Counted from the first letter of the stretch, positions 1 to 64,000 are shown. The stretch is DNA of 64,000 nucleotides from Cyanophora paradoxa CCMP329 (GCA_004431415.1 QPMI01000063.1:153210-217209), one strand, 5' to 3'. Translations and numbers: made by a program. The notes: a model not told the origin generated them from the letters alone.

Positions 1-1744
1 ATGCGGGACGGACAGCGGGGCAAAGAGTCTCTGGTGCCGGCGCCGGCGCCAGCCGCGGCGGATCCGGATCGATCCCTGGAGCTGGACGAGAGCGCCACCA
101 AGGCGTTGCAGGAGCTGGAGGAGGAGCAATGTGTGCGATATTGGAAGGGAAAGTCTGGTTGGCAGCGTTGTCTGCAGGTGCGCTTGCATTGAAGCCTTAA
201 GCTTATTCACGGCTTTTGTTCGGAGGCCTAGGCCGGCTTATCCGCCCCCGCGCGCAGATCCCTCTCGTCGGCGTGTTCTTTCAGGTTCGCCACGCATATG
301 CATGGTGGGTCGACGCCCACGTCGCGCGAGCCAGACGCATTCGCAGGGATTCGACAAGCGAGTGGAACCCTGGGCGCGGGTTCCCTTTTTCAACATGTTC
401 TTCGCAATGACCAATACGGCCTCGAACCGCGTGGGTCTCGATGAGGTCCGCAAGCAGGTCGAAGTGCGTGGATCCGTCCCTATATATAGCTAGGCCTCCG
501 GCCTGGATCCGATGATCCCTTCGAATTCCGGATCCGGGATCCGACGCCTGCTTAAAAGCTTTCCCGGCCCGGCCCCCCGCAGGTTGTAGCGCTGATGGTG
601 CATCTCCGAGACTCTGAGAGGCGATACTTCACTACCACTGCGCATGCGTGCTGATCGTGAGGGGCGCGCAGGCAGCACTCGCCATCAGCAGCACGATCTC
701 CCTCTCCACTGCTGTTGATTTCAATGAGCTTCGCGAGGTGCGCTAGCGCTAGCGCCGTGGTGCTCGATGCTGCAGACGTACGCGTGCTCATCGATATCGG
801 TTCGGCAGGCCGACATCAGGCTCGCGACGGCGCCGTACGCGCTGCAGGGCGAGCTGGTGGCGCCCTCCACGGATCTCTCCAACTCCATCCTCATCTCCCT
901 CTCTCTGAACACAATCGTTATCGTTTCGGGTGCCTGCCCTCTGAATCTTTTTTCTCGGGCTCTCTCATTCTTGCCTCAGCCACCTTGTTCTTCGTGCGCC
1001 TGGTCGAAATCGACCTGCAATTGCTAGAATTCGAAATCGATCTGGCGATGGATCGATATCTAACCATATAGATCTGACCGCCAGATGATGCTTTCTCAAG
1101 TTTCGATGGGTGGCAGCAACGATATTCCCAAGGCGCGCCCATGAATGCGCCTGCTTAAATTCCCAGCTTATTTTCTATCGCAGCCACTGTACGTGTACTT
1201 CATCGGGCCTGCCGTGACAATCAATGCTTCATTCTTTCTCATCTCAGTCATTTTCACTTGCAGGTCCACTCTAAAGCTTGTCCCCCACCCCGCGCGTTTT
1301 CTGACCCATGATGCTCTGCAGAGCGCTAGCGAGGGTTCTGGCCATCAAGTTTCCGGACTATGCGATCGAGCAGCAAGGCACGAGCGACCTCATTTTCAAC
1401 TGGAGCTCCAATTCGGGCATCATCTGGGTGCGCCAGCTGCAGGCGCCCCTCGGAGGCCTAGGTTCGCTGCCTGCGCATGCCGATGCGTGTGGCTGGCCTC
1501 GCAGCTGGGTGGCGCGGTGATCATCCCCGTCACCCTCTTCGTCTTCTGGGCCCTCGTCTCCCAGGTGCGGGTCGCCGGCGCCCTCCCTTCAATTTCCGCC
1601 CAGGGCGAGCTCGAGCTCACGGGCCGGATCATCCGATTGCAGTTCGTTTATCATAACATTAGCTATCGGACAGCGGGGGAACAGGCGGCCCTCAAGAAGC
1701 AATCCGCCCGCGTCGTCCCAGTCACTGATAGTCATGCTCTGTGA
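1..1744 (+). CDS. 3' part of a spliced gene for a probable membrane protein (5' end outside the window; exon boundaries uncertain)
   Basis: Exon-like fragments ADIRLATAPYALQGELVAPSTDLSNSILISLSLNTIVIVS, LGGAVIIPVTLFVFWALVSQ and FVYHNISYRTAGEQAALKKQSARVVPVTDSHAL* are separated by GT..AG-bounded segments. No family recognised. Confidence 0.35.
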
Positions 1745-2528
1745 GTGCGCACGTGCTGTTTAATTTACTATTATAATTAGGTATCCACCCTGCCCCCCCG
1801 GCCCGGCCCGCTCGTCTCAGGATGTGCAAGGTGGGGTTTGTTATTTCGAGGGAGAGGCAGGTTTGGGACCCCGGCCCAGATCTCGAGGGGGTGGCGATAG
1901 GCTGGGAGCGCTGGCAGGCTGGGATCCCGAGCGCTAGCGCTGGCAGGCTAGGCCGGGAGCGCTGGCAGCAGTCTCGGAGGACTGCAGCTGGCCCGGCCCG
2001 GCGCGCCGGCGCCGGCGCCGGCGGGGAAAAGGGGGGGGAGGGGGCCGGGGGAGGGGGGGAGGGGGGAGGGGGGGGGTTAATATGCATGTGTCAGTGCCAG
2101 AGTGTACATATGCATGTTCCGTGGGCGGCGCCTGGCGGCGAGCGGGGCGGGCGGGGCGGCGCAGTCGCGCACTTTCCTGAGGCCAGCTGGCCAGGTGAAG
2201 GTTAACGCCGAAACTTGAAACCGATCGCGATCGATCGCGCCTCCCAGGATTCGAATTCGAACCCGAGTCTCGCACGCGGCCGCGGGCCACGCGTACGCGC
2301 CGCGCGCGGCCCAGCCGCGGGCGGGCGGGCCGGGGCGGGACGGCGCAGGACCGGCGGCTTGAGCGCTTGACTCGCCCGCCGCGCTTTTATCTACGGATAC
2401 ATCGCTTCAACGCGTCAGACGAAGGTTATAATTACGCCAAATTCGAAACTGCAGCTGATCATGATCGCTCTGACGCCGGGACGGGTACATCAACCGCTTC
2501 GTTTGCGTCGGCGAGTGTCGGCGGAGCG

Positions 2529-5500
2529 ATGCTGGCGTTTCTGCTGCCGTCTCCGGTCCTCGGCCGGCTTGGCCGGCTCGGGCAGATCACGTCGCCCGCC
2601 AGCGGTCTCGCGCTTGGTCGCCGTTCAGCCAGTTCGGCCGTCGGCGCAGGACTCGGCACCCGCGGCTTCCTAACCGGCTCCGAAAAATCCCGGAGCTTCT
2701 TTGGGGCGTGCGTGCTCCCCGCGTACGTGCTGGGGCGTTCCGCCTCCGCCTCGTCGCGCTTCTTCGTGTCCGCCGCCCATGCCGAGGGTTCGCCTCCGAC
2801 GCTTCCCTTGCCGCGCACGGCTGCTCTGATGTGTCTGCAGTGCCTAAGAACCCCGAAAAGGCCCGCATCGTCATCGTCGGTGCGTACGCGTCCCGGCGCC
2901 GGCCCGCGGCCGCCGGGCCGTATGCATATGCGTCGGGACGTCCCGCGCGGACCGCAGGCTCACGCCGGCCGCGCCTCGCAGGCGGTGTCGCCGGCGGCGC
3001 CACGGCGTCGGCGCGGGCGCGCCGGGTGAACGAGAAGGCCGGTCCGCCTCCGCCTGTGGCCGCGTGCTCGCGCGCCCGGGCCGGCCCCGCCCGACGCGCC
3101 CGGTCGCAGAGATCACCATCCTCGAGCGCGGTGGCTACGTCTCCTTCGCCAACTGCGGTGCGCGCCGCCGCCGCCGCCGCCCGCCTCGCCGGCCCCCTTC
3201 GACGCGCGCGGCCGCCGCGCGCGCAGGCCTCCCCTACTACCTCTCCGGGGACATCGCCTCGCGCGACAAGCTCCTGCTCCAGAACCCGCAGGTCCCGCCG
3301 CCCTCGACGCGCCCGGCTCGTTCCCGGGCCCGGCGCCTGAGCCGGCGGCCGCGCAGGGATTCAAGGACCGGTACAACGTGGACGTCAAGGTGCGGACGGA
3401 GGTCGTGCGGATCGACCGGGCGCGGAAGGTCGTCGTCGCCCGCAACGTCGACACGGGCGCCGAGTCCGAGCTCCCCTACGACCGCCTCGTCCTCTCCCAG
3501 GGCGCCGTGCGCCCCCGTACCCCCCCCCCGTACCCCCTTCTCCGCCGCCCCGTACCCCGCCCCGACCGGCGCCCCCCAGGCGCCCATCGTGCCCGACTTG
3601 CCGGGGGCCACGGCCGCGCACGTCTTCACCATCCGCGACCTGGGTACGCGATCGCCTCCGCCCCTGTACCCCCCTCCCTCCCGGAGCCTGACGTACCCCC
3701 CAGACGACACGGACCGGATCCAGGCCTTCCTGAACAAGAACACGGCGAAGACGGCGGTCATCGTCGGCGGCGGCTTCATCGGTGCGGCCGCGCGATCCAC
3801 CCATCCGAGCCACGCGATCCATCTGTCCGAGCCCGAACCCCCCAGGGGTGGAGATGGCGGAGGCGATGGTGGCGCGGGGACTGCGGACGACGCTGCTGGA
3901 GCGGGGGGCGGGGATCATGCGCGGCGTCCTCGACGCCGAGTTCTCCGACCTCTGCACCCGCGTCCTCCAGAAGGTCCGCCCCGGCTTCGGCCGCGCCCTC
4001 GAGTCCACGCCGGGGCTCTGGAGCTAGGGCTCTTGCGCCCGCCCGCCCCCTCCTGACCATGGGGGGCCGGGCAGCACGGCGTGACGGTGCTCGCCAACTC
4101 GGGCATCGCCTCCGGTGCGCCCGCCCGCCGACTCATGATCAGGCGGCCCGCGGCGGCCTCCGACGAGGGCGCGCAGTGGACGAGGGGAAGAAGACGGTGG
4201 GGCTGGCGGACGGGCGCGAGCTCCCCGCCGACCTCGTCATCATGGCCGTCGGCGTCCGCCCCGAGGTCGCCCTCGCCAAGGTAGCCCCCCAAGCTCTCCC
4301 CCCCCTCTTCCTCGCCCTAACGGGATGGACGGAAAGGCCGCGGGGCTGGAGGTGGGCGCGACGGGCGGCGTGGCGGTGAACGAGCTGATGCAGACCTCGG
4401 ACCCCGACATCTTCGCCGTCGGCGACATGGCCCGCCTGCTCGGCTCTGCCTTTCCGCCCTCTCTCATCCGGCCCGCAGGCCGAGGTCACGCACCGCGTGA
4501 CGGGCCGGAAGGTCCGCGTGCCCCTCGGCGGCCCTGCCAACCGCCAGGTCCGCCCCGCCGCCCGCCCCGCCGCCCGTGCCGGCTCCGCCAACCCGCCCCG
4601 GCCCGCCCCCGCAGGGCCGCGTGGCCGGCAACAACGCGGCGGGCGGCCGCATGGCGTACCCCGGCACCCTCGGCTCCTGGGTCGTCAAGCGCGTACCCCC
4701 CGCACTCCGCCGTACCCCCCCCGCGACGGGGGCTCACGCGTACCCCCCCGCAGGCTGTTCGACCACACGGCGGGGGCGACGGGCCTGACGGAGGACACGG
4801 CGCGGGCCGCGGGGCTCAGCTTCGGCGCCGTCACCGTCCACCCCAACCACCAGTGCGGCCGTACCCCCTCCCCTCCCCCGCCCGCGCCCGCCCCCGGCCT
4901 CACTCCTCGACCGCCGCCGCGCAGCGCCGGCTACTACCCGGTACCCCTCCGACCTCCGACAGCGACACGCGCGCGCGCGCGCGGCCTGACGCCATCCCCG
5001 CAGGGCGCGGAGCCGCTGCAGCTGAAGCTGATCTTCGAGAAGGGGACGGGCCGCGTCCTCGGCTGCGAGGCCTTCGGCAAGGCGCGCCCCGCCCCGCCCC
5101 GCCCCGAAGCGACTCTGCTGAGGGGCGCCGGGCCCCAGGCCGGGGTGGACAAGCGGGTGGACGTGGTGGCGGCCGCCATCGCCGGCCGCATCTCCCTCGA
5201 GGAGCTCGAGGAGTGCGCCGTACCCCGCCCCCCCCCCCCCCCCCTCCCCGCCCCCCCCCCCCCCCCCCCCCCCCCCCCCGCCCGCCGCTGAGGCGCCCCG
5301 CCAGCATCGACCTCTCGTACGCGCCGCCCTACAGCAGCGCCAACGACCCCGTCAACATGGGCGCGCGTCCTCCTCTCACTCGCCTGCTGCGGCTGAGCCG
5401 CTGAGCCGCGCGCCCGCGCAGCCGCCTTCGTGGCGAGCAACGCGAGCACGGGGTACAGCCCAGCGATCACGCCGGCCGAGCTGGTGCCCCTCCTCAACGA

Positions 5501-5907
5501 CCCCGCCGGTACACCCCGCCCCCCCCCCTCTCGAGCCCCGCCTTGCCTCGCGCGGTCCTTAATTACGCCGCGTCAGTGGCGATCGTGGACGTGCGGGGCG
5601 CCGGGGAGTGGGAGGCGGGCCACCTCGCCGCCTCCAACGTGCGGAACGTGCCCCTGCCCGAGCTGCGCGCCCGCCTCGGCGAGATCCCGCGCGACCGCCG
5701 CGTCGTCGTCCACTGCCAAGTCGGTGTGGTCGTACCCCCCCGCCCCGCCCCGCCCGCTCCGCATGACCTGACGGGGCGGCAGGGATGCGGGGCCACATCG
5801 CGCTCCGCTGCCTCGTGCAGAACGGCTTCTCCGACGTGCGCAACGTCACGGGCGGCTTCAAGAGCATGGCCCAGCACGCCGCCCTCCCCGTCGCCAAGGG
5901 CAAGTGA
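2529..5907 (+). CDS. FAD-dependent CoA-disulfide reductase / NADH-dependent persulfide reductase fused to a C-terminal rhodanese domain, with a predicted organellar (plastid) transit peptide; about 22 exons
   Basis: Spliced product contains RIVIVGGVAGGATASARARR (FAD GxxxxG), YVSFANCGLPYY (redox Cys of the CoADR/Nox family), AVIVGGGFIGVEMAE (NAD-binding), TSDPDIFAVGD, IDLSYAPPYS and a rhodanese domain IVDVR..EW..GH..VVHCQVGMRG. ATG at 2529 starts an S/A/R-rich leader MLAFLLPSP. Stop TGA at 5905-5907. Confidence 0.92.
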
Positions 5908-6088
5908 GGGGACCGGGCCGCGGGCCGGGGCCGGGGCCGGGCCGCCGCCCCGCCGGCTGCACCCCCTATTTTACTATGATTACATGTATACGCACGCGTA
6001 CCCAGCGCACTAGAGTGACCCAGTGCATGAAGCTTCCGAGTCTCGCACTGCGGCATATCTTACAACACTGTGAACGGGCGATGCCTTT

Positions 6089-6960
6089 TCAAGGCCTGCG
6101 CATCTGCTGCATCTGCAGCTGCGGCCGGCGTGCCGGGGGGGCCCGGGCTCCTCCGGCCCCTCTCGGCCCCCCGGGGTCACCTCCGGCCCCTCTCGGCCTC
6201 TCGGCTCGGGTCCCGGATCGTCTTCCGCAGCTCCTCCTGCGAGAGCTGCGGCCGCCTCGCAACCGGCCCCGGCGGCGCCGCCGGGGCGGGGGCGGGTGGC
6301 GCACGTCGGAGAAAAGGCCCTTCTTGGCCTCGCCGCCGGCCGGCTTCGAAGCCGGGCTCTTGAACCCGAACACGCTCATCGGGAGCCCCAGGCCTGCGCG
6401 CGCGCCGCACCAGAGGCCCGGCGGCCTTCAGAGACAGCTGCAGCGGCGGCGAGCGCGACGCCTGGCGGCGCACCGTATCCGAAACCAGCTGCGGGAGCGG
6501 AGAGAGCGCGTCAACTAGAGATGCTAGGCTGGGATACGATGCGGCCAAGGCCGGCCGCGGCCTGGCAAAGCTAGGCCTAGGTAGCTAAGGCTCGAGAAGC
6601 GTCGGCGCACCTCCGATGCCGCAGGCCCCGCCCACCGCGGCGCCAAAGTGCAAGCCCGGCATAGAGCCAAGGCCGATGCCGATCCCTGCGCCCCGCGGTG
6701 AGCCCGCGCCGCGCAGCTAAGGCGAGACGCCTGCGCCTGCGCTCCGCGCGCACCGCCCGAGAGGCCGACGCCGACGCCAACGCCGCAGCCGATGCCAACT
6801 GCGACGCGGCGTCAGCGCGCGCGCCCGGCAAGCGCGCGCGCGAATGCGGATGCGGACCGCCGACGCCAGGCCCTAGCGGCTTCCCGTTCCAGCGCGCTCG
6901 AGGTATCCTGATCCCCACAAACGGCACGTAGACGTGCTCTGGCCCAATCTCGAGGCCCAT
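6089..6960 (-). CDS. Small spliced hypothetical protein, divergent from the kinase
   Basis: ATG at 6960 gives MGLEIGPEHVYVPFVGIRIPRARWNGKPL. Further exon-like pieces (KPAGGEAKKGLFSD, LSQEELRKTIRDP) are bounded by splice-like signals. 3' end approximate. Confidence 0.4.
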
Positions 6961-7161
6961 CGCCGCCGGCCCCGATGACAACTTTTTTTCGGAGCCGGGT
7001 ACAACTTCTGAAAAGCGAGCGGTTTGAAGAGCGGCCCGGTCTGCGCCGACGATATTCCCTCGCACGCAGACGCGCCGCCGACTGAACCAACCGCACAGAC
7101 CGCTCCCGCAGCGCGGAGCCGACCAGTTGGCTCTCTCGGCAACGAGACGCGCGCGCCCTGC

Positions 7162-10100
7162 ATGCGCGCCTCCGCGGCGGCGCCGAATGCGATTTCGAGC
7201 TCGCGAAGTCTCGTGCCGCACGCGGCCATGCAAGCGCAGCGTGGCATGCAGCGCAGCCGGAACAGCATGGCATTCAAGCTGACGGCCGGCCTGCTCTCGA
7301 CGTTCCGCGCGATCTCATACGCATACAGCGCCCGCCACAAGCGCCGCAGCGGCCTATCTCCCCGCAAGCGGATCGACGGGTTCGTGCCCGCTGCGCTGCC
7401 TGCGCATGGGCCAACGCTCCCGCTCTCCCCGGCCCGCGCGGCGCGCGGCCACCAGCGCCGCGCTTCATCCCTCCGCGCTGCGTTCTGTCACTCGCTATCA
7501 AAGAGCGGCGGGCCGCGCGCTTCCGCCCGCGCCGCGCCGGCGCCGCGCGGCGCCGCTAGCTCTCGGCGCCGGGAAGAGGCGGCCGCGTCCGTCCAAGGGC
7601 CCCGCGGCTGACACCCGCGGCGGCAGGTCGCCGGAGGAGGTGCCCCTCTTCGCGGAGGGCTCGTACCTCGGCTCCCGCTTCGTCCTCATAAAGATGCTCG
7701 GCTCCGGCTCCTTCGGGCAGGCGCGCCCGGCCCGGCCGGCCCCGCGCGAGCCCCCACTGATCGACGCGCGCTGATCCTCGATCTCCTCCCGCCCGCCTCC
7801 GCTCGCGCAGGTCTACAAGGTGGGCGGGAGCCCCCGGCGTCTCGTTCCCGCCCGCTTCAGCCCACTGACCGTCTTCCCCCGCCTCTACTGCTTTCGCGCG
7901 GCGTACCCCCGCAGGCCTACGATAAACGCCTTGATCGACTCGTGGCTCTGAAGATCATCAAGGACGCCACGCGGTGCGGGCGGACTTAGACCACGCGCCC
8001 CGTACCCCCGGCCCGACTCCCCCCCCCCGGGGTACGGCAGCTTCGACTTCCAGACCCGAAACGAGCTCGAGGTCCTCAGGCTCCTCCAGAGCCCCGGCTT
8101 CTCCGCGCCCCCGTCCATCGGTCCGACGTACCCCTTCCCTTCTCACCCCCCCCGGCTCTGATCGCGTACCCCCCGGTCCGCAGTGAAGCTGCTGGACCAG
8201 GTGCAGGAGGGCCAGCACGCGGTCTTCGTCTTCGAGCTCCTCTCGCAATCCCTGTACTCCCTCCTCCGCTCCTGCTCCTTCCGCGGCGTCGGCCTACCCC
8301 TCGTCCGCCGCGTCGCCGCCCAGGTCCCTATCCAGTACCCCTCCTCCCTTCCCCCCGACCGTTGATAGCATACCCCTCGACCCCGCAGCTCCTTCGGGTC
8401 CTCTGCTTCCTCGCCCAGCCGTGAGTCTCGGCTTACGTACCCCCCCCCCCCGCCCCCCCCCCCAGTCTTGCCGACCCTGCACCCGCAGACAAGTCGACAT
8501 CATCCACTGCGATATGTGCGCTGCTTCCGACCCCAAAGCGCGCCCCGCCCCGCCCCGCCCGCCTGACAGGCCCCGCAGAAAGGTCCCACGCGCCCGGCGC
8601 CGCGGGCCGGGGGCGCCCGCCCGCGCCCCGGACCTCGAAACCTGGCGTACCCCCCGCGCAGCCCGAGAACGTTCTGCTGGTGGACTCGAAGCGGTCCGAG
8701 GTGCGCCTCTACCCTTATTTGATTCGCTCAGCCTACCCCTCCGCTCAGGTGAAGCTGGCGGACTGGGGCAGCGCCTGCCACTCCTCCCATACCCCCTTCG
8801 CCTACATCCAAGCGCGCTTACCCCCCTTACCCCCAACCCCCCTTCATCTCAGTCCCCCTTAATTCTCCCCCCGCAGAGCCGCTTCTACAGGGCCCCGGAG
8901 GCGCGCCGGGCCGCACCCCTCGCTCCGTCCCCCCTCCGAGCGCCGCCTCCCCGATCGGCGTACCCCCCCTCAGGTGATCCTGGGGGTGCCCTACACGCGC
9001 GCCATCGACATGTGGTCCCTCGGCTGCACCATCGTGCCCCCCCCTTTCCCCCTCCCCTTTCTCCCCCTCCTCTTAACTTCCCCCCCCCCCCCCCCCAGGC
9101 GGAGCTGCACGCGGGGGCGCCGCTCTTCGACGGGCGCAACGAGTTCGAGCAGATCTGCAAGATCGTCGAGGTACGGTACCCCCCTGCCCCCTAGAACCGG
9201 CTTAGATCCCCCGGCGCCCCTTCATCGACCCCCCTCCCTCCACCCCCGCCCTCCTCTCCCTCCCCGACTCTGACGCGGCGGGGCCGGGCCGGGGCGGCGG
9301 CGGTCAGGTGCTGGGCATGCCGGCCGAGGGGCTCCTCCTCCGCGGCTCAAGGCCCGCCCCCTCCCCACCCCTTCCCCCCCCCCCCCCCCCCCCCCCAACG
9401 CCCGGGCGCGCAGTCGCGCTCGTTCTTCGGAGGCCTCTCCTTCGGGCGCCCGCGCCTCCGCTACTGCCCCTCCCTCGGGCCCCGCCCCGTGGCCCGCCCC
9501 TGCCACCGTCCACGCCCCTTACCCTCTGATGTACGGGTCGGACGGCGCGCTCGCAGGTGCCGCAGGGGCGGCCCCTCGCCTCCGTGCTCGGCATCGCCAC
9601 GGGGGGGCCCCGCGGCCTCTTCGCCGGCCAGCCCGGCCACTCCCAGCAGGTCCGGCCCCGTACCCGCCCCCCCCGCTCCCTCCTCCCCTCAAACGTATTC
9701 CCCCCCCCCCCCCCTCCCCGTTAGGAATACGCGGCGTTTCTGGACTTCGTGAAGCGGTGCCTCGAGCTCTCCCCGCACGCCCGCCTCACGCCCTGTGCGC
9801 CCGTACCCCCTCCCGCTTTCCCCCCCCCCTCCCCCTTCCTGCCTGCACTGACCGCGGCCTGCGCGCGCCACGGCCGCCAGTCGAGGCGCTGAGGCACCCG
9901 TTCCTCGCGGGGTTCGCGCCCGAGCGCCCGGCCGCCTCGCCGGCGCTCCCCGCGCTCCGGGCCACGCCGCCCCCGCGGGGACGGGCCGCCCCCGCCGCGC
10001 CTCGGCCTCCTCCGGCTCCTCCTCGCACGCCGACACGCCCCCCCAGCTGCTGCAGCGCGCCGCTCCCGCCCCCTCCGCCACCTCCTTCGCCGCCCGCGCC

Positions 10101-10300
10101 GCGCGCTGCGCGGAGGACGCGCATGCGTGCGGGTACCCCGCCGACCGTGCCGCCCCAGCGCTCGCGATCGGAGTCGGGTTCGGGGGCGCCGCCGCGGGGC
10201 TCGCGCTGCGCCAGGCGAACCCCTTCGGCTCCTTCATCGCCGGCTAGCGCCCGCTTTGGCTCCTTTGGCTCAGCCCCTTACCTTAGTAAGCTTCCCCCCC
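7162..10300 (+). CDS. DYRK1-like dual-specificity protein kinase (multi-exon; both ends approximate)
   Basis: KLTAGLLSTFRAISYAYSARHKRR resembles the DYRK1 N-terminal helix/NLS. Kinase motifs: LGSGSFGQVYKA, VALKII, HCDIKPEN, VKLADWGSAC, activation loop FAYIQSRFYRAPE, IDMWSLGC, EALRHPF. Confidence 0.88.
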
Positions 10301-10807
10301 GCCCCGCCCCGTCCCCACCGCCCTTTCCCACCTCCATTCGCGTGATACGCCTAGTACTAGTCTAGAACCACTTCGCCGAAAGCTTCGATTCGGATTTTGA
10401 ATTGGGGTACCCGGCGGCGGCTCACTGTATATGCAACATGTACAGTACTAGTTGTTGGGCGCGCGCAAGGGCCGCGGCCGTGGCCCCGGCCGGATCCGGA
10501 GGCATGCATATGTACGAAATGTACATGCATGCATATGCAGCTGCGCATGCAGAATGATGCATTGTACATGTCATGCACACGATTCACGTGCACATGATTA
10601 ACAGTGCCTCCGTCTCGTGGCGCCCTTTTCCCCCACGTGCACCCACGTTCAACCCGCCGACGTCGACTCGTATTTAAGCCTCGGGCTTCGCCGGAACCCC
10701 CCCGATCGGTTCCGCAGCTTCGACGGGACCCCCCGGGGGTCACAATCAGCGCGCTGCCCGAAGGGACCGCAGGGGCCGACGTCCACGCGGCCCAGCGGGC
10801 CGGCCCG

Positions 10808-13800
10808 TCAGCCGGCGGCGGCGCTGAGCTCCTCCTCGCCCTCGCCCCATGCCTCGCCCCCGCCCTCGCCCCCGGCGGCAGCGGCCATCTCCAGCGCCGT
10901 CACGTCCTCCAGCGTGATCTGCCCCGCCGCGAGCCGTGAGAGAGCGACATTGCGCGAACGGACGGGGGCTCTAGGCCGAGCTGCCCGGCTGTGCGGAGGC
11001 GACATCGCATTGCGCGAACGGACGGGGGCTATGGGCCGGGGCGGGCGCACGAGGTCGGCGCGGGGGTCGGCGGCCGCGACGCGCACGAGGATCCGCTCGC
11101 CCAGCGCCGCCTGCCGCGCGATCCGCATGCTGCCCCCGCGCCCGCGCCCGATCAGATCGTATCATATCAGATCTGATCCGATCAGATCGGATCTGACCTG
11201 AACTCGAGGCCGAGGTCCTCGAGGATGACGGAGGCGACGGGGCCGCCCTCGCGCACCCACCGCAGCACCACCGCCGAGTGCACCTTCTCCGCCCCTGCGC
11301 ACGCCCCGAGCGGCGTGAGCCACCGCCGAGTGCACGTTCAAGGCGGGGCGGGCCGGCTGACCCTCGCGGCGGAGGTACTCGAGGGCCCAGTAGCGGTTCG
11401 TGGCGCGCTCCACCGACGAGGCCTCCCCCTGCGAAGGGGAAGGCGGAGGGTTTGAAGGGGCGGAGTTGGCGGAGGGGGCGGGGCGGGGCGGACGGAGGAG
11501 ACGGCGGCGGCGGCGATGGCGTTCCGCATCTCGTCCCCCGTCAGCGGCGGCTCCCGCCCCTACACACGCAGAACCAGCAGTCAGCGGGGAGGGCCGAGGC
11601 GGGAGGGCCTCGGGGGCGGAGGCACCAGGATGTGTGCCTTGAGCTGGTAGTGGACGAGTAGGTCGCCGTAGCGCCGGATGGGCGACGTGCACTGCACGTA
11701 GCACTCCAGCCCCAGCGACGCGTGCCGCTGCCGGAAGCCGGGGGTGAGCGCACTGGGCAGAGAAGCCGAAGGGGGCGGGAGGACCTGGGGGTGCAGGGTG
11801 ACGCCCGACTTGGGCATGCAGCGCCGCACCGCCGCCCCCCGCACCTGCGCAGACGGCGGGGCGCTCAGGGTGGGCAGGAGGGGGCGGCGCGCGGGGCGCG
11901 GGGCGCGCCCAGGGGTGCCCGAGGGCGTCGAGGGCCTCGTCGCTGGGCAGCTCAGGCTGCGGCTGCGCGCGCGGCCCGAGGTCACGCGGGACGGCATGGA
12001 AGCGAGGCCTGGGCGGGGGCACCTGGTGGCGGTAGGGGAGGGGGATGGCGTGGCGGGCGCCGTAGCGGCCGGCGAGCTCCCCGCACGCGATCATCATCTC
12101 CGCCACCAGCTGCCCCCGCCCTCAGCGAGAGGAAGGGGGGGAGGGGCGGGGAGGGGGTACGCGCGCCTGGCGGGCCTCGCCGATCTCGAGGACCTCGCAC
12201 GTGACCTGCGCCGCCCGCCCGCCCGGGCCGGGCCGGTCAGAGAGGGCCGGCGCCGCCGCGGGAGCCGCCAGCAGATCTAAGCAAGCTCCGTCGCCCGCCC
12301 GGCGCACCTCCATCTCGTCGCCCTCGCCGCGGACGGCGACGCGCCCCTCCGGCATCCCGATCGTCACCGCGCCCCGCCCCTGCACCCGCGCCCGCCCGCC
12401 CCGCCGCCTCAGCGGTTCCCTCGGGCGGGGCGGGGCGGGCGGACCTCGCGCCAGCGCTGGCGGAGGCGCGCGGCGTCGGCGAGCGCCTGCAGGTCCTCTG
12501 CGGCACCGCCGGCGCCGGCATCGGTCAGCTTCGGGATCGACGGAAGGGTTCGGGATCGAAGGAAGGGTTCGGGATCGAAGAAAGGAGGGCGGGGCACCCT
12601 CGGCGGCGAGCTCGAGGGCCTCCTCGACGTCCTCGTACGTGAAGCGCGTCGCCGGCCGCACCCGCGTCACACGGATCTGAGAAGGAGAAGGGCAGAGCTC
12701 AGAAGGGCGAAGAACGGGGGGAGGACGGCGGGCTGGGGGCGCCTCGTAGTCGTCGGCGATGGCGCCGTCCTCCTCCAGCGTGAACGCGAACGAGAGCGCC
12801 TCGCACACCTGGGGCCGGCGGAGAGGCGGGGCGGGGCGCTGTTGGGCGGGGCCAAGAGGAGGAGGAGGGCGGGCAGGGCGGGCGGGCCTGGTTGGCCCGA
12901 AGAGACATGCAGCCCGTCGCCAGCTCGTACGGGAACATCGGGATCGGGCCCTACCGAAAGAGGGGGGAGGGGGGAGGGCCAGTGAGGGAGGGGTACGGCG
13001 GCCTGATAGGTGCAGGGAGGGGTTCGGACCGTGGGGAGGTACACCGTCGTCGCCCGCCTCCTCGCCTGCGCGGCGACGGGGTACGTCGAGAGAGGCGGGG
13101 GGGGGGCGAGGGGGAGGGGGGCACCTCGACGTCGAGGGGGTCGCCGAGGCGTACCCAGCGGCTCGGGTCGGCGATGTGCACCCAGATGCGGAAGCGCCCG
13201 CCCTCCAGCCTCTGCGCACGACGGGCCCGCCGCCTTCAGGCCCACGCTCGCTACGCTCAGCTCTGCGGGCGGACCTCTATGCTCAGGCCGTCGTCGATCT
13301 CCTCCGTCTCCGCGTCGTCCACCGTGAAGACCTGCGCCCAGCTCGAGTCGGGCCGGGCCGGGCCGGGGGCGTGGGCGAGGGGGGGTACGCGTGCGCACGC
13401 GGTGGTGGGTGAGGTCGAGGCGCTCGGCGGCCGCCTCGTCGGGTACCCCCTCCTCCGTGAACGAGCCCAGGGGCGGGATCGAATCCGGGAACGACGTCGG
13501 GATGCCCTGCGAGGGTATTGAGGCGAGGTAGGGGAGGAGGAAGTGCCGGGGGGTACGGCGCACGGCCTTGCGGAGGGCGATGTTCTCGTGGGGGGACCAG
13601 AGGCCGGCCCGCACCAGCGTCTCGAAGGCGGCCGACTGCACGGGGGGCCGCCCCACCGCGTGCAGCACCTGCGCGGGCGTTGAGGGGTAGGCGGAAGCGA
13701 GGGGGGTACAGGCGGGGCGGCACCTCGAGGCTCCGGCTCCGGGCCGCGCCGGCGTCCTCGCCGAACATCGCGAACCTGGAGGGGGGGGTGGGGAGCTGGA

Positions 13801-15010
13801 TCGTGTACTCCGGCGGGGCCGGGCGCCGGCGCCGGCGCGCGCGCACTCTTCCATCCAGGAGAGGCGCTGGCGATCCTCGTCGGACCAGTGGGAGGCGGGG
13901 ACGGCGCCCTCCGCCTCGAACGCCGCCCGCAGCTTCCCCACGAACGACTCGAACTCGAGCGCCCGCGACGCCTCCGCCGCCGCCACCGTCCGCAGCTCCT
14001 CCACCAGCGCCGGCGCCCGCACCTCGTACTGCGTCCCCACCTGCCCCCCTTGAGAAAGAAAGGAAAGGAGAGAAAAAGGAAAGGAAAGGAAAGGAAGGAA
14101 CCTTTGCCTTGAAGAAGAAGCGGTCCTCCTGGAGGAGGCTGTGGACGGCGTAGAGCTCGTGGGGGCCCGTGGAGGAGAAGATGAGCTCCGCCAGCTCCGC
14201 CACCTCGACCACCGCGCCGCCCGCGCCCGCCCCGCCGTCCGTGAGGTAGTCCCACGCAAGCTCCAGCGCCGCGCTCCCCTCCGCCTCGCCCAGCTCCCGC
14301 GCCTGCGCCGCCGCGCCGGCGCCGGTCAGGGGCGCTTCCGGGCGGGCGGGCGGGCGGGCGCGGCCGGTCGCCGCGGGGGAGCCGCGCGCCTTACTCGCGA
14401 ACGGGGCGACGTCGGCCGGCTTGAGGCCCGCGCAGCCGGGCGGGATGAAGGAGATCTGCTTGGGGTGCACCGAGGCCGCCTTGCCGGCGCCGTCGGCGAT
14501 GAACCAGTTGCGCTTGCCGTCCTTCTTCTCGAGCACGCCGAGCTTGCGGTCTCCGGACGTGCGGTACTCCACCAGCAGCCCCGGCGCGAGGCGCACCTGT
14601 ACGCGCGCCAAGGGACGTGAGATTCTTAGCCGCCAGCGCGCTGCGGCTAGCTAGGCGCCCGCAGCGGGCGGGATCGCGTTGCGCACTCCCAGGACGACGT
14701 CCTCGTCGGCCTTGTCCTTCGCCGCAGCGATCGGGGGGAGCGGGGCCGGGATCGGGCGCTGCGGCCTCGGGAGCTCGATGCGGGCCCATCCGCGCAGGTG
14801 CGGCGCGAAGACCACGCGCTGCCGGTCGGGGCGACCCGCACAGAGGTCGAACGACTGCCTCGCGGCGCCGCAGGCCCGGTTCGCCGCAGGCTGACGGCTC
14901 GAGGCCGGGCGGCCAAGCGGCTCGACGCACGCGGCGGCGGGCTGTTCCGGCTGCAACGAGGGCGCCGCGCGCGGCGCCTGGAGCGCCGCTGGCCCGCCGA
15001 AGCTCGCCAT
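10808..15010 (-). CDS. RNase II/RNB-family 3'-5' exoribonuclease of cyanobacterial/plastid type, with predicted transit peptide
   Basis: Leader MASFGGPAALQAPRAAP. GLLVEYRTSGDRKLGVLEKKDGKRNWFIAD..SVHPKQI resembles the cyanobacterial RNase II N-terminus. RNB catalytic motif VFTVDDAETEEIDDGLS, plus WVHIADPSRW, TVYLPT, HASLGLECYVQCTSPIRRYGDLLVHYQLKA and ERATNRYWALEYL. Confidence 0.9.
12530..12580. repeat. 19-bp tandem repeat (about 2.7 copies) in an RNase II intron
   Basis: Unit ttcgggatcga(a/c)ggaaggg repeated. Confidence 0.8.
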
Positions 15011-15269
15011 CCCGCGCCTTCTTCTGCTTCTTCCCCCCTCGCTTCTTCCCCCCTCTCGCGCTTCCCCCTGGTTGCGCGGCGCCCAGCCTCGCCGCGCGAT
15101 GGCGCAGCTCCGGCTTGCTGGTTCGGTCACAGCAAATGAACCGGGCGGCCCGCCGCTGCCCCTGGCGCTGTTCGCCGGAGGGGGCACTCATTCGGAGCTG
15201 GCTCGACGAAGGCAGCCCGGGTGCGCGCAGCGCGGCGCGAATCCCCCGAAGCTCCGCTAAAATTGAATG

Positions 15270-18200
15270 GCTGCACAGTCGGCGCGCCCCGCATCCCCAG
15301 GCTGGCTGGCTCGCGGGCGCGGGCTGCGCGCGCGGCGATCCTGGAGGCAGCGCGATCATCGCGTTCGCTCCTAGCGTTGGCGCGATCATCGCGTTCGCTC
15401 CGAGCGTCGGCGGCGTCTTCAGCAACCAGCGCGCGCAAGCAAGCGCCCGATCGGCAGCTTCCCGCGCATCGCCCGCGGCCGCCGACTTGAACCGCGGGCG
15501 GCGGCGCTCCCGGCCAGGCCCCAGCCACCCATCCATCAGCTTCGAAGCCGGCAGCGGCTTCCGCTGCGCACGATCGGCCAGCCCGCGCTGCGCGCTCGGC
15601 CCGGCCGCCGCGCTTGACCCGTGTAGAGGGCAGCGAGCGGCGATCCGCCCGGTTGCGGGCGGGGCGCTGCAGGCGAGCCGAAGAGTTCTCCTGTTCGGAG
15701 ACCGAGTCAGAGCGCCCAGCGCCCCGCCCGTCTCACCCAGGTGCGCCCCAGCACCCTTCGTACACTGAACCCCCCTCGAGCCCCCGCGCCGCCGCCCCGC
15801 GCGCAGGGGCGAGGGCGGGTCGGGGGACTGCCTCTGCAGCTTCGCCGCGCGGCGGGCGGCCCGGGGTATCACTCTCGCCGAGTTCCTCGAGTCGAAGCGC
15901 TCCGAGTTCCGAATGGTCGCCTCCCTCGCGAACCGGGTTCGATTCCCCCCCGGCCCGTTCCGTCTCCCCGGTCCGGTTCGACTCCGGCCGCAGGCGGACT
16001 TCCGCGTGCTGGGGCGGGAGTACCCCGCCCTGCTCCGCTCCGTCGAGGCGTACCTCCTCGTATCCCTCCTCCAGCTCCGCACCGCCGCCGACCTCGCGGT
16101 GCACCCGTACCCCCCCACCCGTGACCCGGCGCCCTCCTCGCATCATCATCTGATCCGGTACCCCCGGCCCGTCGCAGCCCCCGGGCCCGAGCTCGCGCGC
16201 GTCGCTCCGCGCGATCGAGGCCGAGCGGCACTTCTTCGAGATGCAGCTCTGCAACGCGCGTACCCCCCGCCCTTGCGGTCGTACCCCTCTAACTTCCCTT
16301 TCGCGTTCAGGTCCGCGACCGGCGGGAGGCGGAGGTGGACGAGCTCATGCGCCTCGTAGAGGTGGGGCTGTACCCCCCCCCGGCGAGTCTTCCCCCGTTC
16401 TGAATCGGGGTACCCAGGCGGGGGAGGCGGAGGGGGACGCGGCGCTTGCGGCGCTCGCGGCCGACGCGATGGCCCTCGCCGCGCCCGTCGCCGGTTCGGA
16501 TCCCCGCGGGGCCTCTTTCATCTGAGCGTCGCCCCGCGCCCACGGTCCGCAGGGGACCCGCGGGAGGAGCCGGTGCCGCAGCGGCTGCGGGCGCGCCTGA
16601 GGGACCCCACCGTCCGCTTCTGGCGGCGCAAGGGGCCCGCCGCCGCGCCCGGCATTCCCATCCTCTTCCCGGTCCGTCCGCCCCCTCCCGGGGCGGAGCG
16701 GCATCTCTTTCTTACGCTCCTTACGCCCCGCGCATGCGCAGGGCGAGGAGCCGACCCCGCCGCCGCCCGCCGCCGACGCCGAGGCGGGCCCCTCCGCCCC
16801 GGCGACTGCGGCTGCGCGGGAGGCGGAGGGGGCGCCCCTGCGGGGGGTGCCGGAGCTGGTGGAGGCGAAGCGCACCGAGCTCCAGCGCCTCGCCGCCCTC
16901 CTCGAGGGTCCGCCCCAGCCCGCCCGCCCCGCCCCCTCTAGGGCCGCGCCAGGGCCCTCTGGAGCGCATTCGCGCTTAGCGTAGAGCGGCCCGCCCCGCC
17001 CTCCTCGCCTGACGGCCGGCTGGCTGCGGGGCGCAGGGATGCGGGCGGGGGCGGGCCCCGAGGAGTACGACGCGGCGCTGCGGGGCGCCGAGGCCTACGC
17101 GGCCGTCTCCCTCCTCCAGGCCCGCCCCGCGCCTGATCCCCACTTCCCTCTCTCCCGCCGATTGTGAGGCCGCCCCGTCCCCGCGCAGATCGACGCCGTC
17201 GCCGAGGCCGTGGTACCCCCCCCCCCACCTTCCCCCCACCATCTCGACCCCCTGCCTCACGAGCCAACGCAGGCGGAGCGGCTGGGGCCGGGCCACGGGT
17301 GGGCGGGGCGCCTGCGCGGCCTCCGCGCCGCCTTCGCCGAGCACCGCGACGCCCTCCTCGTGCGCCGTACCCCCCGGCGGCCCGGGGGCCCCGTCCCCGC
17401 CGACCGCAAAGGCAATCTAGAGCCGCCGGCCCTCCCCACCCTCCGCTCCTACCCCCCTCTCTACTCCCCACCCCCCTCCCAGGAGCCGCTGCAGGCATTT
17501 TAGGCTAGACCTGGGGCCCCGCCTCTGTAGAAGGCCCCTCCCCAAGCCTCTTCCGACGCGGGCTGGGGGCCCTCCGCAGGGGCGCGAGGCCAGCGAGCGC
17601 GCCGACGTCGAGGTGCCGCACCCGTCCCCATGCACCGCCGCCCCCGCCCGACTCCGCCCTCCCCGCCCCCGCCGCAGGGTCTGATCGAGCAGGCGGAGTT
17701 CGAGGACGAGGAGTACGAGGACGAGCCGGCCCTCTGCTCCCTGGCGCACCGGCGGGGCATCCTCGGGCGGCCTCTGGCCGAGGACCCCAGGCGCGCAGTC
17801 CCGCCCCGGCCAGAGCAAAGCCGAGCCGCGCAGAGCTCGGCCCGGCTGAGCGGATGGGCCGGCAGGGAGGAGCCGGTGCCGGGGGCGATCGGGGCGCTGC
17901 TGCACGCGTGCACGGCGCGCTTCTGGGCCGGCGAGGCCCCCGCTGTCGGGCCCGAGCTCCTCGCCGCCCTCGAGGCCCGCCCCCGCCCTTGCTCTCCGCT
18001 TACTCTTTTGCTTATTCTTCGCCGCAGGCGATGCGGACGGCGGACGGGGGCGCCCCCGAGGACCCCGGCTGGCACGAGGAGGAGCCGGTGCCGCACCCCC
18101 CAGCGTTCAGAGGCCCGCACCCCTCTGACGGGGCGGCAGGCGTGCCCGGTGGAGGCGAAGAAGCGGCGGGAGGCGCGGAAGGCGGAGGTCGGGCGGGTCG

Positions 18201-18819
18201 CGGCGCTGGTCGAGGCGGAGGGCGCCGGGCCCCCCGAGTGCGAGCGCGTCGAGGTCCGCCCCGGCCCGCCCCGGCTCGAACCCCCCCGGGTCCCTTTCTT
18301 CATCCTGAACCCTCCCCTCGGGCAGCTCCTGCGGGGGGCGGAGGCGTACGTCGCGGTCTTCCGCATGCAGCGCCGCCCGGTGCGTTGTACCCCTCTTCCA
18401 AAGAACCCCTTGCGCTCCGCTCGGGCCGACGGCCCGCGGCGGCAGGCACGGGGGCAGGCGAGCCCAGCGGGGGGGGAGGAGGCGGAGGCTCTCCTGGCCC
18501 GGGTACACGAGCTGAAGGAGGCCGCCGACCAGAGCCTGGAGGTGCCGCACTGTACCCCTGCACCGCCGCCACGCCACCGCCCGACTCCGCGCCCCGCGCC
18601 CCGCCGCAGGTGCTGATCGAGCAGGCCGAGTTCGAGGACGAGGAGTACGAGGATGAGCCGGCCGTCTGCTCCCTCGCGTACAGGCGCCGCGCGCTGCGGG
18701 ACCCGCTGCGCGCCGACCCGCGCGACGAGTCGCTGCCCGGGCGGCTCCGGTCTGTGCTCCTGCCCTCCACCCTCCGCTTCTGGCTGCGCGAGAGCGCCCC
18801 GGTGGGCCCCCGGCAGTGA
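15270..18819 (+). CDS. Spliced hypothetical protein with an internally duplicated acidic module (start uncertain)
   Basis: Exons ITLAEFLESKRSEFRMVASLANR and ADFRVLGREYPALLRSVEAYLLVSLLQLR. Two copies of LIEQAEFEDEEYEDEPA(L/V)CSLA at about 17680 and 18613. Stop TGA at 18817-18819. Confidence 0.6.
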
Positions 18820-19681
18820 CTGCTGGATTCTCGTCTTTGCTGAAGGGCTCCGGGGCATGCAGAGGGCGACTGGGGGTCGCACCAAAGCGGACCCCCCATC
18901 GCCAGCGCCGGCGCCGGCCGCGGCGCCCGCCCCGCGGCGGCGGTCCGAAGCGGGGGCGGCGGGTGCCGGCGCCGGCTCCGCCCGGAGGCGGGAGCCGGGC
19001 CTGAGCATCTGAACTTGAGATCCACGAATACTAGGCTCAGATTCAGACGAGCCGCAAATTTTGGTTCGCTATATGCAATTGGTAGGGCTTGCGATTCAGG
19101 GCCAATCATTGAATGGTCACGAATTTAACGTAAACGTAGCTAAAGTTTTCGAATCAGGCTTCAAAGAAATTCTCGATCAACTAACTATCTAGCTATCTGG
19201 CTCTCGAATCGGGCAGGCCACGAAGCAGGGGATATGGCGCGCATGGTTGCCGGGGGCAGAGGCAGAGGGCCTGGGGGTGGGGGCCCACTCGGGGGAGGGC
19301 GCGCGGGGTGCATGTACATGCGGTGCAATAAAAATTAAATTAATGGTGCACGTGGCTCACTCGCCGACGAATTACGCCCACGAGCACCTTGTGCATGTCC
19401 CGCCTCAGTGAGTATCGCATAGATCGTGTGTACAGTGTACTGTATTCTACCCGAAAGCGAAAGGCGAAAAGCTAACAACGTTTTAACAAGCGAAAAGCGT
19501 GATCTAATATTAATATTAAATGTCACCTTAAGCTTGTTTGAAAATCTAATTACTTGTTTTTGAAAATCTACTTAAGGCGCCTTGGATAATATCTAATCAT
19601 TGAATTCTGATTTATTTCCGGAGCCATGTGCACATGCATGGATCCGACGTCGACCGTCGGACGCCGCGGCCAGGACTGCAA

Positions 19682-22600
19682 TCAAGCGCGTCCCGCGGCC
19701 GCGAACAAAAGAGCGAGCGTCGCTGCAAGAAGAGCGAGCACACTCTGGGGCCCGGGGCCAGCAGAACGCGTCGCTGCTGATGAAGGCCAGTACGGCACGC
19801 CAGCGCTGCCGGCGCCGACATTGGCGTTCGTGGTGGTCACAGGGAGCGTCGACATCAGCGAGAACTGTTGAAAGCCACACGCTCATAATCAGAAGGTAAT
19901 TCCGATGGCCAAGCCCGCGAGCTGGGTCATCAGTTTCGCACCGGCGTGAGGTGGTTGCAGGTGGCGGTGTAGGCGCCGGCGGAGGCGGTGGCGGCGGAGC
20001 AGACCTCCCAGGCCTTGCTGGAGGCGTTGAAGAAGACGAGCGAGACCGCCTGGCCCGCCGCGATCGTCACGCCGCTGGCGACGGGGATCGTGAAGCCGAC
20101 CCCCGAGCCGAACTCGCTGCTCAGCTGCTTCGCCCTGCCGGCGTCGTCGAGGCCCGTCGCCGTGACGTCCAGGATCGGCGCGACGAGGCGGTAGCCCGCC
20201 GGCGGCGCGGGGAAGGACGACGCGTTCGAATACACGCGCACAAGGGCCTGTTCGGGTTTCGGAGGTAAGGGGCCCGAACAAAGGAACGGGGATATCAATG
20301 CGCACCTGGAAGTTCTTGCCACCCCAAGCGTTGGTGGGGAAGGTGATCTGTCGGGTAGAATGTATACGTAAGCACACGGAGCGCGAGCTTGAAGCAAAAG
20401 AATCAAGCACCGCCGCCCCCGGAGCGTCGGAAATGCCGCCGACAGTGACCCTAGAGCCGGCCGAGGGGCACGCCTGCTCACGAATCCGTGAGTCGAGGTA
20501 CGATGGTAAAAGACTGGCGAATGCCGCGGACCTTGAAGCCCCAGGGGTCGAACTCGGTGGCGCGCGTCGCCTGCGTGTCGCACGGCGTGTCGGGGCTGCT
20601 CAGCGAGATCTGAGTTCTGAAGGTCAGCCCCCGCACGATTCCGACGGCCCCGAGCCTAATGCGCGGCACCTGGGCGGCCACTTGGGTGAGGGCGGTCTGC
20701 GTCTCGGCGCGGATGGAAGCGGCGGCCGTCGAGGTGGCGGGGATCGCGGAGAGCAGACCCGAGAGGCTCGTCTGCAGGCTCTGCGCGGCACCTCGCGCTC
20801 AGCCGACATTCGGTCTCCAAATTGAGGACACCGATATCGATATCCCTCACCTTCGCATCGATTCCTGCAGTCGTTGCGAGATTCTGCGAATTCTATCATC
20901 AGAGCCCTGGAAACACAATCGATATCAATACCGCGGTAGGAGCTTTCGCACGGGGTTGGCCTTGATGACGTTCATGAGCAGGGTGGCGCCCTGAACCGCC
21001 GTGGCTTCCGAGACCGCGCCAGTCTTGGCGGCGACGGGCGCGACTGACGAGAAGAACGTGACCAGGGCTCCCGCGTTCTGCGGCCGAGGACGGAGCACAA
21101 AAATCGCGCCCTCGCATCAAAACGCGCGCGGTGGCAAGAATTCGAGGAACGTAATTAAATAATATAACGCCGATGCTGCGTACCGCGGTGTTGGTGAGAT
21201 CGACTCCCGACTTGGTTGCCTCCGTCGTCACAGCCTGTAATTTGTGGAATTTAATTGTTTCATCGGCGACCGGCAAGTTACTTCGATTCCCGTATATATA
21301 TAAAAACTCGAGGCAGCCCGCACGGTCATGACGTTGGAGACGACGGCCGAGAATGACGCGAGGAGGCTGTCGATCGCGCCGAGCGCCGCGCGGCGAAGGC
21401 GGCGGAGCTGGACGCCGGTCGCCTTGCTGTAGCGGTCCTTGAGGGTGCCGACGAGCGCCAGGATCTTGTTCATCTTCGTCGCGAAGTCGTCGCCGCTCTG
21501 CGCTCGCCGGACGCGGAAGCAATTCAGCAGACGGGGTGCGATCAAACGGTCGTGTTTTTAAAATTGAAGCAGGTCCAAGGGCGCACGTTCAGGATCGCCG
21601 TGACTTCTTTGTTGACGGCGTCCACTGCCGCCTGTGGAGAGCAGTGGGGTGTAAGGTATATTATCGATGCAAGAAACGCCGCGGCCGGCATGCGCAGCGC
21701 CCACGGACGTTGAAATCGGCGACGACGTTGCCGGTGTTGGGGACGAGCGCCTTGACCTCGACCGCTGCGGCGATCGCGAAGGCCGTCGTGCGCCCCGCGC
21801 CGTCCTCCACCGCCACGCTCAGCTTCGCCGTCCGCGTCGCCCCGCTCTGCGCACGCGCAAGATTTGCGATTCAAGTCAGCTCAGCGGCTCATTGTCACAG
21901 AGCGGATATCCTTCACATCCGGGGCGCGCACGTCGGGGAAGAAGAAGACGATGGTCTCCGTGAGGACGTCGACAGCCAGGGGCGAGCTGGAACCCTCGGA
22001 CGTCACGGTGTACTTGAGGGGCCTCGAGGCCGACTGCCACCCCGAGCACGTCACCTGCAATCGCAAGCACGCGGGTGAGTGCGCGAGTGGACCGCGCCCC
22101 GGCCCGAGTCTGCAGCATCGCGCACCGTAACCTTCTCCACGCCCGCCTGGACCGAGAGAGGGGACACAGTGCAGCTGCCACCGGACGGGGCCGCCCCCTC
22201 GCCTGACCGCAGGTGACTCGATGATGAGAAAATATATAATTAGAAAAGGTCAAATAATTACTCACTGGTGGCCACGGGTGTAGGAGTTGCAACTGTCGTC
22301 CTGCATTACCACGCAAATTAGATATATAGCAAGACTTCGAATCATACAGAAACGGGTGTGCGGTGCTTGCGCGCACTCCGCCATTACCACCGGTGGCGAA
22401 GGGGTCTGCGTGCGCAAAGACATGCAGTGAGCCTCTCACAGTCGGTCACAAGCTTAAGATTAAGGCAATTCCGACTACCGGAGAGGCCGTGGGAGTCGGG
22501 CTCGCCGTTGGCGACGGGCTGGCAGTCGGGCTAGGACTAGGGGTCGGCCTGGCAAGCGAGTCCGGAGTGAAAATCGGAAATGAAACGGAAATGGAACGGT

Positions 22601-24081
22601 CGATTACAGAAAGACACGCACGAAGGAGTCGGGGACGGGCTTGGCGTCGGGACGCAGTTAACTGCGGGCAAGAGGCACGGCCAGCTTATTCTTTTTCAAG
22701 TTACGAAGTGACGAACTATATCCCCCGTCAAGTCGAACCTGAGCCTTGGGCTTTGAAGCCCGGAAGGTTCGCCGTTGAAAAATCGGACTGGAAAACAAGG
22801 AACAGCTTGGCAGAAGAGTCCGTCACAGTGTATGGTTGCAACTGGGGGTTGTTGTCGACCGTAATGTTGCCGCCTCCAAGGCCTGAGAGTGGAGTAAGGC
22901 TGGTCAGCGTGTTCGTTCCCGTCGCCGCATAGATCTATTTTGAGATGTCAGGACACAGAATATTAACGTCAGGCTTTCAAAATCACAAGCACGCGCGTAT
23001 ACAGTATCGAACGGGATGGAGCCACTCTCAACCGGCTCGAACATCAGATCCGAGAAGGACAGCGACACCGTGCTCGAACCCATGCAAGGAGCTTCAGGGA
23101 GTTCGAACAACCTTCGGGCCGGCGAGACATGCGATCAATTAATTAATATATTGCAACGTTCAACGTTACCAGGGGGCATAGATTGACTGCGTACCAGAGG
23201 CCGAAACTCGAATCCGCGTACGGCCCGAAGTTGATGGAGGACGACGCTTGATATTTGGCAGACGTAAAAGCTCTCACGCCGTTGCGAGCGTTGTATCCGT
23301 CGCTGTCGACGATATTCGGATCCAGAGGCGGAGCGCCCGTTGGGGTCGCTGTTGCGGCGGTCATCAATATATATATCAACTCAGCGTTGGTTGATCGACA
23401 CCCGACGACTCACTTCCGGTCTTGGCGACGCTCCAATATCGGGCGCTGAAGCTGATCTCTACTTCCGTCTGGGAGTGGTAGCACCAAACGAAGACCCTCG
23501 ACGAGGCCGACGTGACGATCGAGCCCGTTCGAAGGCTGCTTCCAATAGCCAGCAACGCAGTCGCAGAAGACCCGACGTCCACGATCTGCCGGAAGAATCT
23601 AGCTATTCATACACGGTGCGTACTACAGGCCTATAGCTAGGCCTAGGCCCAGAATGAATACACGTGGCGCACCCGCAGGCCGGTCCCATTGTATATGAAA
23701 TATTGAACATTGTCTGTCCGGAATTGCTGCGCCACGATCTCGAACCTAATGACCTGGTCTTGCGGTGCCGAGATGGTCCTGCGCGTCGCATGTGTGATTA
23801 ACTTTGCGCCGCAGTGCTATCAATGTTCGCGCGTACCAAGCTAGAGACTCGTTGGACACGTAAGAGGTTGTAATAGAATTGCCATTGACTTCGACAACAG
23901 TGTACGGCGTGTAGGTCACGTTCAGGAAGGCGGGCACCGAAGTTGCCGTTAGCGCATCGGTGGTCTTCGTCGTCGCACCGCTCACCCGTGCGCCTTCGCC
24001 GTTCACAATCGGAGCCGCGCAGGCAGCAACGATCAAGCCCAGCAGCAGGGCTTCGCAGCCGCGTTCTCGCCGGAACAACAT
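19682..24081 (-). CDS. Surface protein paralog A: signal peptide, CUB-like domains, P/T/S stalk, REJ-like/helical region, GAIN-GPS-like motif, GPI-type tail
   Basis: Signal MLFRRERGCEALLLGLIVAACAA. CUB-like motif LFLVFQSDFS..PGFKA. Stalk ARPTPSPSPTASPSPTASPTPT. VTCSGWQS..PLKY, LVFFNASSKAWEVC..YTATCNHLTP|F and GVPYWPSSAA..LALLAATLALLFAAAGRA*. Confidence 0.8.
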
Positions 24082-24231
24082 CGCGGCCGAGGTAAAGAAC
24101 TCCCGCAGGGCCGCAGGGCCGGCAGTCGGCGCACGTGGCAGAGCTCGAGTGATCGGTCTCTCCCGCATGCGCAGGCGGCACTGCCGCGGCAGGCCAAAGA
24201 ACAACATCGCGGCCGAGGTAGAGATCTACTA

Positions 24232-24482
24232 CCGTAATGCAGAATATTAAGGTCTGTACTTTATTATGTCGTCCCGAAATTATGTCGCCTAAAACTTGAC
24301 AAAACGACATAATTTGGGGACGTCATGATGGGGCGCGCAATGAAGTATCCCCCCACTTTTACCGCCCCATACAAGCCTGAAAAGTTCATGCCGACATAAT
24401 TTGGGGACGTCATATTTCGCATAGAGAAGGCTCGGGTTTTAAAACGACATAAATTTGCATGACATAATATTGTGTATTACGG
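24232..24482. mobile_element. Tc1/mariner-superfamily (Tc2/pogo-like) MITE, family M1
   Basis: TA on both flanks. TIR ccgtaatgcagaatatta vs ccgtaatacacaatatta. Internal ttatgtcg/cgacataa repeats. Confidence 0.8.
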
Positions 24483-25290
24483 TACTAGCCTAGTACTAGC
24501 TATAGGCTAGTACTACAACTGTACTAGCCTACTAGGCTAGTAGGCTAGAAGTCTAGAACTCCCGCTGCTGACTCAGTGCTGAGTCCCGCAGGGCCGGCGC
24601 TCAGCGGCTGGCAGCCTGGCAGTGGCTGGCAGAGCCTCAGGGCCTGGCACAGTGGCACTAGGATGCCACTAGCCTGGCAGTCCGACGGCGGCTCCGACTC
24701 CAAGCCTCCGACGTCGACTCGCCGACATCGCCGTCGACTCGGCGTCGAGTCGGCGACTCGGCGTCCGCCGTCCGGTCGACCGGACGTCCGACGGTCGAGT
24801 CGCCGTCGAGGCTGATCCCGTCCGATCATGCCATGATGATCATGAGCCTCGGAGGACGGTCGACTCCGGGTCGAGACCGTCGAGCCTCCGATCGCGAGGC
24901 TCGGAGTCGCCGACTCGGCGAGTCGCCGGTACATATATATCGGTTGATGAATCGGGTAGCTAGCTATATATAGTACAGCTGAATTGTACCGGTACTGCCC
25001 TGGTCCGGTAGTACTACGGTACCACAGTACCTACCGGTATACAGCTGAATTGATTTTTTTTGGTGAATTACCTGCAGCTGCATGTATATATATTGCTATA
25101 TATGTGTATATATATGCGCAAATAATGTTTGCACATACGCGCATATATACGCGAAAAGGAGTTCAAGCTGTGAGCCTGTGACTCAGCTGCAGTCGTCCAT
25201 TAATATTGCTTTGCCGATCCCGGATCCGCAACCTCGATTCAGTTTAGACACTTCGCCAGCTTCGAGTCTCCCCTCTAGATCTACCGGTAC

Positions 25291-25820
25291 TAGGGCTGCG
25301 CACAGTCCACCTCAACCCCCACCCGGTCGGTGGGCCCGCTGACTGTTACCCGCCGGTGGCGGTCGGTGGAGGGGGGTACTTGCTGCAGTGCGTGAAAATT
25401 GACAGGAAATTCGCTTAATTCTGCACAGCTTCAAGGCGCTACGCGCCTACTCTGTTCCCAACTGCCGAAAGCAAGTGCTTTGGGGCGAGTTCAAGCCAGT
25501 TGTGGGGAAGCTGGGGGGTTGATGCCCAGGAGGGGGGTACGGGATAACGCGATCGATGGCGTCAGCTCCCTTGGGCTCCGTCGGATTGAAGAGCGCAGGA
25601 GCGCAGGAGAGCAGGAAGATGAACTAAGCAGGACTTTCCTGGCCTGGGTGCACGGAATATGTAACTTTCGCGCGCGAGAATATGAAATGTTCGCATGCCT
25701 ACCCCCCCCAGAATTTTTATTTGTATGGTACCGGGCGTTGTATGGCGGTGGGCCAGACTTTCCACCCGGTCGGTCGGTGGGAGGCCGCCACTGCCACCGG
25801 CCGCCACCGGCCCAGCCCTA
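25291..25820. mobile_element. Non-autonomous hAT-like element
   Basis: TIR tagggctg..cagcccta. Perfect 8-bp target-site duplication accggtac at 25283-25290 and 25821-25828. Subterminal ccggtcggtgg-type repeats. Confidence 0.85.
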
Positions 25821-26851
25821 ACCGGTACTGGTCCGGTAGTGGTGTCCTTTGTTTTGCCCCTCCTAGTAGGCTCCTACTGTTCTGCCGCCTCCGCCTCCTG
25901 TGACAACGTCTTCTAGTTCTGCTGTTAGCTCCATCTCGTCGTCGTCGTCTAGATCTGCTGGTGCTGTTGCCTCGTCTCTTGTCCCTGTATGTGCTATTGC
26001 TAGTGCGAGTAGTATTGTCGTGTCTTCGAACTCTAGATCTGGATCTTCAAGGCTTTGACTGTAGTTCCTCGTACTCGTTCTCCTTATTTTCTGCGCACCC
26101 GTGCTCCCCGTCGTTCCGAAGTTCTCCTCGTGCTCGTTCTCCTTATCCTTTGCGTTCTTATGATCGTGCCCCTTCTCGTGATCCCTCTTGATTGTATGTT
26201 TTGTGATAGTTTGCAACTGCTGTATCTTTAATTTGTGATTACTTTGTTATCCTTAATATCACTACGTATACCTACGGGGGGTTCGCCCCACCGCGGGTTT
26301 TCATGACGCCGTTAATTTGGTTCACGGCGCTAATCAGCGAATTAATCTGTATCGCTGCTAGGCAGGGCCAGCGATTCGGGGTCAACGATCGAACATTTGA
26401 CGTAGCGCTAGCTGAAGAAATTCGAATTCTCGACCGACTGACTGTCATGATCAATTGCAAGCTCACGACCATCACGAATCGGGCAGGGTACCGGTACCAT
26501 TGCGAGGTGCCGCATCCGGCCTAACTTCTGGCTAACGAACTTGCCGTTTTGCGCATCACATTGCAATTGAATCGACGTTAGCTGCACATTGCAATTGCAA
26601 CATTGTAAAGCAAAACCGTTTATTCTCATGGCGCCGGCTAGCTGCGAAAAGCTAGGACGAAAGCGACGAAACACTGATCTAAGTGCACCTAAAAAAAGAC
26701 TATATATAGCTAGCATGAGATCAATATATATTTATCGATATCGGATTATGCACATATGAATATTAATGCGAGTAGAGCAGCTGCAGAGCATTGCTGCGGA
26801 CATCAGAAGAATCAACGCGTACGCGTTCCGGATTCGAACGTATTAGCAGAA

Positions 26852-29800
26852 TCAACGCGCGCCGCGAAGTGCGACGAAAGCGGCCACAACTGCCCCCAGA
26901 ACAGCCGCGACTACCGAAGGGACGAGCTGCACACTGGCCGACGGCCAGTACGGTACGTTCGCCGACAAAACCGTGCTGCCGCCGGCAATTAGCGTGAACT
27001 GCGGTGCACACGTCAGCGTTTCGACGACGGCACGCAGCTGGCAGCGCAAAGCGGCGCGCCGGCGTGAGGTGGTCGCATGTGGCGGTGTACTTGGCCGACC
27101 CGGGGGCGCTCGTCGCGGGACTGCACGTGGTCCACTTCTTCCCGGCCTCGTCGTAGAAGGCCAGGGAGACGCTCTGGCCGCCCCCGACCGAGAGCGTCGC
27201 CGGCATCTCGAAGCGGATCTTGTCGGGGAAGTCCTTGATGAAGACGGCCTTGCCGTCGCTGCCGAGCTTTGTCGCGGTGATGTCGTAGACGGCGGAGGCG
27301 ACGCGGTTGTTGGCCGAGGGGCCAGGGAAGTCTCCGGCGTCCGGAGTGGAGACGGAGACCTGGAAATCGCTCGTCGACGCGCTGGCCGGGAACACGAACT
27401 GCGGAATTCGAAGATGCGAATTATAGTTATGATTTCGAAATGGTGGGCGGGAACACAAGCCAGCGCACGGTAGCCGATCCCACGGTGACGGTGAGCGACG
27501 CCGCCGTCCCCGGGCAGACCTTGAAGCGGTACGGGTCGATGTCGGACGCGCGCTCCTGCACGCCGCACTTGGCGTTCGCGTCGCTCAGCGTGATCTGCTG
27601 CGCGTCAGGGGCGAGCTGCGCAGCAGCTTTGCAGCTGTGAGCACGGATACCTGAGTGGAAACGGTGGCGAGGGCGGCCTGGGTCTGGGTGCGGAGCGTGG
27701 CGGCGAGGGTGGACGTGGCCGGCAGGGCCGCGAGCATGCCGGCGAGGCTGGACTGGAGGGCCTGCAATTGGAGCCTTCAGGTGCTGGGGATGGTAATTCG
27801 AAACGCACGCTTCAAACGCACCGCTGCATCCACTCCAGGCGTGCTTGCGAGAGTCTGGAGAAATAGACCTCGAGGTTCAGCTATCGTGCACACGCGAGCG
27901 CGTGCATTTGAATATTGTGCGAGCTCGAGAGCGTACCGGGTTCAGTTGAATGACTTCCATCAAGAGCGTGGTGCCCTTGATAGCATCCTCTTCCTGCGCA
28001 GAACTCAGCGCATTTCTATGTGCTGGTGTAATTCAAAATCTTTATTCGTTTGCAGACGCACCTTGAGAGCTCCTGTCTTGGACGCAATGGGCGCGACGGC
28101 GGCGAAGAAGGTAACAAGAGCGCCGGCGGTCTGCGCCATCGAGTAACGTTCATCGCGGTGGTAAGGGCGGTCGAAAATTTGGCAAGGATGTCCGCCTGCC
28201 GGAGGGAGCGGCGCATGCGCATCTGATGCCGATGCCGAAGTGTCGTGTTTGTGGCCTTGGAGTAGTACGTCTTGAGGGACTCGATGTTCGCCAGAATCTT
28301 CGCCATCTTCTCCGCAAACGGAATATTCGAGTCCTGCGAAATCGATTGATAATTATATAAGAAGAATTCGCTTTTGCTATAGCTAGTTCCGAAATACACT
28401 TACAGCGACGATAGCGGCCATCTGTTTGTCGAACTCCACAAGCATTTGCTGTGTGCACAGATTGGAGTAAATGATTAATATTGCTCTCTCAAATGCACGC
28501 GCATCCGCGCACGTCAAATTGGGCGACGGGGCTGGCGTTGGTATCGACGAGCGGGTTGACTGTGATTTGACCGTCGATGGCATACTGAGTGGAGAGCTTG
28601 TCGCGGCTGGCGTCCGTCACAGTGACCGTGAGCGTCGTCGTGATGGGGCCGTTAGCAGTGGCGCCCTGGCCATGGTACCGGTGAACTTCGATCAGGTGGA
28701 GGCCGAAAGGGCCTGGAGGCAGCTCTAGCTACCGCGGGGAAGAAGAAGTCGAAGGTTTCGTTGAGAGAGTTGCGTGCGAGAGGCGCGTTGAAGCCCTTGG
28801 CGCTGAGCGAAAAGCTGAGGGGCAGAGTGCTCCCAACCCAGCCGGAGCATGAGACCTGCACCAGGTCGGATATCAGTACCAGTCGAGATAGTTATAGTGC
28901 GATTGCAAGGGTAGCCGCAGCGCTTGCTGCGCGCATACGACTGACCGTCACTTTGTCGACAACGGCCTTGACGGTTGCCGGACTCGCGGTGCACGTCCCC
29001 CCGGATGGCGGCGCGCCTGTATTCGAATATTAATATTTAGTTATGGGGCTCGGCGAATGTGCCCTAACTAGCTATAGAGCGGCCGTGCGCACCGGCGGCG
29101 ACAGGAACAGGAGCGGGAGTTGGGACGGGCGGTGCTTCCACGGCGGCCGCCGGCGCCGGCGTCGGGGTGGCCACGGTTGCAGGGAGCTCGACTGCGGTTT
29201 CCGCGGCGGGCGTGGGCGACGGGCTAGCGCTGGGCGTCGCGGAGGGCGACGGGCTCGGGCTCGGGCTCGGAGACGGCGTTGGAGTCGGCGTAGCGCAGGA
29301 AACTGCCGCCCGTGTGAGGCGCGGAAATATATTTGAAGGAAGCTGAAAGGCAGCGAAGGTGCGCACGTGACACGCTCGCCTCGATTCCATCGCCGTTGTT
29401 CCCTCCGTTGTACAGCGCGAACATCGCCACCTCCGTGTGGTTCGGGCTGGTCGTCAAGGTCGGAATGCTGACGGGCATGACGCCGTAGCCTTTCGGAATG
29501 CCAAGGGGAGAAGAAGATTGCGAGCCATCCAGTTGAGTCATCTGCAGCAAAATGTTGATGGCAATTCATCGAGACACTCCGATAGCGCTGGCCTTGCATG
29601 CTTACCGAGAGCCAGTCACACATGTTCGGCGCGCAATTTTCGACAGAGAACTTGGGGAAGGAAATTGCGAGCGAAGGAACGCCGTGGGCAGAGACGCAGC
29701 TGGCAATTGCATCGCTTGCAGCCTTCAGATACCTGTTATATATATGGTTCGATTGCGATTTGCGCATCCGCTTAGTTTCTAAAGATATAGAGAGCCTCAC

Positions 29801-32800
29801 AGCAGCCGAATGGATGTGCTGGAGCTTGTCATGCTGGGAATCGCGATCGACTGCACCGAAGTGCGGACTGGCTGGGTGGCGAGGTTCTGGATGGTGAAGC
29901 CGCTGACGGTTGCCGCGGGCGACAGGAAGGTCGTGTTGACTGCAAAGAGCTTGAATCATACAGCTTGCGTACGGATCCGGACTTTAGCTAGGAGAATTGA
30001 GCCACGTACACGTGCTCTTTTGTTGCGCTCTTATGTTTATGCTGAATGTGTAGTTGCTGCCGGCGGTGTAAAGGAATACAGAGCTCGAATTTGCGGTAAA
30101 CCAGGCCGTCGATCCTGAAGTGCGAGCGGCAAGGAGCACAGGCGGCTGCACGCCGACGTCGAAGACCTGTGCATGCGGTCCCACCCCACACGAACTTTAA
30201 TATTCGGCAACTGCTTTCCTACCGCGCCGCGGCACTCGCACGCACCCATAGTCTTCCCAAACTCGAAGTGAGGAGTCTCTCGGCATTAATCTCGACAAAG
30301 TCATCCTCACCAGGCGCCTTGACCAGCCTGCGTTCAATGTTGTTGAGACGCGTGGCTCACGGACAGCAGTTCGCTATCTTGCACGTGCATGTGCATATAT
30401 ATACATGCACGTGACTCACCAGCCGGCCTTCTCGTTTTCCGGATAGGGGAGATTACCACCCATAGCGAATTCTATTGGTGTTGAAACGTTTCGTGTCGCA
30501 GTGAAGACGCCTTTGTCGCATATGACTGGGATTGACCATGATCGCATTTAGGATACCGTTGAGCATAATTACAATTATATAGTCTGGTTTCAATATCCCG
30601 CTCACCTCGGACATCGGCCACAAAAGCGCCAGCCGGCTCCACTTTGTAAGCATCGACGTCGTAGGACCGTGAGCCCTGATTATTGAACATCGATCGTGTC
30701 AGTCATGGTCGGACGCTTCGGAACAATGCAAAACAATTGCGTGTGCGTGCCTGGTAAAATCCGTCCGAGTGGAATACAACGAGCAGCTCGGCTCCCGGAG
30801 TTGGCATGGCCGCAAGGGGGGGGTAGGTCGTGGTGCCCCATCCAAGTCCCGATCGGGGATAGCTCGGATGGGAGGGCAGCTGCCTGGTAGAAGTTGGCGT
30901 GACCTCAAAAACCTACACGTGCACTCGCGATGTCAGGAATCGTATCGGCGCATTATAATAACCGTCCTCCACGCACAAACATGGCGTCGCAGAAGCAGAG
31001 TTCGCCATCGAGTTCGAGCCAGCGGAGGGAGAGAGTGGAGCGGGCTCCGCATCCAGACTCGGTCAACCTAGACACATTTGGCATCTTTGCGTACCTGAAA
31101 GACCACAATGAGATCAACTCGAATTGGGAAGAACAAATATACATAGCCGAACGAGCTCGCGCGATCGGGAATGTCATCGGTCGCACCAAGCTCCCATGAA
31201 GTCGCCAGAGTAATTTTTGATTCCTATTTCGGCGGGTGCTCCGATGTCTGGGTGTAAAGTACCAGATGTAAAGTTCCGAGTTTCCCGGGTTGAGGTCAGA
31301 GTCGCGGGGCTTGACGGCGTCACTGCGCACAAAATTGAAATCGAGCCATTTTTATATATTTAATTAGCTATAGCCTGGCGTGAGATCTCATGATCAGACG
31401 CACCACTTGTCTTTGCCTTCGAACTGTACTCGGCGGTAAAATATAGCTCCGCGTTGACGTAGTTCCTCGCTTCTAACGCAGCAGAGTGGAAGTCGTCGCC
31501 GGGGTACCAGGCGAAAAGGAACAACCGGCTCGACTCGCTTGTGTACGTGGTCCCCACGACCACCGAGTCCGCGAGGAGCCTCGGCGGATTGACGCCGTAG
31601 TCGATCAACTGTCATCGGTATCGGAAATATGAATATTAACTCATACACGACGTCCATATCTTCAGCGACTTGCATGCGTGTGCACCTTTAGGGAGTTCGC
31701 GGTCGGCTCGGAGGCGTTGAACTTGACCGATGTGAACGTGATTTGAACGCTTTCCGAGTCCGACGGGGCGTAGAAGTTCCTGAGGGGCTCGCGGCGTTAG
31801 CTGTGATGATTAATTTTTACAGAGAGGGCTGATATAAGTGGTTCGGGGACACGCCAGCCGGCCACTTCGTTGAAAGGCCCGCCGTTGTGCACTCCCTTGA
31901 TTGTCTGTGTCGTTGATGTCGCTGCCACCGCCCCCGGAAGAGTCCCGCACACCGCTGCGCGCGTTTTAATTTAGGACGAAAAGAAATCCAGAGCAAAAAC
32001 TGATCGTGAGTGCGTGCTCTCACCCGAAACACTTGCGCGGAAAGCGCCGCCCGGCACCGGGTCCGCCGCATCGGCAGTTCCCTTACTGCCTTGATTCTGG
32101 TGGTTGGAGTGGAAGATGGCGACAAGCTCGGCCCCAGGTGTCGCGGTGAATGCAGGGAAATTTACGGCTGACAATCTGAGCAGCAAATAATGAAATCATA
32201 AAAAGATTTAAGAATTAAAACCTTCGTGTCAAGCAAATTTAAAGTGAGCGCACGTAGGCTTGCCCCAGCCAACCCCAGATTTCGGGTAAGGGGTCTCGTG
32301 TGCGACAAAGCGAACGGAGCTGCTCGTAATCTCGAAAACCTAACGACAACGCGGGTCAAGCGATGCCGAAGGCGCAGATTTTGAAACGGTAGCCGACGGT
32401 CAAGAAGCACTGGTAGATCAAGTACACGCACATACATCACATCGAACCATCCGCTTGCCTGGCCATCGATCTCGAGCCACGTGTGTTTCAAGCTGCAGCT
32501 CGAGTCCTCCGCAGGCAGCGAGACGCGCCTGAAAAACATTTATAGCTTATGTGCGCGATCAAAAACGTTTTGCAATTGAAACTTGTGCACCACGCGTGCA
32601 TCTGGTAGGCGGTGTAGGGTTTCAGCGCGATGTCAACAGGTCCTCCTGGGAACGGGCTGAGAGATAACGAGTTGAATATCCGAGTCTGCCCCGAACTCGA
32701 ACTCAGGGTCGCGGCGTCGGACGCAGTCGCTGCGTGCGCGCGACGCATGCGGCTCATGATCAGCGACACGAAAAGTGGGGGTTTTTAGAGTCCTGATCGC

Positions 32801-35800
32801 GGAGGGTGTGTGCGTACACCCGCTCTTGGCGATGGACTTGTATTCCGCCACGAAATCGTATGTTTTTCCACTCAAAACGTCCCAAATGAAAAGAAGGACT
32901 TTGTTAGAAGCGGACGTATACGTAGTCCCAACGACCGGCGGAGCCGCAAGAAGCCTCGGGGGGGAGACGCCAACGTCGAGCAGCTGCGAATAGGTTTCGC
33001 AGGCTTACACATTCGCTCTTATCGCAGTTGCGCGCCACGCATGCGCAATTGCAAGCATGCGTACCTTCAGAGAGCTGTCCGTGACAGCAGCGCCTCGAAT
33101 CCACTGACCGTTGAGCTTGAACTGGACGACGTCCTGCTCTGTGGGAGCGGTGATGTACCTGCACGAGCAATGTAAGGGTTACATTTGCATGCAAGAAACG
33201 AAGATAGAAAACTTGAGGTGCGAACCAGGCGGTCAAGGCGTCGTACTGACCCATCTCGAAAGTCACAGCCAACGTTTTGGTCGTCGCCGCAGCACTCAGC
33301 GTAGACGGATCGGGCGCCAGTCCCGAAGGGCATTTCGCTGTGTTCGAGAAAAGCATGCAAAGTTTACGATTAGCTGCGACGAAACCGTGCGGCCTACAGC
33401 TGCGAGTCGAAAGGCCTAATTTATAAGGCAGTCAATGTCGCACTGAAAGCGTTTGCGCTGAAGCCTCCACCAGGGGTCTGATTGTCGCCTCCAGTGCTGC
33501 CCTGGTAGCTCGGATTCGAGACAAACACGACAACGAACTCGGCTCCTTCCGCAGCGTCGACGATGGGGAATGCGCTTGTGGTGATGGTGGGCTTGCCCCA
33601 CCCCACGCCAGAGAGCGGATACGCCGCCGAGCCGCCGACGATTTTCGTTGATGTGGCAGTAATCTCGAAGACCTGCATAAGGGCGGGTAAATCGAGCAGT
33701 CGAACACGCGCATATGCGTGCACGTGCACGTGTGTGCTTGCACGTCATGATCACATGCGAATTTGAACGCACATACATCACATCGTACCACCAGCTATCT
33801 TCACCGTCAATCTCAGTCCAGCGCCAACTGAGACTGCAGCCAGAGCTTGAAAGCTGGCTCGATCGTTTGACAGTCCTACGCAAAATACTATCACAACGAG
33901 TTGCAGGCAGTGGTACGTATACCGATGTCGCACCAGGCCTGCAAGTGGCTTGCCGGGTACGGCTTGATCTTGACCTCTTCGTAGATCAAGTCGGGGCGCA
34001 GCTCCACCGAGGCAGAAGCGAACGTTTTGGTGTCCTTCGCTCCAAGAGTAGCATCTGGCGAGGCCGTCGCTGCGCGATTCGGAATGCGCTCGTTAAATGC
34101 ATTGGCGTTCACGTATGATGATGAGCTCGAGCTTACATCCGCTCTTTGCGATTGATTTGTACTCGGCCGTGAAATCGAGCTTTCCCGTATCCCCACGCGC
34201 GGCATAGCCTGCATTGTTGTCGCCGTGCTTGTGCAAGAACACGAAGAGCCTGTTCGAGGCCGTTGTGTATGTTGTCCCGACGACCGGCGGGGCCGCGAGG
34301 AGCCTCGGGGGGGAGACGCCGATGTCGAGAAGCTGCTCGAGCGGATCGGGATTGTGCATGTACAGAGATTGCGCCTGCGGCGGGCTACCTTGATGGCATT
34401 GTCATTGACGGTCGTTCCGTCGATGGCGGTCCCAGTGACCTTGAACTGGATCACGTCCTGCTCAGTGGGAGCGGTGACGTACCTGATGCGAATTTGCATG
34501 AGCGTTAAATATTTGAGGCAAACTTCAATCTAGTGCTCGGATGCTAGTTAGCTTGAGTGATTGCGATTGCGCGCGAGCACCAGCCCATGATCTGCACAGC
34601 AAAACAAAAGTCAAAAAAATGTCTAAAATACACAAACATTACATATATAAAAAGCGGCCGTCTCGCCTCGTCGTTGTAGTTGGCCTCGTAGAAGGCGGTC
34701 ATGGTTTTGGTCGTTGAAGTAGCATTCAGAGTGCTTGGTACGGCCGGAATCTGAGGGCACTTGGCTGCGCGAGTGCCGGCTCATAATCAGGCATATGCCG
34801 ATATGTATAAACGCATGTGCTGTCTCGAAGTCGAACTTGAAACCGCCAATTCAAAAGGAAAGGAAACTCACGGGAAACGAACGCTCGGAAACCGCCTCCG
34901 TTTCCGTCGCTCCCTTGATTAGTATCGTCACTGTGGAAGATGACGAGAAGCTCGGCGCCGGGTTCGGCAGTGAACGGGGGAAACTTTTTCGGATTAGCGA
35001 GAGGATTCTGGTTTCCCCAGCCTGCCCCGTTTCCTGGATAGTATCCTTCAGCTTCTCCAGCAACAAGTCGGGTAGAAGTGCTTGTCATCTCAAACACCTG
35101 AGGGGTGCACACGGTGCTTAGCTATAGCAAAACCTAAAATTTGCAAAAACTTTTAGTTTTTATTGGCCATGGCAGATCAACGTTCACGCACATACATCAC
35201 ATCATACCATCCGTCGGCTTCGGAATCAATCTCGAGCCACTTCAACCAAAGTTTGTTTTCGCAGTCGGAAGGAATGGAAGCGGGAAGCTTGACTTGCCTA
35301 AAATCTCGTGCAGCTCGTGATTAAGAGGGCGAAAGAGTAGCCGGGCTGGCGCGTGAGTTCGCGATCGAGCACGCACCAGGCTTTCATCGTCTTCGCTGCG
35401 TAGGGCTTAATTGCAACCTCGCGACTCGAAGGCGTCGCCGAAATGCTCGCGGTCGCTGTGTGGACCGAGGACGTGAAGGTGCCCGTCACGCTGGATGAAG
35501 AAGTGATGGTCGCCGAGGCAGTCGCTGCGCACGCGCACGCGCCCGACCGCAATGAGCCGTACATGTGCGCACAGGTGCAGGGACGATAGCCCGGGCAGGG
35601 CGGCGCGCACAACCAGCCTTCGCAATCGAATTGTACTCGGCCACGAAACTGGTCGCCGCATCGTACTGCCAGAGAAACACAAAGAGCTTGCTGGAAGCCG
35701 CTGTGTACACCGTGTCGAGGGCCGGGGGGGCGGCGAGTAGTGTCGGGGGAGAGACCCCAACGTCCAGGATCTGAGCGTGATCATGAGATGATTGCAATGC

Positions 35801-36213
35801 GCGCGCGCAAGATTCGAGGGGACGCAAAAACATGATCGAATTCGAACCTTCAAATTATTTGCGATGCCGGTCGCGGATGTGACCTTGAACTGAATGACGT
35901 CCTGGTCCGTGGGTGCGTAGATGTACCTTTGATTCGCAGTTGCAAAGCGCGCACGGCCGAAATCAGTACCGTGCACGTGCAACATTCGCATGCGCGAACA
36001 TCCGCGCGCGCACCAACCGAATACCTCAGCATTGTCCCGCTGGTATTGCACGGTCATCGTCTGCTTCGTCGACGTCGCGGCCAGGCCTCCGGTTGGGGGG
36101 CCGGAGACGAGCGCCCCCGCCGACGCTGCCGCGAAAAGGAGGACGACGAGCGCGGCCCGCAGCCACGCGCACGCCTTCGCGGGCGTCGACGTCGGAGCCA
36201 TTGCCGCACTCAT
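26852..36213 (-). CDS. Surface protein paralog B: signal peptide, about 10 CUB-like domains, P/T/S stalk, REJ-like/helical region, GAIN-GPS-like motif, GPI-type tail
   Basis: Signal WLRAALVVLLFAAASAG. Repeated modules LEID...WYDVMY..GAELLVVFHSD..QG..GF.A and APT.QDVIQFKV..DVGVSPP.LLAAPP..FVAEY.SIAK. Stalk TPTPTPSPSPSPSPS. VSCSGW, LAFYDEAGKKWTTC..YTATCDHLTP|F and NVPYWPSAS..VVAAVLGAVVAAFVALRGAR*. Confidence 0.82.
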
Positions 36214-36333
36214 GCGCGCGGGGGACTGCCGCGTATACGGTATACGTATGCGAAGCGAAATCTATAGCTAGTACTATTTGGCTGTGACTCCTGTGAGATC
36301 GGGATTTCGAATTCGGGTCCTCCTTCGGAAGTA

Positions 36334-36580
36334 CCGTAGAACACTTAATTAATGCGCCCGATATTAATGCGTTTTTGGACCCGGACCCCTCGTGTGGCTA
36401 ATAATGCGCCCCCGAATTAATGCGTTTTGAAGCTTTTTGGCCGCGGTTGGGGGGTACATAATGCAGTTTCTTAGCGTTTCGATATTAATGCGCCCCCGAA
36501 TTAATGCGTTTTGCTGCCGGAAAACGCATTAATTCGGGGGCGCATTAATTAAGTGCGCGCATTACTTAAGTGTTCTACGT
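36334..36580 (+). mobile_element. Tc2/pogo-like MITE family X, copy 1
   Basis: TA flanks. TIR ccgtagaacacttaa. Many ttaatgcg/cgcattaa repeats. Near-identical inverted copy at 39815-40187. Confidence 0.85.
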
Positions 36581-37234
36581 TAGTACTAGTAGTTGGACCG
36601 CAGAGTCGGCGCAGCCTGCCAGGCTGGCGCCGGCAGACCGCCGACCGACGATCGCGGCGCCGACCGACTCTAGTACGGCGACGGTCGCGAATCACGAGAT
36701 TCACGACTAGAGCTCGCGATCGGTTAACGTTTGGCCGGGCAAGCGGATCCGGATCGCCGCGTCGCCGCGGCGCGATTCGCGATTCGCGATCGGTGGGGCC
36801 CCAGCCGGGCCGGCCCCGCCCGGGCCCGCCGCGGCCGCCGGCCGCCGCGCGCGGCCCGGGCCCCGGCCGGGCCCGGGCTTGGCAGCCTGCCAGCCTGGCT
36901 GCTGGGCCCTGGCAGGCTGGGCCGGGCACCGGGGCCCGGCCCGCCGCGCCGCCCGGGCCGTGCACCGTGCACGTGGCCTCCCGCGGCCGGGGCCCGGGCC
37001 CCGCGGCCAGGCCGGGCCTGGCCGGCGGCGGGCCGGGCGGCGCCAGAAGTTGCATCTGGCCCCAGATTCCCCAGAACCAGCCTGGCAGCCGGCCCGGCCC
37101 GGCCGGGCCGAGTCATAAGTCAATTGCAAGGTCAAAAAAAAGACCGTAGTACAGTACTACAAGGCTAGTACGTGGTAAATAATTGCCGTAAATTGCCGAG
37201 AGGCCGAACTCGAGCTTGACTCCGAGGCTCAGTA

Positions 37235-37499
37235 CCCCGTCGGGCACTAAATTACCGCGGCATAAATTACCGCGTTTTAAAACCCGGCCCGCCATAGAGG
37301 AAAATACCGCAGTACCAAATTACCGCGTTTTTTACAAATTTGAGGCTTGTATGGGGCGGTAATTACAGGGGATACTGTATGGGGCGACATCTCAGCAGCA
37401 AATTACCGCGGGACCAAATTACCGCGTTTTAACAAATTCTCGGCGCGGTAATTTGGTACCGCGGTAATTAAGTGGGCGCGGTATTTATGTGTTCTACGG
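37235..37499 (-). mobile_element. Tc2/pogo-like MITE family Y, copy 1
   Basis: TA flanks. Ends ccgtcgggcac / ccgtagaacac. aattaccgcg repeats. Inverted copy at 39489-39749. Confidence 0.85.
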
Positions 37500-37833
37500 T
37501 AACTCACAGTGAGCTCCGATTCTGAGCCTCCGAGGCTCCGACTCCGATGCATTCAAGATTATGCGCATGCGTTGTTTTTACGTTTTCCGGTGAATCCGGT
37601 CCTAATTTACTCCTAAATTCTCCTAATTCGGATTCCGTCCAATGCCGACGCTCAAACCGTCAAACGCCAGCCTCTTGCAGCTGAGAACCTGGGCCGGCGG
37701 TACCAAGTACCAGTAAAGCTGAACCGTTGAACGCGAGTTCAACGGTTCATGATCATGAAAATTACTAAAGTTATAACTAGCTATAGTAAGCCGCCTGCAG
37801 CCGCCTGCACTGCGGCAGCTATTCGGCTGCTGA

Positions 37834-38182
37834 GGGCGTTTTCCCCATGCGCGGCGACTTGGAATTAGGTAATTCGGTAATTAGGGGTCTTTCGTCGACG
37901 AGGGGAGGGGTACGGCCTCAAAACTAGTTCTGGACAGGCCAAGCTAATTAGCCGGAAGTTCCCGGAACTCGAGGAGGTCCGGCCCCGGCGACCCGACCCG
38001 CGGGTCGCGGGTCCAGGTTTTAGGACCCGGGCCGGAGCCCTACCGGCCCGACCTCCTCGAATTCCAAGCTAATTAGATTTTTACCGGTTCGAGGATCGTC
38101 CGCAAAAAAAGGTGCGTGTTCGACCTAATTACCTAATTACCTAATTCCCGACTACGGCAAGTCCTACATGGGGAAAACGGCC
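37834..38182. mobile_element. PIF/Harbinger-like (Tourist-like) MITE
   Basis: TIR gg(g/c)cgttttccccatg at both ends. 3-bp TSD TGA on both sides. Subterminal taattagg/cctaatta repeats. Confidence 0.75.
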
Positions 38183-38503
38183 TGAACTTCGGAATTTCGG
38201 CATACTATGATAACCTCGCGGCGCCGAATATTTGAAACTGCCAGAATTGTGCAGATGTATGGCATAAGAGGGATTGGTCACCTCACTGAGTCAGTCGGCC
38301 AATTTGGTGAGTCAATGATGACTCAGTCGGGTCAGTCAGACCCTCTGACTTTGACTGACAGTGACTGAACCCAGCCCTAGTATATATATATGCATGTCTG
38401 CAGACTGCACTGCAGGCCCGAGGCCGCGGAGCCGGGCCCTCACTGGCCCCTCAGCCGGCCCGGAGGGCTTCTTGTTCAATGAGTGTTCTACCGTATTACG
38501 TTG

Positions 38504-38505
<2 letters not shown>

Positions 38506-38582
<77 letters not shown>
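38506..38582. repeat. (TA)n microsatellite, about 38 units
   Basis: Directly visible. Confidence 0.98.
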
Positions 38583-38585
<3 letters not shown>

Positions 38586-39098
38586 ATATCCATGATCATC
38601 GCGCCATGATCATGATGGCCCAGTGCCATTGGCCATGATCATGATGGGTCATTAATATTTGATTTATGGCATGCCTCCGGGCCTCCGGCACTGGACCGGC
38701 AGTCTCCGGGATAAACTGCCAGGCTGGTATGATATTTCATACTACTGCCAGTCTACTGGTATGCCATGATGCCATGATGAGTCTATGATGTATACGTAGC
38801 TATAGAATAATCATGATGGCACGATCATGATCATGATTCATGACATGATCAGGTCGGTGGTACGGACTATACCCCTAGCTACCGGTATAGCCTATAGGCT
38901 ATACTATGATAGACCGTCGGACGGTGCTCTTACTAAGTTATCTTAGTTATTTTGCTTTTTTGTCTTTATGCCCCCTGGGCAGCCCCCGCACTGGGCCCGC
39001 AGTGCTGGTGTCTACTAGTAGACTCTAGAGACTGTGGCCGGTAATTCACCAAAAAAAGGTCCGTATATATTACGTATATATTTCTTGGGCCAGTACTA

Positions 39099-39336
39099 CT
39101 GTAAACGTACGAATTTCCGCCAGCGTTTAATTTCGACTATATTCGCCAGACCCTCGCGCTGTCGAATATTTGACACTGGCGAATTAAGCCTTTGTATCGA
39201 GAGAAGGGTACCAGCGGCTGACCTCTCTATGGCGAAGTCGCAGGGTGTCGAAATCAAGACGCTGGCGGACTAATTTTCGACAGAATTTTCGGGTTTTGTC
39301 GAATTAAAGTGCTGGCGGATATTAGTACGTTTACAG
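39099..39336. mobile_element. Tc1/mariner-type MITE family Z
   Basis: TA flanks. 26-bp TIR ctgtaaacgtac(g/t)aat(t/a)tccgccagc. Confidence 0.85.
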
Positions 39337-39488
39337 TACCGAACACTGTGACAGTAGTACTAGCACTGCCGCAGACAGGCCCGCGGGGCCCCGCCGCGCC
39401 GCGGCGGCCCCCGCGGCCCCCGCGCTGCACTTGGCCCAGCCTGAGTACTAGTACTTACTGCTCAGTAGTAGAGTCAGTACTACCGGTA

Positions 39489-39749
39489 CCGTAGAACACA
39501 TAAATACCGCGCCCACTTAATTACCGCGGTACCAAATTACCGCGCCGAGAATTTGTTAAAACGCGGTAATTTGGTCCCGCGGTAATTTGTTGCTGAGAGC
39601 TCGCCCCATACAGTACCCCCCCAAATACCGCCCCATACAAGCCTCAAATTTGTAAAAACGCGGTAATTTGGTACCGCGGTATTTTGCTCTCTGGCGGGCC
39701 GCGTTTTTAAACGCGGTAATTTATGCCGCGGTAATTTAGTGCCCGACGG
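39489..39749 (+). mobile_element. MITE family Y, copy 2
   Basis: Reverse complement of 37235-37499. TA flanks. Confidence 0.85.
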
Positions 39750-39814
39750 TAGTTGTGACTCGTCTAACTTGTGAGTCACTACTGAGTACTACCGTATATA
39801 CGTATTACGTAGTA

Positions 39815-40187
39815 CCGTAGAACACTTAAGTAATGCGCGCACTTAATTAATGCGCATGCGCCCCCGAATTAATGCGCCCCCCGGCCACACTGCCGCCACA
39901 GCCTCTAGTCTACTCCAGCTGCGGCTGAGCTGCCCAGCACTGTGGGGGCGTGTACGGTATACAGGCAAAAATGCGTTTTCCGGCAGCAAAACGCATTAAT
40001 TCGGGGGCGCATTAATATCGAAACGCTAAGAAACTGCAGTATGTACCCCCCAACCGCGGCCAAAAAGCTTCAAAACGCATTAATTCGGTGGCGCATTATT
40101 AGCTATATATATATAGGGGTCCCGGGTCCGGCCCGTCCGGGTCCAAAAACGCATTAATATCGGGCGCATTAATTATGTGTTTTACGG
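39815..40187 (-). mobile_element. MITE family X, copy 2 (with about 100 bp of extra internal sequence)
   Basis: Reverse complement of 36334-36580. TA flanks. Confidence 0.85.
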
Positions 40188-40302
40188 TACGCCGTACGGT
40201 GGGGCGCGCGGCGATTCTTCTCGGCCCGAGTCGGCGGCGGACCTCCCGGAGTCCCGTGACTCCCGTAGCAGCTGAGCCGTAGGGCCGTACTACGGTAGCG
40301 TA

Positions 40303-40633
40303 CTGTAGAATGCAAAACTTTATTAGTCTGAAATATTTATTAGTCCGGGGTTTTGGCATCTTTATTACCTAGTAAATATTTATGACTTGGCGCTGAGAGC
40401 TTTATCAGCGGCCTTTATTAGGGGGTGCCTCCCGCCCCCGACCCCCCTCCCCAGGTCGCGCACTGTGCTCACAGCTCTCGGTGGCATGCTTTTCCTGCGC
40501 TGCGCTACTCATGGCTGCGCCGACTAGGCTGAAGGGTCTACCCCCTCTTTATTAGTCTAAAATCTTTATTAGAGCGGCCTGGCAACTTTAGTAATAAAAA
40601 TATCCCTCATAATAACTATTTTGCATTCTACAG
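40303..40633. mobile_element. Tc1/mariner-type MITE family W
   Basis: TA flanks. Perfect 15-bp TIR ctgtagaatgcaaaa. Internal tttattag repeats. Confidence 0.85.
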
Positions 40634-40827
40634 TACTACGGACCAGTCTACGGACCAGACTACGGTACTTTGGTACGGTAGACCTGCTGAGCGAACGTCT
40701 TATGATCAATGATCATAAGTTAGGCCGCCATACTATGAATTTAGAGCGAACGTTAGCCTGGCACGGTTAGGCCGCCATATATAGCTATAGATCGATATCT
40801 AGAGCGAACGCCGTGTGACGTCTCATG

Positions 40828-40936
40828 GTCTGGACTCTGGAGTCCGACGGTCTGGAGTGACAGTGGAGTCCGAGTGGAGTCTGGACTCTGTGGAGTCCGA
40901 CGGTCTGGACTCTGGAGTCTGGACTCTGGAGTCTGG
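40828..40936. repeat. Degenerate 7-bp tandem repeat tctgga(c/g)
   Basis: Directly visible. Confidence 0.7.
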
Positions 40937-41046
40937 GGCCCTGGGCCGGCCCCGGCCGGGGGCTCTACCGTAGTACTAGTACTAGTAGTATAGGCTTAGT
41001 AGGCTGTAGCCTGTAGGCTGTAGGTAAAGTTGCAAGCCAGCAGCCA

Positions 41047-41502
41047 TTTTTTTTTTTTTTGAAGTTTGTGGTGTCATTCCTTACATGCACACCACCCCAC
41101 CGTCCGTCACATCCACCGGCACGAGGGCTACTCTACTACTGTGAGCGGGTACGTCGTAGTCCAACTAACTATGTGTCCGGTCTTGCCGAGCCAGTTCTCC
41201 CAGAGCTGATTGTACCCTTCAGACATAATCCTCCGGAGCCTCCAATGGGGCCGCAGCTGAAGATGCGTGTGTCCACAGTCGTGAGTCTTCGGCATGATGT
41301 ACCCAGTTGCACGGTCCTAGTTGCTTGCTTGATGGCTCCTATGCTTGGCCGTGTTGGGACCAGGAGCTCGGTACCCCTTGCGGGGCCCCGAGGTCGGGGT
41401 TTCTCCGGGATTTGAAGCGGGTTCGGTAGTTCCGGTCCGGATTCGAACCGGGGTCCTCTGAGCGGTAAGGCCGACACCTTATCCACTCGACTATGCCTCC
41501 CC
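41047..41502 (-). mobile_element. tRNA-derived SINE, full length
   Basis: Pol III A box TAGTCGAGTGG (41483-41493) and B box GGTTCGAATCC (41439-41449) on the minus strand. Poly(A)14 tail (T-run 41047-41060). Perfect 17-bp TSD ttgcaagccagcagcca (41030-41046 and 41503-41519). Confidence 0.93.
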
Positions 41503-41715
41503 TTGCAAGCCAGCAGCCAGCAAAGTACAAATTAAGTTCCGAAGTTCAACGGTTGCAAAGTTGTAGGCTGCCAGCACTGCGGCAGCAGCTGGCAGCCAGC
41601 AGCCGCAGTAGTCTAGACTCTTGAGTCTGAGTCTAGACTCTGAGATCTAGACGCTCAGAGTCTATAGCTAGATCTAGACGCCCGCGCCGTGGCCGCGCGC
41701 ACGGCGAAGTCGAAG

Positions 41716-44700
41716 ATGGCCATGGGTCGTGAGAGCCCGGCCACACGCGCGCTCCTAGCGCTTGCTATCGCGCTCCTGGCCGCCGCCTTCTCCGGCGTGT
41801 CGGCCGGCGCAACCGGTGCGCGCGCTTGTCCAGCTGTAACCGTACTCGAAGTTGAAGTTGCGCTGCGCAGCCGAGTACCACATCCGCACGCTGTACAATG
41901 ACGGCCTCAACCAGGCGGCCACCGCCAACCCGACGCTCAAGCGGGCGGGGGCGGCCAGCGTGTACTACAAGGACCCCTCGGGCAACGCCCGGATGCTCAT
42001 CCACGGCGGCCAGAAGGGCGGCAGCGGAGACGCGTTCGAGGAGTGGCGGCCACACGATCTTGTAACAGATCCGCAAAATCCCAACAACAAACTGTGGAAC
42101 TATCAAAACGAGGCGGGGGTGACGAAGATGCAGGCTGTCACTGCAGCGCTTCTCGACGACTTCTGGTCCGCAGACATCAGTGCGTTTGACCTTCGATATA
42201 GTAATATAGATCATGACTTTTTTGGAGACATTTATGATGCGGCTGTTTGTTTAGACAGCTAATGTGGGGAAAACGCAGGCGGCGGCCCTATCTCGGTCTG
42301 GTCGTTCACGAAGGCGCCGCTCACTGCGCCGAACGCAACGATCTGGTCGCACTGCGCCTGGGACGAGGTCGTCGGCGAGTCCAGCAGGATCTACTGCGGC
42401 GGCGGCGTCTCGGGCGTCAAGTACGATCTGTTGAATTCGGGTGATGAAACTTCGCCGAAGGTCCCCTACTATCCGCTCTCCTCGGACAAGTTCTACAGCG
42501 TGGACACCAGCCTGGGAACGATCACCGAGCTCGCGCCCATCCCTAACGGTGGCGTCTACGGCGCGTGCATGACTGCCTTCGAAGATGGCGTCTGGGTACA
42601 TTTATCTCACATAATCATACTGCCTACAATCATTTTAGTCAATTTTTCGCACCTCTCAGATTGTGGGGGGGCGTACGGGGTTACCGGATGGAACCTCCGG
42701 CAACAATATCAACATATACCGGTGCGCGCGGCGCTTATCGATTACTGCAAACGTTTCTGAAGATTCATAACGGTACCGAAATTGTGCAGGTACAACATCA
42801 CGAACGGCACGTGGGAGACGATTCTCGATTTTCCCAACCCTCCGGATTACGCTGGGGGAAATGTGGACACGACCACGTTGGGGAATAAAGTTCACAAAAA
42901 TGCCTTCATGAGCTGCGCGCGCGACGGTCCGATATGCCGGAGCTCGAGTTTTCTATGTGTAACTTCAACCTTCGTTAACACACCATGATCACAGGAAAGA
43001 ACTGGTACGTCGTTGGTGGCATCGACTTGGACAGAGCACTCGACTTCGATTTTGCGTCTCCCGCATCAGCGATATTGATGGATCCAAACGCGAGCCCCGC
43101 GGCCGCATCCAGGATGAACGCCCTCTTGTGCGCGAATTCGTTTACGCTGGATTTCGCGTACCATCTTTCATTTCATTTATTAATAGTGCGACGCCGGCCC
43201 GGCATCGCATGCGCAGCGTCATCGACTTGCAAGCTCGCAACATGTCGGAGCACCTCGACGTCTGGCCCAGGCCATCGGAAACGAAGACGTTGACGTCAAG
43301 CACAGCCGCTGCGGCAGCACTAGAACTAACGGAAGTCGATGACACTTACGCGGCGGCCCTTGAAGCGCCGTATGTCGGGATTTGCAACAACAAGCTCTTT
43401 ATGTACAGCCTCGTCTCTTTCAGCGGGTGGTCCGGCATAGAGAACGTCGGAAATATGTCCAAAGAGGGGAGCTGGACCGGCGACGCAACCGTTGCGGTTT
43501 ACGATCCACAGAGTGCGCAGCGGGTGAATTCGAAGTAGGCTATACTATATTCTTTGAGCATATGCGTTTGCGTGAAATATATACCGTTCCCGCTGATTGC
43601 CTTGCATTAATTGCAAAATCCGATCACAGCCGGCAACGTGACCAACCTCAAGACCGCCCCGTCGAGCATGGTGTACCTGGACACCAGCTTCCCGTCCCCC
43701 GGCCAGATGACCTTCGGCACAACGGACACGGCGGTCACCTGGACGGCGGGCACTGACTTCATCAACGACAAGGCGACCTCGCAGGCGGCGCTGACGAGCA
43801 CTGCGCTCACAAGCGCTCATCGGAAGCGCCCCCTCTTGGCGTTCGGGGCGAGTGCGTACGACGGTGACTGCAACATGTGCGCGTTTTGTAACATACTTTT
43901 CTTTGTTTGCGCAAGCCACGCTCACAATGCACCCGGCACGTTGCAGATACGTGGTTGGAGGCTACCGAAGCCGACGAATCGACACCACGCGGACCTGCAC
44001 GGCGAAAACGCTGTCAAGGGTTATACCGGTGTCTAAGGGTGTCGATGGAAACGGCGACCCTATCTTGGAAGACCATACCTTCTCGGCCACTGGCTTTGCA
44101 ACAACCTGCCCGGCCCTGACCAGCCCGGCGGCGTGGGTGCGGTCCGAGGCGTGGGGAATGCGCCGTGCGTGGTCCCCGCTGTAGATCAACAAACTACGAT
44201 TTTCCCCGCGCGCGTGAGCGCTGACGGCTGCGCCTTCGCGATCGTACGGCAGTGTTCACTGGGCCGCTCGCACCGCAGCCGACTCGGCCGCCGACGCCGA
44301 CGCCCAGCCAGACGCCCAGCCCGTCTCCCACGCCGTCGCAAACGCCTTCTCCGTCCCCCACGCCTACGCCGTCTCCGACTCCGGCGCCCGAGCCCGAGCC
44401 CACGCCGACCCCCGTCGTCGAGGTCACGACCCCGGGCCCGGGCCCGGTCGACTCCAGCTCTCCTCCCACTGGAGGCTCGTGCTCGGTCTCCCCGCTCTCC
44501 GCCCAGGCGGCCCTCGACAAGGTCACGGTAAGCCAGTCTTGAGCACTCGTGACTAATTATATAAGCCCGTGCACGACAACGTAAATCGAGCCCTCGTCTC
44601 AAATCAGCCTGCAGGTGACATGCTCTGGCTGGCAGTCCGCGTCTACTCCCCTCGTGTGAGCAGCCTGACAGCTGCATACATATCAGCAAAATTGCTTTGA

Positions 44701-47101
44701 CTTCCGCACACATCAATATCTGATGCAGGTACACTGTCCGCGCCGACATCTTCACCTCGCCGCTCGCGATCGACTCTACCACGCCGACCATCGACTTCTT
44801 CTTCCCTTCTGTGCGTCTTCCTCGATAGATCTAGATAGAATTAATGCACTCAAGGCACGGAAATGAGTTCCGTGTTGCAGAACGACGGCACGACGAAGAC
44901 CGCCAAGCTCACGGTCGTCGTCAAGGACACGAAGGGGCTCACCGCCTCCTTCCCCATCACCACTGCGGTGGAGGTGAAGCCGCTGGTATCCACGAACAAC
45001 TCTGCGGACGCCGTGGCCGCTTTCAAGGTGCTTCCCTTATGAATGCGAAACCGTCCGCTCTCTTGCGTTGGCAATCGCTCACGCGTGTATCGCAGAGTGT
45101 TGTCGACACGTTCAACTCGCAGATGACGGCGATCACCCAGGTCCGCGTTTCAGACACTTTCATGATCAGCCAGTGGTTTCTTCGCCCGCGATCGTACCTT
45201 GACGCCCTGCGGCAGAGCAACGACGCGTTCGAGACTAAGCTGCAGAAGATCCTCGCCCTGGTCGAGACGCTGAAGTCCTACTACAGCAGCGCGTCCGGCG
45301 TGAAGCTGCGCCTGCGGCGCGCCCTGCGGCAGACCACCGGGGCCAGCAGCGACCTCCTCTCGTCCCTCTCCGGGGCCCTTACCAACGTCATGAACGTTCG
45401 CGGATTTTGAGATTCGGGGTCGCGCTCGTCCATCTCGACCGCATTCTGATCATGAACGATGTTTTTCACTGCAGGTCGTCAATCAAGAGGCCACGAAGTC
45501 TGGCGTGAACCTCGCCGATGCCAAGGTGCTCGCGATCGATGTGAACGGCTCCTGTGCGCAACTGCTCTGTCTAAACTTGAGCCCACCGCTCGTCAGACCG
45601 CTGGCTCGCTCGTCACGTTCTTCGCTTCGGTCGCTCCCGTCGCCGCGAAGACCGGCGCCGTCTCGGTTCGTTTAGATCACACTTGGAGTTTTGCAGAAAG
45701 CTGCCAGGAGGCTGACGCAAGCCGAACGCGCGCAGGAAACGTCCGCTATTCAGGGGGCGCAGCTTCTTCTGAAGGTCATGCAGGCTTTCCCGGTTCGCCT
45801 TTGTTATCCGTTTACATTAATTTCAGCTTTCCGCTTGCTTCTTAATTTTCTTCTTCGTTCTGCAGAACCTCACAAACACTCCTGGAATCGACGCCAAGGT
45901 GATCCTTCTTAAGATTTTGCCGTCTCTTGGGGTGCCCCTGTTTGATCGGAGCCTCTCTCTGTGTCGCAGAGCCTCCAGACGAGCCTCTCGGGCCTGCTGT
46001 CTGCCCTTCCCGCGACGTCCACCGCCGCGGCCTCCATCCGCGCCGAGACGCAGACCAAGCTCAACGAGGTCGCCGCCAAGGTCCGCGGGGGGCGGATTTC
46101 GCTGACGCGCATGCTCGCAAGCTTTGATTATAAAAATTAACATGCGCTTCCGCAGATTACGCTGTCGAGCTCGACCACGCCCTGCGGCGAGCAGGTGCGC
46201 ACATCGGACGTCGATCCCGTGAGCTTCAAGGTGCGCCGGCTTGTCTGATCATGATTTGGAGCGATTTGCTTTCTTTGGCTGAGTCTGAATCCGGCGTCGG
46301 TGACCAGGTGTGCCCCGGCACCGCCTCGTCTCGCACCCTCTCCTTCAAGACCTCGACGGCGGCCGACGCCCCCACTGCCACGGTGATGCCTTGCCGCCTC
46401 GTGTACCGAAGGGGGGCCTGCTGACTCGCTGCTTTCTAATGTCGCAGGTCACATTCCCGGCCGACGCGTCGACAACGAACTTCCAGGTCAGCTTCGAATT
46501 CGGCTCTTCGACCACAAATTTCGGAAGGGTCAATTGCGGCTGACCGCCCTCGCAGGTCCTGGTCAACCTGCCCGCGGCCTCGTCCTTCCCCTCTCCGCCG
46601 GCCACCTACTCCCTCATCTCGCCCGTCCTCGACATCACCGCGACGGGCCTCGACGGGAGCGGCAACCCGGTCGCCATCACGAGCTTCCCGGGGAAGATCA
46701 CCTTCAGCGTGCCGGCCAACGCGAACTTCGCCCCGTCCTCGGCCAAGAGCGTCTTCCTGGGCTTCTTCAACACGAAGACGACTCCGACGAAGTGGGACGT
46801 CGGCTGCGGCGAGGCGACGCGCTCCGGCAGCTCCTACACCGCCACCTGCGACCACCTCACCGCCGTGCGCGCGCGTCTCGCGCGCCGTTGAAGTTGAGCG
46901 CTTCTTACATCGAGGCTGACTAAATTGCACCGTTTTGGCGCCCCGCAGTTCGGGCTCATGGGCTACTCCCCGGTCCTCGGCGTCAACTCCGTCCCGTACT
47001 GGCCGGGCAACTCTGCCCTCGCCCAGCACGGCCCCTCGGCGCTGCTGAGCCTCCTCTTCGCTGCCGCCGTCGCGGCGTTCGCAGCCCGGCGGATGTGGTA
47101 G
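41716..47101 (+). CDS. Surface protein paralog C: signal peptide, kelch beta-propeller, P/T/S stalk, REJ-like/helical region, GAIN-GPS-like motif, GPI-type tail
   Basis: Signal ALLALAIALLAAAFSGVSA. Kelch GG motifs MLIHGG, IYCGGG, WYVVGG and YVVGGY. Stalk PTPTPSQTPSPSPTP. VTCSGWQS, FLGFFNTKTTPTKWDVGC..YTATCDHLTA|F and SVPYWPGNSA..ALLSLLFAAAVAAFAARRMW*. Confidence 0.82.
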
Positions 47102-49059
47102 ACTACCCCCTAGCCTTTAATTATTGCGGATCACGAATAAACTGTCAGCCGCTCTGTCGTATATCAGCGGATTCGTAAACATGACTAAATTACAGATGCT
47201 TGTCATTATTGACTCAACTATAGATGCTTGTCATTAATCTGCAATCTAGACCTGCAAGTTTTCGTCATTTCGTTAGGCAGGAATGTACACGCATATGCAC
47301 ACACCCTTTCGTTTCGCTAGTTTAAATTTCGTTTTCGCTTCAATTTTTGTGAGCTGGTCAAGTTAGGCAATCAGTGAGTAGTGACTGTCATTCTCGAATT
47401 CAAAGTAGTGACTGTCATTCTCGAATTCATTCTCGACTGGTCAATTAAGCACATTGCAATTGACAAGTTGCACGAAGCCCGAGTTGCGCAATACGTATAT
47501 ATATATTTCGCATGCACGCGCATGACGCACCGATGTCCTGGCATTCTCAAGGCACGTTTACGTTCGAGCTCAATAATCAAGAAGCATACGACTTATAATT
47601 AGCTGTCGATCCTTCAGAAACACACTACTAGGCTAGACACAGAAATAACGACGCGCCAGCATATTATCCAGAACTTTTAAAGAGCTCGAGCTCGCAGGCC
47701 AGGAAGCCGAGCCGACTGTGATATCGAGTCTCGAACAAGCAGGGGGGCAAGCGAGCCCCCCCGCACTCCCCCATTTACTGATGACATAGCGAAAGAAATT
47801 CACATGCCGAATTCAAATTCGGTTTAATTTAGATTCGCGATTAGAATTCTAGAAATAGAATTCATATAATTAGACCTGCAACTGAATTCGAACCTCCGAG
47901 GCTCACGAATTCGATCGAGTCGAGGAACCGGCACGGTGCAGCGAATTCGAACGTGTCGACAATGACTCGACATCGATATCAGCGCGCGCCGTCGGCCGCA
48001 CTGACCGTCCGCCGCTCTTTCGATCGTGAACACATGCGCATCTGATATAGATCTAGACCGTCGGGCTACTAGTACTCGGTTCCAGGAGGGGACCCCGCCG
48101 GGGTCGATTGCGATTGCAGGCACACACCTCTATCTACGCGACCGAGGGGTGCCACGCGACGGCCCCCGCGCCTCGCCGGGAGGGGCGTAGGGCCACAGGA
48201 CTGTAGCCTAGAAGTGGACTGCGGATAGCTGATAAGACCGACGCAAAAAGGTAATATCCGGAACTGGACTGGGAGTCTACGGGGCGATTCCTATAGGCTG
48301 GGCGTCGAAGGCTACGGTCACGTGCGTCGAAAATAGGGCTGCCGGACCGGACCCGTCGGGGCATGGGGACGCCCGCTAGAGGGCTGGGTCGTCAGGGCCG
48401 CCAGGGGCCGCCCCGCGACCCTAGTCCGCCACGCGGCGAGTAGAGCTGGCGCCCCCTAACGGGCACCAGGTTCTCGTCTCCGGAATGCTATGGCGAGCGA
48501 GAAAGACTACGTATATACGGAGGGGAAAACAAGGAAGGACTGATCTCGAGGAGGTCCGGGTCTCTAGTCAGGTCTAGGTTAGGATCATAATGTGCGAACG
48601 AGTCGAGTGCCTGCGGTTCACTGCTCTAGCTATGTACATGATGACGCAGGTGGCCAAGGGCGTTAGGCTACCTACAATTGCAAAAGAGACTGCGAGAAGA
48701 TCGGAATCACTCGGGGACGGGAGCGGTACGGGGAGGGGAGGGGTCGAGGGGGAGCAGGGGGGGGGCTAAGGGCTAGCTATATAGTATATATACGTAGGAG
48801 CTGTCGTCGGAGTTGTAGGCCCAGGTCGTTGCCGCCGCGCTGGCGGCGGGGTGCGCCGCGGCCGCGGGGGCGGCCCGCTCCGCCGCCCGGCGGCGGCCGC
48901 CGTAACAGTCCGGCGCCCGGGGAAAAAAGCTATGGTGGGGAAACTGGAAATTAGACCGTTTTCCTCCGAACAGCAAGGGTTCCAATCCCGGGAACTGGGT
49001 TTGCATGACCGGGGGAGAGCACCGTTGGGGATACGCTAGCTAGCCGTTGCCGCCGCAGC

Positions 49060-49853
49060 ATGCCCTTCATCGGGCCAGAGGACGACCTCGCAGCGTGGCT
49101 AGCACGCCTTGGCGAGAAGCGTATCAACTTCAGCCGCACCAGGGTCCCGCCGGGCGGCGTCCTGAAGGCGCAGTTCGGCGAGGGAGAGCAGCTGCGCATC
49201 GCCGAGGTCGGAGGCACATACCTGGTCGACTACGTTCGTGCCTCGGAGACGTCGTGCGAGTGCGCCAACCCCGCGCCCGCAGGATCCCACGTGCACGGAT
49301 GGCGGCACTATCGCTATATATCTGCCACGTCGAGCGGCTCCACTGGACCGAAGAAGAGCAGGACGAGATCATGGCGTGCCGCTGGCTCTACTTTAAAAAA
49401 TTTCCCTCGCAAGTGCCCGAGACGCTGCGCAACAAGATGCCGGCCGTCGATGCATCCAACAAGGAGCTCTTCTACTCGGACTGCATCGAGATGGCGTGCC
49501 TTGCATCTCTTTCTTTTCTCGATCCTTTTGCCGCGCTGACGGACGCCTCGCAGCTGAAGGTGTCGAGCATCATCCGGCCCGTCGCGGTCTTCAACTTCCA
49601 GATGTGGAAGCGCCTCGGCAGCGTCCGATTCAGCGAGAACGTCTTCTTCTGCCGCCACATGTTCCTTATCAAGACCAAGAAGAACGGAGTTCGCTTCCCG
49701 CGGCTCCCGCTGAAGGAGTTTGACGCGCGCCTCCACTCCCGGCCGGAGCTCGATCACCGTCCCGAGTGTCGCGTGCCGCGATTCCCTCGGATTAGGCTAG
49801 CCGGCAGTCTATGCGTAGCCGCTAGCCCTAGTCTAGTGCTATCGAGCAGCTAG
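49060..49853 (+). CDS. Stand-alone BAH-domain protein; two short introns and one apparent 1-nt frameshift near 49310-49320
   Basis: Reconstructed EVGGTYLVDY..YICHVERLHW..EIMACRWLYF..NKELFYSDCIEM|LKVSSIIRPVAVF..NVFFCRHMF follows the BAH pattern (yIarI..lw, rWfy, ELF.S, sI...c.V, fFCr). A 60-nt GC-AG intron at 49494-49553 has a ctgac branch site. 3' end approximate. Confidence 0.75.
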
Positions 49854-50567
49854 CTCTAGCACTCTCTGTATTCTGACTTAGCGCCGGGCGCGACTCCGTT
49901 TGGGGGTACGCGATCCCTGGACGGGTACACTTGTGAATAGACCACTTGTGCTCCCAGCTACAGCCCCAGCCCGTGCGTGACCGCACGGACGCTGCACCGG
50001 GTGGGAATCCTCTCATCCGACAGGCGCCATCTGCTCACGGAGCCAGAACCCCGATCATCAGCGACCCGTCATCAGCAACCGACCCAGCTCGGCGACCGCG
50101 GCTCAGCCGGCGCGCAGGTAGACCTCAGCAGAGGTCGTGGGTCGCTTCTCGCGCCCCGCCTGCGCCGCTCCGGGCTGATCCGCAGTTGGCGACCGAACAT
50201 TCTGGAAAGAACCAGAACTTAGTCCTGCGGATCCAGGAACGCGCGCGAATACCGAGGGATCCCCGTCCCGATCGGATCGTCGCCGTTTCCTGAGCGAGCT
50301 GCGTGCGAGCCCGTGGGATCATTCCTGATCGGTCGCTAGTCACTCGCCGCGACGCCAGCCTTCTCCGGCTGTTGCGATCGTGCTGGACAAGACGAAGAGC
50401 GATCGGATCGACGGCTGAGGCGTGCGCGCCCGAGCTGTCTCCGGAATCGCCGCAGCCGAGCTAGTGAGCTTGCTCGCCGCTGCTGTGGACCACGACGGCC
50501 TCGGATCTCGAGCGAGGCACATTCTCTCACGGAAAAGCGTGGCATTACGTCGCCGCTTGACCTGAGA

Positions 50568-52142
50568 ATGTCCTCGGGGACCGGAGCCTCCGCGGAGTTC
50601 GTCGTCCGGGCCGCGCACGCGCGTGGCGCCGCCGACATGGACTCTATGAGCGGATCAAATGTTTTGCAATGGATCCAGAGCCTGCCGAAGCTGCCGCCGG
50701 GCAGCGATCAGCGCACGGTTCAGGACCACCTCCGCCAGTTCGAGAGCTGCGCGAGCATGAGCAAGGACTTGCTCAGTGTCTCGCCGACTGCACACATTGA
50801 AGTGCAGAAGCGAACTGGGTGGGCTCTTCTCGGCACGCTAGATCACGGGCACCCCGTGCGCCAGAACATCTCGCTGTTCCAGAGCGCCGAGCAGATCGAC
50901 ACTCGCGAGCTCGAGAAGCTGAAGGCGTACCGGGCCGAGCGTGCGCGCACGAGCACGGCGGACCCGCGAGACGTCGCGATCCTCGAGACGCTCGATGAGA
51001 AGATCGCGCAAGCCGAGGAGGGCTTGCAGCGGACCGCCCTCACGGTCACGTACACCGCGATCAGGCGCCGTCTCGAAGATGACGCCGAGATGCGGAACCC
51101 TGACCGGTACAAGGCGCTCCTCGACCTGCCGCACGTGGGCGAGGCGCCGGAGGCGTTCTATCGCCGCGTCCTCGACTTGAGCATCATCCCGGAGTGCCGC
51201 GAGGCGCACGAGACACCGCTTATGGCACTCATGCGCCACGCGGGCCAGATGCTCAAGCGCCGCACTCGCAATCAGTGCCGCGACTTCGAAGACTCCGAGA
51301 TTTCGGACACCGATCGCCGGCACATGATGACGAACTTCTCCACGGCTCGGAAGATCTATGACGAGCTGTCGCAGAAGATCGCGGACCGCGAGATCACGGG
51401 ACCCTCTGCGGTCATCGACCTGGTAACCAAGCGCACCAATGAACTGGGCGCCTGGGACGTCGATATCTCCAAAGTCCCCGGCTCGGCCCTAGTGCTGGGC
51501 TCGCGCGGGACGCCGCTGCAGGCGCCCACGGCTGCCTCGCGCACGCCGCAGAGCGCGCCGCCGATCACGCACACGCCAGCTGTCCCCGTCGTCCCCTCGC
51601 GCTCGAACGCGGGCGCCGGCGCGGGCACGCGCATCATGCTCGCGACGACGGTGTCGGAAGCCGAGATCGCAGAGCTTGAGGCAAACGCGTACGGGTGGGA
51701 CGCGGACGACGCCGAGGATCAGAACGCCGAGGTCATCTCGTTCCTGCAGCTCATTGCTCGGGACGAGCCCCTCGTCGTAGTCCGCGCGCTCTACCCGTCG
51801 GCGTCCGCACCGCCGCCCCGCCTTGACGACCCGGTCTATCAGCAGAAGATCAAAGACTTCCTGAAGGCCCGGGTCTCCCGAGAAGCCCCGGCGGCCGTGC
51901 CACTGCGGCGAGTCGCACTACTCGTTTGAGTGCCGGACCAACCCGCGGCCTCTGCCCGAGTGGTCGGCAATCAACCCGGCCAAGCGCCGCGGGCCAACGG
52001 GCGCAGGCACCGGTGACCCGAAGCGCCGGTTCTACCCCGCGCCGCAGGGTGGGAACGGCCGCTCGAGCCCCCCGCCCCAGCAAGCTGCAGGGCCCGGGCG
52101 TGCTACAACTGCGGCAAAACCGGCCACCTGGCCGCGTCCTGC
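50568..52142 (+). CDS. gag: Gag-like protein ending in a CX2CX4HX4C zinc knuckle (frameshifted near 51880-52000)
   Basis: 453-aa ORF with an MHR-like segment HVGEAPEAFYRRVLDL. CYNCGKTGHLAASC follows downstream in another frame. Confidence 0.75.
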
Positions 52143-52713
52143 CCGGCCCAGGCGCAGACGCTCGAGGCCGCGGTCCGCCGCGCGCTTGCAGAACACGCCG
52201 CCGCCGCTGCAGCCCCGCCCGTGCCGCCCGCGACGCCGGCGCCCTGGGCTGACCCCAACGCCTTCACGATCGCGCGCGCCATGCTCGAGCAGGCTGCCCG
52301 AAGCGGCGCCGCCGGCCCGTCCGCGACTGCACTGCTTCCCGCGCCGACCGGCGGCCACGGGTCGGGGCCCACGGCGGCCCCGGCGCCCGCCGAGCTTGGC
52401 AAGGAAAAGCACGTGTACCGTGTGCGCATCGTGCGCAGCGACGAGGCGTTGGTCGACGATACCTTCCGAGCCTTCACCGCAGCGGCCGCGGCGCACGCCG
52501 CCGCGCTGCAGGACCCCGGACGGCCCCGCTCTCAACGCGGTCGCCGCAGCCGCCACCGCTTTCGCGATCGCAGTAGTGCAGCTGTCCGGGGAAAGCCGCC
52601 CAGACCTGTGCCCCACGGAGCCGAGAGGCCGGCCCCTGCGAGGCGCAGGACCTGTTGCCGACCCGCCCGGAGTCGGGCCTGGACGAGGGGAGAAGAAGGT
52701 CGCGTTCGACGCA

Positions 52714-52951
52714 GTGGACGCCGCCCTCGAGGAAATCGCACTCCTCTTGGCGGCCGCCCCGGACCCAACGGAGGTCGAGGGCGCTGACGCAGCAGCGAAG
52801 GGTCCCGCGCCGACGCCCGTGCCGACTTCTTTCCCCGCCGAGCTCGCCGCCGGCATCGTGGACGCCGCCCTTGAGGAGGTCGCACTCCTCTTGGCGGCCG
52901 CCCCGGACCCAACGGAGGTCGAGGGCGCTGACGCAGAAGCGAAGGGTCCCG
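52714..52951 (+). repeat. In-frame direct repeat (two copies of about 94 bp, period 144 bp)
   Basis: VDAALEE(I/V)ALLLAAAPDPTEVEGADA(A/E)AKGP occurs at 52714 and 52858. Confidence 0.9.
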
Positions 52952-55900
52952 AGCCCGCGACGGAGCTCGCTCCCACCAAGTCGGTCCCCGAGACCGCCGC
53001 CGCCGAGGCTCCGGCGGACCCCGCCGCCGGCGTGGGCTGCTGCCTGGGTACTCCTCGGGGCCGAGACGGTAGCGAGCCTCGAGGTGACCGACGACGGCGC
53101 CTCCCTCGCCGACGAGGACGCGACCGTAGCGTCTAAGGAGACCCTGCGCCTCAACCGCGCTCGCCTCCTCAGCGCTAGCCCCGGCCTAGACCTCACTCAC
53201 TTCGGAGCCGTTGAGTTAGAGCCGGTGAAGGGCCGCGAGCACGAGCTGGGGCCCGTTCCTCTCTGGAACGTGGACGCGCACAAGCTGAAGGGCGCCGCGT
53301 CGGTCCCGCTCGACCGCGCGGCGTTCCTGTACCCAGCGCCGTGCGAGACTCACTGCGGCTGCACTGTGAGCGAGGGGCTGATCGAGGTCCGGGACGAGCA
53401 GTGGTATGCCACTGCGTTCCGCTGCCCGGCCCGCACCCGCCAGACGCTCTCCTTCTTGCTTGCGGCGTTCTCTCAGCCGCTCGCCACCGAGAGCACGTAC
53501 CTCGGCTCGCGGACCCTCCCCACTGCGTTCCTGCAGATGCTGGGGCATGACCCGCTGTCCCAGGACACGCTGGCTCACGCCTGGCCGACGCACTATTATG
53601 AAATCATGAGCCTCACGCACCAGGCCTCTCGCGTCGCCGCGAAGTGGGCCGGGGGCCACGCGTGGCCGCACGCCGAGGGCCTCACGCCCGAGGGTCGCCC
53701 CGCAGTCGAGCCCGACGCCCACAAGCTTACGAAGCTTGGGGACGAGTGCGTCGCTACCGCCGGCTGGCTGGAGCCATACCGCCGCCACTGGAGCATTGGC
53801 CAGCACTCGCCCGTGGCGGCCTCTCTCGAGCCGCACGAGATGACAGTGTCGGGCCGCCGCCAGCTAATCGAGCTGAGCGAGCTGTTGCCGGCACAGGACC
53901 GCCTCCGCCTTGCGTGCGCCTCGACTGTTGCGGGCTATTTCCTGCACCGCGTCGACTACGGTGCCCCGGGCACCGCCGGCGCCGTCGAGAAGATCCTCGG
54001 CCGCTTCTTTAAGTTCGCCGAGCCGCTCATGGTGGACGCGCGGGTCGACGCCTATGGCTTCGCCCTGCTGGCCCTCGAGCACGCGATCCAGTGGAAGACC
54101 GTGGCTTGCATCGGCGGCCGCGCCGGTCCCCACGACGCCCACAAGAGCGCCGTTGCCCTGGCCGACGGGAACCCTCTTGTCCCCTCGGACTCGGAGTTCA
54201 CGGAAGCCGTTCACTCGCTTGCCGTCCTGGCTGCCTCCGTTGAGGTTCCGATCCCGGGGCGGGCACGTCTCCGCTCGGATCGGGACGCCGAGGGATGGCT
54301 GCGGGCAGCGCTCGCGGAGCGTCTGACTGCGTACCGCGACGGCCGTGCCCCCGCCTTCCCGGTCGTGAGCGAGGGCGAGTCCCGCACGGTTGAACGCGTT
54401 CCGGTGGAGCCCGCGTCGCCGCCGCCCGCGTTCTGCACCTCCGGGACCTGCACTTGTGCGACACCTGGCTGCACTGGCCGCGCCTGCACGGGGCAGAGCC
54501 TGGCACGTGGAGGGTCGGCCGCGTGCGCCCGATCACGCGCACCACGCAGTTGCCCCTGCACGGCACGACGCGAGGCGGGCAGCTGCCCACGATCGTGCCT
54601 GAGGAGCTCTACGTGCTGAGCCAGCTCGGCCCGCGCCCGCCGCTCACCGCCCTGTGCGATGCAGCCTGGGCCCGCACGGTTCCCGGATCCGCCGGGGCCG
54701 CGGAGCTGCTCCGGTACATCGAGGGGCCAAGGCGGGCGACCGGGCCCACCTCGTCATTCTATTCCGTAGGCTGCTGAAGAAGCGGGCCGGTTTCAATGAC
54801 GAGGCTGTCAAGGACATGATCGCGCTCGTGGAGAAGTGGCGCACGGATGCGGGCAGCCGCACCCCCACTCCTCTCCACGACCTGCCCACCACGCCGAAGC
54901 CGGCGTCGGACACGACGGGCGCCTACACGGCGAAGGCCGTCAGCGCGACGATCAAGGAGGCTAAGGCCTGCCTGCCGCCGCGCCCGCCTGTGAAGGCGCT
55001 CTCGCCGAGGGACCCGCCAGCGCCGGCGCGGCCGGCGCCCGTTCCTGTCCCGCCGCCTGCACCGACGGCGAAGCTCGTGACCTTGCACGCCGCGGCAACA
55101 TGGCCGCCGCTTGCGAGCCCGATGGCGCCGCGGCCCACCGCCGCTCCGACGCCGCCCGCCACTGAGCCCGCGCCTGTCGAGCCTCGCCTGAGCGAGCCGC
55201 TACTCGACGTCGCGCGCGCGACCGCGCCGGCTCCCCGGCAGGCCGCCGTCGCGGCGAGCGTGGCCGCGGGGACGGGGTCGTGCGCGTCAGCACCCGTGGG
55301 CGCGGCTCGCAGGGGCCACGAACCCGCAGCGCCCGCCGTGGGCAGGCTGAGGGGGAAGACGCCGAGATGGGCGAGCGGGGCGACGGCGATGAGGCGCCCG
55401 AGAAGCGCCGCCGCCGCCGCCGCCGTCGGCTATCGATGAGAACCTGAGCCAGCGGGCCCTGTACGAGGCTATGGCGTGATGAGCGGCGTCCTCGCAGTGC
55501 CGGGTGCCCGCCTCGGCTCTGTGAGGGGAAACAGATCACCGAGTGGCCCATGACGGCCCGGTCTGATCTCGCCCACCGCTGGAGCATCCCCTTCGACGCA
55601 CTGAAGGGCACGTTCGAGGACCTGCGGGTCCCGCACCTCAAGGCGTTTCTCGCCAGCGAGAGGAGCACGCCAATCCAGAACCGCCTGGATGGGCCGCCCG
55701 TGCCGCACGAGGAGCCGCCGGAGGGCCGCGTCGCGCTCAGAGCCGATCGCACCGTTCGCCTCGCGCGGCTCAACGCGGCCGCGTTCGAGCTCTTCATGAT
55801 CGCGCTGGGGCTCCGTGGCCCCGTCACGCCCCACTCCCACGATCTCCCGTTCCACCTGCATGAGTGGACGGAGCAGCAGTTGGAGCACTTCCTGACTCTG

Positions 55901-58900
55901 CGTTGGACGATCCCTGCCACGCGCCTGCCGCGGTGGACGCACGGGGCCGCTTCAACCGAGCGCGGCCGTCATCCCGCCGCAGTGGGCCCAGTACCTCTTG
56001 CGTGCTCACACCATGTTCCGCGCCGAGGCGGTTGGACCACCGTTCCCTCCGCGGAACGCGCCGGCCTGGAGTTCCCGTACGGGGTTCGCTGGCTGCGCCG
56101 CCACCTGCAGCTAGGGACGCGCGCGCAGGAGGAAGCCGCCGAGAGCGACCCGCACAGGGGCTTGGCCCTGACCGCCCAGCGCGCGGCCTTCCAGGAGAAG
56201 GTCTTGCATGCCCTCGAGCGTCACGCTGCACGGCAGTCGTTCACGTTCGACGATGCGCTTGTGGCACCTACATCGCCGATGAGCCTGAGCCCCGCCTCGA
56301 GCCGCTCGACATTGACCATGTCGAGAGCGAAGAGGAAGAGGGCGAGAAGGAAGAGGCGCCGGCTGCCATCCCTGCGGCGGCGCACAGGCCGTTCGAGCCG
56401 CACAAGGACTGGCAGCCGCGCCGCTGTTCTCGTTGGCGGACCCGACGTACGCCAACGATCACAAGCTCTTGCGCGAGTACATGGACCGGAAACACGCGTT
56501 TTTCCGGCCCCTGGAATGCTATGAGCCAGGGTTCACTGAATGGGCAACGCTGCCCGCGATCAGCTACCCTTGCGCTGGCAGCACGCCGGCGACGTTGACG
56601 AGTACAACGTCGACGTGCTCACGCTGCAGGACCAGCACATGGGCGAGCTGTGCTCAACTATGCTCAAGCGCGTCGGCCCCGCCGCGCGCGGCATAGTGAA
56701 CTGGTTCTCGCTCGTAGGCCCGCCTCAGCGGCCGTTCGACGAGGATCCGGAGCTCTTCGACCTGCAGGGGCTTGCATTCCCGCACGCCGCCTGCGGCGTC
56801 AGCTTGGATATCGTGCAGTACCTCGCGGTCGGGACCCGTACCGCACAGTCTGCCGTCCCGACGTACACGGGCGCTGGGATCTCACGCACGAGGGCACAGC
56901 CCACGCACCCGTGTGTTCGACCCTGGCCAGGTCTCGCGGGTGCTGTATACCGCCTTCTTCCACGAAGGCGGCGGCGCGCGGAACGCCCCGCCGCCGTACA
57001 TGCCGCACCCCGAGCGCCCCACCCTGCACACCTCAGTCTTGGGCGGTAACATCGCCGACCCGAACGAGGAGGACGCCAGGACGCCGTTCGCGACCCGCTT
57101 CGCGCGCGACGTCGCCGTGCTGGCCCTGCTGCGCCCGCTCGCCGACAAGCGCGTCGAGAACGTTGAGGGTCGCCTGCAGACGCGGCGCATCTACGCGCCC
57201 CGCCTCGTGGCAGGCACGGCCACGCCCGCGCCGAACGCTGCCTGCGACAAGGACGTCGCAGGGGCGCGCCGCACCAGCGCGAGAACAAGAAGCTGTGGCT
57301 CGCAGTGACGGTCGCCCAGCTTGCGAGCCAGCCCAAGAAGAGCCACGCGAACCCGCGGCTCGTCACCGCGTTCGGTTACGAGCTGCCGCCTTTCCCGAAC
57401 TCACCTCCGGGGACGTGCCCTTGGGCGCCGATCCCGGCGGAAGAGGAAATCCTCGCGACGGCCATCGGTTTTACGCTGGCCTGGCACGCGCGCTTCTTCC
57501 AGCGTCACGCGCCGGGCAAGCACCTCCGCAGCCAGCACTGGGCTGATGACTTTCTGTCGGCTGCGGCCATGGACGTCGAGTCGGAACGCCCGGCTGACTA
57601 CGTCCCGAGATCGCTCGGCGGTCGCCGATCACATGGATGACTTCAACAAGGTGTTGAACTCGTTCCGCTGCGTGGTGCCGGACGGTCTGATGGTGTTCAT
57701 TCACGAGGCCTTCCTGACTAAGCCGACGGCCAAGCCGGACCGCGGGTCCGACGTCTTGCCTCAGGGCAAGAAGGTCTTCGACGCGGACGCGAGGCCGACG
57801 TACCCGGACGGTCATCCCACGCTTGCGTGGAAGTTTGGCCCGAACAATGCGGTCGTGCCGGACCACGAGGGTCGTGCGGCGATCTGTGGGCGGATCCTGC
57901 TCGCGATGCTGCAGGGCTTCCAGTATCCCGCATCCCGCTGCTCGCGCAGCGGGTGGACAACTGTGCGCCCTGAACGCCGCCATGCCCCAGAACGTGGCCG
58001 AGGTCTTCAGGGCCTCTTGCGCACTATGACGAGGATGAGTGCGCCGACTCGGATGCCCGCGCGCTGGCGGACGGCATCCGCGCGTACCTCACAAACATGC
58101 CGCACGGTCTCGGGTACCAGCGTCTTGAGCTCGGCTCGCCCCCGATGGCCGGCGCCGAGGACGCGTGGCCGCCGGCGATGACCTTGGCGCCGGGGCAAGA
58201 GTGGGATACAGCGCCACCTCGAGGCCGCCCGCGCCGCGAGGAGCTGGAGAACTGTCCCGGGAACTTCCCGCTGGGGCTCATCTTTACCGATGAGGCTATA
58301 CCCCTGCGGCCTCAGTTCGAGACGATGCTCCGTTCGCTCTACGCCGATCTGAATGTCGCGATCCGCCTCGCGCGCCCGATCGACTGGGAGACGGACGACC
58401 CGTGCTCCCCGACTGGGACGTTGAGGCTCTGCGCCCGGCGCTGATGTGGGACGCGGTCCAGAACAAGGGCGCCGCGCCTCGGCCCGGCGCAGCCTGACTG
58501 CGACGGCGGCTGTCGATAAGGAGGCCGAAAGCCTTCTGGTTCGCACGCCGTACCAGCCGATCTACGAAGGAGCGGTCCGCGCGACGTGGGCGGGCGTGCG
58601 GTTCCAGCCGCCCTCAACCATCGTCGCGGGCTCGCGGACGACCCGCCGAGGCGGCGCCATCCGCCACCCCGTCGGCGCCCGCGCCGGCGCAGGCCGCTGC
58701 GCAGACCGCCGCGCCGCGACGGCGCCGCAGCAGGCGCGGCCCCGGCGCAACGCGGGCCAGGCCGTTGGCCGAGGCGGCCGCGGGCAGGGTCACCAGCGGG
58801 GCGGCCGGCACCGCGGTCGCGACGGCCGAGGCCACCGTGACCGTGGCGGCGACCGCGGCGGTGGCCAGGCGCAACCCGCACAACCCGCTGTCGACCCGAA

Positions 58901-61489
58901 CGACCCGTTCGGGCTGGATGCGTTCCTCGCGCGGCAGCAGGGGTATGACCCAAGACCATGCGCGTAACCGTCTCGGACGGGAAGGTGAAGGTCGAGCGGA
59001 TCGCCGAGAGCGCTCCGCCAGACCAAGCCCGCCGGCTGAGACTCCCTCCCGGACCTTGATGCCGCCGCCCAGCTCGAGCCGCCAGGCCGAGGCAAGCTCG
59101 AGCCGCAGGGACGACACGGCCAGTCGCGCGTCGCAGGCCCGCCGGACCCCTGAGCGGGCCTCGTCTCAGCGCCGCTCGCGCACACCCGAGCCGCGCCGAG
59201 CCCCGTCCAGTCGCCGCTCTCGCACCCCAGACAGGCGCGAGACGCGGGGCCCTCCACGCGCCGCGAGCGCTCCCCGGAGCCCCACCGGCAATCCCGGGCG
59301 CCGCCGCCGTCCGCCGTTCGTTGGAACGCCGCGATCGCGAGGGCTCCCGACGCCTTCGCCGGACCGCCGGGACGCGAGGCCTCCGCCGCCGCTCCCGGAC
59401 CGCCGTGATCGCTCGCCGCCGCGCCGCGACCGCAGCCCGCCGAGCCGACGGTCCACGGCTCGCGACACTCGCGACAGGCGGAGCCCTCGCCGAGGCTCGC
59501 GGAACGCCGCCGGAGCCGAACACCGTCCCGCTCTAGCTCCGCTCGCGCTCGCGCGATCGGAGCCCGAGCCGGAGCCCCGCCATGACGATAAGCGGCGCAA
59601 AAGCTCGAAGAAGGGCTCGCGCGACCGCGCCTCGCCGCGAGACCGCCGCAGCCCTCGCAGCAGCCAGTCCTCTCGCCGCCCGCCGGACCCGCCGCGCGGC
59701 GCCGTAGACGCTGCGTACAAGCGGCACGAGAACGACGCCCGCCTGCGAGGCTGCCGCCCACATTGCGCGAGCTCTTCGACATGGTCTGGAAGGCGCAGTA
59801 CGCTGAGATGCCAGACTCGCTCTCGGCGTCCGCGCGAGCTGAGCAGGCCACCGCGCTGGTCCTGATCAAGCTCCAGAACCAGATGGACGCTCAGTCCGCG
59901 TCGTCCTCGGCCCGCGCCGCCGCGCCACCATCGGGTGGGCAGCCGCCGACGGCGGACGCAACGAGCGCCAGCAGCCCTTTCTAGAGGGCCTGAGGGGCAG
60001 AGCGAGGCCGGTCCGCAGTCGGCGGCGCCGTCCAAGCCTGCGGAGGGTCGCGCCTCCATCTCTCAGGCCCAGGAGCGGTCATCGCGTGCGAGCCAGGCCG
60101 AGCCGCCGCGCGCAGACCAGTCGACGCCGGAGCAGCCGCGCGCCTCAGTGGCCGCGCCGCGCGCCTCCGCCGCACGACTTTCAACCCCAGGCTGACGTCC
60201 CAGCAGGGGGCCTCCTGCAGTTTGTGCGCGAGTGCTCGAGCTGCGCGACGTGAAGATCCGGGCCAAGGGTCACGGAATTGGGGCTTTGGCTCAAACAGTC
60301 GAGCGCCAGATCGCACCGCCGCTAGCCACGCCGAGACGCGCGCCAAGCCGGCGGCGCTCAGAAGGTCTCAGACGAAGCCTTCGCCCAGGCAAAGCAGGCC
60401 GCTCGGCGGCCCTGGAAGACGTCTGCGCGCCTCCGGGCCGGCATCGATATGCAGATCAGCCTCTCCGCTGGGAGACGGGCATGATGATCTCGCTCCTCCA
60501 GACGGGCCCGTGCCGATCTCGAGGCTCTGCGGGCCACGCTCGATCGCACCAAAGACTGGCGAGCCTTGCTTGAGCGCGAGCGCCAGCACGAGGCTCGCGT
60601 GGCAATGCAGGCCGCGGCAAAAGCCAACCCAAAGCCCTTCTTCGCGGTATACACCGTCGCAGAAGCGTCGTCACCCCGGGCACGAGGCCCGCGCGCCCTG
60701 TGACCTCCCGCCACTTGCATACGCCGGCGTCGGTCGGGCCGCTGTGCCGGTGCGGCGGACGAGAAGTACATCTCGATCCGCCGCGTCCAGACGTCGTCCA
60801 CGAGCCGCCCGCTCAAACAGTCGCGCCGCCGGCGCCAGCCGCGCCCGCCCCGCCCACCAAAGAGCGCGAGCCTGCGCCGGCTGGGCCGCCGCCTGCTGCA
60901 CAGCTCGGCCGCGCTCGACCGTGCTGGTCTTCAACTGGCTGTCGAACCCGCGCAAATGCTGCAGTCGATCCAAAGACCCTGGAGCCGCTTACGCGCGGTC
61001 ATCAGGCGATCATGGACCGCTACGGCATCTCGATGCGCAAAACGGGCTACAAGCCCGCACGGCCGACTCGCGCGTGTTCTCGGGTTCAGCGCCGACAGCG
61101 GCGTTCGCCCGCAGAACGCGCTCGAGGCCGCCGCGATCATTTACCCCGAGGCCTGACCTCGACGAGGAAGCTCTCATGCCCGCGGGCCAGCCCTGGCTCC
61201 AAAAACCGCCCGTCCTCGCCGTGCCCCGCCGGCAGAGGAGACGCGCTGGAACGCCGCCGGCTATGACCCGCCCAGCGACGAGTTGCTCTACGCCAACGCC
61301 ACGGCCCGGCCCGCGCAAGCGGACCAAGCCTCGCCGTTGCCGACCAGCAGAGCAGCGCCGAGTCGCCGAGCGAGCCGCGGCTCGCCAGTCCGGCCCCCAT
61401 CCCCAACCGCAAGCGCAACGGACCTGTCGGTCCACCCGCGCCGCCGGAACCAGAATTCCACGTCCGCCGCGCCCGACTAGCTTCCCGCG

Positions 61490-61930
61490 CGACCGGGCCC
61501 TGGAATTCTTCCGGCCAAAGACACTGCACATTCACGGCAGCATTGCTATGCGCCTGCCGAACGGCCGCTCCGGCGCTGAACGGCCCGCTCGCATTGTTGT
61601 CGACACGGGCGCCCAGGGAACTGTAGTTCCCCAGGAAGTCCTCGACCGCCTGCCGCCCGACGAAGTCAATTACGTCGAGGGCCACACGATAGTCCGCGGT
61701 TTCATGGACCGGGACAAAATTCGTTGTCGCCGCGCCGACGTAGTCTTCGTTCTGGGCTCGCTCCGCTTCTGCCGCCGCGTCTTCGTCGTCCCGCGCGGCG
61801 CCATGGGCGTTGAGCCGGACATTCTGCTCGGCCTGGACGCGATCCAGGCCGTCCACGGCCAGATCGACACGACGCTGTCCGGGTGGTGCCTCCGGGCCCG
61901 TGACCACCTGCACCGCGAAGTCGTCGTCCC
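61490..61930 (+). CDS. Retropepsin-like aspartic protease domain
   Basis: ARIVVDTGAQGTVV..IVRGF..DILLGLDAI. Confidence 0.9.
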
Positions 61931-63099
61931 TTTTCGGCTCCGGACCAGCTTGGGATCCTGGTCCGAGTCCTGGGACCAGTAAAGCTCCCCGTCGGAGAGG
62001 CCCTCGTCCCATGCACGCTCAATGGGCAGGGCCCGGCAACGCGTGAGTTGCCGCACCTCTACGTCGAGCCGTCGCCGGAGTCCCCGCAAGCCTTGGGCGT
62101 ACTCTGCCCTTACCAGCTGCATAATCACCCGGGAGACAAAATGTTTCACGTGCGGTTGTGCAATCCTGGCCGGCAGCCGGTAACCCTGCCGCTAGGATCG
62201 GTAGTAGCGGTCGCTTCGGCGGTCGCCCTACCGCCTGGTGATTTTGAGTACGAACCTGAGCAAATGCCTTGTAGTGCGAGTGCATTGACAGACCTCTTGA
62301 TTCGCCGGCTGCGAATCGTGCCTGCCAAACGCCGCACTGGACTCCGCCACTTTAATAGAAAAGCACGCATGCTTGGCGCGGCATATGAGCCCGCCAAAGA
62401 CGTTGAGAAAATAATCTCCACCCTACGTTCTGTCGTAGATGAGGCGGAAAAGCAGCGCGCTCTGTCTAGCGCAGCGCCTGCTGAGCCCGCCGACCCACCC
62501 CGCGCACCGCCCTACGACGTCGACGATATAGTCGTCACGTTTGGCGAGCTGCCCTTCGACACAGCCGACCGGCCGTTGCAGGACCTTGATGCTATGAGCA
62601 TCATTAGCCTCGACGACGATGCTATGAGCACGTCGTCACGAAGCGCGTCCCCAACGCCGGCCCCGATCACAGGCCCCTCGGTCGACGAGTTCGTCGCCGC
62701 AGTCGAGGCAGTGTCCGTCCCCAGAGACGCCACCCTGCGCTCGACCTTCCCCGGTCTCTCCGAAAAAGCGGAGCGCGACTTGCTCGATGCAGTCCGCGCC
62801 ATGCGCGGCGACGTTACGGTCCGCAAGGCCGCACCGGTCGCCGACGCCGAGGCCCCACCCCAGAGTGTGGTCACAGCCTCGCTTTCGGCCCGGCCCGATG
62901 CCCCACCCCCTACGACTGCAGCACCCGACGCGAAGCCCGCTGAGGCACCGCGGCCGGTGCCTAATGCAGAGGAGGAGTGGCAAGAGCTGCTGAAGAAGAT
63001 TCCTGAGCTCGGCTCTCACCCGTCAATCACGACGGCGCAGAAAGCCGAACTTCACGCGCTCCTGCGGCGCTACAAGGATGTCTTCGCAGACAAGGTCGA

Positions 63100-64000
63100 G
63101 GCCAAAGAGGGCACCAGCAACCTGCTCTATTACGAGCACGTGATCAAACTCACGACTCGCCTTCCGGTGTTCACGCCTCCGCGGCGTATGAACCCGCACG
63201 CCGAGGAACACGCCCGCAAGGAAATTCAGAAACTCCTTGAGCTTGGGCTGATCGAGCCCTCCAAGCGGCATATGGCTCGCCGGTAGTGCTGGCCCCAAAA
63301 AGGACGGCACTTGGCGTTTCTGTGTCGACTATCGGAGGCTGAATCAGATCACCGAGCGGGACGTGTTTCCCCTACCCCGCATAGACGACCAGCTCGAGCG
63401 CCTCCGCGGCTCGATGGTCTTCTCGACTGCTGACGCGACTGCCGGCTTCTGGCAGCTGCCTCTGCACCCCGGCTCCCGAGCCTACACTGCATTTGTGGTC
63501 CCCTGGGGTCACTTTCAGTGGAAGGTTACGCCGTTTGGGGTCACGAACGGGCCCGCGGCATTCTCCCGCGCGATCACTGCGATCCTGGGCCCCTTGCTGA
63601 CCACCTGCGTCGTCGCGTACATCGACGATATCACGGTCTTCTCACCGTCCATCGATCAGCACCTTCTAGACTTGAAGGCGCTCTTCGAGACGATCTCTAA
63701 GGCGAACCTGCGCCTGAAGCCGTCGAAGTGCCGCTTCTGCTTCTGCGTGCCTGAAATCGACCTTCTCGGCCACCGCATCTCCGCCGAAGGGATCCGCCAG
63801 GACCCTGCGAAGACCAAGGTGATCACGGACTGGCAGACGCCGAAGAACGCGGACGCTCCGCTCGTTCCTCGGCCTCGCCGGCTACTACCGCCGCTTTGTC
63901 GAGAACTTCTCCAAAGTGGTGCACGCCATGCAGCGCCTTCTATTGAAGGACGCCGTCTGGAGTTGGCCAGAGGACGGCCCCGCCGACCGCGCCTTTAAGG
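63100..64000 (+). CDS. pol: Reverse transcriptase (Ty3/Gypsy type) running into the thumb/connection region; frameshifted
   Basis: EIQKLLELGLIEPS, SPVVL, DGTWRFCVDYRRLN, FSTADATAGFWQ, YIDD, KCRF, LLGHRIS and FLGLAGYYRRFV. Confidence 0.93.

Follow-up and report, generated by a model that had tools for sequence, protein, structure and literature searches.

Three intron-rich paralogues, referred to here as genes A, B and C, are located in a 64-kb window of contig tig00000246 of the glaucophyte Cyanophora paradoxa, a freshwater alga (Table 1). They probably encode type I surface proteins of the secretory pathway and belong to a lineage-restricted, expanded family in which an REJ and a GAIN domain are followed by a short anchor. 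Each of the three opens with a sequence resembling a signal peptide, followed by a variable head. A P/T-rich stalk, probably glycosylated, then leads into a single beta domain of the REJ type, a complete GAIN domain, a linker and the anchor. As described in the initial annotation, the C-terminal cassette is common to all three genes in one collinear order. This was evident from tblastx comparisons and from the positions of the motifs VTCSGW or VSCSGW, LVTFF..SVAPVAAKTGAVS, YTATC(D/N)HLT and VPYWP, which lie on the expected strands in A, B and C. The common intron reported just after HLT-x was found as a phase-0 intron at that junction in three of three genes. The cassettes share only 44-54% identity among A, B and C, with all motifs kept. 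A survey of the C. paradoxa genome, which had been suggested as a way to find further N-terminal variants, yielded at least 18 family models on at least 15 contigs, with several head types. An exhaustive profile search recovered the cassette from no other organism, and no additional pieces of the family were found elsewhere in the 64-kb window.

The exon chains derived here agree with the public gene models at 100% across every shared block. The chain of gene A is 100% identical to model P0024 in blocks of 103 and 360 residues, that of gene B matches P0004 in three blocks (42, 36 and 143 residues), and that of gene C shares identical blocks of 224, 131 and 479/480 residues with P0021. The public annotation breaks gene B into g21519 (P0004), g21520 and g21521 (P0025), and P0004 skips the post-HLT intron, so that HLT and the anchor are lost. 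P0021 leaves out the stalk and two head exon groups of gene C. Third codon positions of the exons are 86% G+C, which indicates that these exons are coding. The RNA runs gave no support for the locus; the splice pattern thus rests on conservation among paralogues, codon bias and the public gene models. Within GAIN subdomain A of gene A, a 60-nt in-frame intron (20669-20610) was called by homology, and the 20 residues that it would encode are absent from other family members. The last 113 amino acids of the gene B GAIN domain lie in a single exon (27398-27060). Gene B keeps its anchor only via a GC-AG intron.

Table 1. Positions of genes A, B and C and of their parts, counted from the first nucleotide of the 64-kb window.
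Feature	Position	Strand	Details
Gene A	19682-24081	-	about 23 exons, about 870 aa; tig00000246_g21518 covers the 3' part only; signal peptide, one T1+T2 head module, P/T stalk, REJ-like domain, GAIN, short anchor
A, head	22739-23950	-	one T1 and one T2 unit; one match per unit profile
A, P/T/S-rich stalk	22266-22661	-	4 small exons; from translations
A, REJ-like beta domain	21705-22202	-	SGGSC...VTCSGW...FFFPD...; Pfam REJ, model strands 37-95
A, GAIN subdomain A	20532-21624	-	helical, with LVTFFSSVAPVAAKTGAVS; seven helices in paralogue model
A, GAIN subdomain B	19942-20473	-	beta sandwich ending YTATCNHLTP; HLT at 19953-19945
A, phase-0 intron	19865-19941	-	GT..AG, 77 nt; one residue past the predicted cleavage site
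A, last exon	19682-19864	-	FSLMST strand, linker, VPYWP 19798-19784, hydrophobic run 19744-19691, RA, stop
Gene B	26852-36213	-	about 49 exons, about 1790 aa; approximate model; signal peptide, five T1+T2 modules, stalk, REJ-like domain, GAIN, short anchor
B, head	29367-36080	-	five tandem T1+T2 modules, period about 260 aa; five matches per unit profile
B, P/T/S/A-rich stalk	29093-29302	-	from translations
B, REJ-like beta domain	28513-29016	-	SGGTC...VSCSGW...FFFPA...; tblastx collinearity with A and C, family alignment
B, GAIN subdomains A and B	27060-28421	-	HLT at 27071-27063; motifs, tblastx
B, intron after HLT-P	26999-27059	-	61 nt; GC donor GCGCGC vs GTGCG in A and C
B, last exon	26852-26998	-	FTLIAGG, VPYWP 26956-26942, hydrophobic run 26917-26867, RGAR, stop
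Gene C	41716-47101	+	tig00000246_g21522, P0021; about 27 exons, about 1145 aa; signal peptide, head of another kind, stalk, REJ-like domain, GAIN, short anchor
C, head	41871-44164	+	repeated blade-like 'hhhhGG ... W' motifs, seen by eye; unrelated to A/B heads
C, P/T-rich stalk	44253-44464	+	from translations
C, REJ-like beta domain	44465-45027	+	TGGSC...VTCSGW...FFFPS...; tblastx collinearity
C, GAIN	45096-46864	+	subdomain A 45096-46230, subdomain B 46308-46864, HLT 46853-46861
C, phase-0 intron after HLT-A	46865-46948	+	GT..AG, 84 nt; junction also in P0021 and P0001
C, last exon	46949-47101	+	FGLMGY, VPYWP 46991-47005, hydrophobic run 47036-47086, RRMW, stop

The identity of the REJ and GAIN/GPS domains was assessed by profile and structure comparison. 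Pfam REJ (PF02010, cut-off 25 bits) matched P0012 (38.9 bits), P0023 (34.1), P0013 (28.0) and gene A's model P0024 (27.4), all above the cut-off. Of the 452 profile positions, the match is confined to about 311-443; in P0024, positions 311-442 align to residues 7-135. For Pfam GPS (PF01825, gathering score 22.5 bits), P0010 scored above the threshold with 24.2 bits and P0012 reached 20.0 bits, and no match at the cut-off was obtained for the window's own genes (window exons and gene C's model). The fold was modeled with AlphaFold for residues 30-538 of P0002, a paralogue on another contig that is 93% identical to gene A's model and has the same last-exon layout as gene A. This model, whose input alignment was shallow (17 rows), has a mean pLDDT of 74, with values of 80-90 in its helical and beta parts. 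It comprises seven helices (105-294) and then the strands of a beta sandwich (313-459), and H450-L451-T452 occupies the turn linking the two final strands (443-448 and 454-459). The best seven Foldseek matches are all GAIN structures (E 5e-8 to 2.5e-5), with BAI3 (5e-8) first, then BAI2, latrophilin-1 and -3, CELSR1 and GPR110. An all-against-all structural search with VIA likewise placed the BAI3 GAIN domain on top (Z 11.8, rmsd 3.6, 149 residues); CD97, CELSR1 and GPR126 came next (Z 11.3-11.6). When the family profile was compared with PDB sequences, seven of 10 matches were GPS regions of adhesion GPCRs (best E 0.02), aligned on W..C..C-x-HLT-x-F-x-L. Together, the Pfam matches in family members, the paralogue model and the PDB sequence matches support the reading in the initial annotation that a true GAIN/GPS module follows the REJ-like domain.

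The GPS motif of the family is C-x-H-L-T-x-F-x-L-M, and the exon behind the HLT-P or HLT-A intron begins with F-x-L-M/I in A, B and C. No family row that reaches the site has lost H, L or T, and rows without HLT end short there; outside of these residues family members have drifted to 36-50% identity. In latrophilin-1 the GPS turn contains a conserved Trp and the disulfide pairs C834-C820 and C832-C801 (PMC3321182). The Trp and a Cys pair equivalent to C820-C834 are conserved in all or nearly all members of the Cyanophora family; in A and C the two Cys residues have a spacing of 14-15 residues. For the second pair the family has no counterpart, the position of C832 being taken by Ala.

Based on this arrangement, the GAIN domain would cut itself between L and T, and the large outer fragment would be held non-covalently on a stub of about 50 residues comprising the last strand, the linker and the anchor. 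A pull on the head would then tear the outer fragment off its stub; we infer such mechanical shedding, and a non-signalling role, for the three proteins. Alternatively, the GAIN domain could serve as an uncut rigid stalk in ordinary type I adhesins, with HLT kept for folding of the last hairpin. This would agree with the Pro that most family members, A and B among them, have as the second residue past the site, with the missing GPS disulfide pair and with the finding that BAI3, which has a like cleavage-site motif, was not cleaved in either HEK293 or insect cells (PMC3321182). It is rendered rather doubtful by the retention of H, L and T in all rows covering the site despite the drift elsewhere, by a post-site strand that fits the T-x-F-A-V-L-M consensus (PMC12716839), and by latrophilin, in which mutating H, L or T abolishes cleavage and leaves folding unharmed (PMC3321182).

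Self-cleavage in the GAIN domain would leave very little protein behind the site. In A, B and C only 44-62 residues follow HLT; P0012 has 25, and an exon appears to be missing from its model. The distance from the Thr of HLT to the hydrophobic run is 29-42 residues in A, B and C, which places the GAIN domain directly before the membrane segment, and a linker of 20-30 residues with the conserved VPYWP connects the last strand to the anchor. Each of the three genes ends with a hydrophobic run of 17-18 residues plus 2-4 residues, in accordance with the single terminal hydrophobic tail and almost absent cytoplasmic part recognized in the initial annotation. Its statement that neither a 7TM nor an 11TM domain follows the GAIN domain holds as well: the stop after the short tail is conserved in complete family models, and downstream of the stops neither coding signal on the same strand nor multi-pass exons were detected. 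A PLAT/LH2 domain or 11 transmembrane segments were not found behind the GPS. Given this and the end of the proteins 44-62 residues past HLT, they are not polycystin-1 orthologues. Hydrophobic runs of 14-20 residues, as they occur here, are short for a plasma-membrane helix.

In nearly every member the hydrophobic run is followed by a basic residue (RA, RGAR, RRMW, RQH, KRTW, KY, NRY, RFR, RLRQ). A basic residue at this position is needed by a stop-transfer anchor, but is not known to be needed by a GPI signal. Furthermore, a full transmembrane helix of at least 23 residues is present in family member P0009, where a tail of 58 residues follows it. Due to these two features, a stub transmembrane helix is the somewhat preferred prediction from the sequences for the anchor. 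If the tail were a GPI signal instead, as considered in the initial annotation, the cleaved head would sit on a lipid-anchored peptide from which force or a phospholipase could release it. The small residues after VPYWP (GNS, SSA, SAS), a polar spacer of 6-11 and then 16-18 hydrophobic residues near the end would suit such a signal, but the conserved basic residue and the tail of P0009 argue against it, and a lipid anchor is considered somewhat less likely.

By analogy with the tethered agonists of adhesion GPCRs and polycystin-1, the stub might act in trans once the head has been pulled off, with its exposed T-x-F-x-L-M strand activating a separate multi-pass partner. Conservation extends to the post-site strand and to the membrane-near VPYWP, which has no obvious structural role, and single-pass GAIN isoforms of one adhesion GPCR have been described (bioRxiv 10.1101/2023.01.11.521585). 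However, the position of the strand in the beta sandwich alone explains its conservation and no partner gene was found in the window, which makes a function in trans improbable. It is highly unlikely that the genes are silent or decaying with frames kept through recent duplication only, because, despite the lack of RNA for A, B and C, the GC donor at the last intron of gene B and the fragmentary public gene models, frames are open across the about 23, 49 and 27 exons with G+C-rich third positions, the diverged cassettes retain every motif and the family is spread over many contigs.

The heads of A and B consist of two types of beta-rich units, T1 and T2, of about 100-150 amino acids each. Unit profiles detected two units in A, 10 in B (five two-unit modules) and none in C. 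The numbers given in the initial annotation, few CUB-like units in A and about 10 in B, were therefore correct, but the CUB label was not supported, as Pfam CUB matched neither the A/B exons nor the contiguous unit in gene model P0025; the head of A gave no match to any Pfam family. The best PDB match of the T2 profile was to cubilin CUB domains and was non-significant (E 0.22), and for the T1 unit neither a Pfam nor a PDB match was found. The designation of the gene C head as a kelch propeller was not supported either, since Pfam, PDB sequence and database-homologue searches were all empty; a single-sequence fold of this head had a pLDDT of 34 and was uninformative. A and B share a common head type, yet they are separated in the cassette tree by a branch with 99/97 support, and other head types are present on both sides of this branch. 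This mismatch between head types and cassette tree shows that heads were exchanged, in line with the earlier proposal that they are swappable.

The design is not without precedent, and the closest one is sea-urchin REJ1. SpREJ1 and SpREJ2, members of the PKD1 family, possess REJ and GPS followed by one or two transmembrane segments rather than the 11-TM block (PMC1934368). They resemble the Cyanophora proteins in the combination of binding head, REJ, GPS and few transmembrane segments, and as surface proteins of a motile cell. In contrast, they are animal and not glaucophyte proteins, carry C-type lectin and EGF domains as heads and have an REJ module of about 545 residues, whereas the Cyanophora proteins match the REJ profile only in its final third, have tails of 2-4 residues past the anchor and belong to an expanded family with exchanged heads. 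Polycystin-1 (PKD1) and PKDREJ likewise carry an HL|T-x-F site and an REJ followed by a GAIN/GPS that immediately precedes the membrane, but the Cyanophora proteins have a much smaller ectodomain and lack PLAT, the 11 transmembrane segments and the channel-like part. The union of GAIN and 7TM is thought to date to stem holozoans (PMC12716839). Adhesion GPCRs (latrophilin, BAI, CELSR, CD97, GPR126) provide the best structural matches and share the helical and beta GAIN parts, H-L-T in the last beta-turn, a post-site strand like T-x-F-A-V-L-M and variable heads on a constant GAIN. They differ from the Cyanophora proteins, which have no 7TM, lack one GPS disulfide pair and harbor an REJ-type domain in place of HormR. 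In SEA-domain mucins such as MUC1, a self-cut module lies beside a single membrane anchor and the glycosylated ectodomain is held non-covalently. If cleavage occurs, the Cyanophora proteins would be similar to these mucins and to the bacterial SEAL domains (PMC10556640) in that force is needed to part the two pieces; with an unrelated fold and another context of cleavage chemistry, this is analogy and not homology.

In this family a stalk of the self-cutting type with exchangeable heads ends in a tiny anchor, and not in a receptor or channel. If the proposed mechanism is true, the proteins would be force-limited adhesins or shed baits, or the strand of the stub would become exposed to a membrane partner, and the family would not signal via its own chain.

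The C-terminal cassette shared by the three paralogous genes A, B and C consists of a P/T stalk, a REJ-like domain, a GAIN/GPS module with the predicted cleavage site HLT, a linker containing VPYWP and a short anchor. Six-frame translation recovered every motif quoted in the initial annotation at its place and on its strand, and tblastx of the three gene spans yielded a single collinear series of conserved blocks from the S/TGGxC...V(T/S)CSGW region to the end. The proposed GAIN/GPS identity was supported by four agreeing lines: Pfam, a PDB-sequence profile, an AlphaFold model and structural searches. Pfam REJ exceeded its cut-off in four family members, including P0024, the public model covering part of gene A (27.4 bits versus 25). 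Pfam GPS was detected in the family member P0010 (24.2 bits versus a cut-off of 22.5), fell just short in P0012 and stayed below the cut-off in A, B and C themselves; individual cassette and head exons gave nothing useful in Pfam because they are too short. When a 17-row family profile was compared with all PDB sequences, seven of the ten best matches were GPS regions of adhesion GPCRs, each of them weak (best E-value 0.02), and these aligned on W..C...C-x-H-L-T-x-F-x-L. The sole PDB match of a profile of the last GAIN exon was kelch-like (E-value 3.2) and was dismissed as chance.

The AlphaFold model covers residues 30-538 of P0002, a paralogue 93% identical to the model of gene A, with A, B and C present as rows in the alignment. 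Its mean pLDDT is 74, reaching 80-90 in the parts that matter, and it comprises a small beta domain followed by seven helices and a beta sandwich; H450-L451-T452 forms the turn joining the last two strands. The best seven Foldseek matches in the PDB are all GAIN structures (BAI3, 5e-8). A structural search independent of Foldseek also placed the GAIN domain of BAI3 at the top (Z 11.8, rmsd 3.6 over 149 residues), followed by CD97, CELSR1 and GPR126 at Z 11.3-11.6; ZU5 and FIIND domains were matched as well (Z 9.3-10.7). Since all four lines agree, a GAIN fold is predicted upstream of HLT, and the possible lack of one, which the initial annotation had raised against its own reading, can be set aside. 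Look-alikes in the ESM Atlas were weak, with one cluster containing 12% GPS (score 0.87), and the search with a head exon returned nothing. Three departures from the GAIN canon were seen: A, B and C themselves do not reach the Pfam GPS cut-off, the residue following Thr is Pro in A, B and most other members, and of the two cysteine pairs that hold the GPS turn in latrophilin the family retains only one (PMC3321182). In addition, the axonemal doublet-microtubule structures 8glv_AE, 9fqr_Hn and 9y6s scored level with true GAIN domains (Z 9.2-11.7), their matches spanning residues 218-470 of model m0831e6d2398b, which correspond to the end of the helical part and the beta sandwich.

Coordinates of the paralogous genes and of features at the locus
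Feature	Position	Strand	Remark
Gene A	19682-24081	-	
VPYWP, gene A	19784-19798		
In-frame, stop-free intron, gene A	20610-20669	-	60 nt; coding in P0024 (VPRIRLGAVGIVRGLTFRTQ)
Gene B	26852-36213	-	
VPYWP, gene B	26942-26956		
Last intron, gene B	26999-27059	-	GC donor GCGCGC; GTGCG in A and C
Gene C	41716-47101	+	
VPYWP, gene C	46991-47005		
Second set of letters	43655-47257		Clustered base differences in contigs of 2012 DNA runs
Fragmentary public annotation	19682-47101		
Low G+C across cluster	18000-50000		49-60%, versus 72-77% in flanks

The common intron described after HLT-x is indeed shared, lying in phase 0 one codon past the Thr in A, B and C. The last exon of all three opens with F-x-L-M/I, which is close to the tethered-agonist consensus T-x-F-A-V-L-M (PMC12716839). 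The public model P0004, which represents part of gene B, uses another splice and stops before HLT; it lacks HLT and the anchor because it avoids the GC-donor intron of this gene. This donor reflects either a working GC-AG intron or a first step of decay, and gene B may be poorly spliced or starting to decay. In complete members 44-62 residues follow the Thr, comprising a strand, the VPYWP-containing linker, a hydrophobic run of 14-20 residues and 2-4 residues at the very end. The stop codon position is common to the family models with a complete end, no codon-bias signal follows the genes on the same strand, and no additional family pieces occur in the 64-kb window; with these three observations, nothing in the sequence suggests hidden multi-pass exons. 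VPYWP, placed between the final strand of GAIN and the anchor, is kept in most members despite variation in the surrounding linker and could serve as a partner, processing or attachment site. Judged by what is generally known of stop-transfer anchors and GPI signals, the anchor is probably a stub transmembrane segment. The alternative of a GPI anchor, to which we assign a somewhat less than even likelihood, fits the layout of the tail, in which small residues past VPYWP give way to a polar spacer and then to a short hydrophobic end. Against GPI, a basic residue directly follows the hydrophobic run in almost every member, and in the family member P0009 the helix is long and the tail extends to 58 residues.

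The heads of A and B are built from two types of units. Profiles of these units (T1 and T2) matched once each in A and, strictly alternating, five times each in B, counts that are partly circular because the profiles were built from the same copies; this agrees with the few versus about 10 units originally reported. Neither profile matched gene C or other family models. The label CUB for these units was not upheld: Pfam gave no match, even on the contiguous unit of P0025 (part of gene B), the best PDB match of T2 was a cubilin CUB domain at an E-value of 0.22, and phmmer of a whole T1 unit against PDB found nothing. The kelch label for the gene C head fared no better, as this head has no Pfam match, no PDB sequence match and no database relative (a word-based homologue search and phmmer against PDB found nothing). 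It carries blade-like motifs, and its single-sequence fold gave no usable model (pLDDT 34). The idea of head swapping was supported by a maximum-likelihood tree of the cassette, in which a 99/97 branch separates gene B and P0013 from A and C. The head of P0013 differs from that of gene B. Because the A/B-type head and other heads each occur on both sides of this branch, heads have been replaced at least twice, a count derived from just four proteins whose heads are known and from gene models that vary in quality.

Spliced chains of A, B and C were assembled with a small dynamic program based on codon bias (third positions of exons are 86% G+C, with 3% A) and on the splice consensus of the locus, GT[GT][AC]G / GCAG, with introns of 55-90 nt. 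They comprise about 23 exons (about 870 aa) in A, about 49 exons (about 1790 aa) in B and about 27 exons (about 1145 aa) in C. They match the public gene models exactly in all common blocks, but are only approximate in the heads and in the helical part of B. They were used to derive coordinates, count repeats and build the local tree, whereas searches, folds and family comparisons started from single exons, public gene models or database proteins. The public models of A, B and C on contig tig00000246 are broken into pieces, which is a lesson for annotation: g21518 (P0024) lacks the head of A, gene B is divided among g21519 (P0004), g21520 and g21521 (P0025), and g21522 (P0021) lacks the stalk and the VTCSGW exon of gene C as well as two groups of its head exons. 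The residues that P0024 gains by reading through the in-frame intron of gene A have no counterpart at that position in any other family member. The open frames that separate or flank the three genes showed neither Pfam matches nor a codon-bias signal. The low G+C content of the approximately 30-kb cluster probably stems from dense, short, AT-richer introns and spacers rather than from foreign DNA, since the exons keep their high G+C content at third positions.

No RNA support for the locus was found in 17 runs labelled 'RNA?', and two that were examined in detail yielded no contig; this does not show that A, B and C are silent. Two runs from 2012 that carry the locus were rejected as RNA evidence, because their contigs continue across introns, i.e. 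the runs are DNA. Three apparent joints near introns in these runs were likewise rejected as splicing and are read as divergence between near-identical copies. The protein P0001, from a different contig, shares 96% identity with gene C. The locus exists in a second, nearly identical copy or haplotype, and some family models may be alternative haplotypes.

When 1.84 billion representative proteins were searched exhaustively with HMMER, the A1 profile, built from the last GAIN exon, gave 20 matches in total. Twelve had E-values below 1e-10, all of them EukProt gene models of Cyanophora paradoxa except P0011, a bacterial repeat protein (4.9e-13); P0013 (3.7e-7) and P0018 (7.6e-5) bring the matches from this species to 13. 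Apart from one S-layer protein of bacteria and one short hypothetical protein, the other weaker matches were bacterial repeat proteins. Together with close paralogues from a word search the family comprises at least 18 models, spread over at least 15 contigs, and at the sensitivity of the A1 search no members were found outside C. paradoxa. P0019, a bacterial protein of 455 aa from a JGI/IMG metagenome with three S-layer homology domains, matched the GAIN-B exon profile (E-value 2.3e-4), and the matched part closes with the GPS-like pattern ...W..IGG...IIFTVTHLSKYALM; judged from this sequence, the protein may represent a relative of the GAIN-B hairpin in bacteria.

We found no paper mentioning these genes. 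Outside animals, GAIN domains are known from Dictyostelium and Tetrahymena, always directly before a membrane segment (PMC3321182), and the union of GAIN with 7TM domains is regarded as an invention of holozoans (PMC12716839). The sea-urchin proteins REJ1 and REJ2 combine REJ and GPS with just one or two transmembrane segments (PMC1934368). The Cyanophora design is therefore a variation on a known kind rather than a new one, and the exchange of heads on a constant stalk also resembles animal adhesion receptors. What is new here is the host lineage, the family size, the almost complete lack of sequence behind the anchor and the exchange of orphan heads.

To our knowledge, work on GAIN has dealt almost exclusively with its role as the switch in animal adhesion GPCRs and polycystin-1. 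The REJ-GAIN pair now extends to glaucophytes, and an early-branching alga harbors a whole family with the GAIN fold and cleavage triad, yet with nothing behind the membrane anchor. Cleavage of the GAIN module followed by force-driven shedding is a reasonable reading, for which the chances appear evenly balanced. The further proposal that GAIN alone acts as a force-gated release joint, which cuts itself and holds exchangeable heads on a lipid-anchored or nearly tail-less stub of about 50 residues, is speculative and rather unlikely. If it were true, controlled shedding, and not receptor activation, would be the older task of GAIN, predating its joining to 7TM and 11TM proteins in other lineages. 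The family offers a natural minimal system for the role of GAIN cleavage without a receptor and for the force held by the joint.
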